DNA of 64,000 nucleotides. It comes from a bacterium (GTDB lineage Bacteria; UBA8248). The position numbers and the translations under genes were made by a program. The stretch is from NCBI GenBank assembly GCA_963692865.2, contig OY843592.1, positions 3,776,001 through 3,840,000 on the forward strand, in the 5' to 3' direction. Every line of letters begins with the position of its first letter. The stretch's first letter is position 1. Below are positions 1 to 64,000 of this stretch, in pieces. Below the pieces are notes generated by a model. The model did no database searches, was not told the origin of the DNA, and saw only the letters and a list, made by a program, of their open reading frames with translations.

Positions 1-1117
1 CTCCGAGATTGTGGGCCAACCCCACCCCGGCGCCCGGAACCTGGCGGGCGCCCGCCTCTCCGCGCAACTGAAGCGTGAGTTCATGAATCTGCGCCACGCC
101 CGTCGCCCCCACCGGGTGGCCTTTCGACTTCAGGCCGCCGCTGGTGTTGACCGGCATCGCGCCGCCGAGCTTCGTCATCCCCTCGCTCGCGCCGCGGCCT
201 CCCTCGCCTCTGGCGAAAAACCCCAAGTCCTCGAGCGCGATGATCTCGGCCATCGTGAAACAATCGTGGATCTCGGCCAGGTCTACGTCCTCGCGGCTGA
301 GTCCCGCCTGGGAGAAGGCCTCCTCTCCCGCCTTTTGCGTGGCGTAAAACGAGGTGATGTCGCGCTTGTCGGAAAGCGCGGGCGAATCCGAAGCCTGCGC
401 CGACGCGAGGATATCTACCGGCTTTCCATGATGCGCAGATGCCGTTTCGGACGGGCACAGCACGACGGCCGCCGCCCCGTCGCTGATGAGCGAGCAATCG
501 AAAAGACCGAGCGGCTCGGCCACCGGCCTGGCGTCGAGCACCTGGGGGAGCGTCACGTCCTTTTGCATGTGCGCGTTCGGGTTGAGCTTGCCGTGGGCGT
601 GGTTTTTCACCGCCACGTGGGCGATCTCCTCGCGCGTCGTGCCGTGCTCGTGCATGTGGCGTCTGGCGATGAGGCCGAAAAGGGCGGGGAACGTGGAGCC
701 GACGCTCGCCTCCACCGCCACGTCCCCGGCGGCGGCGAGGATGGAGGCCGTCTCGTCCGTCTCGGCGGAAGTCATCTTCTCCACCCCCGCGACGAGGGCG
801 AAATCCACCTGGCCCGAAGCCACGCTCAGCACCCCCTGGCGCATGGCGAGCCCCCCGGAGGCGCAAGCGCCCTCCAGACGGGTGCAGGGCACCGCCCCCA
901 GCCCCGCCGCGTGCGCCACCATGGGCGCCACGTGGTTCTGCCCGACGAAGGCATGGCCGGCGAAATTCCCCAGAAAAAACGCCTCGATTCGCTCGGGCGC
1001 GAGACCCGCGTCCTCAAGCGCGTCCCTGCAGGCGATGGCCCCCAGGGCGACGAGGCTCTCCGCCCGTACCCCGAAGGGCGTGATGCCCGCACCTACGATC
1101 GACACGCCGCGCACCAT
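1..1117 (-). CDS. Thiolase family protein (SCP-x/acetyl-CoA acetyltransferase-like), 3' end outside window
   Basis: Minus-strand translation from ATG at 1117 reads MVRGVSIVGAGITPFG...; stays open to the window edge; it follows a CoA ligase gene. The plus-strand 468-aa ORF is its antisense shadow. Confidence 0.8.
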   Translation of the reverse strand, partial: MVRGVSIVGAGITPFGVRAESLVALGAIACRDALEDAGLAPERIEAFFLGNFAGHAFVGQNHVAPMVAHAAGLGAVPCTRLEGACASGGLAMRQGVLSVASGQVDFALVAGVEKMTSAETDETASILAAAGDVAVEASVGSTFPALFGLIARRHMHEHGTTREEIAHVAVKNHAHGKLNPNAHMQKDVTLPQVLDARPVAEPLGLFDCSLISDGAAAVVLCPSETASAHHGKPVDILASAQASDSPALSDKRDITSFYATQKAGEEAFSQAGLSREDVDLAEIHDCFTMAEIIALEDLGFFARGEGGRGASEGMTKLGGAMPVNTSGGLKSKGHPVGATGVAQIHELTLQLRGEAGARQVPGAGVGLAHNLG

Positions 1118-1134
1118 TCACCCCCCCGCCGTAT

Positions 1135-2463
1135 TCATACGCGCGATTCGCGCAAATCCAGGAATCTCTTCGCCTTGAAGGTCGTTCTCTCGAAAGAGCC
1201 CGCCGGCAAAACCTCCACCTCGGGCGTCACGAGGAGCTCCGTCCCGAGCCTCTTGCGCAACTCATCGCCCAAGCCCGAGTTCGCCTCCCCCCCGACGGCT
1301 TCGGCCACGACGACGCAGCGGTCCCGCCCCGTCGACTCGTCCGGGCGCAATTCCACCCGAAACTCGTTGCTGAGGCCCGAGAAACTGCGCACCACTTCCT
1401 CCACCTGGATGGGGTAGAACTTCGCCCCCTTGTAGATGACGAGATCGTCGTGCCGCCCGAGAATTCCCCCGGGCGAGCGCAGGTGCGTTCTGCCGCAAGG
1501 GCTGGGGGAACTCTCCACGCGCGCGAAATCGTTCGTCCAGTAGCGCAGCATGGGCGTGGCCTCGCGCGTGAGGTGCGTGATGACGAGGATGCCCACCCCG
1601 CCCTCGGGCGTCGGCTCTTTCGTCTCGGGGTCGACCACCTCGATGATGTGGTGATCCTCCGCCCAGATGAGGCCCGACTTCGCCGCCGATTCACTCGCGA
1701 AGGTCGGCCCGATCTCGCCCAGTCCGTAGTAGTCATAGGCGTCGACGCCGAGGGCGGCCTCGATTCGAGCGCGCGTGGAGGGGTTCTGCGCCCCCGCCTC
1801 GCCGCCGAAAGAGCCGATTTTCAGGGGGATCTCACCGGGGTCCACGCCGCTTTCGGTGAGTTTCTCGCCGATGTAGAGGCCGTAGCTCGGCGTGCTCAGA
1901 AGCACCGTCGAGCCGATGGTGGTGAGGTAGAGTATCTGCCTTTCGGTCATGGCGGCGCCGATGGGTATCACGAAACAGCCGATCTTCTGCGTGGCGTAGT
2001 GCACGCTCATCCCGGCGACCCACAGGCCGTAGCTGAACGCGTTCTGGACGACGTCGCCCGGCCGCACGCCGAAGCTCCACATCGTGCGCGCCGTGAAATC
2101 CGCGATGTTCTCGACGTCGTTCTTGCTCCAGATGGTGCTCACGGGAACGCCGGTCGTGCCCGTGGAGGGGTGGAGTTCTCCCCAGGCTTCCGGCGGAGCG
2201 ACCGTGTACCGCCCGAAGGGCGGATGCGCTTGCTGTTCGTCTCTGAGTTCCTGTTTTGTGACGAAGGGAATTTTTTGCAGATCATCGAGCGCGCGAACCG
2301 AATCGGGCCCCACGCCCGCCGCGTCGAGACGCTCGCGGTAGAATCCGGATTCCTGATGGCAGCGGCGCACCTGCCACTTGAGCCGTTCGAGCTGGAGGGA
2401 GGCGAGTTCATCGCGCGCCATGCATTCGATGCGCTGATCCCAAAAATCGCCGTTTCCCACCAT
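1135..2463 (-). CDS. Phenylacetate-CoA ligase family (PaaK-like) adenylate-forming enzyme
   Basis: STGTTG P-loop-like motif, DYYGLGE, RYWTND, GRHDD..IYKG and C-terminal FKAKRF motifs. Confidence 0.88.
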   Translation of the reverse strand: MVGNGDFWDQRIECMARDELASLQLERLKWQVRRCHQESGFYRERLDAAGVGPDSVRALDDLQKIPFVTKQELRDEQQAHPPFGRYTVAPPEAWGELHPSTGTTGVPVSTIWSKNDVENIADFTARTMWSFGVRPGDVVQNAFSYGLWVAGMSVHYATQKIGCFVIPIGAAMTERQILYLTTIGSTVLLSTPSYGLYIGEKLTESGVDPGEIPLKIGSFGGEAGAQNPSTRARIEAALGVDAYDYYGLGEIGPTFASESAAKSGLIWAEDHHIIEVVDPETKEPTPEGGVGILVITHLTREATPMLRYWTNDFARVESSPSPCGRTHLRSPGGILGRHDDLVIYKGAKFYPIQVEEVVRSFSGLSNEFRVELRPDESTGRDRCVVVAEAVGGEANSGLGDELRKRLGTELLVTPEVEVLPAGSFERTTFKAKRFLDLRESRV

Positions 2464-2654
2464 GGCCGCGGAACCTTCTTGTAGAGAAAAAAGCGAGCGA
2501 ATCCGTCCCGCACCCCACAACCCGTATTCAATTTGCCGACGAAAATCCCGGAAAGAGACGCTGGAAAAAATAGCACACCGAAAGGTGGCGCGCAAGAAGG
2601 TGTTTTTTCAAAAAAACCGCACCGCCGTCCCGCCGGGCGCAGCGCGGAGAGAGA

Positions 2655-4577
2655 TCAAAGGGTGATCGTGGTTCCCGCCGCCTGCGGGTCGTCGAGCGCG
2701 CCGAGGAACGCCTCCATCACGCGCGCCGGGGGGGCGCCGCCCTCGATATTCAGCATGAACCCATCCATCAACTCCCGCCTCATCCAGCTCGCGAACACCG
2801 CCGCCTCGTCCAAATCCTCCCGGTTCGCCTTCGCGGCCTCGAAGCTCTCCTCCAGAAAAATCTCGCTCACCTTCTCTTCGAGGACGCGAACGGGCGGCTC
2901 GCTCTTCTCGAAAGACACTTCATGGGCCAGGAGCCCGTCCTTGATGAAATAACAGTATCTCTCCTCGCGCGTTTGTCCGGGTTCGACGATGACGAGCCTT
3001 CTCCTCTCGACGGACGGCCCCGAGAGAGCGTACATCCTCGCCAGATGATGAAGGCGGGCGATATGGCGCCTCAGCCTGCCGGGCGAAAGGCCCTCCTCTC
3101 CCCAGGCCTTCTTGAGCAAGGAGAATACGCTCTCGTCCTCTTTCGGGAGACGGCCCTCCAGGATGCCCCGCAAGGCCTCGAACAGTTCCGCGTATTCAGA
3201 ATCCGGCAACCGGGGCGGTTTTTTGCCGCCCTTGGACCCGCCGCGCTTCCTGGCGTCGCGGTGCGCTTCCGGCGCTTTATGGGGGAGCGGAAAGGCGGCG
3301 CAAACGGCCTGCATCAAATCGAGGAGCTGCGCTTTTTTCCGAAACGGGCCGTAGTAGCGGGCGCCGTCGCGAACGAGGCGGGAGGCGAGGGACACCCCGG
3401 GCCGGGCGCCGCCCGCCGAAAGTCTCAGAAAACCCCCGCCCGTTACGGCGAGGTTCCCGTTCATGAGGCTGGCTTTCCGCATCGCCCGGAAAGCCTCCAC
3501 GTTCATGGCCAGTTCGCTTCGCAGCCTCTTCGCCTCCACGCGGCAAACGCCCTTGAGCCTGAGGGCGAACCGGCCGGCGGAGCGATTCCTGGGGTAGAAC
3601 ATATCCCGCACCGTTCGTCGTATGTCGTTGGCCTTGCCCGCGAACACGAGTCTTTCGTCCTTGTCGTAGAGGCGATAAACGCCGCGACCACGGGGGAGGG
3701 ATTCAATCTCCGCCGGGTCAAGCCGCATCCCCTCCGCCATCGGTGGAGAAACCTCCTCGTCGGGCTGCTGAAACGCGAGCAGGGATTCGAGGCTGTCCAG
3801 CCCCAGAAGGCGGCACATCTGCGCGAAGCGGATGAATATCTGCGCCGTCGCCTGCGCGTCGCCCAGGGCGCGATGCCTCCCGTCCTCGGAATCTGAAAGC
3901 CCCAGGGCCGCGCTCAACTCTCCGAGGTTGAAGCGCTTCTGGTCCGGCAAAAGCCGGTTCGCCAGCTCGAACGTGCAAAGAACCCGAGGCGAAAAATCGC
4001 GCTCAAGATATTCTTCTGCGTAATACTGAAGAAAATGGAGGTCGAAATTCGCGCAATGGGCGACGAACACGCACCCGTCGATGAAATCCAGGAACCCGGG
4101 CAGCACCTCCATCAGCCCCGGCTTGTCCGCCACCATGGCGTCGGTGATGCCCGTGAGGCGAACGACGTTCCATGGAATCTCCCGGCCCGGGTTGACCAGG
4201 GCGTCCCGGGAATCCACCACCTCGCCTGCGCGCACCTTGACGGCGGCCAGCTCCGTGATCCGGTGCTGGGGGGGCCGCCCGCCCGTGGTCTCGATGTCGA
4301 CGACGGCGAAGGTGGTGTCGGGAAGATGAGGGCCGGAAAGCAAACGGGCCGCCTCATCCGCGCTCATGAGGCCGCCCGCTCCGTTCGCCGTGCTCCTTTC
4401 GAGAAGGGGCCCGAGGATACCGAGCGCCGCCGAATCATCCATCTCTTTGAGGTTCAAGGCGTTGCGGACATATTGAAAGGCGGCTGATCCTTGAATCGCC
4501 GCCCGGCTCTCCCGCTTCGTTTCCTGATCCATTTGCCTGCGCTTTTGTGAATACATGGAGCTTGAGTCGTTACTCAT
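2655..4577 (-). CDS. DEDDh 3'-5' exonuclease (DnaQ/PolC-like) fused to a UvrC/Cho-like GIY-YIG-type region
   Basis: VVDIETTG, HCANFD, HRALGDA exonuclease motifs; then GVYRLYD..LVFAGKA and YYGPF; start codon uncertain. Confidence 0.75.
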   Translation of the reverse strand: MSNDSSSMYSQKRRQMDQETKRESRAAIQGSAAFQYVRNALNLKEMDDSAALGILGPLLERSTANGAGGLMSADEAARLLSGPHLPDTTFAVVDIETTGGRPPQHRITELAAVKVRAGEVVDSRDALVNPGREIPWNVVRLTGITDAMVADKPGLMEVLPGFLDFIDGCVFVAHCANFDLHFLQYYAEEYLERDFSPRVLCTFELANRLLPDQKRFNLGELSAALGLSDSEDGRHRALGDAQATAQIFIRFAQMCRLLGLDSLESLLAFQQPDEEVSPPMAEGMRLDPAEIESLPRGRGVYRLYDKDERLVFAGKANDIRRTVRDMFYPRNRSAGRFALRLKGVCRVEAKRLRSELAMNVEAFRAMRKASLMNGNLAVTGGGFLRLSAGGARPGVSLASRLVRDGARYYGPFRKKAQLLDLMQAVCAAFPLPHKAPEAHRDARKRGGSKGGKKPPRLPDSEYAELFEALRGILEGRLPKEDESVFSLLKKAWGEEGLSPGRLRRHIARLHHLARMYALSGPSVERRRLVIVEPGQTREERYCYFIKDGLLAHEVSFEKSEPPVRVLEEKVSEIFLEESFEAAKANREDLDEAAVFASWMRRELMDGFMLNIEGGAPPARVMEAFLGALDDPQAAGTTITL

Positions 4578-4695
4578 GCTCCGAATGTAGCAGAAAGCGC
4601 GCGAGGATCATAGCCCGCTACCCGTAAGCTCGTTCACCAGGCGCGCATGTTTTGGTATAACCGGAGGACGTGGTTTTCCCGGGAGGAGAGCAGCC

Positions 4696-5130
4696 TTGTT
4701 CGGAAGCATCGGAATGACGGAGTTGATCGTGATCATGGTGGTCGCCCTGGTCGTCATCGGGCCCAAGCGTCTGCCGGAGCTGGCCCGCACGCTCGGCAAG
4801 GCCCTGGGCGACTTCAAGCGCGCCACGTCGGATTTCCAGAACAGCTTCAGCGTGGAGGACGACTACGATCTCGACGTGCTCGATGAGGAAGCAAAGGAAA
4901 AGGACAAAAAAACGGGCGCCGAAGAATCAGACGAAGGCGACGCCGACGAAGACCATGACGGAGAAGGAGACGAGGCGGCGGAGCAAATCTCCGAACCGGA
5001 CCGGACCGAAACGCAAGAACCCACGCCCGAGGCGGGCGACGCCGAGCCTGAGGCCGAGGCCGCCGCCACGGAGAGCGAAGCGGCCGCGGATGAGACCGGG
5101 GCCGCGCGAGAGGACGACAAGCAGACGTGA
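4696..5130 (+). CDS. tatB: Twin-arginine translocase TatA/TatB subunit with long acidic tail
   Basis: MFGSIGMTELIVIMVVALVVIGPKRLPELARTLGK; GGAGG RBS before TTG; overlaps tatC. Confidence 0.85.
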   Translation: MFGSIGMTELIVIMVVALVVIGPKRLPELARTLGKALGDFKRATSDFQNSFSVEDDYDLDVLDEEAKEKDKKTGAEESDEGDADEDHDGEGDEAAEQISEPDRTETQEPTPEAGDAEPEAEAAATESEAAADETGAAREDDKQT

Positions 5131-5894
5131 GCGGCGATAGTTCCATGCCCCTCACCGGGCACCTGACGGAATTGCGCAACAGAATCCTCTACATCCTCGG
5201 CACGATTCTCGTCGTGTTCGTGGGGGCTTATTATTTCTCGGGCGAACTGCTGACCCTCATGCAGCGCCCCATCGCCGATCAGAAGCTCGTTTTCCTCTCG
5301 CCGACCGAGGCCTTTTTCGCGCACATCAAGGTCTCGTTTTTCTGTTCGGTGTTCATCAGCCTTCCCATCATCCTGTTCCAGATCTGGCGCTTCTGCGCCC
5401 CGGGGCTGATGGACCGGGAGAAACGCTACATCGTGCCCTTCGTGTTCTTCTCGACGCTGAGCTTCATCGTCGGCGCCCTTTTCTGCTATTTCCTGATTCT
5501 GCCTTACGGCCTCGCCTTTCTGCTGAGTTTCGCCACCGAATCCCTGACGCCCCAGATTTCCATAGGCTTCTACATCTCCTTCGCCTTCAAGCTCATCTTC
5601 ACGTTCGGCCTGGTGTTCGAGGTGCCCATCGTCACCATCCTGCTCGTGCAGATCGGCGTCATCACGCCGGAGTTCCTCTCGAAAAACCGCGGGTACGTCA
5701 TCGTCGGCGCGTTCGTCCTGTCCGCCCTGCTCACGCCGCCCGACGTGGTGACGCAGGTGTTCCTCGCGGGTCCCGTCATCGTGCTGTTCGAGATCAGCAT
5801 CATCGTCTCGAAGATCATCATGAAGCGGAAGAAAAAGCGCCGGGAGGAGTGGGAAAAGGAATGGGCGGACGATGAAGACGATGACCCGGATTAG
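5127..5894 (+). CDS. tatC: Twin-arginine translocase TatC
   Basis: MPLTGHLTELRNR, PTEAF, PGL..REK, FEVP, LTPPD motifs. Confidence 0.95.
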   Translation: MSGDSSMPLTGHLTELRNRILYILGTILVVFVGAYYFSGELLTLMQRPIADQKLVFLSPTEAFFAHIKVSFFCSVFISLPIILFQIWRFCAPGLMDREKRYIVPFVFFSTLSFIVGALFCYFLILPYGLAFLLSFATESLTPQISIGFYISFAFKLIFTFGLVFEVPIVTILLVQIGVITPEFLSKNRGYVIVGAFVLSALLTPPDVVTQVFLAGPVIVLFEISIIVSKIIMKRKKKRREEWEKEWADDEDDDPD

Positions 5895-5920
5895 CTCATC
5901 GCGAGCGCCCCGCCCCTGGC

Positions 5921-6750
5921 GGCTGTTGAAAAAGCCCCTGGGTGGAGGAAAACCGACGTCATTCCGGCCTTGAGCCGGAATGACGTCGGTGGTCGATTCC
6001 GACCGATGAGGAACTGTTGAAAAACCCTGTTCCAGGGTCGGGCGGACACACAGGTCCGCCCCTACGTTTCGTTTCGCAGAGGTTGGCAGGTCAGACATGT
6101 ATGTCTGACATATCATGCGACCCGTATTGTGAAGGCGAAAAGGCAGGGCCGCATGATATGCGGCCCCTACGGTGAGATCCCGACCGGCCCGCAAGGGGTT
6201 TTTCAACAGCGCCGATGAGGAAGGAATCGACCGAGCGGGCCGGGTTATTCAACACCTCTCCTGGTGGCGAATCCTTCCCGCATACACGAAGGAAAAGGCC
6301 CCTTGCGTTCCTCGAATTCTCGCGGCGATACAGTCCCCACCGATAGAATTGTCCGGGCGTCGTACATGGGGTCGTTGAAGAAGCCCCGTCTGCGACCCCC
6401 GCAAACCGCCAACGCCTCTTTCCACACCCTGAGTAGCCGCCGAAGGTCAAACGCGACTGAGAAGGGGTTGTTGAAAAACCCATCCCTCTCGCATCAACCA
6501 CGTTTTACCCGTAGGGGCCGCATATCATGCGGCCCTGCCTTTTTGCCTTCACAATACGGGCCGCATACTATGTCAGACATATATGTCTGACCTACCAACC
6601 TCTGCGAAACGAAACGTAGGGGAGGACCTGTGTGTCCGCCCGACCCTGGAACAGGATTTTTCAACAGCCCCTCATCGGTCGGGTTCGCGCCTTCGATACG
6701 CGGCTTCGCCGCTACTCAGGATGAAGCAGAGAGGCGGTTTTTCGACAGCC
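5921..6750. repeat. Mosaic cluster of MITE-like units (TGTTGAAAAA...TTTTTCAACA ends) and GTAG-REP palindromes
   Basis: Several TGTTGAAAAA/TTTTTCAACA ends; GGGCCGCATATCATGCGGCCC, GTCAGACATATATGTCTGAC, GGGCGGACACACAGGTCCGCCC palindromes; GTCATTCCGGC..GCCGGAATGAC hairpin. Confidence 0.9.
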
Positions 6751-6806
6751 CCGCATACCCGCGCCGGACGAAACCCGCGCGCCATCCGGATGAGCGACGA
6801 TTCGCC

Positions 6807-7088
6807 ATGAAAGAGGAGACGCGGCGGATTCGCCTCATCATCCGGGGCCGGGTGCAGGGCGTATGGTACCGGGGCGGCGCGCAGGAGGTCGCCCGCGAAC
6901 TCGGCCTCACCGGATGGGTGAGAAACCTGGCCGACGGGAGCGTGGAACTCGTCGCCGAAGGCGAAGTCTCCGCGCTCGACGCCCTCAAGGGGTGGTGCCG
7001 GGAGGGGCCGCCCCTGGCGAGAGTCCACGACGTCTCCGAGGAGCCGTTGACGCCCCGCGGGGCGCCGGCCTCGTTCGAGGTGCGCTGA
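6807..7088 (+). CDS. acyP: Acylphosphatase
   Basis: GRVQGVWYR and GWVRNLADGSVE signatures. Confidence 0.92.
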   Translation: MKEETRRIRLIIRGRVQGVWYRGGAQEVARELGLTGWVRNLADGSVELVAEGEVSALDALKGWCREGPPLARVHDVSEEPLTPRGAPASFEVR

Positions 7089-7091
7089 ACG

Positions 7092-7991
7092 CTAGATGCC
7101 CGTAAATCCCGTCCAGAAGATGAGATAGGCGGAAACGGCGTTCAGGTAGTTCGAGATCAGCAGAACCCCCACCAGCAGGAGCATGGCGCTGCTCGCGATT
7201 TCGACTCCGTGGAAATAGCGCCTGAACGATTGATGGAACCGGAAGAAATACCCCACGCCCAGGCCGCTCAGGAGGAACGGAACGCCCAGGCCTGCGGAAT
7301 AGCCCGCCAGCAGAACGACGCCCTGTCCCGCCGTTTGCTGCGTTCCGGCGAACAGGAGGATGCTGCCCAGAATCGGGCCGACGCAGGGCGTCCAGCCGGC
7401 GGCGAAGGTGACGCCCACCAGCATGCTGCCGAGCCAGCCTGCGGGCTTGCTCTTGAGCACGATGCGGTTCTCCGAGGAGAGCAGCACGGGCGCGAAGACG
7501 GCCACGAAGGCGTACAGAGCGGCGGCGGTGAGCGCCCCGCCCAGCGCGGGGTAGCCCTTTCGCAGGCCCGCCAGCCCCGCCAGGAAAACCAGGGCGGCGA
7601 AAGCGCCGCTCGCGCCGGTCGGCTTTTCGGAGAAAAACCGCTGCACCCTGAAGTCGAAGGCCCTGTCGCCGACGTAGAGGCCGAACATGGTGATCAGGAT
7701 GCCGCCCAGAAGCCTGACGTGGTCCTGATACTCGAAGAGTATCCTGCCCGCGTAGGAGGCGCCGGCGCCCAACAGGACGAAGACGAGAGAAAACCCCGCC
7801 ACGAAGAACAGGGAGTTCACCAGGATGACGGCTCTCACGCGGGCGGCCTCGCCGCTCTCGCGTATCTCCTCATAGGACAGGCCGGTCAGGTAGGAAAGAT
7901 AGCTGGGAACCAGCGGGAGGATGCACGGGGAGGCGAAACTCAAAACCCCCGCCGCGAAAGCCAGGCTCAAGGACACGTTTTCCGGGGCCAT
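7092..7991 (-). CDS. ccdA: Cytochrome c biogenesis protein CcdA (DsbD-like transmembrane domain)
   Basis: SFASPCILPLVPSY and GWTPCVGPILG motifs. Confidence 0.9.
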   Translation of the reverse strand: MAPENVSLSLAFAAGVLSFASPCILPLVPSYLSYLTGLSYEEIRESGEAARVRAVILVNSLFFVAGFSLVFVLLGAGASYAGRILFEYQDHVRLLGGILITMFGLYVGDRAFDFRVQRFFSEKPTGASGAFAALVFLAGLAGLRKGYPALGGALTAAALYAFVAVFAPVLLSSENRIVLKSKPAGWLGSMLVGVTFAAGWTPCVGPILGSILLFAGTQQTAGQGVVLLAGYSAGLGVPFLLSGLGVGYFFRFHQSFRRYFHGVEIASSAMLLLVGVLLISNYLNAVSAYLIFWTGFTGI

Positions 7992-8120
7992 CGTTTTCCC
8001 CTGTCGGAATCGCCGGCGGCCATGGGGGTGATCCGGTTGTTTCACTCCTTCCCGGCGAACCATCTTATCACAACGAAAACGATGGCCGGGACGATATTGC
8101 CGGGATGAAGAAAATCCGGA

Positions 8121-9443
8121 TCAGTTTCGACGCATCCCGTCTCCATCGAAGGGATTGTGGATGCATATGGTGTCATCGCGGCTCGGGCCCGTGGAGACGA
8201 GCCATACGGGCCTGTCGGTCAACTCTTCGAGACTTTTGATGTAATCCTTCGCCCGGGGAGGCAGTGCGTCATATTCCCGCACGCCCCCGGTGGGGGACAT
8301 CCAGCCGGGAAATTCCGCATATACGGGTTCGCACCGCTCCAGAATCGAGGTCTCCGCGGGGAAGACCGTGACGCGCTCGCCCTCGTATTCATAGCCCACG
8401 CAAACGCGAATCGTCTCCTGGTTGTCGAGCACGTCGAGCTTCGTCACCGCTATCGCGTCCATCCCGGCCACCTGGATGCAGTGGCGGGCCGCCACGGCGT
8501 CGAACCACCCGCACCGCCTGGGCCTCCCCGTCGTGGCGCCGAACTCGCCGCCCTCTTCTCTGAGAAGCCCGGCTTCGACCTCTCCCATCTCGGAGGGAAA
8601 CGGGCCCTGCCCCACCCGCGTGCAATACGCCTTCATGATGCCGAACACCGTGTTCAGCCGCCTGTAGGGCAGGCCCAGGCCGCTCATCGCCCCCCCGACG
8701 CCGGTGTTGCTCGACGTCACGAAGGGATAGGTGCCCATGTCCAGGTCGAGGAGGATCCCCTGCGCGCCTTCGAGCAGGATTTTCTTGTTCCCGTTCAAGG
8801 CGTCGTTGATCTCCGCGTCCGTGTTGCGCACGTGGGGGCCCAGCGTTTTCCGCACCTGGGAGCACACGTCCAGAACGTGGCCCTCGTCGAGCGCCCTCGT
8901 TTCCTCCTCGTTCAGATCGATGCCGCCCAGAAGCCGCTTCTTGATGGCCAGACTGACGCGGATGCGCTCCGTCAATATCTTCTCGTCGAACAGGTCCGAA
9001 ATCCGAACGCCCAGCCGCGCCGCCTTGTCGGAATAGGCCGGCCCGATGCCCCGGCCCGTCGTGCCGATGCGGTTGACGCCCAGAAGCTCCTCCATGTGGG
9101 AGTCGAGAACCTTGTGGTAGGGCATGATGAGGTGCGCGCGCTTGCCGAGGACGAGGTTCTCGCCGATCCCGATGCCCACGGAGCGGAGGTATTCGATCTC
9201 CTCCACCAGGGCCAGCGGGTCCACCACGACGCCCGAGCCGATGATGCACTTGACGCCCGCGTGCAGTATGCCGGTCGGTATCAGGTGGAGGATGTACCGG
9301 TTTCCCTCGACGACCACGGTATGGCCCGCGTTCGCGCCGCCCTGGTAGCGGGCCACCACGTCCGCCTGGCTCGCCAGCCAGTCGATGACCTTCCCTTTTC
9401 CCTCATCGCCCCACTGGCCGCCCAGAATCGCCAAAACGCTCAT
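8121..9443 (-). CDS. purA: Adenylosuccinate synthetase
   Basis: GGQWGDEGKGK, GGANAGHT, GIGPAYSDK, EGAQG, GATTGRPRRCGW. Confidence 0.98.
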   Translation of the reverse strand: MSVLAILGGQWGDEGKGKVIDWLASQADVVARYQGGANAGHTVVVEGNRYILHLIPTGILHAGVKCIIGSGVVVDPLALVEEIEYLRSVGIGIGENLVLGKRAHLIMPYHKVLDSHMEELLGVNRIGTTGRGIGPAYSDKAARLGVRISDLFDEKILTERIRVSLAIKKRLLGGIDLNEEETRALDEGHVLDVCSQVRKTLGPHVRNTDAEINDALNGNKKILLEGAQGILLDLDMGTYPFVTSSNTGVGGAMSGLGLPYRRLNTVFGIMKAYCTRVGQGPFPSEMGEVEAGLLREEGGEFGATTGRPRRCGWFDAVAARHCIQVAGMDAIAVTKLDVLDNQETIRVCVGYEYEGERVTVFPAETSILERCEPVYAEFPGWMSPTGGVREYDALPPRAKDYIKSLEELTDRPVWLVSTGPSRDDTICIHNPFDGDGMRRN

Positions 9444-10729
9444 CGGTCGTCATCCCTTCCGCCCACGCGGGCGAGAATTTCCTCGATCGGATACGCGCCC
9501 AGATCCTCCCCGTCCGGCTCGAGCAGCCTGGCGCGGCCTCCCCTCTTCCCGCCGCGCTCGATGACGAGGCATTTCGACACGCCCGACGCCCGCGCGTATT
9601 CCAGCGAGCCCGCGAGGTCGCGGCGGATGATGTCGCGCGCCACCCGCCAGCCCCGCGCCCTGAGTTTGCGGGAAAGAACGATGCCCGAGCGCTTCTCTCG
9701 CGTGAGGTCGATGACGAGGAAATCCGTTCCGTTCCTGTTCCGCGCCCCTTGCGTCACGAGGGGAAGCATCTGGTTCAGGTCGACGGCGAATCCCGTTCCG
9801 AGCGCGTCGTCGCCGTACAGCCCCAGGAGCTTGTCGTAGCGGCCGCCGCCGCACACCGGGTATCCCGAACCCTCGACGAACCCCTCGAATATCACCCCCG
9901 TATAGTAGTCGAAATCCTTGAAATCGCACAAATCGAAGATGACCCGCTCGGACAGCCCGTACAACTCCAGGATCCGGAACACCTTCAGCAGTTCGCGAAC
10001 CGCGCCCCTGGCCGCCGGCGTCCTTATTTTTTCCTCCACGCCCCGGATCACCTCTATCCCGCCGAAACACTCCGGAATCCGCTCGAGCAGCCCGGCGTCC
10101 GTCTTCTCGCGCGGGACGCCCCGGAGGAGGCCCGCCACGCCCGAGGAATCGCGCAGGCCTATCGCTTCGAGCAACTCGGCCCTTTGCGCGCCCGCCAGGC
10201 CCAGGCCGTTCAGAACCCCGCGCAGGAACGCGCCGTGGCTGAGCGACATGCGGAAGTTGTCCACCCCGTTCGCCCGCAGGCATTCCACGGCGATGGCGAT
10301 CATCTCGGCGTCGGCTTCCAGGGAGACCAGGCCGATCAGCTCCACGCCCGCCTGCCAGAACTCCCGCTGCAACTCCCCCGCCACGTGGGCGTGGCGAAAG
10401 ACGTTCGCCGCGTAGGAGAGCCTCAGGGGCCGGGGATGGGCGGCGAGAATCGTGCCGGCCGCCCTCGCGATTTGAGGCGTCATGTCCGCCCGGAGGGCCA
10501 GCAGGCCGCCGCTTTCCAGATCGACCATCCGGTAGGTCTGCGCGTCGAGAACCTCCGAACCCGCCCTGGGGACGTAGAACTCGAACGCGGGCGTGAGGAG
10601 TTCCCGGAAGCCCCACTGCTCGAACACGCCGAGGAGGCTCTCCTCCACCTCTCTCTTGCGCTTCGCTTCGCCCGGCAGGAAAACGCGCGAACCACCCGGA
10701 ATGGCCCGCAGGGACGCCGTCTGTCTCAT
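9440..10729 (-). CDS. hisZ: ATP phosphoribosyltransferase regulatory subunit
   Basis: HisRS-like fold: LRADMTPQIAR, REFWQAGVELIG, YYTGVIFE, GGGRYD; located directly upstream of purA. Confidence 0.92.
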   Translation of the reverse strand: MRQTASLRAIPGGSRVFLPGEAKRKREVEESLLGVFEQWGFRELLTPAFEFYVPRAGSEVLDAQTYRMVDLESGGLLALRADMTPQIARAAGTILAAHPRPLRLSYAANVFRHAHVAGELQREFWQAGVELIGLVSLEADAEMIAIAVECLRANGVDNFRMSLSHGAFLRGVLNGLGLAGAQRAELLEAIGLRDSSGVAGLLRGVPREKTDAGLLERIPECFGGIEVIRGVEEKIRTPAARGAVRELLKVFRILELYGLSERVIFDLCDFKDFDYYTGVIFEGFVEGSGYPVCGGGRYDKLLGLYGDDALGTGFAVDLNQMLPLVTQGARNRNGTDFLVIDLTREKRSGIVLSRKLRARGWRVARDIIRRDLAGSLEYARASGVSKCLVIERGGKRGGRARLLEPDGEDLGAYPIEEILARVGGRDDDR

Positions 10730-12330
10730 GAAAAGCCCAACCGGACGAGGCAGGCGTCATAGACGTGGGGAATGGCCCGAACGCCCTCCATGACGGGCTC
10801 GGGCACCGGGTCGTCGAGTATGAGGACGGCGACGGCCATATCCTGCTGCCACACCCTGCCCAACTGCATCCCGGCGATGTTGATGTTGTGGTTCCCCAGC
10901 AGGGTGCCGATCTTGCCGATCATCCCGGGCCGGTCCTCGTTCCGGAATATGAGGAGATAGCCGCGGAGCGCCACGTCGACCGAGTAGTCGTCGATGCGGA
11001 CGATCCGGGGATCGTTCTTGCGGAGAAAAGTCCCCGCCACGGAGCGCTCGCCCGAGTCGGTCTTCACGCGAAGCTCGATCAGGTCGGTATAGAGGAGGTT
11101 CTCCGTCCGGGTCGTCGTCCTCACCTCGATGCCGCGCTCTTTCGCGAGCAGGAGGCCGTTCACCATGTTCACGCGGACGCTGGAGAGGAACCGGCCCAGC
11201 ATCCCCTTGATGGCCGAGGCGGCCAGCGCCCTCATGGGCATGTCGATGGCGCCGCCGTAGACCACTTCGAGCGTCTGCAGTCCCCCGCCCGCGAGCTGGG
11301 CCAGAAAATCGCCGAGGCGGTCGGCCAGGTCCAGGTGGGGGCCGATTTGCTCGAGCACCTCGGGACTTAAGGAAGGCAGGTTCACGGCGTGCCCGACCAC
11401 GCCTTCGGTCAGGTACGCCACGACCTGCTTCGCCACGCTGACCGCCACGTTCTCCTGCGCCTCCGCCGTCGATGCGCCCAGGTGCGGCGTGCAGACGACG
11501 TCCTCGCGCCCGATGAGCGGGTCGTTCGGGTCGGGAGGCTCCTGCTGGTATACGTCCACCGCCACGCCCCCGACCTTTCCGCCGTCGAGCGCCTCGGCCA
11601 GCGCCCCCTCGTCTATCAGCCCCCCGCGCGCGCAGTTGATGATGCGGACGCCGTCGCGCATCCGGGCGATTTCCTCTGCGCCGATGAGGTTTCCCGTTTC
11701 GGTGTTCTTCGGCACGTGCAGGGTGATGTAGTCGGACCTGGCCAGGAGTTCCTCGAAGTCCACCGGGCTCACCCCGCGCTGGGAGAGCACCTCGGCGGAG
11801 ATGTAGGGATCGTAGGCGAGGACGTCCATGCCCAGGCTGCGGGCGAACGTCGCCGTCTGCGAACCCACGCGCCCCATGCCGACGACGCCCAGGGTCTTAG
11901 AAGACAGCTCGCTGCCCACGAAGCGGCTCCGCTCCCACTTCCCCTGCTTGAGGGAGGAGACGGCGGAGGGAATCTTGCGCGCCAGCGAGAACATCATGGC
12001 GACGGTGTGCTCCGCCGTGGTGATGACGTTGCCGTCGGGCGCGTTCACCACCAGGATGCCGCGCACGCTGGCGGCTTCGAGGTCCACGTTGTCCACCCCG
12101 ATGCCTGCGCGCGCGACCACCTTGAGCGCCTCGCCCGCGCCCAGAAGCTCGTCGTCCACCCGCGTGCCGCTGCGGACGATGAGGGCGTCGGCCGTCTTTG
12201 CGGCTTCGAGTATCTCTTCGCGCGCCGCCGAGGTGCGGTCGAGGACTTCAAAGCCCTCCTGGTCCGCGAGTATCTCGTGCGCCCTCGGCGAGAGCGGCTC
12301 GGCAATCAGAACGCGAAACGCCCGGCTCAT
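10726..12330 (-). CDS. serA: D-3-phosphoglycerate dehydrogenase (long form with ACT domain)
   Basis: RAGIGVDNVD, GVVGMGRVG, INCARGG, TPHLGAST, NEDRPGMIG; real start at MSRAFRV. Confidence 0.96.
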   Translation of the reverse strand: MSRAFRVLIAEPLSPRAHEILADQEGFEVLDRTSAAREEILEAAKTADALIVRSGTRVDDELLGAGEALKVVARAGIGVDNVDLEAASVRGILVVNAPDGNVITTAEHTVAMMFSLARKIPSAVSSLKQGKWERSRFVGSELSSKTLGVVGMGRVGSQTATFARSLGMDVLAYDPYISAEVLSQRGVSPVDFEELLARSDYITLHVPKNTETGNLIGAEEIARMRDGVRIINCARGGLIDEGALAEALDGGKVGGVAVDVYQQEPPDPNDPLIGREDVVCTPHLGASTAEAQENVAVSVAKQVVAYLTEGVVGHAVNLPSLSPEVLEQIGPHLDLADRLGDFLAQLAGGGLQTLEVVYGGAIDMPMRALAASAIKGMLGRFLSSVRVNMVNGLLLAKERGIEVRTTTRTENLLYTDLIELRVKTDSGERSVAGTFLRKNDPRIVRIDDYSVDVALRGYLLIFRNEDRPGMIGKIGTLLGNHNINIAGMQLGRVWQQDMAVAVLILDDPVPEPVMEGVRAIPHVYDACLVRLGFS

Positions 12331-13466
12331 TCGTCGAATACCTCCTGCGCCGCCGCGAGGCCGCGCCCCCCCTCCACCGGAAAGCCCAGTTCGGCGAGGG
12401 TGGATTCCAGCGCGCCGACCGCCGTCAGCACGTCGGAGGAATCCACGTACCCCAGGTGGCCGATCCGGAAAATCCTGCCGCTCAGGGCGTCCTGCCCGCC
12501 GGCGATGGTCACCCCGTGCGCATCCTGCATTTTTCGGGGAATCGCCTTTCCGTCCACGCCCTCCGGCGCGCAGACGGCGGTGAGCGCCTCGCTCCTCAGG
12601 TCTCGGGGGAATATCTCGAGGCCCATCGCCTCGACGGCCGCCCCCGTCGCCCGCGCGAGCCGCGCATGACGCGCGAAGACGTTCTCCAGCCCCTCCTCGC
12701 GCATCATGTCGAGCGCGACCGCCAGGCCCGACAGGAGGGAGATGGCCGGCGTCCAGGCGGTGGTGTTCTTCATCTGGCTCTTCCGCTCGATGGCGAGGTC
12801 GAAGTAGTACCTCGGCGAGGCGGAGGCCGAAACGGCGCGCCAGGCCCGCTCGCTCAGCCAGACGAAGGCCAGCCCCGGCGGTAGCATCAGCGCCTTCTGG
12901 CTCCCCGTGATCACGGCGTCCAGGCCCCATTCCTCGGGCTTGAGGTCGTACACGCCCAGGGCGGTGATGGCGTCCACCGCCACGAGCGTATCGGGCGAGC
13001 GCTCGCGCACGAGGCGCGCGACGGCCCCCACGTCGTGCTTGGCGCCGGTGGAGGTTTCGCTCGCCTGCATCAGCAGGGCCTTGTGTCCGCCCCGCGCGAG
13101 GCGCGCCTCCAGGACTTCGAGATCGACCGAACGGCCCCATTCCACCTTCACGGCGTCCGCCTCGACCCCGTACGCCGCGCAGATCTCCGTCCAGCGTTCG
13201 CCGAACTTGCCGCCCTCGACGACGAGCGCGGAATCGCCCGGGGAGAGCAGGTTGGCCGCCGCCGCCTCCATGCCGCCCGAACCCGACGCGGCGAGGGTGA
13301 TGACGTCCCCGCTCGTCTGGAAGAGCCATTCGAGGCCGCGCCGCGTCTCCTCGAAGTGCGCCTCGAACTCCCGCGTGCGGTGGTGGATGAGGGGGCGCGC
13401 CATGGCTTCGAGCACCCGGTGCGGGACCGGCGTGGGGCCGGGGGCCATGAGATGGTGCTTGTTCAT
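12327..13466 (-). CDS. Class V PLP aminotransferase (alanine-glyoxylate / serine-pyruvate type)
   Basis: PGPTPVP, HHRT, ETSTG, VDAI, GSQKALMLPPG, FRIGHLG. Confidence 0.92.
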   Translation of the reverse strand: MNKHHLMAPGPTPVPHRVLEAMARPLIHHRTREFEAHFEETRRGLEWLFQTSGDVITLAASGSGGMEAAAANLLSPGDSALVVEGGKFGERWTEICAAYGVEADAVKVEWGRSVDLEVLEARLARGGHKALLMQASETSTGAKHDVGAVARLVRERSPDTLVAVDAITALGVYDLKPEEWGLDAVITGSQKALMLPPGLAFVWLSERAWRAVSASASPRYYFDLAIERKSQMKNTTAWTPAISLLSGLAVALDMMREEGLENVFARHARLARATGAAVEAMGLEIFPRDLRSEALTAVCAPEGVDGKAIPRKMQDAHGVTIAGGQDALSGRIFRIGHLGYVDSSDVLTAVGALESTLAELGFPVEGGRGLAAAQEVFDE

Positions 13467-13659
13467 TTTTCGTTCTTTCCCCGATTGTCGTTGCGGACGA
13501 ACGCGCGGCTGCACCCCAAGGATATACCATCCCCCGCGAAACCCCTCAAGCGGATGCCGTCTGAAAAGCGGGGGCGATGCGTGAAGAAACGAGCGCAAAA
13601 GCCGGATTTCGCGCCCCTTTTCGCGAGTATTTATAAGGCCGTTCGCGAACGGCCCTCGC

Positions 13660-14492
13660 CGAAGAAAGCGGGCGCTTCGCGAACCGCCCCTGCGGGAAAA
13701 TCGCGGGGAAGGCGGAAGGCAGGAAGACAATGCCTTTCGTAGGTCGGACATATATGTCCGACATATCATGCGACCCTGATTTTTCGCCCCTCCGGCAACG
13801 GGCCGCATACTATGCGGCCCCTACGGGTGAAAACCCGATTGGCGCGGGAGGGGAGCCCGATCATCGAATTGTTCACCGTCATTCCGGCGGCATCGCCGTT
13901 TCCGTAGGTCGGACATATATGTCCGACATATCATGCGACCCGGCCTTTTTCGCCGCCCCTGGACGCGGGCCGCATGATATGCGGCCCCTACAGTCGTCAT
14001 TCGAGGGGGCGCACGGGAACCGCGACGGGGCCGTTGAAAAAACCCCCTGCCGGTCGGGACCCCACCGTAGGTCAGACATATATGTCTGACATGATATGCG
14101 GCCCCTGCGGGAAAATCGCGGGGGCGGCGCGGAAGGCGGAAGACAATGCCTTTCGTAGGTCGGACATATATGTCCGACATATCATGCGACCCTGATTTTT
14201 CGCCCCTCCGGCAACGGGCCGCATGATATGCGGCCCCTACAGTCGTCATTCGAGGGGGCGCACGGGAACCGCGACGGGGCCGTTGAAAAAACCCCCTGCC
14301 GGTCGGGACCCCACCGTAGGCCAGACATATATGTCTGACATGATATGCGGCCCCTGCGGGAAAATCGCGGGGACGGCGCGGAAGGCGGGAAGACAATGCC
14401 TTTCGTAGGTCGGACATATATGTCCGACATATCATGCGGCCCGGCCTTTTTTCGCCGCCCGGACGCGGGCCGCATGATATGCGGCCCCTACA
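13660..14492. repeat. REP/MITE mosaic containing a ~249-bp tandem duplication
   Basis: Identical segments start at 13974 and 14223; repeated GTAGGTCGGACATATATGTCCGAC and GCCGCATGATATGCGGCCCCTAC units. Confidence 0.9.
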
Positions 14493-14520
14493 AAAACCAA
14501 CCCCGCGGATATCCACCCAC

Positions 14521-14550
14521 AAAAAAACCGGGGGGCCGAAGCCCCCCGGT
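14521..14550 (-). terminator. Rho-independent terminator of porin A
   Basis: Minus strand ACCGGGGGGC-TTCG-GCCCCCCGGT followed by a T run. Confidence 0.9.
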
Positions 14551-14591
14551 CGGTTTCGCGTCAGGATGGGACGCGAACGTCCTTCATGCGG

Positions 14592-15821
14592 CTAGAAGAT
14601 GTGGCGAATCGTCCAGCCTGCCGCCCAACCATCGTCGGGAGTGTCGGCGTCGGCGGCCTTGCCGTAGTCGCCTCGCATGAGCATGGCGGCCACAGCCCTG
14701 AGCTCCAGGTTCGAGTGGATCTTCCACTTGAGGGCGACGTTCAGCTCGGTGCCGAAGTCCTTCGCGTCGTCCGTGCCGGCATCCATGGAACTCTCGGCGG
14801 CGCTGTAGAGGGATACGCCGCCGCCCAGCGTCAGGGTCTTGGAGACCTTGTAGTCGGCCAGGCCCTCGATCACGACCGCGCCGTTCATGCGGCTTTGCAG
14901 GGCGACGTCACGGATGTTGTTCCCGAACGTCGTCCAGCGGCGCGAACTCATGATGTGACTGCCGATGAACCAGCCGGAGCCGCCCAGCTGAGGCGTTTTG
15001 AACCTGCCTTCTTCGTTGTCGCCGGCGGTGTCGTCGCCGGAGAGCATGGTGAGGTTGCCCATGAGCTTCAGCTTGCCGAAGCTGGCGGAAGTCCGCAGCA
15101 GGAGCGCCCAGGCCGAGAGCTCGGTGCTGTCGTCGATATCGCCGCTCTGGAAGACGCCCGAGGCGTTGATGTTCAGCATGCCGGCCTTGGTCTTGGCGTG
15201 GAGGCCGAGGAAGCTGTAGTTGTAGCCGTTGTCCTTCCCGCTTCTGGAGTTGGCCGCCCAAGGCGTGAGCGTGAGGGTGGGGGCCACCTTGATGGAGAGG
15301 CCGCCGTAGTAGTCCGACAGGTCGGCGTTGGCGGAACTGCCGTCTTCCGCCGCCTTGGTGTGGAACAGGCTGAGCGAGACGTTCTTGCTGAGTTTGCCGT
15401 AGACCGCGACGCCCGGCTCACGATGGCGGCCGCCGCTGTCGTAGATTTCCTTGTCCGGCGAGAAGTAGTCCGTCCGGCCCCAGCGCATGCGCAGCGCGCT
15501 GCCCGGAATGGCGTAGTCGATCACCCAGCGGTTGACGCCCACGGTCTGCCGTCCGGCAGAGGTGAAGCCGCCGTTCGCGCTCTGGAACTCGGGCTCCCAC
15601 ACCGCCGTTACGGCGCCGCTCTTCATCGTGAAGCGCGGGCGGATGAGCGCGTCCAGATAGGCCTCTTTGTCGTCCGCGTCGTCGTTGCCGTCCTTGTTGA
15701 CGTTTTCGCTGGAGCCGCGCACCCGGAAGAAGCCGCTGAACTTGAAGTCGGCCGCGTAGGAAGGCGCGGTGAACGCCACGAGCAGCGTCAGCGCGAATAA
15801 AGCTAGCAGAAGTTTCTTCAT
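14592..15821 (-). CDS. Outer-membrane beta-barrel / porin-like protein (paralog A)
   Basis: Sec signal MKKLLLALFALTLLVAFTAPSYA, amphipathic beta-strands, acidic loops, C-terminal Phe (WTIRHIF); GAGGAG RBS. Confidence 0.82.
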   Translation of the reverse strand: MKKLLLALFALTLLVAFTAPSYAADFKFSGFFRVRGSSENVNKDGNDDADDKEAYLDALIRPRFTMKSGAVTAVWEPEFQSANGGFTSAGRQTVGVNRWVIDYAIPGSALRMRWGRTDYFSPDKEIYDSGGRHREPGVAVYGKLSKNVSLSLFHTKAAEDGSSANADLSDYYGGLSIKVAPTLTLTPWAANSRSGKDNGYNYSFLGLHAKTKAGMLNINASGVFQSGDIDDSTELSAWALLLRTSASFGKLKLMGNLTMLSGDDTAGDNEEGRFKTPQLGGSGWFIGSHIMSSRRWTTFGNNIRDVALQSRMNGAVVIEGLADYKVSKTLTLGGGVSLYSAAESSMDAGTDDAKDFGTELNVALKWKIHSNLELRAVAAMLMRGDYGKAADADTPDDGWAAGWTIRHIF

Positions 15822-16072
15822 TGTGTATTTCTCCTCACTGGAGGTTGAAAAAATGTTGCCGCGTTCCTTCGTGTTCGATGTCCTTGATTTCATTCGCGTT
15901 TCTTTTTGCTTCCATTGCAGGGCTTCTCGCTCTCCGGTTACCCCCTCTCTTGCAATGTCGCCCTGCGCATCGAGAAATATTTATCAACCGAACCGGATAA
16001 AAACCGGTTGCGCAAACACTCTTCCGGCCTGCGAAAATGGCCGCGCCATTCCGTCTTTCTCCAAAGAATAGA
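15714..16072. repeat. Left arm of ~360-bp inverted repeat (leader + 5' coding of porin paralogs)
   Basis: Reverse complement is nearly identical to 36863-37221. Confidence 0.93.
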
Positions 16073-16093
16073 GAAGACGGCGCTCTTTGTCAA
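16065..16093 (-). promoter_or_regulatory. Sigma70-type promoter for porin A
   Basis: Minus strand TTGACA (16093-16088), 17 bp spacer, TATTCT (16070-16065). Confidence 0.75.
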
Positions 16094-16312
16094 CCGGCAA
16101 TCCCGGTCGAAACCCCGAAAACCATTGCCGCGCGATTCGCATCCTACACCGGATTCGAAGACGGAAGCAACCCCTCAAGGGGTTCAATATCAAATTCTTG
16201 CAGGAATCTCCCCGCCGGAGCCAAGGGGCTGGGAGTTCCCCGCTCCGTCCGCTTCCCGGGGGCGAAGAAAAATTTTCCGCGCGCGCCCCCGCCCGGTCCC
16301 CGAAAATGCGCC

Positions 16313-16341
16313 TTGCGCCCATGAAACCTCCGGGCTATATT
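16313..16341 (+). promoter_or_regulatory. Putative sigma70 promoter (copy 1)
   Basis: TTGCGC-N17-TATATT; near-identical copy at 17370-17398. Confidence 0.6.
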
Positions 16342-16437
16342 CGTCCATGCAGACTCGAGGCCGGACGCCCGCCGTCCGGCGTGGGCTCCATCCGCCGGGG
16401 TCGCCGGTTCGGGCGTGAAAAACAGGGGGAAGAAGGC

Positions 16438-16758
16438 ATGACGATTGAATCGTGGGCCCTGCTGTTCCAGGGGCTGGCCCTCATCCCCGCCTACGGGGGG
16501 ATGCTCCTCATCTGGCACGGCATCCGCGTCATGTCGAAAAACGCCGAGATGCGGGCGGCGGACTCCGAACGCAAGCACGAGGAAGTGATGAGCGAATCCG
16601 CGCGCAGGCATGAGGAAGTAATGAGCGAATCCGTTCGCAGGCACGAGGAAGCAATGCGCAACCACGATAAGAGCATGGCGGCCTTGCGTGAACTCATCGA
16701 GGGGCAGGCCGAAAGCCGTCTGGCATTGCGCGAACTCATCGAGCGCACGGGGCGATAG
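16438..16758 (+). CDS. Small membrane-anchored coiled-coil protein with 11-aa repeats
   Basis: N-terminal hydrophobic helix then (RKHEEVMSESA)-like repeats; purine-rich RBS; tandem paralog follows. Confidence 0.7.
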   Translation: MTIESWALLFQGLALIPAYGGMLLIWHGIRVMSKNAEMRAADSERKHEEVMSESARRHEEVMSESVRRHEEAMRNHDKSMAALRELIEGQAESRLALRELIERTGR

Positions 16759-16789
16759 ATTTGACCGTGAAAACCGGAGGGGCGAAAGC

Positions 16790-17044
16790 ATGACGATTGA
16801 AGCGTGGGCCCTGCTGTTCCAGGGGCTGACCCTCATCCCCGCCTACGGGGGGATGCTTCTCATCTGGCACGGCATCCGCGTCATGTCGAAAAACGCCGAG
16901 ATGCGGGCGACGGATTCGGAACGCAAGCACGAGGAAGCAATGCGCAACCACGATGAAAGCATGACGGCCTTGCGTGAACTCATCGAGGGGCAGGCCGAAA
17001 GCCGGCAGGCCTTGCGCGAACTCATCAAGCGCACGGGCAGGTAG
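16790..17044 (+). CDS. Tandem paralog of 16438-16758 lacking two 11-aa repeats
   Basis: MTIEAWALLFQGLTLIPAYGG...; GGAGG RBS; 66 nt shorter than the first copy. Confidence 0.7.
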   Translation: MTIEAWALLFQGLTLIPAYGGMLLIWHGIRVMSKNAEMRATDSERKHEEAMRNHDESMTALRELIEGQAESRQALRELIKRTGR

Positions 17045-17075
17045 AATCGCCTGAAAACCGGGGCGACTCGCCGCG

Positions 17076-17357
17076 GGCCGTTGAAAAAGCCCTCCTGACA
17101 GGGTAAAGGCAACCCCCCCTACCCCCCTTGTCAGGGGGGTAAAAAAAACAACGCCTCTCGTCGGGGGGGGAGTAAATTCAAATCCCCCCTTGACGGTGTT
17201 GTTGAAAAACCTATCCCTCTCGCATCAACCACGTTTTACCCGTAGGTCGGACATATATGTCCGACATAGTATGCGGCCCGCATTGTGAAGGCGAAAAGGC
17301 AGGGCCGCATGATATGCGGCCCCTACACACTTCCTTCTCCGGCTTTCTCAACAGCCC
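17076..17357. repeat. REP/MITE mosaic
   Basis: GTTGAAAAA ends, CCCCCCTTGTCAGGGGGG palindrome, REP pair around TTGTGAAGGCGAAAAGGCA. Confidence 0.88.
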
Positions 17358-17369
17358 CATACACGCGCC

Positions 17370-17398
17370 TTGCGCCCATGGAACCCCCGGGCTATATT
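17370..17398 (+). promoter_or_regulatory. Putative sigma70 promoter (copy 2)
   Basis: TTGCGC-N17-TATATT, same context as 16313-16341. Confidence 0.6.
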
Positions 17399-17424
17399 CG
17401 TTCACGTCAATCGGAGGAAGGCGG

Positions 17425-17634
17425 ATGCCCGCATTCGAGGCGCTCCGCGCATCCAATCAATGCCGGGAGATTTCCAACTTGCGGAGGGAAGTCTCCAGCC
17501 TACGCAAAGAAATTTCCGATTTGAAATCGACAATACGCCGATCCGAGCAGGAGGCGGATATGCGCCGATTCGCATGGTGTGTGAGCCTAGGGGTATCCGG
17601 CTCGATCGTCGCCCTGGTCAAGCTCCTGCCGTGA
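17425..17634 (+). CDS. Small coiled-coil protein with C-terminal membrane anchor
   Basis: GGAGG RBS; heptads EISNLRREVSSLRKEISDLK, then hydrophobic tail IVALVKLLP. Confidence 0.55.
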   Translation: MPAFEALRASNQCREISNLRREVSSLRKEISDLKSTIRRSEQEADMRRFAWCVSLGVSGSIVALVKLLP

Positions 17635-17672
17635 GTCGGACCGGCGCCTCCCCGCCTTCACGGTAACGAACG

Positions 17673-19589
17673 CTATTCCCTGATCCTGTACAAGAAAACC
17701 CGGCTTTTCGTACCCTTCAACAACCCCGAGTCCGCCGCCGCCACGACGAGGTCGTCGGAACCGTCGTTGTCCGCGTCGCCGAAGGCGAAATCCACGACTC
17801 CCCGGCCCAGTTTTCTGGAGCGCCAAGTCTCGGCCAGACCGCCGCCGTCCCACACCAGGCTCGCTATCTGCCCCCCCGAAACGCCCAGGCCCGGCGCGAT
17901 GGCGGCGGCGTACTCGTTGCGGATCACCAGCACCTCGTCCACCCCGTCCCTGTCCACGTCTTCGACCAGCACGCGCGAGCGTATGGGGAGGTCCGGCGTG
18001 TGCGCCCCGTCGCCCGTGGTCTCGGCCCTGGCCTCGGAGAAGAACTTATGGACGGGCGCGCCGTATTTTTCCGAACTGGAGTAGATGCTTTGCCCGCTCC
18101 TCGAGAACACCCTCAGCCTGTCGTCCTCGCCCACCTCGACCACCTCCAGCGCGCCGTCCCCGTTGACGTCCCAAAGGCCGAAGCCGAGAATCGTCAAGTC
18201 GGGCGGAAGCTGATAGGGGGCGGCGGGCGCGAGTTTCCCGCCCGACCAGCGATAGCTGCGGATGGGGCCTTCGAAAGCCCTGTCGATCCCCTCGCTCTGG
18301 CCCAGGAGCAGGTAGGCTTCCGAATCGGGCATCTTCGCGCCCCTCTCGGGCCGCCGGACGCGAAGGAGGCGGTAGAATGTCCTGTCGTTGCGGACGAGGG
18401 TCGTGAACTTGCCGCCCTTGAACTGCAGGATCATCGAGAACAACTCGTTCGAGCGGTAGGAGGCGAGGTAGAACTCGGGCGCGCCGTCTCCGTTCATGTC
18501 GGCGACGTCGAGCCAGCGGAAATCGTTCGCCGGCCCCCCGTCGAAGCGGGCGACCTCGCGCATGCGCCTCTCCCCGAAGCGGTAGACGGTGAGACGGGTC
18601 GGCGTGATGAGGACGACCTCGTTCTTCCCGTCGCCGTCCACGTCCGAGACGGACATCCCCCGGACGGCGACCTTGTCGAAAAGATAGCTCTTCACGCCGC
18701 CGGCCCCGCCGGGCGCGCCCTCTCGGGCGAGCACGAAGCTCTCGTTCGCGGGTCCCGCGCGCCCCCCGCCCGCGCCGCGCTTGAGCGCCTGTTCCCTGAG
18801 CGGGCCCTGCTCGAAGGGCAACTCGTCCGCAATCGCCACGGCCCGGAAGAGTTCCTTCTTCGTGGTGAGGGACAAGAGACGGGTGGAGAGAACCTTCTTC
18901 CCCCGGACTTCGCGCAGTTCGTTCTCGAGGGCCATGTCGCCCCGCACCTGGTTGCGCAGGCGGATGGGGTTCTCGTTTTTCAGGATTTCATCGGTGGCGA
19001 TGCCCGTCTCGAGCAGCCACACGTGGAGCCTGTCCACGTCGTAGACGTCGAAGCGCCCGCTCCCGAGGAGTTGGCGCCCGAGTTCCCTCGTGAGCGTCTC
19101 CATGCTGACGGACTCTTCCGTCCGGTTCACGAAGGGCAGCACCGCCAGGCGGATCTTCGAGGCGGACATGCGCACCGTGTCCTTCACGCGCGGGGAAAGC
19201 CGCCCGCCGGGCGCCAGGCGCGCCAGACGGGCGATGGAGAATTTCTCCCGCACCTCGACGACCTCGACCTCGCCTATCTCCTCTTCCAGCCTGCCGAGGA
19301 CGACGCCCGTCGTCGGGTGGCGGAACGGCGCGCCCTCGCGGTAGACGCCCAGCCTGGCGCCCTTGACCACCTCGTCCTTCTCGCCGAAGCTCAGGTAGAG
19401 GTCCGCTCCCCGGACGGCGACCACCGCGCCGCGCAGGTTCGGGAACCTCCCGCGCAGCTTGTCGCTGATGAGGCCCAGGGCCTTGCGGTAATCGTTCTCC
19501 TGGGCGTGAATCCCGCCTCCGGGCGCGCCGAGGAGAACCGCGAAAGCGGACAGGACGAGCAGCGCCTTCTTGACGACGTGCGAAAACAT
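17673..19589 (-). CDS. Exported FG-GAP/VCBS-repeat (beta-propeller) protein
   Basis: Signal peptide; repeated DVDGDGKNE / DMNGDGAPE / DVNGDGALE / DVDRDGVDE / DADNDGSDD motifs. Confidence 0.8.
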   Translation of the reverse strand: MFSHVVKKALLVLSAFAVLLGAPGGGIHAQENDYRKALGLISDKLRGRFPNLRGAVVAVRGADLYLSFGEKDEVVKGARLGVYREGAPFRHPTTGVVLGRLEEEIGEVEVVEVREKFSIARLARLAPGGRLSPRVKDTVRMSASKIRLAVLPFVNRTEESVSMETLTRELGRQLLGSGRFDVYDVDRLHVWLLETGIATDEILKNENPIRLRNQVRGDMALENELREVRGKKVLSTRLLSLTTKKELFRAVAIADELPFEQGPLREQALKRGAGGGRAGPANESFVLAREGAPGGAGGVKSYLFDKVAVRGMSVSDVDGDGKNEVVLITPTRLTVYRFGERRMREVARFDGGPANDFRWLDVADMNGDGAPEFYLASYRSNELFSMILQFKGGKFTTLVRNDRTFYRLLRVRRPERGAKMPDSEAYLLLGQSEGIDRAFEGPIRSYRWSGGKLAPAAPYQLPPDLTILGFGLWDVNGDGALEVVEVGEDDRLRVFSRSGQSIYSSSEKYGAPVHKFFSEARAETTGDGAHTPDLPIRSRVLVEDVDRDGVDEVLVIRNEYAAAIAPGLGVSGGQIASLVWDGGGLAETWRSRKLGRGVVDFAFGDADNDGSDDLVVAAADSGLLKGTKSRVFLYRIRE

Positions 19590-19744
19590 ATCAAATCCTC
19601 ATGCGCAGAGATGCGCTCTCAAGAGACCCGGGGCGCGGCTTCGGACGATCAATCGGCCGTCGTTCGACATCGAAGACGGAAAGCCGCGACCACCCCCAAA
19701 TATACCGCGTAAGAGGCAGAAAGCAAGTTTCTCCCGCCCATCGC

Positions 19745-20060
19745 GAAAAGCCTTCGGGGGTTGTGTTGAAACAGCCTCCTGACAGGGTAAAGGCAACCCC
19801 CTTGAAGGGGAAACCCCATAAAGGCACCCCCCTACCCCCCCCCCGCCTCATCCTTCGATACGCGGCTTCGCCGCTACTCAGGATGAGGGTGCAGGTCGGA
19901 CATATATGTCCGACATATCATGCGACCCGGCCTTTTCTCGCCCCTCCGCAACGGGCCGCATGATATGCGGCCCCTACAGGGGAGCCGGCGCAGGAACAGG
20001 CCCTTGGCTGAGGAACAGGGCGGTTCGCGAACCGCCCCGGCGGAGAAATCGTAGCCGGAC
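19745..20060. repeat. REP/MITE mosaic
   Basis: CCTTCGATACGCGGCTTCGCCGCTACTCAGGATGA (also at ~6690), REP palindromes, GGCGGTTCGCGAACCGCC. Confidence 0.85.
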
Positions 20061-20105
20061 AGGCCCTTGGCCTGTTCGGGGTCTCCGCGCCCGCCCGGCC
20101 CGCTA

Positions 20106-20213
20106 TTGACAAGCCAAACCCGCGCATGTAGATCGCTCTTCGCCATTATCCGCTACGCCCGTAGGCGGGCGCGTATTTCAAGGCCCCTCACGGGACTCAC
20201 CCGTGGGGGGCCT
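20106..20213 (+). promoter_or_regulatory. Putative promoter plus two-hairpin leader of the NYN gene
   Basis: TTGACA-N17-TAGATC; hairpins CGCCCG-TAGG-CGGGCG and AGGCCCCTCACGGG-ACTCA-CCCGTGGGGGGCCT. Confidence 0.5.
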
Positions 20214-20219
20214 ATCCAC

Positions 20220-20807
20220 CTGAAAACAGCAGTCCTTATCGATGGCGGCCATCTTCGCGTTCTTGCCCGGCGAGCCGGGTATCGTTACGATCCGGATTAC
20301 ATTGAGGCCGTTGCCCACGCTTGTGTCATCCCTGATGAAATTTTGCTCCGTGTTCTTTACTATGACTGCGCTCCTTACCAAGGCAGCCCCAAGCTGCCGG
20401 TCTCGGGTAAACCCGCCAATTTCCGCGGATCGGACGAATGGCTCAAAGCCCCCGCCGCCAGACCTTGCTTCGCCGTCCGCCTCGGCGCCCTGAAGTTCCG
20501 GGGCTTCGTGCCGAAGAAGACGCCCCTCGTCCGGGGCGCTCTTTCCGATCAAGACTTCAAGCCTCGATTCGAGCAGAAGGGGGTCGATATGCGAATCGGT
20601 CTCGACATCGCCACCTACGCAACCAACCGGTCGGTAGAACGGATTATTCTGATCAGCGGAGACACCGACTGTTTGCCGGCCTTGAAGTTCGCCCGCATTG
20701 CCGGCCTCCAGATCGTGCTCGTTCAATTTCCGCAACAACAGTTCGCGCAAGAATTACTTTGGCACTCGGACTTCCAAAGACAAGTCAAGTGGCCTGAACA
20801 ACAATAG
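20220..20807 (+). CDS. NYN domain (LabA/DUF88, PIN-like) ribonuclease
   Basis: KTAVLIDG, RVLYYDC, EQKGVDMRIGLDI, ILISGDTDC motifs; start appears non-canonical (CTG) or unresolved. Confidence 0.85.
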   Translation: MKTAVLIDGGHLRVLARRAGYRYDPDYIEAVAHACVIPDEILLRVLYYDCAPYQGSPKLPVSGKPANFRGSDEWLKAPAARPCFAVRLGALKFRGFVPKKTPLVRGALSDQDFKPRFEQKGVDMRIGLDIATYATNRSVERIILISGDTDCLPALKFARIAGLQIVLVQFPQQQFAQELLWHSDFQRQVKWPEQQ

Positions 20808-20823
20808 AAAGGCATTGAACGAG

Positions 20824-20995
20824 GCCTGTTCCGGGGTCGGGCTGACACACGGATCCGCCCCTGTAGTCGTCATCCAGGATGGTATTGCAGGCGGCGATTC
20901 CTCCCGCATCGGTCGAAATCGACCTCCCTCTCCGGTCGGAACCGACTCCTCGGGAGCGCCCCACACATATCATGCGGCACGGCCTTTTCCGCCCC
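20824..20995. repeat. Degenerate REP mosaic
   Basis: CCTGTTCCGGGGTCGGGCTGACACACGGATCCGCCCCT and CATATCATGCGGC variants of modules seen at ~6030 and ~53860. Confidence 0.7.
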
Positions 20996-21402
20996 TCCGA
21001 CGACGCGCCGCGCATTTCCCCGCATTTCGCGTCATGGGCGAGGCGGCGGCGCGTGGCAGGATCGCCCTCCGATACCGTGGGCCGTCCGTTTCCGAAAAAC
21101 GGGCGAATTCCCGTACAATAAGATAAATTCGGATAAAATTGGATAAATAAAGATAAATTTATTGAGGCCAAATAGCTGAAAATAAAGGCGTTCAGTCGTT
21201 TTTGCACGAAACGGCGCATGAGGGAAGGGATCGCGCCGAAAAGGCGTCCGCCTCTTTTTTGACGAAAACGTCCACCCGCCGGCGCGCCTCGTCAGAGCCG
21301 GGATAATCGGCCCGAAAGCCCGCGCGCAGGCGCCCCGTCCGCGCGGCGAACCCGGCCCGCAAGGGGTCTTCAAAAACGTCGAAACGCGGGGCGCGGCTCA
21401 AC

Positions 21403-23298
21403 TCAGGGCCGGGCGAGTCCCAGCTCCCTCATGAGCCTCGGGTGAAGCGGCGCGCCGAATTTCTCCGCCTCTCTCGCGTGTTTTCGGGCGCCGGCGCGGT
21501 CGCCCTCCAGGTACAGGGCCAGCGCCAGATTGTGATGGACGCCTCCGTGGCCGGGCTCGATCTTGAGCGCCGCCCTGAACTGCGCCGCCGCCAGCCGCCT
21601 CAAGCCCGCCTTGAGATAGAGCGTTCCCAGGTTGAAGCGCGCCTCCGCCAGCGCGGGTTTGAGGCTTACCGCCCGCTCGAAGCGCGGCCTCGCCAGATCG
21701 CCGCGACCGGCGCCCATATAGAGCGCCCCCAGCGCCAGGTGCGCCTCCGCGTTCGCGTCGTTCAGCCGCAGGGCGCGCTTCAGGGAAACCTCGGCGGCGG
21801 GCGCATCGCCGCTTTGCATCTGCGCTATGCCTAAATCCACCCAGGCGTAGTCGTAGACGGGATAGATGGCGACGGATTTCCTGAGCGGCGCGATGGCCTC
21901 GCGGAACCTGTTCCGGTCGATCAGGGCCTGCCCGTACACCCGGAGCGCGCGGGCGCTGTCGGGCGACACCTCCGCCGTTCGCCGCCAGAAACGAAGCGCG
22001 TCGCCCCACTCGTGGTTCCGCTTGAGCGTCAGCGCGCCGAAGAGCAGGCAGGCGGCTGCGAGCAGCGCCGCGCCGGTCCGCCAATCCTTTTCGGCGAGCA
22101 AGACGCCCACAGTAGGTACTACGGCGATCAGAAATCCCGCCGAGGGGATGTACATCACGCGCTCCGCCATGATGGTGCCCATGGGGATCAGCAGGTTGCT
22201 CACGGGCAGGTACGCGCCGATGAAAACGGCCAGACCGAAGGCGACCCACGGCATGGTCTTTCTCAAGCGCCAGGCGGCGTATAACCACGCCAGAAACATC
22301 AAGCCCCCCGCCGCCGCCCAGAGCGCGGCTTCGGCGCCTTCCACCGGAATCTGCGCGAAGGAATAATCCATGCTCAAGGGCCACGGCCAGACCAGGAGTT
22401 TGAAATAGCGGCCCAGAACGCCGACGGCGACGAAAATCCGCTCTCCGGCCGGCATCAGCGCCAGGACGTTGTCGAGCTTCGACGGCGGGTAGGGGCGCGC
22501 CAGCATCCCCAAAGCCGCGTATCGCATCCAAAGATAGACGATGAGCACGAGGACGAGCGCGAAGACGGCGATGAGCGTGCGCCCGAGAGGCGGGCGCTCG
22601 GCCTCTCCCGACGCATACCGGCCCCAGAGCCGCCACAACAAGACGCTGAACAGCAGGGCGACGCCGACTTCCTTGGAGAGCAGCGCGAAAAGACAAAGCG
22701 CGCACGCGAGGCCGACGGGCGCGAGCACGCCTCGATACGGGAGGCCTCCATCGCCTCCCCTCTCGCGGCTCCCCTGCGCAACGCCCGGTTTCGCCCCCGG
22801 CAGCGCGACGCCCATCAACAGGCCCAATCCCCCGAACACGCCGACGGCGGCCATCAGGTCGGCGCGCGCGACGACGGCGTTCACCGCTTCGGTATGGACC
22901 GGGTGGAGGGCGAACAGCAGGGAAACGGCCCCCGCCGCGTTGCGCGAAAGCCCGAAGCGGATGCACAGCCAGAACAGCGCGAGCGAGGCGAGGGCGTGAA
23001 GCAAGGCGTTGACGATTCTGTAACCCAGCGGATTCAGGCCGCCGAGCGCGTGGTTCAGCGCGAACGAGGCGATTGTGAGGGGCCGATAGAGGCGGTCTCT
23101 TCCCTCGTTCGTCTCGAGCACGGCCCAGTAGTCGCGCCGGAACGCTTCCAGCAGGCGGCCGCTCTCGCGGACGAGCGGATTCTCGCCGATGATGGCGACG
23201 TCGTCGTGCAGGAACGGGTTCGAAAACGCGCCCGCGAAGATGAGAAACGCGGATCCTGCGACGGCGCAGGCCCAACCCCATTTCACGAGCGAGCGCAT
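21403..23298 (-). CDS. TMTC-like (DUF1736) multi-pass GT-C glycosyltransferase with C-terminal TPRs
   Basis: FLHDD, YRPLT, HPVHTEAV, SKE, LSMDYS, AERVMYIPS motifs followed by several TPRs; start uncertain. Confidence 0.8.
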   Translation of the reverse strand: MRSLVKWGWACAVAGSAFLIFAGAFSNPFLHDDVAIIGENPLVRESGRLLEAFRRDYWAVLETNEGRDRLYRPLTIASFALNHALGGLNPLGYRIVNALLHALASLALFWLCIRFGLSRNAAGAVSLLFALHPVHTEAVNAVVARADLMAAVGVFGGLGLLMGVALPGAKPGVAQGSRERGGDGGLPYRGVLAPVGLACALCLFALLSKEVGVALLFSVLLWRLWGRYASGEAERPPLGRTLIAVFALVLVLIVYLWMRYAALGMLARPYPPSKLDNVLALMPAGERIFVAVGVLGRYFKLLVWPWPLSMDYSFAQIPVEGAEAALWAAAGGLMFLAWLYAAWRLRKTMPWVAFGLAVFIGAYLPVSNLLIPMGTIMAERVMYIPSAGFLIAVVPTVGVLLAEKDWRTGAALLAAACLLFGALTLKRNHEWGDALRFWRRTAEVSPDSARALRVYGQALIDRNRFREAIAPLRKSVAIYPVYDYAWVDLGIAQMQSGDAPAAEVSLKRALRLNDANAEAHLALGALYMGAGRGDLARPRFERAVSLKPALAEARFNLGTLYLKAGLRRLAAAQFRAALKIEPGHGGVHHNLALALYLEGDRAGARKHAREAEKFGAPLHPRLMRELGLARP

Positions 23299-23559
23299 GC
23301 GTCCTCTCTCATCCGTTGCCTGAACTATCGGGTTTCCCGCCAAGGCGCCGGCAGCCGCCCGGAAAAGAACGGCTGCCGCATGGAAAGGCTCCCGGTATGC
23401 GGCCCGGCTCAAGTAATTTCAGGGACATCCGAATCATCATGCCGCATCATGACAACAAAACCTCCGCCCCGCCAGCAGAAACGTCGATAAAATCGTCCAT
23501 CTCGTCCGCTTTTCCTTTTGACTCCCGGCGAAACGACTGCTAGTCTTTTCACTTACGAG

Positions 23560-23636
23560 TTCGCTGGGGGTGCCTTGCAGGCTGAGAACAAACCCTTCGA
23601 ACCTGAACCGGTTAGCGCCGGCGTAGGGAAGCGACA
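23560..23636 (+). ncRNA. TPP riboswitch
   Basis: GGGGTGC...GCTGAGA..AACCC..GAACCTGA..CGGTTA..GCCGGCGTAGGGAAG consensus directly upstream of thiC. Confidence 0.93.
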
Positions 23637-23724
23637 GGTCTTCCAAATCCTCCGGTTTCCCTTCGCCGACATGTGAATAAAGAGGGTTCATCCCAGGGGA
23701 AAGCTTCATCCTTCTCCGACATGA

Positions 23725-25539
<1,815 letters not shown>

Positions 25540-25564
25540 TTCGCTTATACAAACAACCCGAACC

Positions 25565-25605
25565 AAACCCCGCTTGGGTTAAAACCCAGGCGGGGTTTTT
25601 GTTTT
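25565..25605 (+). terminator. Rho-independent terminator after thiC
   Basis: AAACCCCGCTTGGGTT-AA-AACCCAGGCGGGGTTTTT. Confidence 0.85.
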
Positions 25606-25684
25606 CATTCGAAAATCAACACAAGACTTTGGCGCCGAATTGATGATAAATTTCTCTTATCGGACCAAGTCGAGGGGAGCCGTC

Positions 25685-26743
25685 ATGTCGCTGAGAATGG
25701 GCGTTTGGGCGCCGGTGTGGGGCACGTTTCTGGGGCGTGTCGAAAAGCCCGAGACGGTGAAGGAGGCCTCCTTCGAGCACAACGCGCGCTACATCCGGCG
25801 CGCGGAAGCGTTGGGCTTCGAGAGCACCCTGCTGCTGGACAGGAGCCTCAACAGCATCAAGGGCGTGGGCGCGCCGGTTCTGGAGGCCTGGATCACGGCG
25901 GCGGCGCTCGCGCCCATCACGGAGAAAATCGAGCTCATCGTCGCCGCCAAGAGCGCCTACCGCCACCCATCGCTCGTCGCCCAGATGGGGGCGAACATCG
26001 ACTGCATCAGCGGGGGGCGCTTCGCCATCAACATCGTCTCGGGCTGGTGGGGGCAGGAAAACGAGATGGCGGGCATCCCCTTCCCGCCGCACGATGAACG
26101 CTACGATCTGTCCGAAGAAGTCATGCGCATCCTCAAATCCTACTGGACGAAGGAGCGCTTCAGCTTCAAGGGCAGGTATTTCCAGATTACCGACGGCGTC
26201 ACCGCGCCCAAACCCGTCCGAAAGCCCTGGCCCACGTTTTATTTCGGGGGCGAATCGACCGCCGCCGTGAAGCTGGCCGGCAAGGCCGCGGACGTTTTCC
26301 TGTTCAACGGCCGTTCACTCGCAGAAGCGCGGGAGTTGATGGCCGCCGTGAACCATGAAGCGGAAGCAAATGACAGAACCATCCGCCACGGGATGAGCTC
26401 GTTCATCGTCTGCCGCGATACGGACGAGGAGGCCCGGTCGGAACTCGATCGCCTTTTCTCGCTCATCACCGAAACGCCCAGGCTCAAGGGCGTCGACAAG
26501 GCCGCCCAGCACAAGAAAACGAGCGCGAGAGGAGGCGGCGTGGGCTCGAACGGCGGCACGGCGACGGGCCTCGTCGGCTCGCCTGAAACCATCGCCGAGC
26601 GCATCATGGCGTTTCACGAGGCGGGTGTGGAGTTGTTCCTCCTCCAGTTCCATCCCATGTTCGAGGAGATGGAGCGCTTCGCGTCTGAGGTCATGCCGCT
26701 TTTGCCCCTGGGCGAGAAGGCGCCCGAGGCGGGGAAGGTCTAG
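25685..26743 (+). CDS. LLM-class flavin-dependent monooxygenase (SsuD/SfnG-like)
   Basis: AEALGFE, LEAW, ISGGRFAINIVSGW, HDERY, FGGES, LVGSPETIAER. Confidence 0.88.
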   Translation: MSLRMGVWAPVWGTFLGRVEKPETVKEASFEHNARYIRRAEALGFESTLLLDRSLNSIKGVGAPVLEAWITAAALAPITEKIELIVAAKSAYRHPSLVAQMGANIDCISGGRFAINIVSGWWGQENEMAGIPFPPHDERYDLSEEVMRILKSYWTKERFSFKGRYFQITDGVTAPKPVRKPWPTFYFGGESTAAVKLAGKAADVFLFNGRSLAEARELMAAVNHEAEANDRTIRHGMSSFIVCRDTDEEARSELDRLFSLITETPRLKGVDKAAQHKKTSARGGGVGSNGGTATGLVGSPETIAERIMAFHEAGVELFLLQFHPMFEEMERFASEVMPLLPLGEKAPEAGKV

Positions 26744-26750
26744 TTCCCGT

Positions 26751-27227
26751 TCACTCCAGCGATACGCGCGCGCCCAGCCCGAAGCCGTTTCTGAGAAACC
26801 AGCCCTGGTTCACCTCCAGCACCCGGCGAACCTTGTTTCGCGAGCGATAGGAGGGAATCCGCGTCCCCGGCCTGTGGGGCTGCAAGTGGATGATTTCCAA
26901 CACCTTTCCGTTCTTGTCGATGAAGGCGAGCGAAAGCGGAATCAGCGTGTTCTTCATCCAGAAAAAGCGCCTCGCATCATCCTTGTAAACGAAGAGCATA
27001 CCGGCGTTTTCGGCCAGCCGCTCCCGGCCCATGAGGCCCTGCGCGCGGGTGAGGGCGTCAGCGGCGATCTCGACCGAGAGCCTGGCCTCGCGCCCCTCCT
27101 GGGTGACCCGCGCCACTCCCTTTTCGAACGTCTGGGCGGCGGCGGATGAGGGCGCGAGCAACGCCCATGCGAGCGCCGCGGCGCGGGCAAAGCCGATCCT
27201 TGAAATCGATCTCACGGATAACCTCAT
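26751..27227 (-). CDS. DUF192 family exported protein
   Basis: VEIA...RAQGLMGR, GMLF, FWMKNTLIPLSLAFID, VLEVNQG. Confidence 0.88.
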   Translation of the reverse strand: MRLSVRSISRIGFARAAALAWALLAPSSAAAQTFEKGVARVTQEGREARLSVEIAADALTRAQGLMGRERLAENAGMLFVYKDDARRFFWMKNTLIPLSLAFIDKNGKVLEIIHLQPHRPGTRIPSYRSRNKVRRVLEVNQGWFLRNGFGLGARVSLE

Positions 27228-27629
27228 ATGGAACAGCTACTTAAAGGGACACGCGAGGAGCGCCGCCCGGAGAAATTCGACCCCGCATTTCCCCGCATTT
27301 GCCGTCATCGCCGGCGCAGCGGACTATGGCAGAATTCTCCCGTGCTGCGCTCCGGCGGCGGCGTTTCCCAAGAAATAAATCCTCATTTATTTGTCGAAAA
27401 ACATCGTGAATTTATCCAATTTTATACAATTTCATCCAATTTTTCAGAAATTCGTTTCCCGGTTCGACAACCCTCGCGCAGCGCCGCCATACCCGGCCCG
27501 CAGCCTCGCCGCCGCGGGCGAATGCGGGAAAACGCGCGCCCGGTTCCGGGCGAAGCGGGAGGATTCGACCCGCCCGGGACAGGAGGCCGCCCGAGCCTCG
27601 CGGGAACGCCCCCCGCGCCTGCCGCTCCA

Positions 27630-27945
27630 GGGGTTGTTGAAAAACCCCTCCTCGCTCGGAATTGACCACCGCCGTCATTCCGGCGAAAGCCGGAATCCAT
27701 TTTCAAGCAGAATGACAATACTTCGGCTTTTCATCTCCTCGTCATTGGCGGGAGCCAATCAGGAAAAAACAAAGGCAAAACAAACAAATGGATTCCGGCT
27801 TTCGCCGGAATGACGAACAAAACCGAACCGCCTCGAAAGGACAGGCCGCGACCTCGAAAAGGCGAAAGGGCCTGTCCGCTACGCACCCCCTCCCCGGTTG
27901 GTTCCATTCACCAAATCACGAAAACGGGCTTTTTCAACAACCCCC
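27630..27945. repeat. MITE-like unit with GTCATTCCGGCGAAAGCCGGAAT inverted pair
   Basis: GGGTTGTTGAAAAACCCCTCCTCGCTCGG...TTTTTCAACAACCC; internal GCCGGAATCCATTT/AAATGGATTCCGGC. Confidence 0.85.
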
Positions 27946-28491
27946 TCCAGGGCGGGTAGAGCGGTCCGCTTCCACGGCAAGTTCGGCCTCGCTCCTCATT
28001 CCGGCGCATGTCGAAACAGCGGCAACCCCGAAGTTCCCTCATGGTTTCCCGCGCTTGTCCCTGCCCCGGGTCGCCGCCCGTCAGGACAAGCGCGGCGCGG
28101 TGGCCCGTCCCGGCGGCCGGGACGCAAGATTCGCCGGGCGGCGCGGGGGCGCCGGACTTCCCGAAGAGGGGAGTTCGACCGTTGCCGCCCTTGCGATGAG
28201 AAAACTCCGGGCGGCAAGAATTGAATCTCGCCGCTGCGTCAGGATGGAGAATGACGAGGCTTCGCAGGGCCGGGACGGTTTGGGCCGCGCGCGTTCGCAT
28301 CAAAACCCGTTCAATGGGAGAATACCTCACCAAAGTCTCACGGAACTCGCGAAAGGGCCGGAAGCGGCGCCTGAACCCCCGGGCGGGCGTCCCGATTCGG
28401 GCGCGCGGCGGTGGGGCATCCACCGGGGTTCGGCGGGCGCGCTCCCGAAGCCCCCGCTCATTCATCCCGCCGCGGACAGGGAGGAACCACA

Positions 28492-28959
28492 ATGGCCGGA
28501 GACCATCATCACTTCATGGGGCTGGCGCTCGGGGAATCGCGTCTTGCGCTCGAGGCGGGGAACCCGCCCGTCGGCTCGATCATCGTCAGGGACGGAGAGG
28601 TGATCGGCAGGGGGCAGAACCGCGCCGTCTCCCGCAACGACCCCACCTGCCACGGCGAGACCGACGCCATCCGGAACGCATGCCGGGCGCTGGGCGCTCC
28701 CGATCTCCCCGGCTCGACGCTCTACACGGCGATGGAGCCCTGCCCGATGTGCTGCTGGGCCATCGTCCTGGCGAAGGTCGAAACGCTCGTCCTGGGCGCG
28801 CGCCACGCGGAAATGGGGCGAACCGACTACGGCGACTATTCCGTCGAGAAACTCCTGGACATGGGGAACCAGACCGTCGAGCTCGTCACGGGGGTCCGGG
28901 TGGCCGAATGCGAGGCGCTCCGGCGCAGCTGGTCGGGGTGGGTGGAGCCCGAAGCGTAG
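28492..28959 (+). CDS. Zinc-dependent nucleoside/nucleobase deaminase (guanine deaminase/TadA-like)
   Basis: PVGSIIV, DPTCHGETDAIR, LYTAMEPCPMC; GGAGG RBS. Confidence 0.88.
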   Translation: MAGDHHHFMGLALGESRLALEAGNPPVGSIIVRDGEVIGRGQNRAVSRNDPTCHGETDAIRNACRALGAPDLPGSTLYTAMEPCPMCCWAIVLAKVETLVLGARHAEMGRTDYGDYSVEKLLDMGNQTVELVTGVRVAECEALRRSWSGWVEPEA

Positions 28960-28976
28960 CCTTCGAGCGAAAACGA

Positions 28977-29121
28977 GGCTGTTGAAAAAGTCCTGTGGAG
29001 TGAATTTAGTTGCACGCACGCTTTTGAAATTCACTCCCCCCTCAAGGGGGGAGTGGTTCTTCTCTCTCATCTGTTGATTCCAAACGCCGAACCATGAAAT
29101 CGGGACTTTTTCAACAACCCC
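28977..29121. repeat. Short MITE-like unit
   Basis: GGCTGTTGAAAAAGTCC ... GGACTTTTTCAACAACC inverted ends; internal ACTCCCCCCTCAAGGGGGGAGT palindrome. Confidence 0.85.
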
Positions 29122-29139
29122 AAAACGAGGAGAAAATTC

Positions 29140-29964
29140 ATGAGCCGCTGGATACAGGAACTGACCTGGCCGGACGTGGCGGAATACCTCGAGCGCGCGG
29201 ATACGGCGCTCGTGCCCGTCGGCGCCACGGAGCAGCACGGGCCGCACTGCCCCATCGGAACGGACGCGGCCGAGGCCATCGCGACCGCGGAAGAAGTGGC
29301 CGGGCGGGCGGACGCCCTCATCGCCGCGCCCCTGTGGTTCGGGTGGTCGCCCCATCACCTGGGCTTTCCGGGAACGATATCCCTCGCCGCGGATACGCTG
29401 ACGCGCGTCGTCGAGGACGTGTGCAACAGCCTCGTGGTTCACGGCTTCCGGCACATCGTGATCCTGAACGGGCACCGGGTCGCGAACCTCCCGCCATTGG
29501 AGATCGCCGTCGTGCGGGTCAGGAACCTGACGGGCGCCGCCGTCGCCGTCGTGGACCTCGCCCTCATCGCCGGGAAGGAGATTCGAGACGTCTGCGAGAG
29601 TCCCCCCGGAGGCGTGGGCCACGGGTGCGAATCCGAGACCTCCTTCATGCTCTACAAGTACGGCGAGCAGGTGAAGATGGAGCGCGCCGTGGACGCGATT
29701 CCCGAGGTGGGCGATTTCGAGCGCCGCTTCGTGTCCGTGGACCACGCCGTCAACCGGGTCGAAAACCCGAAACTCTCCTTTCCGCCGACGATAGAGGAAT
29801 ACGGGAGCAACCGGGAAGCGATGGGCGTCGGCGGCGCGGCCACCCTGGCATCGGCTGAGAAGGGGGAGAAAATCTTCGAGGCCATCGCGGCGAACGCGAC
29901 GAGATTCGTCAAAACCTTTCAGAACGTGTCCGTCTCCATCAAGGCGACCGCCCCGCCTCTTTAG
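29140..29964 (+). CDS. Creatininase/amidohydrolase family protein
   Basis: PVGATEQHGPH, D, SPHH..FPGT, NGH, HGCESETS, G.A..ASAEKG. Confidence 0.9.
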   Translation: MSRWIQELTWPDVAEYLERADTALVPVGATEQHGPHCPIGTDAAEAIATAEEVAGRADALIAAPLWFGWSPHHLGFPGTISLAADTLTRVVEDVCNSLVVHGFRHIVILNGHRVANLPPLEIAVVRVRNLTGAAVAVVDLALIAGKEIRDVCESPPGGVGHGCESETSFMLYKYGEQVKMERAVDAIPEVGDFERRFVSVDHAVNRVENPKLSFPPTIEEYGSNREAMGVGGAATLASAEKGEKIFEAIAANATRFVKTFQNVSVSIKATAPPL

Positions 29965-29968
29965 GGAG

Positions 29969-30790
29969 GTGTTGAAAAACCCCTCCTCGCTCGGATTGAC
30001 CACCGCCGTTATTGTCGTTTCTATTGTAGGGGCCGCATATCATGCGGCCCGGCTTTTTCGCCTTCACAATACGGGTCGCATGATATGCGGCCCCTGCAAT
30101 CGAGATTGCACGCCGTCATTCCGGCGCATGCCGGAATCCAGGGACTTTGCTTTGGAATTCGTCTTTTCGCATATTGTTTTTCATGGTCGTCCTGCGGTTC
30201 GAAATTCACCTCGGCTCTGGATTCCGTCGAACCCTCCCTCCGCGGTCGGCTCCGACACCGGAATGACGAGCAAAACCGTCGAACCCTCCCTTCCCGGTCG
30301 GCTGCATTCGCCGAATCGCGAAATCAGGTGTTTTTCAACAGCCCCTTGTCAGGAGGGGTATAACAAGGCCATGTATCCGCGCTCGGTCGGCGACGCGATG
30401 ATCCCGTAGGGGCGGACCTGTGTGTCCGCCCGACTCCGGAACAGGGTTTTTCAACATCCTCTTGTCAGGGGGTATAAAAAGGCGATGTGCCCCGCCGGGT
30501 AGAGAGGCTTTTTCTTCTTACCCCCTGACAAGGGGCTGTTGAAAAAGCCCTCCTCGCTCGGATTGACCACCGCCGTCATTGTCGTTTCTATTGTAGGGGC
30601 CGCATATCATGCGGCCCGGCTTTTTCGCCTTCACAATACGGGTCGCATGATATGTCGGACATATATGTCCGACCTACGGGTAAAACGTGGTTGATCCGAG
30701 AGGGACAGGTTTTTCAACAACCCCGACAAGGGGGGGGTTGCCTTTATCGGGTTTCCCCCTCAAGGGGGAGGGAGGGTTGCCTTTCCGGGG
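29969..30790. repeat. Large REP/MITE mosaic with internal duplication
   Basis: ~115-bp module at 29971 repeated at 30538; multiple REP and CCCCTTGTCAGGGG modules. Confidence 0.9.
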
Positions 30791-30853
30791 CGGCGCCCCT
30801 GGTGAAGCCGATGAGGCCGCCGCGCATCGCCGGGAATCCGGCGACCGGCTTTC

Positions 30854-32005
30854 TCAGAATATATCTTCCGCGATACTCCCCGCGACCCGTTCCGCCGCCT
30901 CGTGCGCGGAATCGCGCGCCAGGTGCGCGTAACGCGCCGTGGTCTGTACGTGGGCGTGGCCGAGGAGCTTCGCGATGACGGGGAGTCCTTCTCCCAGCGC
31001 GAGCGCTCTCGAGGCGTAGGAATGGCGAAGGTCGTGGAGCCGCACGTCGTCGAGGCCCGCCCGCGCGCGGACGGGCCGCCAGACGTGATCGAGGCCGCTC
31101 AGGCGCGCGCCCGGCTTCCTGCCGGGAATGACCCAGGGATTCCCCTCCGCCCGGGGGAGGGCGGCCAGGAGCGCGACCGCCTGCGGCGGAAGCGAGACCA
31201 CCCGCGCGCCCGTCTTGGAGTCCGGCAGCCTCAGCTCGCCCTCGTCCAGCGCCACGTCCTCCCAGCGGAGAGCGAGTATTTCGGACTTCCGGCACCCGGT
31301 CAGCATGAGCAGGCGTATGGCGGCCAGAGCGGGCGCGGACGCCCCGCGCTGATTCTCCATCTCTTCCAGAACGGACCCCAGGCGCGTGAACTCCTCATCC
31401 GTCAGGAACCGCTCCCTCTTGCGTTCGGGGTATTTGACGATCAGGCGGCAGGGGTTGCGGCCCTCGGGCGCCAGTCCCCAGTTCTCGGCCAGCCTGTACA
31501 TCGCATGGAGGATTCGGACGACCATGTTCGCGACAACGGGCGTCTCGCACAGGCTCTGGTGCAGTTCCGTCACCCGCGCCCGCTCCAGCGCCATGATCGG
31601 CGCCTTGCCCAAAGCGGGCACGATGTGCTTCCGCACGACCGCCCTGGTCTTCGCGGCGGTGCCCGGCTTGCAGCGCACCGAGACGTATTCGGTGAGATAC
31701 CGCTCGGCGAGGGCCGCCACGTTGGGCCCGCCCGCGGGCTTCAGCCGCTTCGGAATCGCCTCCTCGCCCGCCTTGATACGGGCGATGATGAGCGCCGCCC
31801 TCCGGCGCGCCTGCTCGGCGCCGATCACGCCGTGGCGGCCCACCGCCACCCGCCTGGGTCCTCCCGGGCCCCGCGCCTGGGCGACGTAGACTTTTGAGCC
31901 GGTGGGGTAGACCCTGACGCCGAAGCCCGTGAGGTCCCCGTCCCAGAACACCGTATCCTTGTGAACCGCCAGCTTCTCGACCGCCCGGTTCGAGAGCGTT
32001 TTCAT
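30854..32005 (-). CDS. Tyrosine recombinase/integrase with N-terminal arm-DNA-binding domain (copy 2)
   Basis: FWDGDLTGFGVRV arm domain; catalytic TGCRKSE, DSKTG, HDLRH, LGH, TARY. Confidence 0.92.
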   Translation of the reverse strand: MKTLSNRAVEKLAVHKDTVFWDGDLTGFGVRVYPTGSKVYVAQARGPGGPRRVAVGRHGVIGAEQARRRAALIIARIKAGEEAIPKRLKPAGGPNVAALAERYLTEYVSVRCKPGTAAKTRAVVRKHIVPALGKAPIMALERARVTELHQSLCETPVVANMVVRILHAMYRLAENWGLAPEGRNPCRLIVKYPERKRERFLTDEEFTRLGSVLEEMENQRGASAPALAAIRLLMLTGCRKSEILALRWEDVALDEGELRLPDSKTGARVVSLPPQAVALLAALPRAEGNPWVIPGRKPGARLSGLDHVWRPVRARAGLDDVRLHDLRHSYASRALALGEGLPVIAKLLGHAHVQTTARYAHLARDSAHEAAERVAGSIAEDIF

Positions 32006-32022
32006 AACGGGCTTCGCCGTTC

Positions 32023-33201
32023 TCACCCGACGTTCCCGTTCGTCAGGTGGGCGCCGATGCTCCCCCCCACCCGGGTGGCCGCCTCCTTCTCTGCCTGGAG
32101 CATCAGGTGCGTGTAGCGCGCCGTCGTCGTTACCGTCGCGTGCCCCAGGAGCTTGCCGATCGTGTAGAGGCTCTCGCCGAGCGCCAGAGCCCTCGATGCG
32201 TATGAGTGCCTGAGGTCGTGGAGCCGCACGTCGGAGAGTCCCGCCCGCTCCCGGAGGGGCCGCCAGTAGTAGTGAAGACCCGTGAGGTTCTTTCCCGGCT
32301 TTTGTCCGGCGATCACCCACGGGTTGTCCGGCTGCCGGGGCAGCTTGTCGAGAACCCCCCGCACGGGATTCGTCAGTGGAACCATGCGGGGACCCGCCTT
32401 GGCGTCCCTGAGCCTGAGAACTCCCGCCGTGCGGTCCACGTCGTCCCATTTGAGGTTCAGTATCTCGTTCCTCCGGCACCCGGTCAGCATGAGGAGCCTG
32501 ATCGCCGTGATCGCGGGCGGCCAGACTGAGCCCGCCGCCTCGGCGTCTTTGAGCGACCGGCCCAGGCGGCGGTATTCCCCGGGTGTCAGGAACCGCTCGC
32601 GCGGGCGCGTCCTGTAGAGTGATGGTCTTCTGCACGGGTTCCGCCCGGGCGGTACCAGGCCCCACGCCTCGGCCAGGTTGAACATCCTGGAGAGGAGATG
32701 GATCGACGTGTTGGCCCGGCTCGGCGTATCGCGGAGGCGGTGATGAAACGCGGCGACTTCCGCCCGTCCGATCCGGCCCGGCGCCATCCCGCCCAGGGCC
32801 GGCAGGACGTGCTTGTCCAGTATGGCGCGGTACTCCACGACGGTGCGCGGCTTCAGGTGCCTTTCCACGTAAACGCGCATGAAGCGCTCGGCAACCGCCG
32901 CCAGGGTGAGCTCCTCCTCGGGCGGCTTGCGTCCGGGGTCTTCGCCCCGCTTGATGCGGTCGATGACGAGGGCGGCCTGCTTCCTCGCCTCCCCGGTCGA
33001 CAGCGCCCCGTGCCGCCCTAAAGTCACGCGTTTTATCCCCCCGGGTCCCCTGGATTGCACCACGTAGGCCTTCCTGCCCGTAGCGTGGACGCGCACCCCG
33101 AAGCCGGCCAGGTCCCGATCCCAGAAGAGGGTGTCCCGGTTTTCGGTTTTGAGCGCGTCGACGGCGCGCTTGGTGAGCCTGAACTCGCTTCTCCTGGGCA
33201 T
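32023..33201 (-). CDS. Tyrosine recombinase/integrase with N-terminal arm-DNA-binding domain (copy 1)
   Basis: FWDRDLAGFGVRV; TGCRRNE, DAKAG, HDLRH, LGH, TARY. Confidence 0.92.
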   Translation of the reverse strand: MPRRSEFRLTKRAVDALKTENRDTLFWDRDLAGFGVRVHATGRKAYVVQSRGPGGIKRVTLGRHGALSTGEARKQAALVIDRIKRGEDPGRKPPEEELTLAAVAERFMRVYVERHLKPRTVVEYRAILDKHVLPALGGMAPGRIGRAEVAAFHHRLRDTPSRANTSIHLLSRMFNLAEAWGLVPPGRNPCRRPSLYRTRPRERFLTPGEYRRLGRSLKDAEAAGSVWPPAITAIRLLMLTGCRRNEILNLKWDDVDRTAGVLRLRDAKAGPRMVPLTNPVRGVLDKLPRQPDNPWVIAGQKPGKNLTGLHYYWRPLRERAGLSDVRLHDLRHSYASRALALGESLYTIGKLLGHATVTTTARYTHLMLQAEKEAATRVGGSIGAHLTNGNVG

Positions 33202-33218
33202 GGCCCCCCTCGTTGAAC

Positions 33219-33329
33219 ATGTCATCAAAACGCATACCGGCGGCGTCAATCGATATCGCGTTTCCGCATGAACAGGCGTGGTCTCTCCCGCCTGATATGT
33301 CATCAAAACGCATATCAGCGGCGTCAAAT
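33219..33329. repeat. ~31-bp direct repeat (period 78 bp) upstream of the integrases
   Basis: ATGTCATCAAAACGCATACCGGCGGCGTCAA at 33219 and ATGTCATCAAAACGCATATCAGCGGCGTCAA at 33297. Confidence 0.85.
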
Positions 33330-33466
33330 ATGGGCGTATTCAAGCATAAACACGGCGGTAAACGTTCGGCGACAGGGTGACGGCCTGCTTTTCTCATCCC
33401 GGATAATCGAGGAGATTCCCTTGCGGGGGCTGGTAACGAGATTCGACATGTGCTAATCATGTCGGC

Positions 33467-35821
33467 ATGAAGATTTGCACGGAAGATGTTCAGGCGGAAG
33501 TTTCGTTGGTCGAGAGGCCGGATGACCCACGGCCTCATCCCCCCGGGTTGCCCGCAACCGCAGAGGCGTACTGGCGTTCGCTGTACGAGCGGGAGCGTGC
33601 GCGCGCGGAGGCTGCGGAGGCGCGCTGCGAGGAGTTGCGGTGGAAGGAAGCCGATTCCCGCTCCCGTGCGGGCAGGCTGAAGCGGCAGTACGACAAGTGC
33701 CGGAAGAAGCTCGAGGCGGCCGCCGGGGAGGCGAAGGAAGCCCGCCGCGCGGCGAAGGACGCGCTGTCGCTCAAGGCGGAAGTGGAGCGGCTGGAGAAGC
33801 TGCTCGCGGAAGCGGGGGTCGAGCCGCGCAAGCGCAGCCCGCTCATGTCGTTGCGCATGGAGGTCGTCCGGCTTCGCAAGGAGCTCTCGGGCGTGCCGTC
33901 GCCGGGAGAGGCGGAGCGGGTGCGCAAGGCCCTGGAGGAGCGCAGGGAGACGATTCGCGCCCTGCGCAAGGAGGCCGGCCGGCGGGAGAAGGAGATTGTC
34001 CGGCTGGAGGAAGGATTGGCCCGGGAGAAGCAGAAGTCGGCGGCTCACAAGGAGACCATCCGGGAACTGGACGAGGAGGCCATCGGGCTCTACAGGAAGT
34101 TGCGGCGATTGCGCGACCAGGCGGAGGTGGTCGAGTCGTTGTCCGCGGAGGTCTACCGTCTTAAAGTCTCCCTCGGTGCTGCGGACATCGCCAGGGAACG
34201 GCTGAAGGCGCGGCTGTTGCGCGCGATGGAGGCGGCGCGCTCGAGGCCGCCGTCGCGTGGGGACGAGGAACTGCGCAAGGCCCTGGGGAGGTCGCGTCGT
34301 CAGAAGACGGCGCTCAGGTCGCTGTCCCGGGAGAACGCCCGGCTGTCCAGAGCGCTCCGCAGGTCGGAGACCCGCCGGGCACGGCTGGAGGCCGAACTCG
34401 CGAAGCTTCGCGCCACCGGAGCGGCGCTGGCGAAGAGGCTGTTCGGGCGCAAGAGCGAGCGGCAGGAGAAGCCGCGCTCGGACCGCAGGCGCGGCGGGCA
34501 GCCCGGCGCCCGGGGCCACGGGCGGACTCCCCGGCCCGCGCTCGATGAGAAGACCGAAGTCCGCAACCCGCCGGCCGATGCGCGCGTCTGCCCCTGTTGC
34601 GGGCAGCCCTACGCGGCCAACGGCGCACGTGTATCGAGCATTATCGAGATCGAGGTCTCGGCCCACAAGCGCGTCATCCACCGTCCGAGGTGGCGGCGGG
34701 GGTGCGAATGCGCATCGTCTCCCGCCGAAGTGTCGGCGCCGCCCGCGCCGCGCCTGTTCGCGGGTACGCCTTACGGGACGAGCGTGTGGGCGCTCTTCCT
34801 GTTCGAGCGCTACGCCTGCTTCCGTCCGCTGCGCCGGGTCGCCGCGTGGCTCTCCGACCAGGGGCTCCCGATCTCGGCGGGCACGCTGGGCGACAGCATG
34901 CACCGGTTCACGCCGCTGTTCGAGCCGCTGGCCGGGGCGATCCTCTCCCGCCAGAACGAGGCGGCGCTGCGCCACGGGGACGAGACGACCTGGCGCATAC
35001 AGTCGCTTCGCGAGCAGGGACGCTCGAGCCGCGCCTGGCTGTGGACGTCGGTCAGCACGGACTCCGTCTACTTCCACGTCGACCCCTCGCGGTCTGCTGA
35101 GGTCGCGATGAAGCTCTTCGGCGCGTCCGGCCGCCATACGGTCCTCGTCTGCGACCGCTACAGCGCCTACAAGAAGCTGGCGCGCGAACTCGACGGCGCC
35201 GTAATCCTGGCCTTCTGCTGGTCGCACCAAAGAAGAACCATCATCGACTGCGCCGCCGGCGAGGAGCGGCTGACGCCGTGGGGCGAGAGATGGATCGGGC
35301 GGATTGCGAAGCTCTACCGCCTGAACGATGCGCGCCTGGCCCGTTACGACCCGGGCGCCGAACGACAGGGCGCGGCGTTCGACGCGGCGCAGACTGCGCT
35401 CGAGAAGGCGCTCGATAGCCTGTTCACGCAGGCCCAAAGTGAACTGGCCGCCTTGCCGGCGCAGGCGCCCGAGGGCAAGGCGCTTCGCTCGCTGCTGAAC
35501 CACCGCGAGGGGCTGAGCGTCTTCCTCGAGCGCCCATGGGTGCCTATGGATAATAACCAATCGGAGAGATTGCTTCGGGGTCCCGTGATCGGCAGACGCC
35601 TCTCGTTCGGCTCCGACAGCGAGGCCGGCGCCCGGTTCACGGCGATGATGTACTCCGTCCTCGGTACGCTCTCGTTAAACGGCATCGACCCGCTCCGCTG
35701 GCTCGATGCATGGCTCACGGCCTGCGCGGAGGGCGGCGGCCGGGCGCCCGGTGACATCTCGTCCTGGCTGCCCTGGTCGATGAGTGAGGAGCGCAGGCGC
35801 GCCCTCAAGGCGCCGGGATGA
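33467..35821 (+). CDS. IS66-family DDE transposase (TnpC-like) with long N-terminal coiled coil
   Basis: LFGRKSE, GQPGARGHGR, CPCCG zinc ribbon, GDET, VCDRYSAY, CWSHQRR, DNNQSERLLR, WLPW. Confidence 0.92.
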   Translation: MKICTEDVQAEVSLVERPDDPRPHPPGLPATAEAYWRSLYERERARAEAAEARCEELRWKEADSRSRAGRLKRQYDKCRKKLEAAAGEAKEARRAAKDALSLKAEVERLEKLLAEAGVEPRKRSPLMSLRMEVVRLRKELSGVPSPGEAERVRKALEERRETIRALRKEAGRREKEIVRLEEGLAREKQKSAAHKETIRELDEEAIGLYRKLRRLRDQAEVVESLSAEVYRLKVSLGAADIARERLKARLLRAMEAARSRPPSRGDEELRKALGRSRRQKTALRSLSRENARLSRALRRSETRRARLEAELAKLRATGAALAKRLFGRKSERQEKPRSDRRRGGQPGARGHGRTPRPALDEKTEVRNPPADARVCPCCGQPYAANGARVSSIIEIEVSAHKRVIHRPRWRRGCECASSPAEVSAPPAPRLFAGTPYGTSVWALFLFERYACFRPLRRVAAWLSDQGLPISAGTLGDSMHRFTPLFEPLAGAILSRQNEAALRHGDETTWRIQSLREQGRSSRAWLWTSVSTDSVYFHVDPSRSAEVAMKLFGASGRHTVLVCDRYSAYKKLARELDGAVILAFCWSHQRRTIIDCAAGEERLTPWGERWIGRIAKLYRLNDARLARYDPGAERQGAAFDAAQTALEKALDSLFTQAQSELAALPAQAPEGKALRSLLNHREGLSVFLERPWVPMDNNQSERLLRGPVIGRRLSFGSDSEAGARFTAMMYSVLGTLSLNGIDPLRWLDAWLTACAEGGGRAPGDISSWLPWSMSEERRRALKAPG

Positions 35822-35825
35822 CGCC

Positions 35826-36698
35826 GTGATCGAGTGCCGCTACTACGGACGCGACTTCACGAGCGAAGAGATGGCGCTGCTGCGCGCGCTGATCGCAGGC
35901 CCCCCGGCGCTCAACCGCCACGCGCTCTCCAGGGAGTTCTGCCGGCGCATCGGCTGGTACAAGCCCGACGGCGGGCTCAAGGACATGATGGCGCGGGTGA
36001 CCATGCTCGCCATGGACAAAGACGGCCGGATCACGCTACCCCCGCCGAAGTGGCGCCAGAACCGGCCCGGCCCGATCGTCTTCGGACCCGACACCGAGGC
36101 GCCCCTCATCCCGGCGCCCGGGACCCTCGACGAGGTACGCCCCCTCGATATGCGCATCGCCGTGCGCGGGACCCGCGAGGGCAGACTCTGGAACGAGTTC
36201 GTCGCCCGCTACCACTACCTCGGCTACAAGACCCTCGTCGGCGCCCAGATGCGCTACGCCGTCCTCGACCGCGGCGGCAGGCCCCTCGCCATGCTCGGCT
36301 TCTCCACCGCCGCGTGGAAGCTCGCCCCGCGCGACGCCTTCATCGGATGGACGCCCGAATTGCGCGAGAAGAACCTCCCCCTCGTGGTCGACAACCCGAG
36401 GTTCCTCATCCTGCCGTGGATCAAGATCCCCAACCTCGGCTCCCACATCCTCGCCATCGTCCGAAGGCGCCTGCCCGGAGACTGGACCGAGCGCTACAAC
36501 ACGACCCCCGTGCTCATCGAGACCTTCGTCGAGACGCCCCGCTACACCGGCGCCGTATACCGGGCCTCGGGATGGATCCGCGTCGGAACCACACAGGGCC
36601 GTGGACGCTACGACAGGCACAAACGCTTCGACAAGCCCAGGAAGGACGTCTGGCTGAGACCGCTCCGCAACAACTGGAAGCACGTCCTCAACCGCTGA
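35826..36698 (+). CDS. DUF4338 / Druantia DruA-like domain protein (IS passenger)
   Basis: HYLGY..LVGAQMRY, RDAFIGW, VVDNPRFLILPWI..PNLGS, DW..RY...PVLIETFVE, G..YRASGW..VG.TQGRG; GTG start assumed. Confidence 0.82.
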   Translation: MIECRYYGRDFTSEEMALLRALIAGPPALNRHALSREFCRRIGWYKPDGGLKDMMARVTMLAMDKDGRITLPPPKWRQNRPGPIVFGPDTEAPLIPAPGTLDEVRPLDMRIAVRGTREGRLWNEFVARYHYLGYKTLVGAQMRYAVLDRGGRPLAMLGFSTAAWKLAPRDAFIGWTPELREKNLPLVVDNPRFLILPWIKIPNLGSHILAIVRRRLPGDWTERYNTTPVLIETFVETPRYTGAVYRASGWIRVGTTQGRGRYDRHKRFDKPRKDVWLRPLRNNWKHVLNR

Positions 36699-36862
36699 AA
36701 CAACTCCCGTCACCCTGTCGCCGAACGTTTACACACGGCGAGCGCGCAAGAGACAACGGCCAGGAAAATATCAGCTTAAAATAAATGATAACAGATATTT
36801 ATATTAGATGAGCGCGTTCAGCCGCATCAGCGCCGGAGCGGCGAATTCATTTCAACCTTACA

Positions 36863-37221
36863 TCTATTCTTTGGAGAAAGACGGAATGGCGCGGCCATTT
36901 TCGCAGGCCGGAAGAGTGTTTGCGCAACCGGTTTTTTATCCGGTTCGGTTGATAAATATTTCTCGATGCGCAGGGCGACATTGCAAGAGAGGGGGTAACC
37001 GGAGAGCGAGAAGCCCTGCAATGGAAGCAAAAGAAACGCGAATGAAATCAAGGACATCGAACATGAAGGAACGCGGCAACATTTTTTCAACCTCCAGTGA
37101 GGAGAAATACACAATGAAGAAACTTCTGCTAGCTTTATTCGCGCTGACGCTGCTCGTGGCGTTCACCGCGCCTTCCTACGCGGCCGACTTCAAGTACAGC
37201 GGCTGGTTCCGGGTGCGCGGC
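36863..37221. repeat. Right arm of ~360-bp inverted repeat (leader + 5' coding of porin paralogs)
   Basis: Nearly identical to the reverse complement of 15714-16072. Confidence 0.93.
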
Positions 37222-38331
37222 ATCGGCCAAGACAACCTGGACGGGAATGACGAGGATGACGACAACCGGAACAACATGGACTGGCTTTACCGCCCGAAAT
37301 TCACGGCGAAGAGCAAAAACGTCACCGCGATGTTGGAGTTCAATCTAGGCGGCGACTTCGAAGATGGCCCGGACGGTGCCGGCAAGCGGCCGGCGGTGTC
37401 CGTCAACAGATGGTTTGCCGACCACGCCATTCCGGGCAGCGCGGTCCGCATGCGTTGGGGCAGGTGGGACTTCGCCGGGCCGGACGGGGAAATCTTCGAC
37501 AACAACGGCTGGCACCGCGAACAAGGCATCGCGCTCTACGGCAAGCTCAGCAAGAACGTCTCGCTCAGCATGTTCCACACCAAGGAGATAGACGACAAAG
37601 GCCCCGACAACGAGGACAAGGCGGATTACTTCGCCAGCCTCTCCATCAAGGCGAGCCCCGCTCTCACCCTCACGCCGTGGGCGGCCAACTCCCGGGACGG
37701 AGCGGACGACAGCTACAACTACAGCTACCTCGGCCTGCACGCCAAGGGCAAGATGGGCGTGATCGGCCTGAACGCCTCGGGCGTCTTCCAGAGCGGTGAC
37801 CTCACCGACACCGAGGAGATCTCGGCCTGGGCGATCCTGGTGCGGACTACCAGCAGCTTCGGCAGGATGAAGCTCACGGGCCACCTCACCATGCTCTCCG
37901 GCGACGACAACGCCGCGGACAACGAAACCAATACATTCAAGTTCCCTTCAGGCGCCGGCTCGATCCACGGCGGCCTCTTCATGAGTTCGCGCAGTTTGGC
38001 GGGTTATGGCGCTCACTACGGCAGGAACCTGTCGCATTTGAACGGCGCGGTCGTGGTGGGAGTCTCGGTCGATTACAAGGTCTCCAAGACCTTGATGTTC
38101 CGCGGCGCCGTGTACTCCCACAACGCCGCCGAGAGTTCCACAGCGGCCGGCGCGGACGACGCGAAGGACTTCGGCACCGAGCTCAACGCGGGCCTCAAGT
38201 GGCAGATCTACCCGAGCCTCTATCTTGCCATGGATGCCGGCATCATGATGCGCGGCGATTACGGCAAGACGGCCAGCCAAGAGATCGACGACGCCTGGAT
38301 GGCCGCATGGCGGTTGAACCACAGCTTCTAG
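37114..38331 (+). CDS. Outer-membrane beta-barrel / porin-like protein (paralog B)
   Basis: Identical signal peptide to paralog A; shared strands (YGKLSKNVSLS, LTLTPWAANSR, NASGVFQSGD, DDAKDFGTELN); C-terminal Phe. Confidence 0.82.
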   Translation: MKKLLLALFALTLLVAFTAPSYAADFKYSGWFRVRGIGQDNLDGNDEDDDNRNNMDWLYRPKFTAKSKNVTAMLEFNLGGDFEDGPDGAGKRPAVSVNRWFADHAIPGSAVRMRWGRWDFAGPDGEIFDNNGWHREQGIALYGKLSKNVSLSMFHTKEIDDKGPDNEDKADYFASLSIKASPALTLTPWAANSRDGADDSYNYSYLGLHAKGKMGVIGLNASGVFQSGDLTDTEEISAWAILVRTTSSFGRMKLTGHLTMLSGDDNAADNETNTFKFPSGAGSIHGGLFMSSRSLAGYGAHYGRNLSHLNGAVVVGVSVDYKVSKTLMFRGAVYSHNAAESSTAAGADDAKDFGTELNAGLKWQIYPSLYLAMDAGIMMRGDYGKTASQEIDDAWMAAWRLNHSF

Positions 38332-38372
38332 CAGCATGACGGACGTTCGCGTCCCATCCTGACGCGAAACCG

Positions 38373-38402
38373 ACCGGGGGGCTTCGGCCCCCCGGTTTTT
38401 TT
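38373..38402 (+). terminator. Rho-independent terminator of porin B
   Basis: ACCGGGGGGC-TTCG-GCCCCCCGGT followed by a T run; identical to porin A terminator. Confidence 0.9.
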
Positions 38403-38628
38403 GGTATCCGGCCGTTTCGCGCTGCCCACAGAACATAAGTCGGTCGGCGACAAGCGGGGGAAGCGCAGATGTTCGTACGACCGACATGCTCCGCAAAAGG
38501 GGAGGAGTTTCGTCCATGAGAGACGCCGCAATGCGGGCGGCCATCACGCCGAGGGATGACCAGTCAATTCGAACCCGGGATGTCGCCTTGCCCGGTCCGG
38601 GATTTTTAACCGAGAAAGGAGTCGCTCC

Positions 38629-39285
38629 ATGAAACGCATCATCGTCGCAGGCCTCGTGATCGTATTCGCAACCGGAGCCTTTGGCCATACTCCATCGGCG
38701 TCGGGAGCCGACATCAAGCCCGTATCGGCCGCGCTCGCTCCGATGCCGAAGCCCACATTGCCCCTCGGGACCGTATTAACTTGGAGCACAGGGCGAGTCG
38801 ACTACTCCCAGACGCTCGTGGCGTCCGATGAAACCACGGTTACTTTCAAGTCAAATCTAGGCTGTATTTTCACCATAGATAGCCATGCAGATTTCATAGG
38901 AGCTCCAGTGCGAGCCCTGAAGTGGACGAATTGCAGGCGAAGCAGCGGAACCGGCTCCATCAAAGTGATCTAGGGTGAAATCTGGCCCCTGAAAGTCGGC
39001 AAGAAGTGGCGCTACGAAACAAAGGGGTCAAATGACGCGGGCAGAAACGCGGGCAGAAGTTGGAGCAATAAAATGGATTGTGAAGTCAAGGAGCAGGTTC
39101 GAGTCAGCGTGCCAGCGGGCAGTTTCGATACCTATCATATTTTCTGCGAGACTGAGTACGTCAAAAGGGACATGTTCATTTCTCCCGTTCTCAAGACGAG
39201 CGTGTTTTATCAGTGGGAGCACAAGACCAGAATGAGAGATTTCTCGGGAGAGTTGATAAGCTATAAATCGGGAAAAGCCAAATAA
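38629..39285 (+). pseudogene. Secreted hypothetical protein interrupted by an in-frame TAG
   Basis: AAGGAG RBS, signal peptide MKRIIVAGLVIVFATGAFG; TAG at 38971-38973; same frame continues GEIWPLKVGKKW...VSVPAGSFDTY to TAA at 39285. Confidence 0.7.
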
Positions 39286-39388
39286 AGGCTTCGCGACAGG
39301 GTTCGACAAGAAGGCGTGACGCCCTCGCAGGGAAAACCTTCGCGTTCACCCCGCCCACGCATGGCGCCCGAGTCCGGGCCCGCCGTTC

Positions 39389-39493
39389 GGCCGGACGCTG
39401 CGCCACGTCTTCTAGCCGCATGACGGGACGTTTGCGTCCGCTCCTGACGCGAAAGCGACCGGGGGGGGGGCGCTTCGGCCCCCCGGTTTTTTT
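39389..39493 (+). other. Orphan porin 3' end (..GRTLRHVF*) plus duplicate double-hairpin terminator
   Basis: GGCCGGACGCTGCGCCACGTCTTCTAGCCGCATGA matches porin A end GGCTGGACGATTCGCCACATCTTCTAGCCGCATGA; terminator at 39458-39493. Confidence 0.8.
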
Positions 39494-39521
39494 GTGCGTG
39501 GATCGTGTGCGGGGTTGGTTT

Positions 39522-39660
39522 CCGTAGGGGCCGCATAGTATGCGGCCCGTTGCCGGAGGGGCGAAAAAAGGCCGGGTCGCATGATATGCGGCCCCTACAC
39601 ACCCTCCGGCAAGGTGGTATCCCGTCGCCCCCATACCGGCATTTCAGGCTTTTTCATCAA
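39522..39660. repeat. REP doublet plus module shared with ~59390
   Basis: GTAGGGGCCGCATAGTATGCGGCCC ... GGGTCGCATGATATGCGGCCCCTAC; CTCCGGCAAGGTGGTATCCCGTCGCCCCCATACCGGCATT. Confidence 0.85.
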
Positions 39661-39671
39661 TCTTTTACCCC

Positions 39672-42017
39672 CTACTCCCCCGCTTGCTCTCCCCTTCCAC
39701 GCCTCCCCTTCATCAGAAACGCGCCCAGGGCGGGCAGGAGCGCGATGGCGCCCACCATGTTGACCAGGAACATGAACGAGAGCACCGTGCCCATGTCGGC
39801 CTGGAGCTTGAGGGGCGCGAATATCCAGGTCGCCACCCCCACCGACAGCGTGAGGCCGGTGAGCACCACGCCCGCGCCCGTGGTGGCGAGCGCGCGCTCG
39901 TAGGCGGCGGCGAAATCGAGCCCCTCCCGCATGTGGGCGAGGAGCCGCCCGCAGATGTAGATCCCGTAATCCACGCCGATGCCGACGCCCAGGGCCACCA
40001 CCGGCAGGGTCGATACCTTGAGGCCGATCTCCAGAAACGACATCAGCGCGTAGGCGAGGAGCGAGACCAGGGCCAGGGGCGCGACGATGCAGACGGTCGC
40101 CGCCGGCGAGCGGAAAGAGAGCAGGCAGAGCAGAACGACCGCCGCGTAGACGTAGCCCAGAATCGGGAACTGCGACGCTTCTATCTCCTCGTTCGTCGCC
40201 GCCATCACCCCGACGTTTCCGGCCGCGAGGCGGAAGGCGGCCCGCCCGTCATTCTCCGCCCGGTTGAACGCCTTGACGGCGGAGACGACCCGCCGGATGG
40301 TCTGCGCCTTGTGGTCGGCGGTGTAAATGAGCACCGGCATCGCCGAGCAGTCGCCGTTCAGGAGGCCCGTGCTCGTCGGCACGAGGGAGACGGATTCCGC
40401 GAGCGCGTGGCGGTTGCGCGGGAGCGCGCGCCACTTGAGGCTGCCCTCGTTCCAGCCCGCGTTCAGCTTGCGGACGATGCCCGGCAGCGCGACCACCGAG
40501 CGCACGCCCGCCACGTTCCTCATGCGCCACTCGAACTCGTCTATCAGGCGCATCACGCGGTAATCCACGCAGCCCTGCGGTATGGTCTCCACGATCACCG
40601 TCAGCACGTCCACGCCGATGTTGAAGCGCTCGACGATGGCGGCGGTATCGCGGTTGTAGGCGGCATTCGCGCGCAACTCCGGCACCCCCTGGTGCTGGTC
40701 GCCCACGCGAACCTCGGGCGCGTAACGAACGCCCAGGATCAACAACGAGGCGGAGACGGCTATCGTAACGATTGCGGGACGCGGCCTGGCGAGGCGCGCG
40801 GCGCGGCGCCAGAAACCCGCCAACATCCGCGAGGAGCCTGCGCCCTCTCTTTCCCCTTCCGCCTTGAGATAGGAGAGGGCCACCGGCAGCAATCCCAGGT
40901 TCGTGAGGATGATCGCCGCCACGCCCAGGCTGGCGGTTACGGCGATCTCCTGAATGACGCGAACGGGAATGAGCGCGATGGCCACGAACCCGATGGCGTC
41001 GGACGCCAGCGCGACCGCGCCCGGCAGCAGCAGGCGGCGGAAACTCGCCCGCGCGGCGGGTACGCCGCCGCCCCCTTCGGCCTGAACCGCGTTCACCATC
41101 TGCACCCCGTGGCTGACCCCGATGGCGAAGACCAGAAACGGCACCAGGATCGACATCGGGTCGACGCCGAAGCCGAGACCCGCGAGCGCGCCGAGTTGCC
41201 ATACCACCGCGACGAGGGAGCACGCGAGCGGCATCGCCGTGAGGCGGGCCGAGCGGGTGTAGGCGTAGACGAAAAGAGCGGTGATCACGACGGCGATGCC
41301 GAAGAAGAGCAGCACCTGGGCCGCGCCGTCGGCAATCTCGCCCACGACCTTGGCGAACCCGATGATGTGGACTTTCGCGACGCCGCCCGCCTCCGCGTCG
41401 CGGCGGATGGCCTCGAGCGCCCGCGCGACTTCCAGGTAGTCGAGCCGCTCGCCGGTGTCGGGGTGGAACTCCTGGAGCCTCGCGCTCACCAGCGCGCCGG
41501 AGAAATCGTTCGCCACGAGCCGCCCCACGATCCCCGCCTTGATGATGTTCTCGCGCACCCGCGCAAGGCCGGCCTTCGTCGGCTTGAAGTCCGCGGGCAG
41601 CACGTTGCCCGCGACGATGCCGTCCTCGACCACCTCGTTGTAGCGCACGTTCGGCGTCACCACGGAATAGACCTGGGCGCGGTCCACGCCCGGCAGGAAG
41701 AAAACGGCGTCGTTCACCTTCTGGAGCAGGGCGAAGAATTCCGGGCTGAAGATGTCGCCCTCCTTCGCCACGAGCGCCACCGCCACCCGGTCCGCGCCCC
41801 CGAACGCGGCGCGGTGCTTGATGAAGGTGCGCATGTAGGGGTGTTCGAGCGGGACCAGCTTGGTGAAGCCCGCATCGACGCGAAGCCCAGCGGCCAGCCA
41901 GGCCATCGCCAGCGTGACGATGAGAAACGCCGCGAGCACCCGCTTCCGGCGCGAGAACAGCGCGCGCTCGATCCGGGCGGCGACCGAAGACGTTTCGGGA
42001 GAGGAGGCGTCCGTCAT
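39672..42017 (-). CDS. MMPL/RND-family transporter
   Basis: Two-repeat RND topology; FAIGVSHGVQ and GVGIGVDYGIY motifs. Confidence 0.88.
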   Translation of the reverse strand: MTDASSPETSSVAARIERALFSRRKRVLAAFLIVTLAMAWLAAGLRVDAGFTKLVPLEHPYMRTFIKHRAAFGGADRVAVALVAKEGDIFSPEFFALLQKVNDAVFFLPGVDRAQVYSVVTPNVRYNEVVEDGIVAGNVLPADFKPTKAGLARVRENIIKAGIVGRLVANDFSGALVSARLQEFHPDTGERLDYLEVARALEAIRRDAEAGGVAKVHIIGFAKVVGEIADGAAQVLLFFGIAVVITALFVYAYTRSARLTAMPLACSLVAVVWQLGALAGLGFGVDPMSILVPFLVFAIGVSHGVQMVNAVQAEGGGGVPAARASFRRLLLPGAVALASDAIGFVAIALIPVRVIQEIAVTASLGVAAIILTNLGLLPVALSYLKAEGEREGAGSSRMLAGFWRRAARLARPRPAIVTIAVSASLLILGVRYAPEVRVGDQHQGVPELRANAAYNRDTAAIVERFNIGVDVLTVIVETIPQGCVDYRVMRLIDEFEWRMRNVAGVRSVVALPGIVRKLNAGWNEGSLKWRALPRNRHALAESVSLVPTSTGLLNGDCSAMPVLIYTADHKAQTIRRVVSAVKAFNRAENDGRAAFRLAAGNVGVMAATNEEIEASQFPILGYVYAAVVLLCLLSFRSPAATVCIVAPLALVSLLAYALMSFLEIGLKVSTLPVVALGVGIGVDYGIYICGRLLAHMREGLDFAAAYERALATTGAGVVLTGLTLSVGVATWIFAPLKLQADMGTVLSFMFLVNMVGAIALLPALGAFLMKGRRGRGEQAGE

Positions 42018-42027
42018 GTGGAAGAGT

Positions 42028-43002
42028 CTATTCCGCCCCGGGCAGGCGTTTGGCGCCGAACTCGCCGATCAGGAGCACCCGCCCATCGGGCAGGGCAAGC
42101 GCTTTCGAGATTCCCAAGCGCGACGTCAGCGGCTTGAAGGCCGCGTCGCGCGATACGCTGCGCCCGCCGTCGCGGCTCACCAGCAGGGCGCCTTCGAGGC
42201 CCGTGACGAGCATCAGACCCGGCTTCACGAGGAGCGCTCCCGTGAGGGTCGCCTTCGTCCGCGTGCGGACCCGGCTCCAGCTTTCACCCCCGTCGTCGGT
42301 GCGGTACATGCTGCCTCTCAAGCCGAACAGCAGCAATCGCTCCGCATCCAACGCGAGCGCGGAGAACCACGAACCCGCGTAGGGCGAGGGGAGCTTGCGC
42401 CAGTTGGCGCCGCCGTCGTCGCTTCGGTAGATCGCGCCCGCTTCCCCGGCGATGAACAACCGCCCGCCTCCCGCGGGTACGATGGCGTTCAGGTGGAAAT
42501 CGTCCCTGTCGATGGTTCGCGGCTTCCAGGTGCGCCCGCCGTCGGTGGTGCTCAGAAAATAGCCGTACGCCCCCACCGCGAAGCCGGCTCGTTCGTCGCG
42601 GAACCAGACGTCGAGCAGGGGGCGCTCTTCTTTCGGCGCGTAATGGGCGATGCGCCAGGTCGCGCCGCCGTCCCCGGTGCGCAGGATGAGCGCGTCGTGC
42701 CCGACCGCCCAGCCGAGGCGCGCATCGTGCATGTGCACGGCGGTCAGCAGGGCGCGTACCGGCACGCGGGCCTGCCTCCACCTCGAGCCGCCGTCGTCCG
42801 AGACCAGCGCGTGGCCGCGCTCGCCGACCACCACCAGCCGCGAACCGGCGGAGGCTCCGTCGAGAAGCAGGGAATGGGGCGCGAGCCGCGCCTGAACGGC
42901 CGGTTGGGCGCCAGCCGCCGCGAGGGGCAGCAGAAAGAAGACGAGGGCGGGCAGCAGACGCCGCCGCAACCTTCCCGAAACCCCGGAGACCTCCGCCGTC
43001 AT
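42028..43002 (-). CDS. YCF48-like BNR/Asp-box repeat beta-propeller protein
   Basis: Repeated S/T-x-D-G-G-x-x-W Asp boxes; VVGERG, WAVGHD. Confidence 0.88.
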   Translation of the reverse strand: MTAEVSGVSGRLRRRLLPALVFFLLPLAAAGAQPAVQARLAPHSLLLDGASAGSRLVVVGERGHALVSDDGGSRWRQARVPVRALLTAVHMHDARLGWAVGHDALILRTGDGGATWRIAHYAPKEERPLLDVWFRDERAGFAVGAYGYFLSTTDGGRTWKPRTIDRDDFHLNAIVPAGGGRLFIAGEAGAIYRSDDGGANWRKLPSPYAGSWFSALALDAERLLLFGLRGSMYRTDDGGESWSRVRTRTKATLTGALLVKPGLMLVTGLEGALLVSRDGGRSVSRDAAFKPLTSRLGISKALALPDGRVLLIGEFGAKRLPGAE

Positions 43003-44357
43003 CTCCTGCCCATGCGGCGCAGCATCGCAGGCGTGAAATCCCTCTCCGTGAGATCCGGGTCGAAGGTGCCGATGGGGAACTCGTTCTTGAGGCCCAGGGC
43101 GAGGTAGCGCCCCGCCTGAAGGTCGGTGTGCACCTCGAGGGTCAAGGACAACAAGGGTTCCTCGTAATAGTTGATGACGTGGCCCTCGGACACCCGCCAG
43201 AGCTGATCCCGGTTGTCGTAGATGTCGGCGAGCAGAACCGTCCAGGAATCCTCATCCACGTAGAACCGCCGTTTCTTGTAGAGGTGGCGCGCCCCTTCCT
43301 TGAGCGTCGCCTCGACCACCCAGACCCGGTGCAGTTCGTAGCGCAGATATTTCGGGTTGACGTGCAGGGGCTTGAGAACGTCGGCGAAGGCGATCTTGTC
43401 GCTGTGGAGCTTGTAGCTGTTGTAGGGCACGTACATCTCCCGCTTGCCGATCAGCTTCCAGTCGTAGCGGTCGATGGCCCCGTTGTACATGTCGAACTGG
43501 TCGCTCGTCCGCAGCCCGTCCGACGCGGTGCCCGGGTTGTCGTAGGCGACGTTCGGCGCGCGCCGCACCCGGCGCTGGCCGGGGTTGTACACCCAGACGT
43601 GGCGCGGTTCGGCGACCTGGTTGAGCGTCTCGTAGGCCAGCAGGATTCTGCCCGCGAGCCGCGCGGGCGCCGCCACCTTCTGGAGGAAGAGAATCGCCTT
43701 GTTCGCCAGTTTCGCCTCCGTCATGCCCGGCTGCGAATAGCGTATGAGGAACGCATCCTCGAGCCGGACGAGCGTGTAGTCGCCGCTCCGGGTCACGGCG
43801 GCCTGGCCGATGACGCGCGAGGAGGCCTTCCCCCGGTAGCGCAGCAGGTGATTCCAGATCACGTGCGCGCCGTTTTTGGGAATCGGGAACGGTATGCCGA
43901 TCACCGCGCCCGTGACGCCGTTGCCGCCCTCGGCGAGCTTCGCGGTGGCGGCGACGCGGCGGGTGGCGTCGTAGATACGCTGCGGGGCGGAGGCGCTGCG
44001 CCGGGTCGGATAGACCGGAAGCCGGAGCGTGGGGTAGGTCTCCACCATCTTCTGGAGCCCGGCCGAGAGCTTCGCGCGATGTTTGTCGAGGTTGGCGCGG
44101 GTGATGGTGAAAAGGGGCTTGTCGTCCGGATAGGGGTCGGGATGGTGGTCGCCGACCTTGTAGCCGGCCGGCGGGGTCGTGATGCCGCCCTTCCACTCGG
44201 GGATGGTCCCGGCGGCGTTGCCCGCCCGTTCCGCGCCGAGGGGGGTGAGGTCCTTGCCGAGCCGTGCGATTTCATCGGCGGAAACCGCGGCGGAGGCGCT
44301 GGTCGCGACGAAGGTGAAAAGCATCGCGACGCTGATTCTCGATATGATGGTTTTCAT
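42999..44357 (-). CDS. DUF1329 family exported protein
   Basis: Signal peptide; LTPLGAERAGNA.GTIPEW.GG, GIPFPIP, YNPGQRRVRRAP, RYELHRVWVVEA, YVDEDSW. Confidence 0.88.
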   Translation of the reverse strand: MKTIISRISVAMLFTFVATSASAAVSADEIARLGKDLTPLGAERAGNAAGTIPEWKGGITTPPAGYKVGDHHPDPYPDDKPLFTITRANLDKHRAKLSAGLQKMVETYPTLRLPVYPTRRSASAPQRIYDATRRVAATAKLAEGGNGVTGAVIGIPFPIPKNGAHVIWNHLLRYRGKASSRVIGQAAVTRSGDYTLVRLEDAFLIRYSQPGMTEAKLANKAILFLQKVAAPARLAGRILLAYETLNQVAEPRHVWVYNPGQRRVRRAPNVAYDNPGTASDGLRTSDQFDMYNGAIDRYDWKLIGKREMYVPYNSYKLHSDKIAFADVLKPLHVNPKYLRYELHRVWVVEATLKEGARHLYKKRRFYVDEDSWTVLLADIYDNRDQLWRVSEGHVINYYEEPLLSLTLEVHTDLQAGRYLALGLKNEFPIGTFDPDLTERDFTPAMLRRMGRR

Positions 44358-44386
44358 GGCGGTTACCCCATTTTCATCGCTGTTGG

Positions 44387-46618
44387 TCAGAACAGGTATT
44401 TGACGGTGGCGGAAACGAAGTCGCGATCGCTCACCCGGTTGTGCTTTCCGGCGCCGCCGAACATGGTGAAGCTCATGTCGAAATGCCAGCGGTTGAGATA
44501 GATCGCGCCCAGCCCGAGGGTCAGTGCGACGCGGTTTTCCACGAAAGGCCCGCCCGGGCCGGGGCTGGTGCCCTTCACGTCGTGCTGAAGCGAGATGCGC
44601 GGCGAGAGGTTCACCGCGCCGATGGCGTTGAGATACGACAGGCGCGCCGCCAGCCGGTAGCCGTAGGAGGTGGCGCTCGCGAACCGATCCAGAGGCTCCG
44701 CCGGGAGATCCTTGTGCGCGCCCGCCGGCCTGGAGGCGTCCGCCGGCATGGAATGATAGGGGTCGCCGCTGGTCTCCGTGCCCGGCCCCTCCAGGCGCAG
44801 CACGCTTCTGTCCGGCATGTCGTGCACGTACATGAGGGCGGCTTCCGCGACGAACGCCAGGCTGTTCGCCCCCAGGGTGGGGCCGAAAACCTTGGTGGCC
44901 GTGGCCTGAATCTGGCTCACGTCGCGCTCGATGTAGCCTTTGACGTACTCCTCGTAGCCGAGACCAGAGGGCGCAACCTGGTTCCGGCAGTAGGCGAAAG
45001 GACTCGAGGGCGCGCAGGGCGGTCCACCCGGATCGCTCGGCGCGGCGGTGAGCGGCGTCATGGCGGCGAAGAAGAGTTCGTTGTCGTCGATCTGCAGGGG
45101 CGCGTCCATGCGGTGGGAGAGTTCTCCCTGCAGCGCCCAGCCCGACGCCCCGAGTTGCGTGTTGAAGCTCACGCCGAGGAGCTGGATGTCCTCGGGGTAT
45201 TCGGCGAAGTAGCCCGCCGTCTTCGCGTAACGATCGACGGCCAGGAGGCCGGCCATGCTGCCCACGGTGCCGGCCACCCGTTTGGCGACCTCTTGTCTGA
45301 TCGCCGCCTGAATGACCGCCGGCGGCGTGCCTGGCGGAAACTTGGCGGTGACCGCCTTGGCGACCGCCGGGGTGATGGCCTGCGCAAACGCCCCTGGAGT
45401 TACGGAACCCGTGGCTACCGCTCCCAATGCAAAGAGGCCGTCTGTCACCCCCTGCGCCGTGCCGGTGCGTCCGCTCACGACGGGCAGACGGCTGTGGTAA
45501 TTCACGAAATAAAAGCCGAATTCGGTGTTGCCCAAGCCCTCGGCGAGGTAGCGCAGCGCGACGCCCCACTGGCCGGAATCTTCGGGTTCGTCGTCCCCCC
45601 TGCGGAATACGTTCAGGAAATGGGGGTCGAAGACCGGCTGCGCCCTCTGCGGCAGGGGCATGAGGGTCCCCGGCGCGGCGGGGCTGGGGATGTGGAAGCC
45701 CTGAAGATCCGCGTTGATCGCCTGCGTGAGGCCGCGCCCGAACACTTCATAACTGAACCCGGTGTCGGGGAAGGCGCCGAAGCCGAGCACGACTCTCTTC
45801 CCGCCCGCGCCGACGAAGTCGCTCGTCGAGAAGTAGCTGCCCGGCGGATCGATCTCGGTCTTCTCCCACTTCACCTGATAGAAACCCTCCACGGAGAGGT
45901 TCTCGTTCAGTGAGGCCGAGGCGGAGACCATCGGAACCGGCACCAGCCCGTCGCGCAACTCCGCGCCCGGCGTCCTGAGCCTGTTCACGTCGAAGGGGTT
46001 GATGACGTTGATGCTGTTCTGGATGAACGTGCTCTCGCCCCAGCTGATGACGTGATTGCCGAGGCGAAGATCCACCGGCACGCCGCCCAGGTCGAACGAG
46101 CCGGTGAGGTAGGCGTCGAGGACGTCGAAATCCTTCCCGACCCGATCTTTCGCCATGGGCGAGAGGGGGTTGCGCGCCCGCTCGCCGTTTTCGTTCTCGA
46201 AGTCGAAAAAGCCGTTCACGCGGAAGAAGGCGCCGAAATTGCGGTAGTTGAGGTCGAGCTCGCCGGTGAACTTCGACGCGTTGCTCACGACGCCGCGATC
46301 GAAGTTGAGGTTGCCGTCGTCGCCGTTGACGGAGTTCGCGGAGCCGAGGCCTTCGGCCTTGCCGATCAGGCGCTCGTCGCGGTCCCCGATGCGGAAGGTG
46401 ACGCCGTGGGAAAGCGTGATGTCGAGGCTGCCCTCGAGTTCACCCTGCCGGAAATCCTCCGCGCCCGCGGGCGCAACGCACATGAGGAAGGCCGCGGCCA
46501 GCCCGCAGGCCGCAAGGCGAAGCGGGCGAGAGGCGAGTCTCAAGACGGCGCCGGGTGAGAGACGGTCCGTCGGCAGCCCGGCGCGGGCGCGATGGGAAGT
46601 GGAATAGGCTGGGATCAT
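44387..46618 (-). CDS. DUF1302 family outer-membrane protein
   Basis: NGDDGNLNF, SWGESTFIQ, EGFYQ..WEKT, YHSRLP, EYPEDI, DRDFV...YLF; start uncertain. Confidence 0.85.
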   Translation of the reverse strand: MIPAYSTSHRARAGLPTDRLSPGAVLRLASRPLRLAACGLAAAFLMCVAPAGAEDFRQGELEGSLDITLSHGVTFRIGDRDERLIGKAEGLGSANSVNGDDGNLNFDRGVVSNASKFTGELDLNYRNFGAFFRVNGFFDFENENGERARNPLSPMAKDRVGKDFDVLDAYLTGSFDLGGVPVDLRLGNHVISWGESTFIQNSINVINPFDVNRLRTPGAELRDGLVPVPMVSASASLNENLSVEGFYQVKWEKTEIDPPGSYFSTSDFVGAGGKRVVLGFGAFPDTGFSYEVFGRGLTQAINADLQGFHIPSPAAPGTLMPLPQRAQPVFDPHFLNVFRRGDDEPEDSGQWGVALRYLAEGLGNTEFGFYFVNYHSRLPVVSGRTGTAQGVTDGLFALGAVATGSVTPGAFAQAITPAVAKAVTAKFPPGTPPAVIQAAIRQEVAKRVAGTVGSMAGLLAVDRYAKTAGYFAEYPEDIQLLGVSFNTQLGASGWALQGELSHRMDAPLQIDDNELFFAAMTPLTAAPSDPGGPPCAPSSPFAYCRNQVAPSGLGYEEYVKGYIERDVSQIQATATKVFGPTLGANSLAFVAEAALMYVHDMPDRSVLRLEGPGTETSGDPYHSMPADASRPAGAHKDLPAEPLDRFASATSYGYRLAARLSYLNAIGAVNLSPRISLQHDVKGTSPGPGGPFVENRVALTLGLGAIYLNRWHFDMSFTMFGGAGKHNRVSDRDFVSATVKYLF

Positions 46619-46829
46619 GCCGGTAGGTCCCCCCGTTTCGACAGGATGATTTTGTGGACGCGTATTCGTTCAAGATATATGGAACGTCTTGAGCGAGTCA
46701 AGGGAAAACGAACGCACCGGAAAGCGGCGTCTTGCGGGTGAAGACAAACGCGCAAGCGCCGGGACCGGTCGTCACGCCGGCGCGGGAAGTTCAGGGCTTT
46801 CTCTGGGAATGCCCGCCGGAGGAGCGTCG

Positions 46830-47903
46830 TCAGCGGACGCGCTTTCCGTCGGGCTCGAAGAGATAGACGTGCGCCGGATCGAACGTGACGTTGAGGCGGT
46901 CGCCCGCATGGAAGCGATCGCTCGCCTCGATGATCGCGATGGTCGGGCGCTCGGCGCCGTGTTCGAAGTAGAGCAGCGTGTCCTTGCCGAGCGGCTCGAC
47001 GAGCTGGACGGCGCACGAGAAAGCGGCTTCCTGGCTCCCCACCACCACGTGCTCGGGACGCACGCCCAAGGTGTAGTCCCCCGAAGATACGCCCGCGTAG
47101 GCGTCGGGGAGCTTGAACTCGATGCCGGCGCCCGCGAAGGCGGCGGCGCCGTTCGAGCCCTCCACCGCCCCCGGGATGAGGTTCATGGAGGGGCTGCCGA
47201 AGAAATCGGCCACGAAGTAGCTGACCGGGTCGTTGTAGATTTCGAGCGGGGTGCCCACCTGCTCGATGACGCCGTCGCGCATCACCACGATGCGGTCGGC
47301 CAGCGTCATGGCCTCTTCCTGATCGTGCGTGACGTAGACGAACGTCTTCTTGAGCTCCTCGTGGAGCCTGTCGATCTCGGCGCGCATCTCGCGGCGGAGC
47401 TTGGCGTCCAGGCTGGAGAGCGGCTCGTCCAGCAGAAAAGCGGCGGGGTCGGTGATGAGGGTGCGGGCCAGCGCGGCGCGCTGCGCCTCGCCGCCCGAGC
47501 ATTCGACGGGCAGCTTCTGAAGGAGGTGCGTGATGCGCACCATGTCGGCCACCTCGCGCACTTTCTGTTTGCGCGTCTCGGGCGGCACCTTCTTCATGCG
47601 CGGGCCGAACTCGATGTTCTCGGCTATCGTCTTGTGCGGGAACAGGGCGTGCGTCTGGAAGACCATGCCGACGCCGCGGTCGCCGGGGTCCACGTCGTTC
47701 ACGAGGCGTCCGTCGATGGTGATCTCGCCCGCGGTGGGCTCCTCGAAACCCGCGACCATGCGCAGCGTGGTCGTCTTCCCGCATCCCGAGGGTCCGACGA
47801 TGACGACGAACTCGCCTTCCTCGATGGTGAAGTCGAGGTTCTTCACGGCCTCGATGTTCCTGCCGAATACCTTGCGTAAACCCTTGAGTTCGATTCTCGC
47901 CAT
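46830..47903 (-). CDS. ABC transporter ATP-binding protein (MalK/UgpC-like)
   Basis: GPSGCGKTT, CSGGEAQR, LLDEPLS, YVTHDQEEAM, C-terminal TOBE-like region. Confidence 0.94.
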   Translation of the reverse strand: MARIELKGLRKVFGRNIEAVKNLDFTIEEGEFVVIVGPSGCGKTTTLRMVAGFEEPTAGEITIDGRLVNDVDPGDRGVGMVFQTHALFPHKTIAENIEFGPRMKKVPPETRKQKVREVADMVRITHLLQKLPVECSGGEAQRAALARTLITDPAAFLLDEPLSSLDAKLRREMRAEIDRLHEELKKTFVYVTHDQEEAMTLADRIVVMRDGVIEQVGTPLEIYNDPVSYFVADFFGSPSMNLIPGAVEGSNGAAAFAGAGIEFKLPDAYAGVSSGDYTLGVRPEHVVVGSQEAAFSCAVQLVEPLGKDTLLYFEHGAERPTIAIIEASDRFHAGDRLNVTFDPAHVYLFEPDGKRVR

Positions 47904-47910
47904 TGTCCTT

Positions 47911-48813
47911 TTACCTCTTCACCATTCCGAATGTGAAACCTCGCACCAGGTGTTTTCGAATGAAAATGCCGATGACCATGAGCGGCAGGGTGATTCCCAC
48001 CGCCAGGGCGGCCTGATGGCCGTAGACGCGGCCCTCGTCGGAGCCTTCGTATTTCGCCAGCTGGACGGGCAGCGTCACCACGTCCACCTTCGACAGCATG
48101 AGGGAGAGCAGATATTCGCTCCACGTCAGGATGAGGATGAACAGGAACGTCGCCACGATGCCTGAGCGGATGAGCGGGAATACCACCTCGCGGATCGCCT
48201 GCCACTTGGTGGCGCCGAGAATTTCGGCGGCCTGTTCGATCTCAACGGGAACCTCGTCCACGAAGCTCTTCGTCATCCAGACGGAATACGGCAATGTAGT
48301 GATGAAATAGACGATAATCAGCCCCAGCGCCGTGTCCATCAGATGGATCGCCGAGTAGTAGAGCGTCAGCGGCGCCGCCACCACGATGGGCGGAATCATC
48401 CTGAGCACAAGGAGCTGGAACATCCGTATCTCCGATAATATCCGGTATCGCGAGACCCCGTAGGCCAGAATCGCGCCGAAGGCGACCGAGAGCGCGGTGG
48501 CGGTGATGGCGATGTAGAGGCTGTTCCATAGCGCCTGCCAGGGCTTGTTGGCCGAGTGCGACTCGTAGCGGGCTGTCTGCGATTTCTCCTCGAGGGTCGT
48601 TCGAGGACTCTGCTCCCTGCCCCACACGGCCTGGTAGTTGACCCAGGAGGCCTCATTCGACCAGTAGACCGGCGGCCAGGCGTGCCACTCCCAGTCGGGC
48701 TTGAACGAGGTGGAGACGATCCAGAAAATCGGGAACGCCACGATCACCGACCATATGAACAACATGGCGTAGCGGAAGATGGTGAACAGGCGCGCCTTCG
48801 TGACTCGGTTCAT
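47911..48813 (-). CDS. Carbohydrate ABC transporter permease (MalG-like)
   Basis: EAA loop EIEQAAEILGA; multiple TM helices. Confidence 0.92.
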   Translation of the reverse strand: MNRVTKARLFTIFRYAMLFIWSVIVAFPIFWIVSTSFKPDWEWHAWPPVYWSNEASWVNYQAVWGREQSPRTTLEEKSQTARYESHSANKPWQALWNSLYIAITATALSVAFGAILAYGVSRYRILSEIRMFQLLVLRMIPPIVVAAPLTLYYSAIHLMDTALGLIIVYFITTLPYSVWMTKSFVDEVPVEIEQAAEILGATKWQAIREVVFPLIRSGIVATFLFILILTWSEYLLSLMLSKVDVVTLPVQLAKYEGSDEGRVYGHQAALAVGITLPLMVIGIFIRKHLVRGFTFGMVKR

Positions 48814-48815
48814 GT

Positions 48816-49778
48816 CTAGGCCTCCGCGCGCGACGTTTCATGCAGGGCGTCGAGCGCCCGTTTCTCGCGGCGGAGCACGTAGATCGCCGTAAGAACAATG
48901 AATATCATGATGACCATGACGACGTAGGACATCGCCGCGCCCTTCGATATGTCGAACGACACCCAGGTCGTGAAATAGAGATAGATGGGTATCGTCTCGG
49001 TGGCAGTGCCCGGACCTCCCTGGATGAGACCCCACGTTTTCGGAAACTCCGCCATCGCCTCCAGAAAGCGGAGGATGAGCGCCAGGAAAATGACGGGGCG
49101 CAGGAGCGGAAGCTGTATCTCGCGGAAGATCTGCAGGCGGTTCGCACCAAGGATGCGTGCGGCCTCAACAGGCTCTGTCGGCAAGGAGGAGAGGCCCGCC
49201 AGCATGATGATGAAGACGAAAGGCGTCCAGTTCCATATCTCCAGCAGAATAATCGTGAAAATTGCGACATCAGGGTTCGCCAGCCAGGTGAACTTCGAGA
49301 GGTCCCCCGGCAGGAAATAGCTCAAAAACCCGTTGATGGGTCCTTTCTCGTACAAGAGCATGTCGGCGGTGTAGGCGATGACCACGGGCACCGTCAGCAT
49401 CGGGAGTATGAAGAGAATGTAGAAGAACGCCTGCCCCCGGAAAGGCTTGTACATCAGAAGCGCCAGTGCAAAACCGCAGATGAAGCAACCCAGCGTCGAG
49501 AGGCCCGCGAACAGGAGCGAGCGCCCCATGGCCTTCCAGAAACGCTCTTCGCCCAACACCTCCTGGAACAACTCGAATCCCACGAACTCCGCGTCGAACC
49601 AGGTGGAGAGATAGACCGTCCAGGAGTGGAACGAAAAGTATATCTGCAGGAGAAACACGGGTATCAGAAACGCGAAAAGGAGAATCAGCGGAGAGAGCAC
49701 GCTCCATTTGAATACGCGCACGCCCCGGGCGCGGGTGGAGCGCCTACCCTTCGGCTGCGCTATTGTGGCCGTCGCCAT
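48816..49778 (-). CDS. Carbohydrate ABC transporter permease (MalF-like)
   Basis: WNWTPF..LAGL, EAARILGA..QIF..I.LPLL. Confidence 0.92.
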   Translation of the reverse strand: MATATIAQPKGRRSTRARGVRVFKWSVLSPLILLFAFLIPVFLLQIYFSFHSWTVYLSTWFDAEFVGFELFQEVLGEERFWKAMGRSLLFAGLSTLGCFICGFALALLMYKPFRGQAFFYILFILPMLTVPVVIAYTADMLLYEKGPINGFLSYFLPGDLSKFTWLANPDVAIFTIILLEIWNWTPFVFIIMLAGLSSLPTEPVEAARILGANRLQIFREIQLPLLRPVIFLALILRFLEAMAEFPKTWGLIQGGPGTATETIPIYLYFTTWVSFDISKGAAMSYVVMVIMIFIVLTAIYVLRREKRALDALHETSRAEA

Positions 49779-49899
49779 TCAACAAGACTCCTACGGCATC
49801 GAATGAATCGGAGCTTTCGCCGGGAAACATCCGGAAGCGATAATCGCGTCGGCGGCCGGGGCGGGCGATTACCCGCCGGCCCCGGCCGGCGAAACATGG

Positions 49900-49938
49900 A
49901 ACCTCTCCCCGGAGCCGGGCCCCGGGGAGAGGAGTTTT
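49900..49938 (-). promoter_or_regulatory. Intercistronic stem-loop after the substrate-binding gene
   Basis: CCTCTCCCCGG...CCGGGGAGAGG inverted repeat; position typical of mRNA-stabilising hairpins in ABC operons. Confidence 0.55.
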
Positions 49939-49943
49939 TCGTA

Positions 49944-51395
49944 CTACGAAGGAACGTCCACTTTCGGCATCATGGCCTTGTAGAAGGGAATCTCCCTCCT
50001 GAGCTTGCGCTTGCCGACTTTGCGGATGATCTTGGCCCACTCGTTCTGGATGTCGCCCATCACCTTCTTGGCGCCCTTCTTGCGGCCCGCGTAGGCCTCG
50101 GAGAGGTTGCGGTCGACGACTTCCTTGAACTCCTGGTAGCCGGTCACATACGGCGGCGGGCAGGTGACGAGGAGGTTGTCCTCCACGGACTTGATTCCCG
50201 GCTTGGTGTAGACCTTCGTCACCTGCGGGTCGGTCATGTGCTTGGGATGCCAGGGATCGTGGAAGGTGAACTTCGGATGGCCCACAACCTCGGCGCTGTT
50301 CTTGTAGGTGCTCATGTACATGGCCCAGGCGACGGCCTGTTTCTTGCGCGGGCTGTGCTTGTTCACGACCATGGCCATCACCGGCGCCGAGAAGGCGCGG
50401 TGGATGAGCTTGCCGGAGAACTTCGAACCCGGAACCAGGCCGTAATGCCACATGCCCCTGGTCTTGGTCTTCGCCGTGGGGCTTTCGATGAGCGCGATAA
50501 TCCCGTCCCAGTACTGGCAGGAGAAAATCTTGCCGTTGCGGATCCGGGGGATCATCTGCGGCGAACCCCAGGCGCTCGCCTCGGGGTGGGAAACCTGCTT
50601 GCGAGCAAGCCAGGTGTCGAAGGCGTATTCGGCCGCAGGCGTGTTCAGCGTGGGGTTGGCGTCGTCGTCGAACGGGAAACCGCCCGCGCTGTAGAGGTAC
50701 ATCCAGTACCAGAAGCTGCTGTTCGCCTTGTCGCGCAGGCCGCCGAAGCCGTAGAGCTCCTTGTCCGGCCTGTGGAAGTGCTTCATTACTTCGAGTTCGT
50801 CTTCCCAGGTGACGGGCCACTTGAGAGGCTTGCCGTGCTTGTCGGCGAAAGCCTTGCGCTCGTCGGGATTGTCGAACAGGTCCTTGCGGATGAACTGCGG
50901 GCAGACGTTTCCGTCCGTGGGCATCGCGTAGGTCTTGCCCTGATACTGCATGAAGGTCTCGAAGTTGCCGACCATCTTGAGGTCGAAGCCGGCGGACTTC
51001 ATATAGCCGTCGAGAGGCTCGAGCATGCCCGCCGCAGCGAGAGAGGGAATCATCATGGACTCGACGTGGAAGATGTCGAACTTGCCCGAGCGCGTGATGG
51101 CCTCGGCCATGGCGCGCTGGGGAATCTGCAGGTTGGGAACGTCGCTCACCTTGTCCATGGAGATGCCGGTGGCTTTGTTGAACTCGCGGTTCAGGTCGGG
51201 ATAGTTGCGCCAGTAGAGGCCCCACATCATTCCGTTCAGCTTGGCGCCTCCCAGCTTCTTGCCGGCCTTGATGACGGCGTCCTCCTCGGGCCCGGCCTGC
51301 GCTTTGCCCGCGCCTCCGAGAACGGCTGGACCCGCCACGGCGGTGGCCAGACCGGCTTTGAGGAGGCTTCTTCTTTTGATCTGCTTCTCGCTCAT
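49944..51395 (-). CDS. ABC extracellular solute-binding protein (family 1), Tat-exported
   Basis: Twin-arginine signal KRRSLLK; YAMPTDG, RKDLF, P.TWE; AGGAGG RBS. Confidence 0.88.
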   Translation of the reverse strand: MSEKQIKRRSLLKAGLATAVAGPAVLGGAGKAQAGPEEDAVIKAGKKLGGAKLNGMMWGLYWRNYPDLNREFNKATGISMDKVSDVPNLQIPQRAMAEAITRSGKFDIFHVESMMIPSLAAAGMLEPLDGYMKSAGFDLKMVGNFETFMQYQGKTYAMPTDGNVCPQFIRKDLFDNPDERKAFADKHGKPLKWPVTWEDELEVMKHFHRPDKELYGFGGLRDKANSSFWYWMYLYSAGGFPFDDDANPTLNTPAAEYAFDTWLARKQVSHPEASAWGSPQMIPRIRNGKIFSCQYWDGIIALIESPTAKTKTRGMWHYGLVPGSKFSGKLIHRAFSAPVMAMVVNKHSPRKKQAVAWAMYMSTYKNSAEVVGHPKFTFHDPWHPKHMTDPQVTKVYTKPGIKSVEDNLLVTCPPPYVTGYQEFKEVVDRNLSEAYAGRKKGAKKVMGDIQNEWAKIIRKVGKRKLRREIPFYKAMMPKVDVPS

Positions 51396-51732
51396 CTGGG
51401 TGTTCCTCCTTCGTTCATGGGGTAGACCGACTGGGCAAAATAAAATCCGCGTCGCGCGCTCATCGTTCGATGAGACGCCAGCCAGCGGATGCATAAACCC
51501 GCCACTCGGCCCGTATATGCAACTCATAATGCCTAGGTAACAGCGCATTGTATGGAAGCTTTGATTTTTGTCAACACGCGAAGCGAAGCATCTCCCGTTA
51601 TTTGCAGCCTTCAAACGGAAACGCATTCGGGAAGCGACGATGGCGGAAGCAAGACAAAAAACCGCCCTCCCCGGCGCGGCTCCAGAGCCGGGGAGGGCGG
51701 TCGAAACTCATCGCCTGGTCGGCGTCTGATTC

Positions 51733-52248
51733 CTAGTTCCCGCTCGCCTCCGCCGCTTCGAGCTCCGCCATCTTCTGCAAGGCCACCTTGTCCCTCAACA
51801 GGAACACCGGGCACGGCGCGCGCCTCAAGACCTGCTCGGAGACGCTGCCGATCAGGAAGCGGCTCACCATGTTGTGGCCGTGCGTTCCCATGACGAGGAG
51901 GTCGAAATCCCCCGTTTCGGCGAACTGCACGATCTCCTTCACCGGCTCGCCGAAGACGACCAGGGTCTCGATGGGCACGGCCGATTCGACCTGTTTCGTC
52001 ATCACGTCGAGATTGCTCTGCAGTTCGATTCGCGTGTCCTCCAGCAGGCGGCTCGGAGAGATGGTGCCTACGAGTTCCGCGCCGTAGCCGCCGTATTTGG
52101 CCGCGTAGTCGGGGTTTCTCGCCACATGGATGGCCATGACTTCCGCGTTTCTGTTCTCGCCGATCTCCGCCGCGACCTTCAGGACGCCCCTGCTGAGTTC
52201 GGAGAAATCCACGGCTGCCAGCACTTTCTTGGGATCGTATATTCGCAT
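51733..52248 (-). CDS. Universal stress protein
   Basis: VLAAVDFS, DLLVMGTHG, IGSVSEQVLRRAPCPV. Confidence 0.93.
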   Translation of the reverse strand: MRIYDPKKVLAAVDFSELSRGVLKVAAEIGENRNAEVMAIHVARNPDYAAKYGGYGAELVGTISPSRLLEDTRIELQSNLDVMTKQVESAVPIETLVVFGEPVKEIVQFAETGDFDLLVMGTHGHNMVSRFLIGSVSEQVLRRAPCPVFLLRDKVALQKMAELEAAEASGN

Positions 52249-52542
52249 GGCGTTTCCCTCCGATATGAAGAAATGTACGACGTCTTATTGTTCATTAACA
52301 AAATGCGGAGCCTCTGGAGGCCCCGCATTCAGGGATCGTTCTCGACTGTTCTGCCTGCGCGTCCCGCGATGGCCGTCCAGATGCCTTGCACCGGCTATCT
52401 TTTGTCATCCCCCGAGAGGCCGGCGCGTTGCTTCAGGGGACTAGACTCCATCACTCCATCAACCCCCTATGTTCTATTTCAAATATAGGCTCTCGCGCGC
52501 CATCTTTCAAGGAAAATCCGCACGCAGGCGGCCCCGCCCGCC

Positions 52543-53526
52543 TCAGTCGATCTCCACCACCACGTTGCCTACGTTCGCGAAATTCTCCATGATCTCGTGC
52601 GCCGCGGCGGTTTCCTCGAGCGAGAAGCGCGCGCCGATGTGGTGGGTGAGCGCGCCCGCCGCGCACGCGGCGTTGATGTCCGCGCAGGCCTGATCGATCG
52701 CCGCATCCGGCATCGTGTAGACGAACACCATGCGGATGGCCGTGTTCTCCGGCATCATCCGGTACCAGGGCAGAGCGGGTTCGGGGACGCGCGTGGAGCC
52801 GTAGGCGGCGACGGTCCCGTTTCCCTTGAGCACCCGTCGGGTGACGTCCAGGTTCTCGCCGAAGTCCACCTCGCAAATCCTGTCCACTCCTTCTCCGCCG
52901 GTGATCTCCATGATGCGCGCAGCGGCGTCCTCCTCGCGGTAGTTCACCACGTGGTCCGCGCCCGCATCGCGCGCGATCCGCGCCTTCTCCTCGTTGCTGA
53001 CAGTGGCGATGACGGTGGCGCCCCCCCACTTGGCGAGCTGTACGCCGTAGCGCCCCACGGCGCCCGCACCGCCGGTGACGAGCGCCGTCCGCCCCGCTAT
53101 CGGCCCGTCGAGAAAAAGCGCCCTGTGGGCCGTCATCGCCGGAATCGCCAGACACGCCCCCTGGGCGAAATCCACAGAATCCGCCAGCGGCACGGCCTGG
53201 CGCTCGGGCAGGACGATGAATTCGGCCGCCGTGCCGTAGGGCCTTTGCCACTGGCCGTTGAACACCCAGACGCGCTCGCCCACGCGAGAGGAATCCACCC
53301 CCTCGCCCGCGCTCTCGATGACGCCCGCGCCGTCCGAATGGGGGATGATTCTCGGCCAGCGCATCTCGCCGCGCGAACCCAGGCGCGCCTTGTAGTCCGA
53401 GGGATTGGCGCCCGAGGCGTGGAGCCTCACGCGCACCTCGCCCGCGCCCGGCTCGGGGGTCTCGATTTCGCCGAATTTCAGCACCTCTTTCGCCGGGCCA
53501 TACGCTTCATACCAGACGGCTCGCAT
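52543..53526 (-). CDS. NADPH:quinone reductase (zeta-crystallin-like MDR)
   Basis: SGANPSD, IPHSDGAG, GTAAE, IPAMTAH, VTGGAGAVG. Confidence 0.92.
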   Translation of the reverse strand: MRAVWYEAYGPAKEVLKFGEIETPEPGAGEVRVRLHASGANPSDYKARLGSRGEMRWPRIIPHSDGAGVIESAGEGVDSSRVGERVWVFNGQWQRPYGTAAEFIVLPERQAVPLADSVDFAQGACLAIPAMTAHRALFLDGPIAGRTALVTGGAGAVGRYGVQLAKWGGATVIATVSNEEKARIARDAGADHVVNYREEDAAARIMEITGGEGVDRICEVDFGENLDVTRRVLKGNGTVAAYGSTRVPEPALPWYRMMPENTAIRMVFVYTMPDAAIDQACADINAACAAGALTHHIGARFSLEETAAAHEIMENFANVGNVVVEID

Positions 53527-53594
53527 GATCTCTCCTTCAAGTGGCTCCATCGTTTGGAATCAAAATCAACCTGTTCCATCTTCGCTTCGTATCC

Positions 53595-54040
53595 CCGTAG
53601 GGAACGCGTATGGGGTTGTTGAAAATGCCCTCGCCGGGGGAGGTCGCCTTTAGCGGAAAGTCCGCTTCCGCGCGACCCCTCTCGTCAGAAGCAACCCCCC
53701 CTACCCCCCCTTGTGGGGTCGTTGAAAAACCCCTTGCGGGCCGGTCGGGATCCCACCGTAGGGGCCGCATATCATGCGGCCCGGCCTTTTCGCCTTCACG
53801 ATGCGGGTCGCATAATATGCGACCCCTACAATACCATCTTGAATGATGATCGTAGGGACGGACCCGTGTGTCCGCTCGACCCCGGAACAAGGTTTTTTCA
53901 ACAGCCCCTTGTCAGGGGGGTATAAAAAGGCGATGTCCCCCCGCCGAGCAGAGGGGGCGTTGCTTTTTCCTGCCCCCCTGACAAGGGGGGGTAGGGGGGG
54001 TTGCCTTTACCCTGCCAGGGAATTTTTCCAACAACCCCCG
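53595..54040. repeat. Nested MITE/REP mosaic
   Basis: Outer GGGGTTGTTGAAAA..TTTTCCAACAACCCC; inner GGGGTCGTTGAAAAA..TTTTTCAACAGCCCC inserted in a CCCCCCTTGTCAGGGGGG palindrome. Confidence 0.88.
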
Positions 54041-54130
54041 AAGGAACGCAGACCCGCAGCCCCCGCGAAACGAATCCCGCCGCCAAGCCGGAGCGTATCC
54101 ATCCTCAACGAAAATGCGCCAGGAAAACCC

Positions 54131-55249
54131 TCAAGCGGCGGCGCGTTCGCGCTCTATCATCTCCTTGACGCGGGGGATGAGGTCGCGCGCGGCGCGGCGG
54201 CATTCCTCCACGTGGGGATAGCCCGAGAGGATGAACTCGTCGATGCCCAGCCGCCAGTAGCCGAGAAGCTCCTCCGCGATTTGCTCCGACGTTCCCACGA
54301 GGGCGGAGCCGCAGTTCACCCGCACCTGGGAGATACCGTTCCAAAGATGCGGCCCGACCCGGAAATCATCGAACGCGCGCGCCTGCGCGGCGGCGCCCAC
54401 CATGCTCGTGCCGGCCACCAGCGCGCCGCGCTGGGCCTTCACGGAATCATCCGCGCGGCTGAGCAGTTCATGCGTCTCCTCCCACGCTTCGGCCTCGGAA
54501 TCTCGCATCACCAGATGGGAGCGCACCCCGAAGGCGGGCGTCCGCCCCGCCTCGGCGAAAGAGGCCCGCGCGCGCTCCAGGTGCTTTCGTGTCTCCTCCA
54601 CCGGCCCTATCCAGCCGAGATAGACGTCCGACTGCGTTCCCGCGAGCTTGAGCGCCGCGGGCGACGCGCCGCCGAGGTAGAACCTGGGCGTCTCTCCCGC
54701 CGGGCCGGGCGAGCAGTGCACGCCGTCGAGCTTCACGAATTTCCCCTCGAAGCTGATCGGCTTTGGATCCTCCCAGAGCTTGCGGATGGCGGCGATGAAC
54801 TCCTCCGCGCGCTCGTAGCGCGTGTCGTGGTCGATCCGCTCACCCATCTTCTCGAACTCGCCCTTGATGCCGCCGGGCACGACGTTCAAGTCCACGCGCC
54901 CGCCCGTTATCTGGCTGAGCGTGGCCGCCATCTGGGCGAACAGGCCCGGGTTCACGAACCCCGGACGCACGGCGACGAGGAAGCGTATCTTCTCGCTTCG
55001 CGCGGCGAGCGCCGTCACCATCGTCCAGGTCTCCGCCAGGGGCGCGCCCTGGTCGAAAAGCCCGTTGGCGAAGCGCGTGGGGATGAGCATGGAGTAGAAA
55101 TCGTTCTCCTCCGCCGCCTTGACCACCTCGCTCAGGTATTCATACGTGGGCGGGCGCTCGGCCCGCAGCGTGCCGATGTGCGCGCCGTCGCCGTCTATCG
55201 GGATGAACCAGTCGAAGCGCGGCTCCGGGCGTTCGTGATTCGATGTCAT
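54131..55249 (-). CDS. LLM-class flavin-dependent monooxygenase (SsuD-like)
   Basis: WFIPIDGDG, FLVAVRPG, GGRVDLNVV.G, YLGGAS, PHLW.G, ALVG, FILSGYPH.EE. Confidence 0.9.
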   Translation of the reverse strand: MTSNHERPEPRFDWFIPIDGDGAHIGTLRAERPPTYEYLSEVVKAAEENDFYSMLIPTRFANGLFDQGAPLAETWTMVTALAARSEKIRFLVAVRPGFVNPGLFAQMAATLSQITGGRVDLNVVPGGIKGEFEKMGERIDHDTRYERAEEFIAAIRKLWEDPKPISFEGKFVKLDGVHCSPGPAGETPRFYLGGASPAALKLAGTQSDVYLGWIGPVEETRKHLERARASFAEAGRTPAFGVRSHLVMRDSEAEAWEETHELLSRADDSVKAQRGALVAGTSMVGAAAQARAFDDFRVGPHLWNGISQVRVNCGSALVGTSEQIAEELLGYWRLGIDEFILSGYPHVEECRRAARDLIPRVKEMIERERAAA

Positions 55250-55513
55250 GCGTAAACTCCCATGCGGTTTCGGTACCGGATTCCGGCGATTCTAGTACAG
55301 ATGCGCTTGGACGGAAAAGGCCGGGGTGCGCCGCGCGGCCACTCCCCTGGTTATCATGCGCTGGCAAGGGCGGTGAACCGCTGCGGGATATAACGTAAGA
55401 ACGGAGACGAGAGAAAGGCGGCTTGGGGTGCATTTTGACTTTCCAGTCCAAAAGCGCTAGTCTCCTCATTGAGGACCCGTACTCTTTCTTACTCACCGGA
55501 GGCGGGGGGAACC

Positions 55514-55990
55514 ATGCAAAAAATCTTCGATCATTTCAAAACCAACGCCGGCGTATGGACGTTCGGGCTGTTCATGGCCGCGGTGGCGGGCGGCATCTAT
55601 CAATTCACGGTATTCATGGTCAGCGCGCAGGTCACGCCCGTCAAGGCGCGCCTCGACGCGCAAGTCGAGAGGCTCGACGCGGCGGACGGGAATACGAACG
55701 ACGCCATCGAACGCCTCGAAAAACAGATGAACGTGCGTTTCGATGGAATCAAGAAAGACATCAGGCGCAACCAGGAAGGAATCGGCCTTCTGAGAAAAGA
55801 AATAAGCGACCTGAACAAGAAAGTCGAGAGGAAAATAGATACGTTGAACAACAAGATCGACAGGCAAATCGGCCTGCTGGACCAGAAAATCGAGAAGAAA
55901 TTCGACCAGCTGGATCAGAAAATCAGCCGCCTGGACGAGAAGATGGACAAGAAGTTCAACCTCATCCTGCTAAGGCTCCCCCCGCTCTAA
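55514..55990 (+). CDS. Membrane-anchored coiled-coil hypothetical protein
   Basis: N-terminal hydrophobic helix then repeats LNKKVERKIDT/LNNKIDRQIGL/LDQKIEKKFDQ. Confidence 0.7.
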   Translation: MQKIFDHFKTNAGVWTFGLFMAAVAGGIYQFTVFMVSAQVTPVKARLDAQVERLDAADGNTNDAIERLEKQMNVRFDGIKKDIRRNQEGIGLLRKEISDLNKKVERKIDTLNNKIDRQIGLLDQKIEKKFDQLDQKISRLDEKMDKKFNLILLRLPPL

Positions 55991-56061
55991 AAATAGTTTT
56001 AAGAACCCGGTCGATGGGCGCGCCGGTCTCACGCGTCCTTCCCGACAAGACCGCATCACCC

Positions 56062-56673
56062 TCAACCCAGGGTTTCACTCAGCGACACGAGTTCATCGAG
56101 CGCCTCCCTGGCGAAACGGCTCTGGAAGACGGCCTCCGCGGAAGCCCCCGGATAGACGGCCCACAGCGCGCCATCCTCGCAGAGCAAGATGGTGGTGAGA
56201 GGCCGCAAGACAATCGCGCCCACAGTCTCGTGCGCGTCGGGCCGGTTGATCCACCGGCGGAACGAGGCTTCGCCCTCCGCCGCCAGCGTGAGTTCCGAAT
56301 CCCAGAGCGGATCGCCTGAGTGGACAGTCTGAAAACCCGGACTGCCGCTTTCATTCTCCAGACAGGCGCGCTCGGCCAGCTGGAGGCTTTCCGCTTTCTT
56401 GTGGATTCTGAACGAATGAGACGCCGCGCAGGCGACGCCTATCCGCATCGCGGCGGGGCCGGCGCGGGTTTTCGCGCGATACTCGAACCATACGCGCTTG
56501 CCCGAATACTCCCCGCTCAGGCGTCCGCCTTCGAGTCGGGCCGTGCCCGCATCCAGCAGTTCGACCAGCGGCTTCATCCGGCGGGCGAGCCGGACGTCTC
56601 GAAAGAAAACGCAGTAGACGACCGCGCCGAGAACCACCGCCAGGGCAAGGAGGCTCGGCCCGTCGATCAGCAT
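56062..56673 (-). CDS. Hypothetical protein with N-terminal membrane anchor
   Basis: 203-aa ORF overlapping the end of the VOC gene; hydrophobic N-terminus. Confidence 0.55.
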   Translation of the reverse strand: MLIDGPSLLALAVVLGAVVYCVFFRDVRLARRMKPLVELLDAGTARLEGGRLSGEYSGKRVWFEYRAKTRAGPAAMRIGVACAASHSFRIHKKAESLQLAERACLENESGSPGFQTVHSGDPLWDSELTLAAEGEASFRRWINRPDAHETVGAIVLRPLTTILLCEDGALWAVYPGASAEAVFQSRFAREALDELVSLSETLG

Positions 56674-57170
56674 TCACTTTTCCCGGCATCCCGCCAGGCG
56701 GGTCGGCTGCCGGGGAACATGTCCGAATCGTGAAAGACCTCGATGCGGTTGCCGTCCGGATCCAGGAAGTAGATGCCCTCGTGCCCGCCCCACAGGCCGT
56801 TGCTCTCATCCAAGCGCAAGGGCCCCCAGACGACCTCGATGTCGGGGCGCGAGCGGATGTAGGCCACCGCGTCGTCGAACGCCCCCTGATCCGCCACCTC
56901 GAACGCCAGGTGGTGCAGCCCCACGTCACGGCGCGGCACGGTGTCCCCGCCCTCCTCGTCCACCCAGTCCTCGGGCACGCTGAATATCGCCAACTGGTGG
57001 TGGTAGTCGTCCAGGTACATGAACGCCGAGCCGAAAGGCGCCGCCGGGTGGCTGCCCGCCTCGTGGCGCGAGCGCAGCTTGAAGCCCAGCACTTCGGAAT
57101 AGAATTTGATGGCGCGATCCAGATCCCGCACCTTTATTCCTAAGTGCTGCAAGCGGATGGAGCGAATCAT
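56667..57170 (-). CDS. VOC (glyoxalase/extradiol dioxygenase) family protein
   Basis: LQHLGIKVRDLDRAIKFY..VLG, HHQLA, GLHHLAFEV, IYFLDPDGNRIEV. Confidence 0.88.
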   Translation of the reverse strand: MIRSIRLQHLGIKVRDLDRAIKFYSEVLGFKLRSRHEAGSHPAAPFGSAFMYLDDYHHQLAIFSVPEDWVDEEGGDTVPRRDVGLHHLAFEVADQGAFDDAVAYIRSRPDIEVVWGPLRLDESNGLWGGHEGIYFLDPDGNRIEVFHDSDMFPGSRPAWRDAGKSEC

Positions 57171-57397
57171 CAAAGGCCTCCAGTGAGTATGACCCCAACA
57201 AACGAAAGCGGCGCAGGATTTCTTTCGAGAATACGCGATTTGCGCACCGGAGTCATCGACACAGGGCGTCCCCTCATGGCCGATTTGCCCGCCGCCCTTG
57301 CCGAGCCGGCCCAAGTGGAGTATTCCATGAGGGCGCGGGAACCCATATCACTCGATTCCGCAATTTCACTTGTCATCCTCGAATGGAGGTCTTCGCC

Positions 57398-58183
57398 TTG
57401 CCCATCATCACGAACGAGACAAAAAGGAAATCCTACGCCGGCGAGGTCACCCTGGGCGCGGGCGTGCGCATGGCGCGAACGGTGGAGGTCGGCCTCGCCA
57501 TGAAGGCGGCGGGCTTCGACTGGCTCTTCATCGATCTCGAACACGGCCCTTTCGACCTCGAAACCGCGCAGCAGATATCCATCGCCGCCCTGACGCAGGG
57601 CATCACGCCGCTCGTGCGCGTGGCCTCGCTCGACCCGCACCTGAGCACGCGGATTCTGGACTCAGGCGCGCAGGGCATCGTCCTGCCGCACGTGAACAAC
57701 GCGGGTGAGGCCGAGGAATTCGTGCGAATCTGCAAGTTCCCGCCCGAGGGCGGACGCAGCGCGGGCGGGGGGCTGGCCCACGGGCGCTTCGAGGCCATGG
57801 ACCCGATGGCGCTTCTGAGCGGCATCAACGACGAGACGCTGCTCGTCGCCATGATCGAGACGCCCGAAGCCGGCGATCAGGCGGACGCCATCGCCGCCGT
57901 GGAGGGAATCGACGTGCTGCTCATCGGCACTAACGACCTGAGCCTGGGAATGGGCATCGTCGGCCGGCACGACCACCCCCGCGTCAACAAGGTGTATGAC
58001 CAGGTGAACGCCGCGTGCCGGAAACACGGCAAGATAGCCGGCATGGGCGGGTCCTACGATCCCCGGATGATCGAGCGCAGAATCAAGGAGGGGATGCGCT
58101 TCATCCTATCGGGCAGCGACCTCAACTTCATGAGCGCAGGCGCCAGGGCCCAGGCGGACATGATTCGCGAACTCGCGGGCTGA
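57398..58183 (+). CDS. HpcH/HpaI aldolase family protein
   Basis: GFDWLFIDLEHG, PLVRV, LDSGAQGIVLPHV, MIET, IGTNDLS; TTG start after GGAGG (alternative ATG 57383). Confidence 0.9.
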   Translation: MPIITNETKRKSYAGEVTLGAGVRMARTVEVGLAMKAAGFDWLFIDLEHGPFDLETAQQISIAALTQGITPLVRVASLDPHLSTRILDSGAQGIVLPHVNNAGEAEEFVRICKFPPEGGRSAGGGLAHGRFEAMDPMALLSGINDETLLVAMIETPEAGDQADAIAAVEGIDVLLIGTNDLSLGMGIVGRHDHPRVNKVYDQVNAACRKHGKIAGMGGSYDPRMIERRIKEGMRFILSGSDLNFMSAGARAQADMIRELAG

Positions 58184-58241
58184 GGTTTCCGGCTGAAATC
58201 CCCATAACAATTCGCAATTTTCGAAAAACCAAGGAGAAAAA

Positions 58242-59084
58242 ATGAAACTCTTGACCTATGAATCGGACACCGGGCCACGCGTCGCCGTATTGACGGAAAA
58301 CGGCGTGGAGGACGTCGTCCCCCACACCGGCGACGCGGCGGAAGTCATCGCCCGGGGCGGGACGCCCGAAACCAGCGGCCGGCCGGTGGCGTTCGAATCC
58401 ATCAAAATGCTCGCGCCGATAGCGAAACTCGCGCGGCCCGTCATCGCCGTGGGACTCAACTACAAGAAACACGCCGACGAGGGCGCGCGCAAATACGGGC
58501 GCCCGGTGGGCGTCTACCCCGAGATTCCGGTGTTCTTCTGCAAGTGGCCGGGTTCGCACAACGGGCCCGACGGGGAGATCATAAAGCACGGGAACGTGAA
58601 CGAACTCGACTATGAGTGCGAACTCGTCATCGTGATCGGCAAGGAGGGGATCAATATCCCGCTGGATGAGGCCATGGACCACGTATACGGCTACACCATC
58701 ATGAACGAGGTCTCCGCCCGCGACGTGCAGCGCGCCCACGGCCAGTGGTTCAAGGGCAAGGCGCTCGACAGCTTCGGCCCCCTGGGCCCCTGGATCGTCA
58801 CCAGGGACGAGGCGGGCGACGGGAACAACCTGGCCGTCATCACGCGCGTGAACGGCCAGACGCGGCAGAACTCGAACACGAACGACATGATCTTCGACAT
58901 CGCCACCGTCGTCTCGGTGCTGTCCGAGAGCTTCACGCTCGTGCCCGGCGACATGATCGCCACCGGAACGCCCGAGGGCGTGGGCTTCGCCATGGACCCG
59001 CCGGGGCTTCTGAACGCCGGCGACGTGGTGGAGTGCGAGATCGAGAACATCGGCGTACTCAGGAGCACCGTCGCCGCGCCGTAA
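58242..59084 (+). CDS. Fumarylacetoacetate hydrolase family protein
   Basis: VGLNY..H, DYECEL, GYTIMNEVSARD, GKALDSFGPLGP, PGDMIATGTPEGVG. Confidence 0.92.
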   Translation: MKLLTYESDTGPRVAVLTENGVEDVVPHTGDAAEVIARGGTPETSGRPVAFESIKMLAPIAKLARPVIAVGLNYKKHADEGARKYGRPVGVYPEIPVFFCKWPGSHNGPDGEIIKHGNVNELDYECELVIVIGKEGINIPLDEAMDHVYGYTIMNEVSARDVQRAHGQWFKGKALDSFGPLGPWIVTRDEAGDGNNLAVITRVNGQTRQNSNTNDMIFDIATVVSVLSESFTLVPGDMIATGTPEGVGFAMDPPGLLNAGDVVECEIENIGVLRSTVAAP

Positions 59085-59164
59085 GATGAGGGTAATTGAC
59101 ACTGATAAAGCAGGAAGAACCACTCCCGCTTTGAGGGGCATTGCCGACTGACGCGAATGGAAGA

Positions 59165-59455
59165 ATCACTCCCCCCTTGAGGGTCTGGCTTTCCGAGGGG
59201 AAAGCCAGACGAGGAAGCCGAACCGACAGGTGAAGGCTGACTCGGTGGGGGGACATGCCACTGAAAAAGCTATCCCTCTCGCATCAACCACGTTTTACCT
59301 GTAGGTCGGACATATATGTCCGACATATTATGCGACCCGGCCTTTTTTCGCTTCTCCGGCAGCGGGCCGCATAATATGCGGCCCCTACACACCTCCGGCA
59401 AGGTGGTATCCCGTCGCCCCCATACCGGCATTCCAGGCTTTTTCAACAGCCCCCC
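59165..59455. repeat. REP/MITE mosaic
   Basis: ACTCCCCCCTTGAGGG, ATCCCTCTCGCATCAACCACGTTTTACC, REP palindromes, TTTTTCAACAGCCC. Confidence 0.88.
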
Positions 59456-59467
59456 GGCGATCAGGCC

Positions 59468-59968
59468 TTACGTCAGCGTCTGCTTGAGGTAGGGCACGAG
59501 GCCGCCCGCCTTCACCATGTCCATGATGTGATCGGGCAGGGGTTCGGCTTGCAAGGTCTGGCCCTTCGTGAGGTTCTCGACCCTCCCCGCGATCGGGTCG
59601 ACGCGAACGCGGTCGCCCTGCGCTATCGATTCCGCGTCGGCGCAGATGAGCACGGGCAGGCCGATGCAGAGCGAATTCCTGAAAAAATTCCGCGCGAACG
59701 TCCGCGCGATAACGGCGCCCACGCCCGCGCGCTTGATGCCGCGCGGCGCCGTCTCGCGGCTCGAGCCGCAGCCGAAGTTCCGCCCGCCGACGATAACGTC
59801 GCCCGCACGCACGTTCCGGGAGAAATCGGGGTCGACCCCCTCCATGGCGTGCGCGGCCAGTTCCTCATCGGGCAGGCTCGCGTATTTCGACGGCATGATG
59901 TAGCCCGTATCGACGTTGTCGCCGAACACCCAGGCGCCGCCCTCGATGGTTTGCGTCTCGCCCCTCAT
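59468..59968 (-). CDS. 3-isopropylmalate dehydratase/homoaconitase-family small subunit (LeuD/HacB-like)
   Basis: FGDNVDT..I.P, GGRNFGCGSSRE.A, FARNFFRN, AGGLV. Confidence 0.9.
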   Translation of the reverse strand: MRGETQTIEGGAWVFGDNVDTGYIMPSKYASLPDEELAAHAMEGVDPDFSRNVRAGDVIVGGRNFGCGSSRETAPRGIKRAGVGAVIARTFARNFFRNSLCIGLPVLICADAESIAQGDRVRVDPIAGRVENLTKGQTLQAEPLPDHIMDMVKAGGLVPYLKQTLT

Positions 59969-61230
59969 GAGATGAACTCCCTCGGGTCGGCCACGCGGCC
60001 CTTGATTGCGCTCGCCGCCACCGTGGCGGCCGAAGCCAGGTATATCGACGCCTCCGCGCTTCCCATGCGTCCCTTGTAGTTGCGGTTGGCCGAGGAGATG
60101 CACACCTCCCCGTCCCCGAGTTGCCCCGGCCCCCTGCCCGCGCATACCCCGCACGTGGTGGGCAGGAGCACGCCGCCCGCGTCGATGAGCGCGCCGAGCG
60201 CCCCGTCGTCCATGGCCTTGCGCATGATGTCCTTGCTCGCGGGCGCGATGAGAAGCTGCACCCCGTGGGCGACCCGCCTGTCCTTCAAGACCGCGGCCGC
60301 CGCCTGCAGGTCGAGGAGTTTCGCCCCCGTGCACGAGCCGATGTGCGCGCGCTGCAGGGGAGGCGAGTCCACCTCCTCCACCGGGTAGACGTTGTCCATC
60401 CTGTGGGGACACGCCACCTGGGGCGAGAGCTCCGATACGTCGTATTCATACGAGGCGGCGTAGGCGGCGTCCGCGTCCGAGGATACGGCCTCCCAGCCCT
60501 CTTCCACCCCTGCGTTTTCGAGATATTCCGCCGTCGCCTCGTCCACGTCGATGATGGCGCTCTTCGCGCTGAACTCCGCCGCCATGTTGGAGAGCGTCAT
60601 GCGGTCCTCGACGGGCAGCGCCATGAGCGCCTCGCCCTCGAACTGGAGCACCTTGTATTCCGCCCCGTCGACTTTCAAATCCTTGAGCGCGAGCAGCGCC
60701 ATGTCCTTGCCGTATATCCCTGCCGGGACACGGCCCTTGAACTGGACCCGTATCGTCTCGGGCACGCGGAGCCATACCTCTCCCTTGGCGAGCACGCCGA
60801 TGCTCTCCGTCGGGCCGATGGCCACGCCCAGCGCGCCCAGCGCCCCGGTGTTGGTGGTGTGGCTGTCGGTGCCGGTGACGAGAACGCCCGGGCGCACGAA
60901 GCCCTTCTCCGCCATGAGGATGTGGCAGATGCCCTCGGCGTCGTAGAAATGGGAGAGTTCCTGCTCGGCCGCCCAGGCTCTGGTGACGTTCAGCACCCTG
61001 GATTGCGAATCCCCGGTGGGCGGGTTGTGGTGGTCCGCTGTGAGCATGAAGCGATCCTTGTTCCAGATGGGAAGGCCCAGTTCGGCGAAGTCCTTCCCCA
61101 TGCGGAATGGTCCCTGGTTGTCGTGCATGACGTGGGCGTCGACCTTCGCCCATACGATGTCGCCCACGTCCACGCGCTCGCGCCCGCTGGCGCGGGCCAG
61201 GATTTTCTGTGTGGCGGTATCCCCGGACAA
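59965..61230 (-). CDS. 3-isopropylmalate dehydratase/homoaconitase-family large subunit (LeuC/HacA-like)
   Basis: HD, DH, GICH, GTDSHT, SNM..E, IGSCTG, TCGVC, SSANRNYKGRMG; TTG start. Confidence 0.9.
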   Translation of the reverse strand: MSGDTATQKILARASGRERVDVGDIVWAKVDAHVMHDNQGPFRMGKDFAELGLPIWNKDRFMLTADHHNPPTGDSQSRVLNVTRAWAAEQELSHFYDAEGICHILMAEKGFVRPGVLVTGTDSHTTNTGALGALGVAIGPTESIGVLAKGEVWLRVPETIRVQFKGRVPAGIYGKDMALLALKDLKVDGAEYKVLQFEGEALMALPVEDRMTLSNMAAEFSAKSAIIDVDEATAEYLENAGVEEGWEAVSSDADAAYAASYEYDVSELSPQVACPHRMDNVYPVEEVDSPPLQRAHIGSCTGAKLLDLQAAAAVLKDRRVAHGVQLLIAPASKDIMRKAMDDGALGALIDAGGVLLPTTCGVCAGRGPGQLGDGEVCISSANRNYKGRMGSAEASIYLASAATVAASAIKGRVADPREFIS

Positions 61231-61336
61231 GAAGTTCTCCTTCGATATATGGGGGTGCGCAAACCCAAGAGTCTTGTATACTCGCCTTGTCGCACACTAT
61301 CGAACGCGAAGCAAGACTTGAGACCTCGGAGGCGAA

Positions 61337-61942
61337 ATGGCCAGGGACAAGGAAATCGGCCGCAAGGCGTTCTTCACCGAAGGCCCTCTCTCCTTCATGC
61401 GCGCCTTCATGCAGGGGGTGCACCAGGGGGAGACGAGAATCCACCGCTCGGACCTGGAAGGCCCTCTCCTGCGCCCGCCGGGCGCCGCGCCGGAAGCCGA
61501 TTTTCTCGACCTCTGCACGGGCAGCGCGCAATGCGCGCTCGCGTGCCCGGCGGACGCCATCCTCATGCTCCCGCGCGAGGACGGCTCGGGCCTGGAAGCG
61601 CCCCGCATCATCCCGGCGGACGGGGCCTGCGTGGTGTGCGACGACCTCTCCTGCATGAAGGTCTGCCCCACGGGCGCGCTCACCCTCGCGCCCCGCGAGG
61701 AGATTCGCATGGGCCTGGCCGAGGTGAACGCGGAGACGTGCTACGCCTGGAACGGGTCGGATGCGGAGTGCAACTACTGCGCCACGCGCTGCCCCATCGG
61801 GGAGAGCGCGATACGGATCGAGGAGCGCGAGGACGCGAAAGGCCCCGTCATCGGCGAGACCTGCGTGGGCTGCGGCGCCTGCGAGCAGCACTGCCCCGAA
61901 TACCCGGGCGCGGTGCGCGTGTTCCCCATCGAATCCACCTAG
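61337..61942 (+). CDS. Multi-4Fe-4S ferredoxin-type protein (NapG/MauM-like)
   Basis: LRPPGA, C..C...CP, CVVCDDLSCMKVCPTGAL, CNYCATRCP, CVGCGACEQHCP. Confidence 0.85.
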   Translation: MARDKEIGRKAFFTEGPLSFMRAFMQGVHQGETRIHRSDLEGPLLRPPGAAPEADFLDLCTGSAQCALACPADAILMLPREDGSGLEAPRIIPADGACVVCDDLSCMKVCPTGALTLAPREEIRMGLAEVNAETCYAWNGSDAECNYCATRCPIGESAIRIEEREDAKGPVIGETCVGCGACEQHCPEYPGAVRVFPIEST

Positions 61943-61973
61943 AACAGAAAAAACCGGGATCACTTGCATCCCG

Positions 61974-62260
61974 GGGCTGTGGAAAAAGCCCCGATCCCGA
62001 GATTCGGCGTATGTAACCGATCGGGCAGGGAGGAAAACCACTCCCCCCTTGAGGGGCTGTTGAAAAACCCCTAGCGGATCGGGCCGATTCAATTCCCCCT
62101 TGGTCGGGATGTCAATATGTGTGTAGGGGTCGCATATATGCGACCCGCATTGTGAAGGCGAAAAGGCAGGGCCGCATGTATGCGGCCCCTACAACAGGAG
62201 CGGTAATTAAGCCGGAATGACGGCGTACCCACCCTCTTCGGGCTTCTTCAACAACCCCAT
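61974..62260. repeat. REP/MITE mosaic
   Basis: GGGGCTGTTGAAAAA, GTAGGGGTCGCATATATGCGACCC, TTGTGAAGGCGAAAAGGCA spacer, GCCGGAATGACGGC. Confidence 0.85.
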
Positions 62261-62293
62261 CATTGGCGCAAAATGCGGCTCAAGCCGCGCGGA

Positions 62294-62857
62294 TCAGGAG
62301 AATTCCTCTTTCAGGATTTCATGGATGAACCGCTGGACGGCCAGGGGGTAGAACCGGATGTCCGGCGTGCGGACCACGGCGGTGTCGGTGGTCTCCAGAC
62401 GCGCGAGTTCGTTCAGCACCTTTTCCACCAGAACCTCCGGGCTCCACTCGTGGTGGGTGATCTTCAGGTGCTCGTTCTCGATGTTGAAATTGCCCGCCGC
62501 CACGGCGGGGAACGCGAAGACGCGGCCGATGAGGTCGGAATCCATCATCTCGGAATCCTTGAAAATCTCGCCGAACGTCTTCTGCGCCTGGGCGGGCGTC
62601 CACACCAGCTTGGGAGAGACCAGCAACTTGCCGGAAATCTGGACCGAACCCGCCTGCTCTTCCACCTCCGGCCCCAGCACCCGGTAGCCGAGTTCATGAT
62701 AGCCCGACACGATGCCCACGTACGGACGCTGGATGATGCGGATCTCCTCGCTCACCTGCCTGTGAAAATCGCGCTGAAAATCGTCGTCGAACATCGAAAC
62801 GTCTCCGTCATGACCGAAAACCAAAAAACGCAAGCAGACGTTGATACCAAATGCCAT
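62294..62857 (-). CDS. Hypothetical protein
   Basis: 187-aa ORF with protein-like composition downstream of hemG; start may be a later ATG (MFDDDF). Confidence 0.6.
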   Translation of the reverse strand: MAFGINVCLRFLVFGHDGDVSMFDDDFQRDFHRQVSEEIRIIQRPYVGIVSGYHELGYRVLGPEVEEQAGSVQISGKLLVSPKLVWTPAQAQKTFGEIFKDSEMMDSDLIGRVFAFPAVAAGNFNIENEHLKITHHEWSPEVLVEKVLNELARLETTDTAVVRTPDIRFYPLAVQRFIHEILKEEFS

Positions 62858-62918
62858 TGCGCCAGGTCAAACAAAGCGAGACCACGGACGCGCCTCTTCT
62901 CTATTCTCTTCTTTTTCC

Positions 62919-64000
62919 TCAGGAATTGACAGCCCGCAAATCTCCCAGAATCTTTTCCGCCGCCTCGTTCGCCGATTTCACGCAATCGGGAATCCCTACG
63001 CCGCGGTAGGCGTTGCCGGCGAGAGCAAGGCCCGGCGTTGCGCTCTGTTCGCTCTCGATCCTTCGCACCTTCTCCAGGTGGCCCACCAGATAATGCGGCA
63101 GGGATTCCTCATAGCGGTAAAAGACTTTTCCTTCGGGCTCTCCGGCGACCCCCAGAATGGGCCGAAGTTCCTCGATCAGCTTACGAACCAGTTCTTCATC
63201 CGTTAGCCCCGCCCGGGAGGCGGCCTCGCCCCCGGCGAAGGCGCGGATGAGCGCCTTTCCCTCGGGCGTTCTTCCGGCGAACTTCGTGCTCGAAAAAGAA
63301 CACGCCAGAAGCGTCTTGTTCTCTGCCGCAGGCACGACGAAACCCATCGCGTGGAGCGGATGCGCCACCTGTTCGGCCCGGTAGACGAGGTTGAGCGTCG
63401 CCAATGAACCGCTCGGGATGCTCATCAACTCTCCCGAGATGCCGGGCGCAGTCTTTTCCAGCATCCGCGCCGCCACGCGAGGCGGCAGGGCGACGCAAAC
63501 CGCGTCTGTGTCCATCACCTCCCCGTCCTCAAGACGAACGCGCCAGCCTCCTTCGTTTCTGTCGAGTGATTCCGCCCGGCATCCCGTCCGGACCATAGCG
63601 CCTGAAATCTTCTCCGCCAGCGCGTCCGCCAGAACGCCCATTCCGCGCGCGAAACTCACGAACAGGCCGTACCTCGGCCCGCTCGCCGAGACGCCCTCGC
63701 CCGAACCTCGCCTCTGCATCCGCTTCCTGAGTCCCAGGATGAGGCTTCTGTGTTCGCGCTCTATCTCGTGGAACTGCGGCATGGTGGCCTGAAGGCTCAG
63801 TTCTTCGGGATCGGCCGAATAGATGCCCGCCACCATGGGCTGCGCCATCCGCTCCAGCGCCTCGCGCCCGAACCGCCTGCGCACGAAATCGGCGAGGGAC
63901 TCATCCGCATCGCCCTTCTTCCGGGGCAGGAGAACGTCCATCGCCATACGGAGCTTGCCGAGCGGGCTGAAAATCGGCGTCGTCATGAACGGGCCGATTC
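62919..64000 (-). CDS. hemG: Protoporphyrinogen/coproporphyrinogen oxidase (HemY-type), 5' end outside window
   Basis: DESLADFVRRRFG, GIYSADP..LS, GF.VP, SSTKF..R.P, P.Y.VGH, AGNAY.GVGIPDCV. Confidence 0.92.
   Translation of the reverse strand, partial: IGPFMTTPIFSPLGKLRMAMDVLLPRKKGDADESLADFVRRRFGREALERMAQPMVAGIYSADPEELSLQATMPQFHEIEREHRSLILGLRKRMQRRGSGEGVSASGPRYGLFVSFARGMGVLADALAEKISGAMVRTGCRAESLDRNEGGWRVRLEDGEVMDTDAVCVALPPRVAARMLEKTAPGISGELMSIPSGSLATLNLVYRAEQVAHPLHAMGFVVPAAENKTLLACSFSSTKFAGRTPEGKALIRAFAGGEAASRAGLTDEELVRKLIEELRPILGVAGEPEGKVFYRYEESLPHYLVGHLEKVRRIESEQSATPGLALAGNAYRGVGIPDCVKSANEAAEKILGDLRAVNS

Follow-up and report, generated by a model that had tools for sequence, protein, structure and literature searches.

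Invertible promoter elements and surface-protein switches are known from several bacteria. The fim operon of Escherichia coli is turned ON and OFF by fimS, a 314 bp element carrying a whole promoter, whose recombinases, FimB and FimE, are encoded outside it and are not known to have an arm-binding domain. Inversion at the sap locus of Campylobacter fetus is RecA-dependent, and the segment there carries a whole promoter and secretion genes, with no known recombinase. The present study concerns genes for porins, proteins that act as nutrient gates, rank among the major surface antigens and often serve phages as receptors. Single-promoter switches of surface lipoproteins have been described at vpma in Mycoplasma agalactiae, vsp in M. 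bovis and vsa in M. pulmonis, driven by the tyrosine recombinases Xer1, Mbr and HvsR; in vpma-type loci, inversions between sites in the 5' regions put a silent gene behind the lone promoter (PMC2268961). At the mba/UU376 and UU172 loci of Ureaplasma parvum, inversion at inverted repeats alternates two surface-protein genes (PMC3047005, PMC3599477).

The locus described here lies in a stretch of 64,000 nucleotides, the whole of which is referred to as the window, from a lineage that is uncultured and known only from metagenome-assembled genomes. Two divergent porin genes flank a segment of 20.8 kb containing a pair of integrase genes, IntR and IntL. The reading that we favour, at about even odds, is that this locus is a split-promoter inversion switch, choosing between the two porins.

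Porin genes, arms and promoter halves

The interior end downstream of the integrases is termed the D end, and that upstream of IntR the U end. The features of the locus are as follows.

14520..14591, - strand: terminator and 3' flank of porin A (stem-loop 14551-14526, then a T run)
14592..15821, - strand: porin A, an ORF of 409 aa; it adjoins serA as in single-porin genomes, hence the resident porin
15702..16072, - strand: left arm, with about 40 first codons (signal peptide, first strand), a leader of about 243 nt and the -10 TATTCT at 16070-16065
16073..16143, - strand: D-end remnant, the native porin upstream region, homologous to module D ends and single-porin upstream regions; -35 TTGACA at 16093-16088
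16144..29969, no strand assigned: housekeeping block of repeats, FG-GAP lipoprotein, NYN, TPR, TPP riboswitch and thiC, luciferase-like gene, DUF192 and creatininase
29970..30853, no strand assigned: cluster of REP-like repeats, the left edge of a 9.7 kb genome-specific insert (29970 to about 39654)
30854..32005, - strand: IntL, second tyrosine integrase, 383 aa, from Pfam and catalytic blocks; orthologues 70-93% identical, dN/dS 0.14-0.40
32023..33201, - strand: IntR, first tyrosine integrase, 392 aa, from Pfam and catalytic blocks; orthologues 78-92% identical, dN/dS 0.15-0.44
33202..33357, no strand assigned: integrase-proximal part of the U end, a duplicated block (direct repeat) also kept upstream of other IntR-like genes
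33358..36732, + strand: IS66-family insertion sequence, 3375 bp, splitting the U end; transposase and DUF4338/DruA-like ORF (Pfam, NCBIfam)
36733..36862, + strand: porin-proximal part of the U end, an AT-rich block with a weak promoter-like motif at 36776-36805, the TATTCT having no -35 properly spaced from it
36863..37233, + strand: right arm, with the -10 TATTCT at 36865-36870, leader and about 40 first codons
37114..38331, + strand: porin B, 405 aa, a divergent paralogue with 60% amino acid identity to porin A
38332..38403, + strand: porin B terminator (stem-loop 38372-38397, then a T run)
39380..39600, + strand: leftover 3' end of a porin, together with a terminator and a REP unit, lying about 1 kb downstream from porin B

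An earlier reading, made from the letters of the sequence and here called the sequence-only reading, had reported near-identical inverted arms of about 360 bp at 15714-16072 and 36863-37221. Global alignment bears this out over a slightly wider span, 361 of 372 columns being identical between 15702-16072 and 36863-37233, with only three differences within 36863-37195. The repeat comprises three blocks: 15702-15906/37029-37233 (205 nt, 96%), 15904-16003/36933-37032 (100 nt, 100%) and 15999-16072/36863-36936 (74 nt, 100%). At both arms the identity stops 2 nt upstream of TATTCT (16070-16065; 36865-36870), the inner edge that had been claimed; beyond this boundary, towards the interior, left and right are 46% identical over 200 nt. 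The porin bodies are, as had been noticed, far more diverged than the arms, with 826 of 1131 columns (73%) of the coding sequence beyond them identical. The inverted paralogy spans the whole porin genes including their terminators, a point missed by the sequence-only reading; the 3' flank and terminator are also common to both genes (70 of 72 columns; 14520-14591 vs 38332-38403). Arm and porin are each present as two copies, and no more, across the 4.15 Mb genome.

Porin A and the conserved porin type found in congeners share 66-74% identity. The match of porin A to the NCBIfam model DESULF_POR1 (NF033939) reached 55 bits, over the N-terminal half only and under the cut-off of 250, whilst Pfam Porin_4 matched a congener's porin copy with an E value of 2.7e-4, under the family cut-off. 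The AlphaFold model of porin B (pLDDT 71.2, pTM 0.70) has an N-terminal helix at residues 2-18 with strands only after it, and a Foldseek search with this model retrieved AlgE (E 1.2e-16, TM 0.64), Campylobacter MOMP (9e-14) and OprD/Occ channels (around 1e-10). Porin B is thus modelled as a large all-beta barrel, behind a signal peptide, that resembles solved outer-membrane channels. The porin remnant at 39380..39600 is 80-84% identical to the 3' ends and terminators of relatives' porins, and aligns, inverted, with 14424-14618 at 84% over 204 nt.

A promoter scan of the - strand found TTGACA (16093-16088) 17 nt from TATTCT, a match at 10 of 12 positions and one site against 0.3 expected in shuffles; the sequence-only reading had placed this -35 in the left interior DNA at the same spacing. 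It had also given the equivalent position on the right as CGAATT, with no -35, and this is what the sequence on the porin B side reads. Upstream of porin B, where the DNA is not shared, there is a weaker promoter-like motif, TTAAAA-18-TATATT (36776-36805, 9/12). Neither this motif nor the 3375 bp insertion sequence, which lies between the recombinase genes and the right arm, figured in the earlier account. Porin B may be transcribed from the weak U-end motif, or by read-through from the co-oriented insertion sequence. The single RNA contig examined is about 92% alike, and ends about 60 nt before the predicted transcription start.

In the split-promoter reading, each porin keeps its own -10, a leader of about 245 nt and its signal-peptide codons, these being the inverted arms, whilst the -35 and native upstream region exist once, at the D end of the intervening segment, the U end having no -35 at the right distance from the -10. 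Recombination between the arms would flip the segment and rebuild a full sigma-70-type promoter (TTGACA-17/18-TATTCT) before the other porin, leaving the first with a bare -10. The two surface-exposed beta-barrels would then be expressed in an either/or, or a strong/weak, fashion. We infer that the inversion recurs within populations, that IntR and IntL catalyse it, and that losing the -35 silences a porin copy; RecA-type recombination between the arms would yield the same product.

The leader of the window is 99% identical from arm to arm, compared with 52-65% to the leaders of other species, and hence points to recent exchange between the arms despite their 20.8 kb spacing. The mosaic of identity (99% at the 5' end, 73% in the body, 97% at the terminator) is typical of conversion tracts, as would suit two independently expressed paralogues partly homogenised by gene conversion, an explanation that we regard as improbable. 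The -35 would then set relative levels and inversion would have no regulatory part, both porins being transcribed, whether from a start inside the common leader or from separate promoters used under differing conditions. The leader is long and conserved (222-285 nt from -10 to ATG in 26 of 26 upstream regions) and could hold more signals, and the TTAAAA-18-TATATT motif has equivalents in relatives, its position in the U ends being kept. However, the only promoters listed by scans that covered both porin regions with their arms are the D-side TTGACA-17-TATTCT and this U-end motif, and independent expression would leave unexplained both the two intact integrases found between the genes in every module genome and an inverted interior in one relative, G020, described below.

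A two-porin module in the genus

The window locus is a stretched version of a two-porin module that occurs genus-wide. A compact form, porin(-)|IntR-IntL|porin(+), is present in six congeners (G011, G012, G013, G014, G016 and G020) with the porins about 3 kb apart, and halves of the module are found in G021, G005 and one metagenome contig, L039. In a motif census, all nine D junctions had TTGACA-17/18-TATTCT, and all ten U junctions had TATTCT without TTGACA. A D-type promoter precedes the porin in all seven single-porin genomes, six having the complete motif and the seventh TAACAT at the -10 position. The DNA upstream of the porin in single-porin genomes shares homology of up to 532 nt with the D end, and the -35 carried by the segment is therefore that of the native porin promoter. 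Identity between D and U sides starts at the same TCTATTCT in 7/7 aligned genomes, being 72-100% downstream of the boundary and 28-36% in the 100 columns upstream. The arms themselves are just 72-75% identical in G011, G012 and G020, and 99-100% in two genomes including this one. No defined recombination core site was found at the segment borders: the conserved border stretch is also kept in single-porin genomes without integrases, and border similarity to the block conserved upstream of other IntR genes was, in most genomes, not above that of shuffles.

The housekeeping block, the genes of which were identified with Pfam and the riboswitch with Rfam, lies between the arms only in this genome; elsewhere it is outside the compact module, and its gene order is the same after the porin in single-porin genomes. 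Homology to relatives ends at 29969 and restarts at around 39655. The unit of integrases, U end and porin B here has the creatininase gene on one side and the next conserved gene on the other, away from the porin A promoter; hence the interior measures 20.8 kb, and a flip would turn all of it, thiC included. The expectation of the sequence-only reading that housekeeping genes such as thiC would be inverted thus would apply to this genome, but as a secondary feature rather than a conserved design. The U ends of relatives lack the IS66-family element, which has 26 bp perfect terminal inverted repeats, an 8 bp target duplication (ACACGGCG) and a second copy, 100% identical, at C1:3484017-3487391. 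This element has been recently active.

It is very improbable that the identity or orientation of the arms is an artefact of a collapsed or mis-joined repeat. The assembly is of metagenome type, with 6.69% estimated contamination, and the short-word contigs listed for public runs end short of the arms. The 11 runs listed all consist of assembled contigs, and of the listed pieces from the four runs examined none bridges an arm. However, the window lies within a 3.94 Mb contig, contigs of two runs match its unique parts without difference (e.g. 14744-15459, 17733-19814 and 30706-31928), and six other species, three of them with single-contig genomes, show this architecture in assemblies made independently.

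Integrases, orientation and mobility

Both integrases have the Pfam architecture Arm-DNA-bind_3 (DUF4102), SAM-like and Phage_integrase, the last with E values of 3e-21 and 4e-19. The blocks GCRxxE, K in a beta-turn, HDLRHS and LLGH...TTARY(T/A)HL, which we take to be the catalytic residues R..K..HxxR..H..Y, are present in both proteins in all seven genomes, and no internal stops occur in any of the seven; apparent stops in three rows fall in an over-extended 5' stretch. The sequence-only reading's two intact tyrosine recombinases within the segment are therefore upheld. Across all 42 pairwise comparisons dN/dS is 0.14-0.44, and both integrases are under purifying selection, although this selection could serve mobility rather than inversion.

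The sequence-only reading had proposed comparing orientation among relatives. Where the flank is known, the D end is at the serA-side porin in eight of nine loci, and one is inverted. This last is G020; when it and its sister species G014 are both placed with serA on the left, serA (91.7%) and the serA-side porin (88.4%) are collinear between the two, whilst the interior aligns only when inverted. Of the orthologous porins (88% amino acid identity), that of G020 is U-linked and that of G014 D-linked, and the integrase dS between these species is 0.11-0.17. The predominance of a single orientation is more in keeping with inversion that is rare, or with a switch that is strongly biased, than with free switching. 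That a flip would move the only complete promoter from porin A to porin B, as first proposed, gains comparative support from the layout, the 9/9 D against 10/10 U junctions and G020; the word 'only' is weakened by the other possible sources of porin B transcription.

The same skew in orientation, and the promoter-like motif within the U end, also suit a possible but on balance doubtful explanation: IntR-IntL, the U end and the second porin would be an integrative element, or former one, with a porin as cargo. The integrases would then serve movement, the second porin would use the weak U-end promoter or be silent, and the inverted interior of G020 would be a rare accident of homologous recombination between paralogues. 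In 17 of 23 genomes of the genus the IntR-IntL pair family has several copies, with up to 24 matches per genome. None of the three other pairs in this genome is flanked by an inverted repeat within 25 kb; several copies of the family stand at the ends of elements of more than 10 kb, and near-identical copies sharing more than 10 kb of common cargo occur in G013 and G002. G013 also has a duplicated U-side half elsewhere in its genome, and the unit occupies two chromosomal sites, beside the porin promoter in compact loci and between the creatininase and next conserved genes in the window. Against a relic of this kind, the porin-linked pairs form the highest-identity group (78-92%, other copies reaching at most 75%) at a conserved position in at least seven species, and hence appear to have been inherited in place. 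In none of the six compact loci does the D end share a direct, att-like repeat with the DNA downstream of the U-side porin. Simple integration would not give inverted arms, and it would have to be a coincidence that in every genome the cargo porin's homology to the resident gene sets in precisely between the -35 and the -10.

Mobility and switching could be combined, although we think it unlikely, if IntR-IntL, the U end and a porin with a -10 but no -35 form a translocatable cassette that borrows the promoter of the resident porin. The cassette would land inverted near that porin, 0.5 kb away in six species and 15 kb here; the -10 and leader common to it and the resident gene would be the crossover site, and inversion would give the host's only -35 to the incoming porin. 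Substrate and product would each have one U-type and one D-type junction, so the reaction would be freely reversible. Such a cassette would be a mobile, self-contained means of adding a phage-receptor or surface variant with no promoter of its own.

Comparison with described systems

If the split-promoter reading is correct, an either/or switch of 60%-identical porins would give this uncultured lineage a heritable, reversible change of its surface, in a module that tolerates stretching to 20.8 kb around essential-looking genes. Should IntR and IntL catalyse the inversion, they would constitute a new two-recombinase inversion system. The common boundary, asymmetric -35 and flipped interior in a sister species provide a signature that can be searched for in other genomes.

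The integrases resemble P4-type integrases in combining Arm-DNA-bind_3 (DUF4102), SAM-like and catalytic domains, and related pairs end multicopy elements of more than 10 kb in the genus; unlike P4-type elements, the pair is flanked by inverted paralogues and conserved in place, with no flanking direct repeats found and no tRNA gene in the 64 kb window. As in fim, paralogous tyrosine recombinase genes are paired and linked to a putatively invertible promoter element; here, however, they encode arm-binding integrases and lie inside the segment, only the -35 would be mobile, and there are two alternative genes. The sap locus, to which the sequence-only reading had likened this one, is an apt parallel in geometry, as opposed homologues with conserved 5' regions flank an invertible segment of several kilobases that carries the single promoter and other genes, with an either/or choice of major surface protein. 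The parallel fails in that the sap segment is not known to carry a recombinase, whereas here recombinases are inside, and only the -35 and upstream part ride on the segment.

The vpma type is similar in having surface-protein genes with a conserved 5' region and signal-peptide codons, and a tyrosine recombinase gene in or next to the locus (PMC2268961). It differs in being a multigene array rather than two genes, these encoding porin-like beta-barrels in a diderm host, and in having its break in the 5' UTR rather than, as here, inside the promoter between -35 and -10; the present candidate switch moreover has two paralogous arm-binding (P4-like) integrases within the invertible piece. Tyrosine recombinases are likewise the proposed mediators at the U. 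parvum loci (PMC3047005, PMC3599477), where the repeats are short, the recombinases are encoded elsewhere and the products are lipoproteins of a wall-less bacterium. The candidate switch would depart from the classical cases in two respects: the cut passes through the promoter itself, so that the -35 moves while the -10 stays in place, and two arm-binding integrases, conserved as a pair, travel on the segment.

A candidate divided promoter between two porin genes

Two divergent porin genes flank a 20.8 kb interior (16073-36862) that carries a tandem pair of integrases and an insertion sequence.

14592-15821, minus strand: porin A, 409 aa
30854-32005, minus strand: IntL, intact tyrosine integrase with Arm-DNA-bind_3, SAM-like and catalytic domains
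32023-33201, minus strand: IntR, intact tyrosine integrase with Arm-DNA-bind_3, SAM-like and catalytic domains
33358-36732, genes pointing toward porin B: IS66-family element, 3375 bp, overlooked by the sequence-only reading
37114-38331, plus strand: porin B, 405 aa

The sequence-only reading had described a near-identical inverted repeat at the 5' ends of the two porin genes, and this was borne out. A repeat search of the window paired 15702-15906 with 37029-37233 at 96% identity, and two further blocks (15904-16003 with 36933-37032, and 15999-16072 with 36863-36936) at 100%. In global alignments, 361 of 372 arm columns were identical, with just three differences falling within 36863-37195, against 73% identity over the remaining coding sequence. 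The terminator flanks match at 70 of 72 columns, the DNA directly inside the arm boundary is 46% identical between left and right, and a genome search found only these two copies of the arm and porin. Both recombinases within the segment, likewise read as intact, were confirmed as such.

In both arms, identity extends 2 nt beyond a TATTCT hexamer on its upstream side. For porin A, the non-shared DNA contributes TTGACA, giving TTGACA-17-TATTCT, which matches the consensus at 10 of 12 positions and was the one site found by a promoter scan (0.3 expected in shuffles); the porin B side has CGAATT at the -35 position. The scan and the sequence itself hence agree with the earlier observation that a correctly spaced TTGACA exists only on the left, although a weaker promoter-like motif upstream of porin B (36776-36805, 9 of 12 matches) had been overlooked. 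An ATG at 36808 opens a stop-free frame through the whole leader (36808-37113) into porin B, forming a 507 aa ORF; both this ATG and its 55 nt distance to the arm boundary are kept, without indels, in the other aligned U ends of such loci (the U end being that upstream of IntR), which may reflect a coding or spacing constraint.

No Pfam family was found for either porin, and the NCBIfam model of Desulfovibrio-type trimeric porins gives a match below threshold, over the N-terminal half (55 bits against a cut-off of 250). For porin B, an AlphaFold model based on an alignment of 14 paralogues and orthologues (pLDDT 71.2, pTM 0.70) consists of a signal helix followed by strands only, and its top structural matches are large outer-membrane barrels, namely AlgE (E 1.2e-16), Campylobacter MOMP and OprD/Occ channels. 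Mapped onto this model, porins A and B are identical at 17/17 signal-helix, 135/216 strand and 88/172 other positions. 'Porin-like outer-membrane beta-barrel' is a fair name. Rfam finds only a TPP riboswitch in the window (23556-23646, 71.2 bits), an ordinary feature upstream of thiC, and thus no known RNA family in the porin leader. A metatranscriptome contig of 1222 nt (X8), around 92% alike and covering 14804-15973, shows that an RNA library contains the porin of a relative together with 150 nt or more of its leader; the contig is silent on start sites and on porin B.

Compact modules in relatives and the orientation of the interior

Searching with porin B gave matches in 22/22 other genomes of the genus. 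In six (G011, G012, G013, G014, G016 and G020), two porins diverge around an interval of about 3 kb that consists of exactly the IntR and IntL orthologues in tandem, and half-modules occur in G021 and G005, there on short contigs, as well as in a single contig from metagenomes (L039). A search with an alignment of 14 porins returned one locus from metagenome contigs, again L039, and six from genome contigs, all in genomes already found.

Opposite the U end, downstream of IntL, lies what is here called the D end. In every genome (14 junctions in seven genomes), D and U sequences start to agree at one common point, TCTATTCT: downstream of it, the D and U arms of one genome are 72-100% identical, and over the 100 columns preceding it the figure is 28-36%. 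A motif survey of the regions upstream of 26 porins found TTGACA-17/18-TATTCT at 9/9 D junctions, and TATTCT without TTGACA at 10/10 U junctions; six of the seven single-porin genomes also have TTGACA-17/18-TATTCT, the seventh having TTGACA-18-TAACAT. In G011 and G016, as much as 532 nt of the D end can be aligned to the sequence preceding the porin in single-porin genomes; on this alignment, the D end is the native porin promoter region. The module holds one -35 for two genes, each with its own -10, leader (222-285 nt from -10 to ATG) and signal-peptide codons. The weak promoter-like motif of the U end is positionally conserved.

For comparison, loci were placed in a common frame between serA and an FG-GAP lipoprotein gene. 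Seen this way, the window, G011, G012, G013, G014, G016 and G021 have their D end toward the porin next to serA; in L039 the matching U side adjoins FG-GAP, and only in G020 does the D end lie at the FG-GAP side. Such agreement among 8/9 loci suggests that inversion is rare or strongly biased. The comparison proposed by the sequence-only reading did reveal both orientations between species. G020 and G014 are close (integrase dS 0.11-0.17). Their flanks align collinearly, serA at 91.7% and the serA-side porin at 88.4%, whereas the interior aligns only when inverted; the serA-side porins, 88% identical at the amino acid level, are U-linked in G020 and D-linked in G014. With collinear flanks, an inverted interior and swapped linkage of orthologous porins, the difference between the two, judged from these alignments, is an inversion bounded by the arms.

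Eleven public sequencing runs were found, all as assembled contigs; small-share runs and their organism labels were left out of all claims. When four of them (X1, X4, X5 and X8) were compared with 14501-34500, the matches were fragmented contigs whose joints involve REP-like repeats, and none of the pieces listed bridges an arm. As the arms are identical for at least 73 nt from the boundary, contigs assembled from short words cannot phase them.

The porin genes themselves also turn over between species, the D-linked porin being of a conserved type in G011, G012, G014, G016 and G005, and divergent in G020, G013 and G021. G013 has a third porin with a U-type junction adjoining the FG-GAP block (L046, G013:C2:1061000-1080999, compared with L038). 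This segment duplicates, at 80-88% identity, the U-side half of the G013 module, which itself lies 1.6 Mb away beside serA.

Rearrangement of the window and the integrase family

The single-porin gene order is serA, porin, FG-GAP, TPR, thiC, luciferase-like, DUF192 and creatininase. The next conserved gene, an orthologue of 39672-42017, follows after 6.4 kb in G013 and after 0.6-2.3 kb in the four other relatives searched. The left part of the window retains this order, with porin A and its native promoter preceding the housekeeping block, and 16073-16143 is homologous to D ends. The integrases, U end and porin B lie instead in a 9.7 kb stretch (29970 to ~39654), which takes the place of the short spacer separating the creatininase gene from its usual neighbour. 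Since the integrase-porin B unit occupies this spacer beside an otherwise single-porin order, the 20.8 kb interior with its enclosed thiC is a secondary state. A flip would, as the sequence-only reading proposed, also turn housekeeping genes such as thiC in the window, where the arms do enclose them; the compact modules of relatives lack this enclosed block. No simple series of inversions was found that places the housekeeping block inside the arms, so either the unit moved or a block was interchanged. The window's leaders are 99% identical between arms, yet differ by 35-48% from those of other species, which points to recent sequence exchange between the arms across 20.8 kb.

The 9.7 kb stretch also contains REP-like repeats, a small ORF from 38629 with a putative signal-peptide-like N-terminus, and the remains of a further porin 3' end with its terminator, lying 1 kb beyond porin B. 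The IS66-family element has 26 bp perfect terminal repeats, an 8 bp target duplication and a DUF4338/DruA-like ORF downstream of the transposase; a second copy (G000:C1:3484017-3487391, in the same genome) is 100% identical, so both its activity and its insertion are recent. It leaves intact the 156 nt upstream of IntR, including a duplicated block conserved upstream of other IntR-like genes.

Other repeats are dispersed through the window. REP-like units built on GTAGGGGCCGCATATCATGCGGCCC cluster at 14000-14500, 17244-17336, 19893-19987, 30020-30107, 30587-30680 and ~39500-39600, and most of the housekeeping block lies between the members of one inverted pair (17173-17327 and 30592-30746; 155 nt, 91%). 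A palindromic element at 27673-27815, with 30 nt perfect arms, has a very high summed depth in metagenome contigs, reaching 24,611 in X1. Many contigs join 27699 to 27789 with differing letters in between, and the element resembles a highly abundant MITE/REP-like repeat whose centre varies. At 16414-17045, nested tandem repeats separate the porin A promoter from the FG-GAP gene: 33 nt units (16561-16659) and repeats of 352 and 286 nt at 89-92% identity; this region is missing from the relatives, and neither of its long ORFs has a Pfam match.

The porin-linked integrases of relatives are 78-93% identical to those of the window (porins, 46-74%), none has an internal stop, and dN/dS is 0.14-0.44 in 42/42 pairwise comparisons. 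They belong to a family of IntR-IntL pairs matched in 17 of 23 genomes of the genus, with up to 24 matches in one genome, in which the two partners are around 53% identical. Three further pairs occur in G000 (C1:204740-207132, 3258818-3261165 and 3428373-3430733), the first two 89% identical over 2.56 kb, and none of the three has flanking inverted repeats within 25 kb; L053-L057 also hold such pairs. In G013 and G002, pairs lie ~0.2-0.4 kb from one end of elements of over 10 kb, the copies of which are 92-99.8% identical. The pairs are probably an undescribed family of two-integrase mobile elements, and, given this multicopy family and its position at the ends of repeated elements, the porin-linked pair could have been kept for mobility. 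Att-like direct repeats around the integrase-porin unit were found in none of the six compact loci, and the window has no tRNA genes.

MAFFT does align the arm boundary with the block conserved upstream of other IntR genes, but their equivalence is not supported: the best local match spans the boundary in 6/9 genomes for the first family block and in 1/9 for the second, with scores mostly within those of shuffled controls (reached by 2-128 and 22-196 of 200 shuffles, respectively). A third IntR-like gene (69% identical) directly follows the U-side porin of G016 at a contig end (L036 8957-9487), and may belong to a second element or a module in tandem. Two copies of a GCATTT-repeat motif (21008-21148 and 27281-27454) and an AT-rich, GATAAAT-rich block flank the TPR-thiC-luciferase-like-DUF192 genes; similar motifs precede IntR-like genes in the >10 kb elements of G013 and G002, of which these blocks may be solo ends.

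A candidate inversion switch and its known counterparts

Recombination between the arms would invert the segment and rebuild TTGACA-17-TATTCT in front of the other porin. IntR and IntL might act site-specifically, with their arm-binding domains on sites within the AT-rich U end and a crossover at or near the common boundary; exchange of the RecA type between the arms would lead to the same product. Arms that are 99-100% identical, as in the window and G014, indicate homologous exchange, and the retention of two intact integrases in every module indicates a recombinase role. The reaction would be reversible, because a U-type and a D-type junction are present in either state. Porin B may not be silent, considering the conserved weak U-end motif and the IS genes pointing toward it. 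Overall, we regard the chances that the locus is a working split-promoter inversion switch as evenly balanced; a reading of the integrase-porin unit as a mobile cassette, borrowing the -35 of a resident porin by inversion, appears unlikely.

No description was found in the literature searched of a porin-integrase-integrase-porin module, of inversion by DUF4102 integrases paired in tandem, or of invertons in this lineage. The logic of the locus does resemble that of the C. fetus sap locus, where recombination is of the RecA type. The Mycoplasma vpma, vsp and vsa systems are close counterparts: they are single-promoter inversion switches in which the 5' UTR and signal-peptide regions are conserved and a tyrosine recombinase is linked to the locus (PMC2268961). 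The Ureaplasma mba loci are also alike. Unlike all of these, the locus described here has its break inside the promoter spacer and bears its recombinases, two P4-type integrases in tandem, on the segment itself, and the genes it would control are porin-like barrels, in a lineage with MAG-only records.
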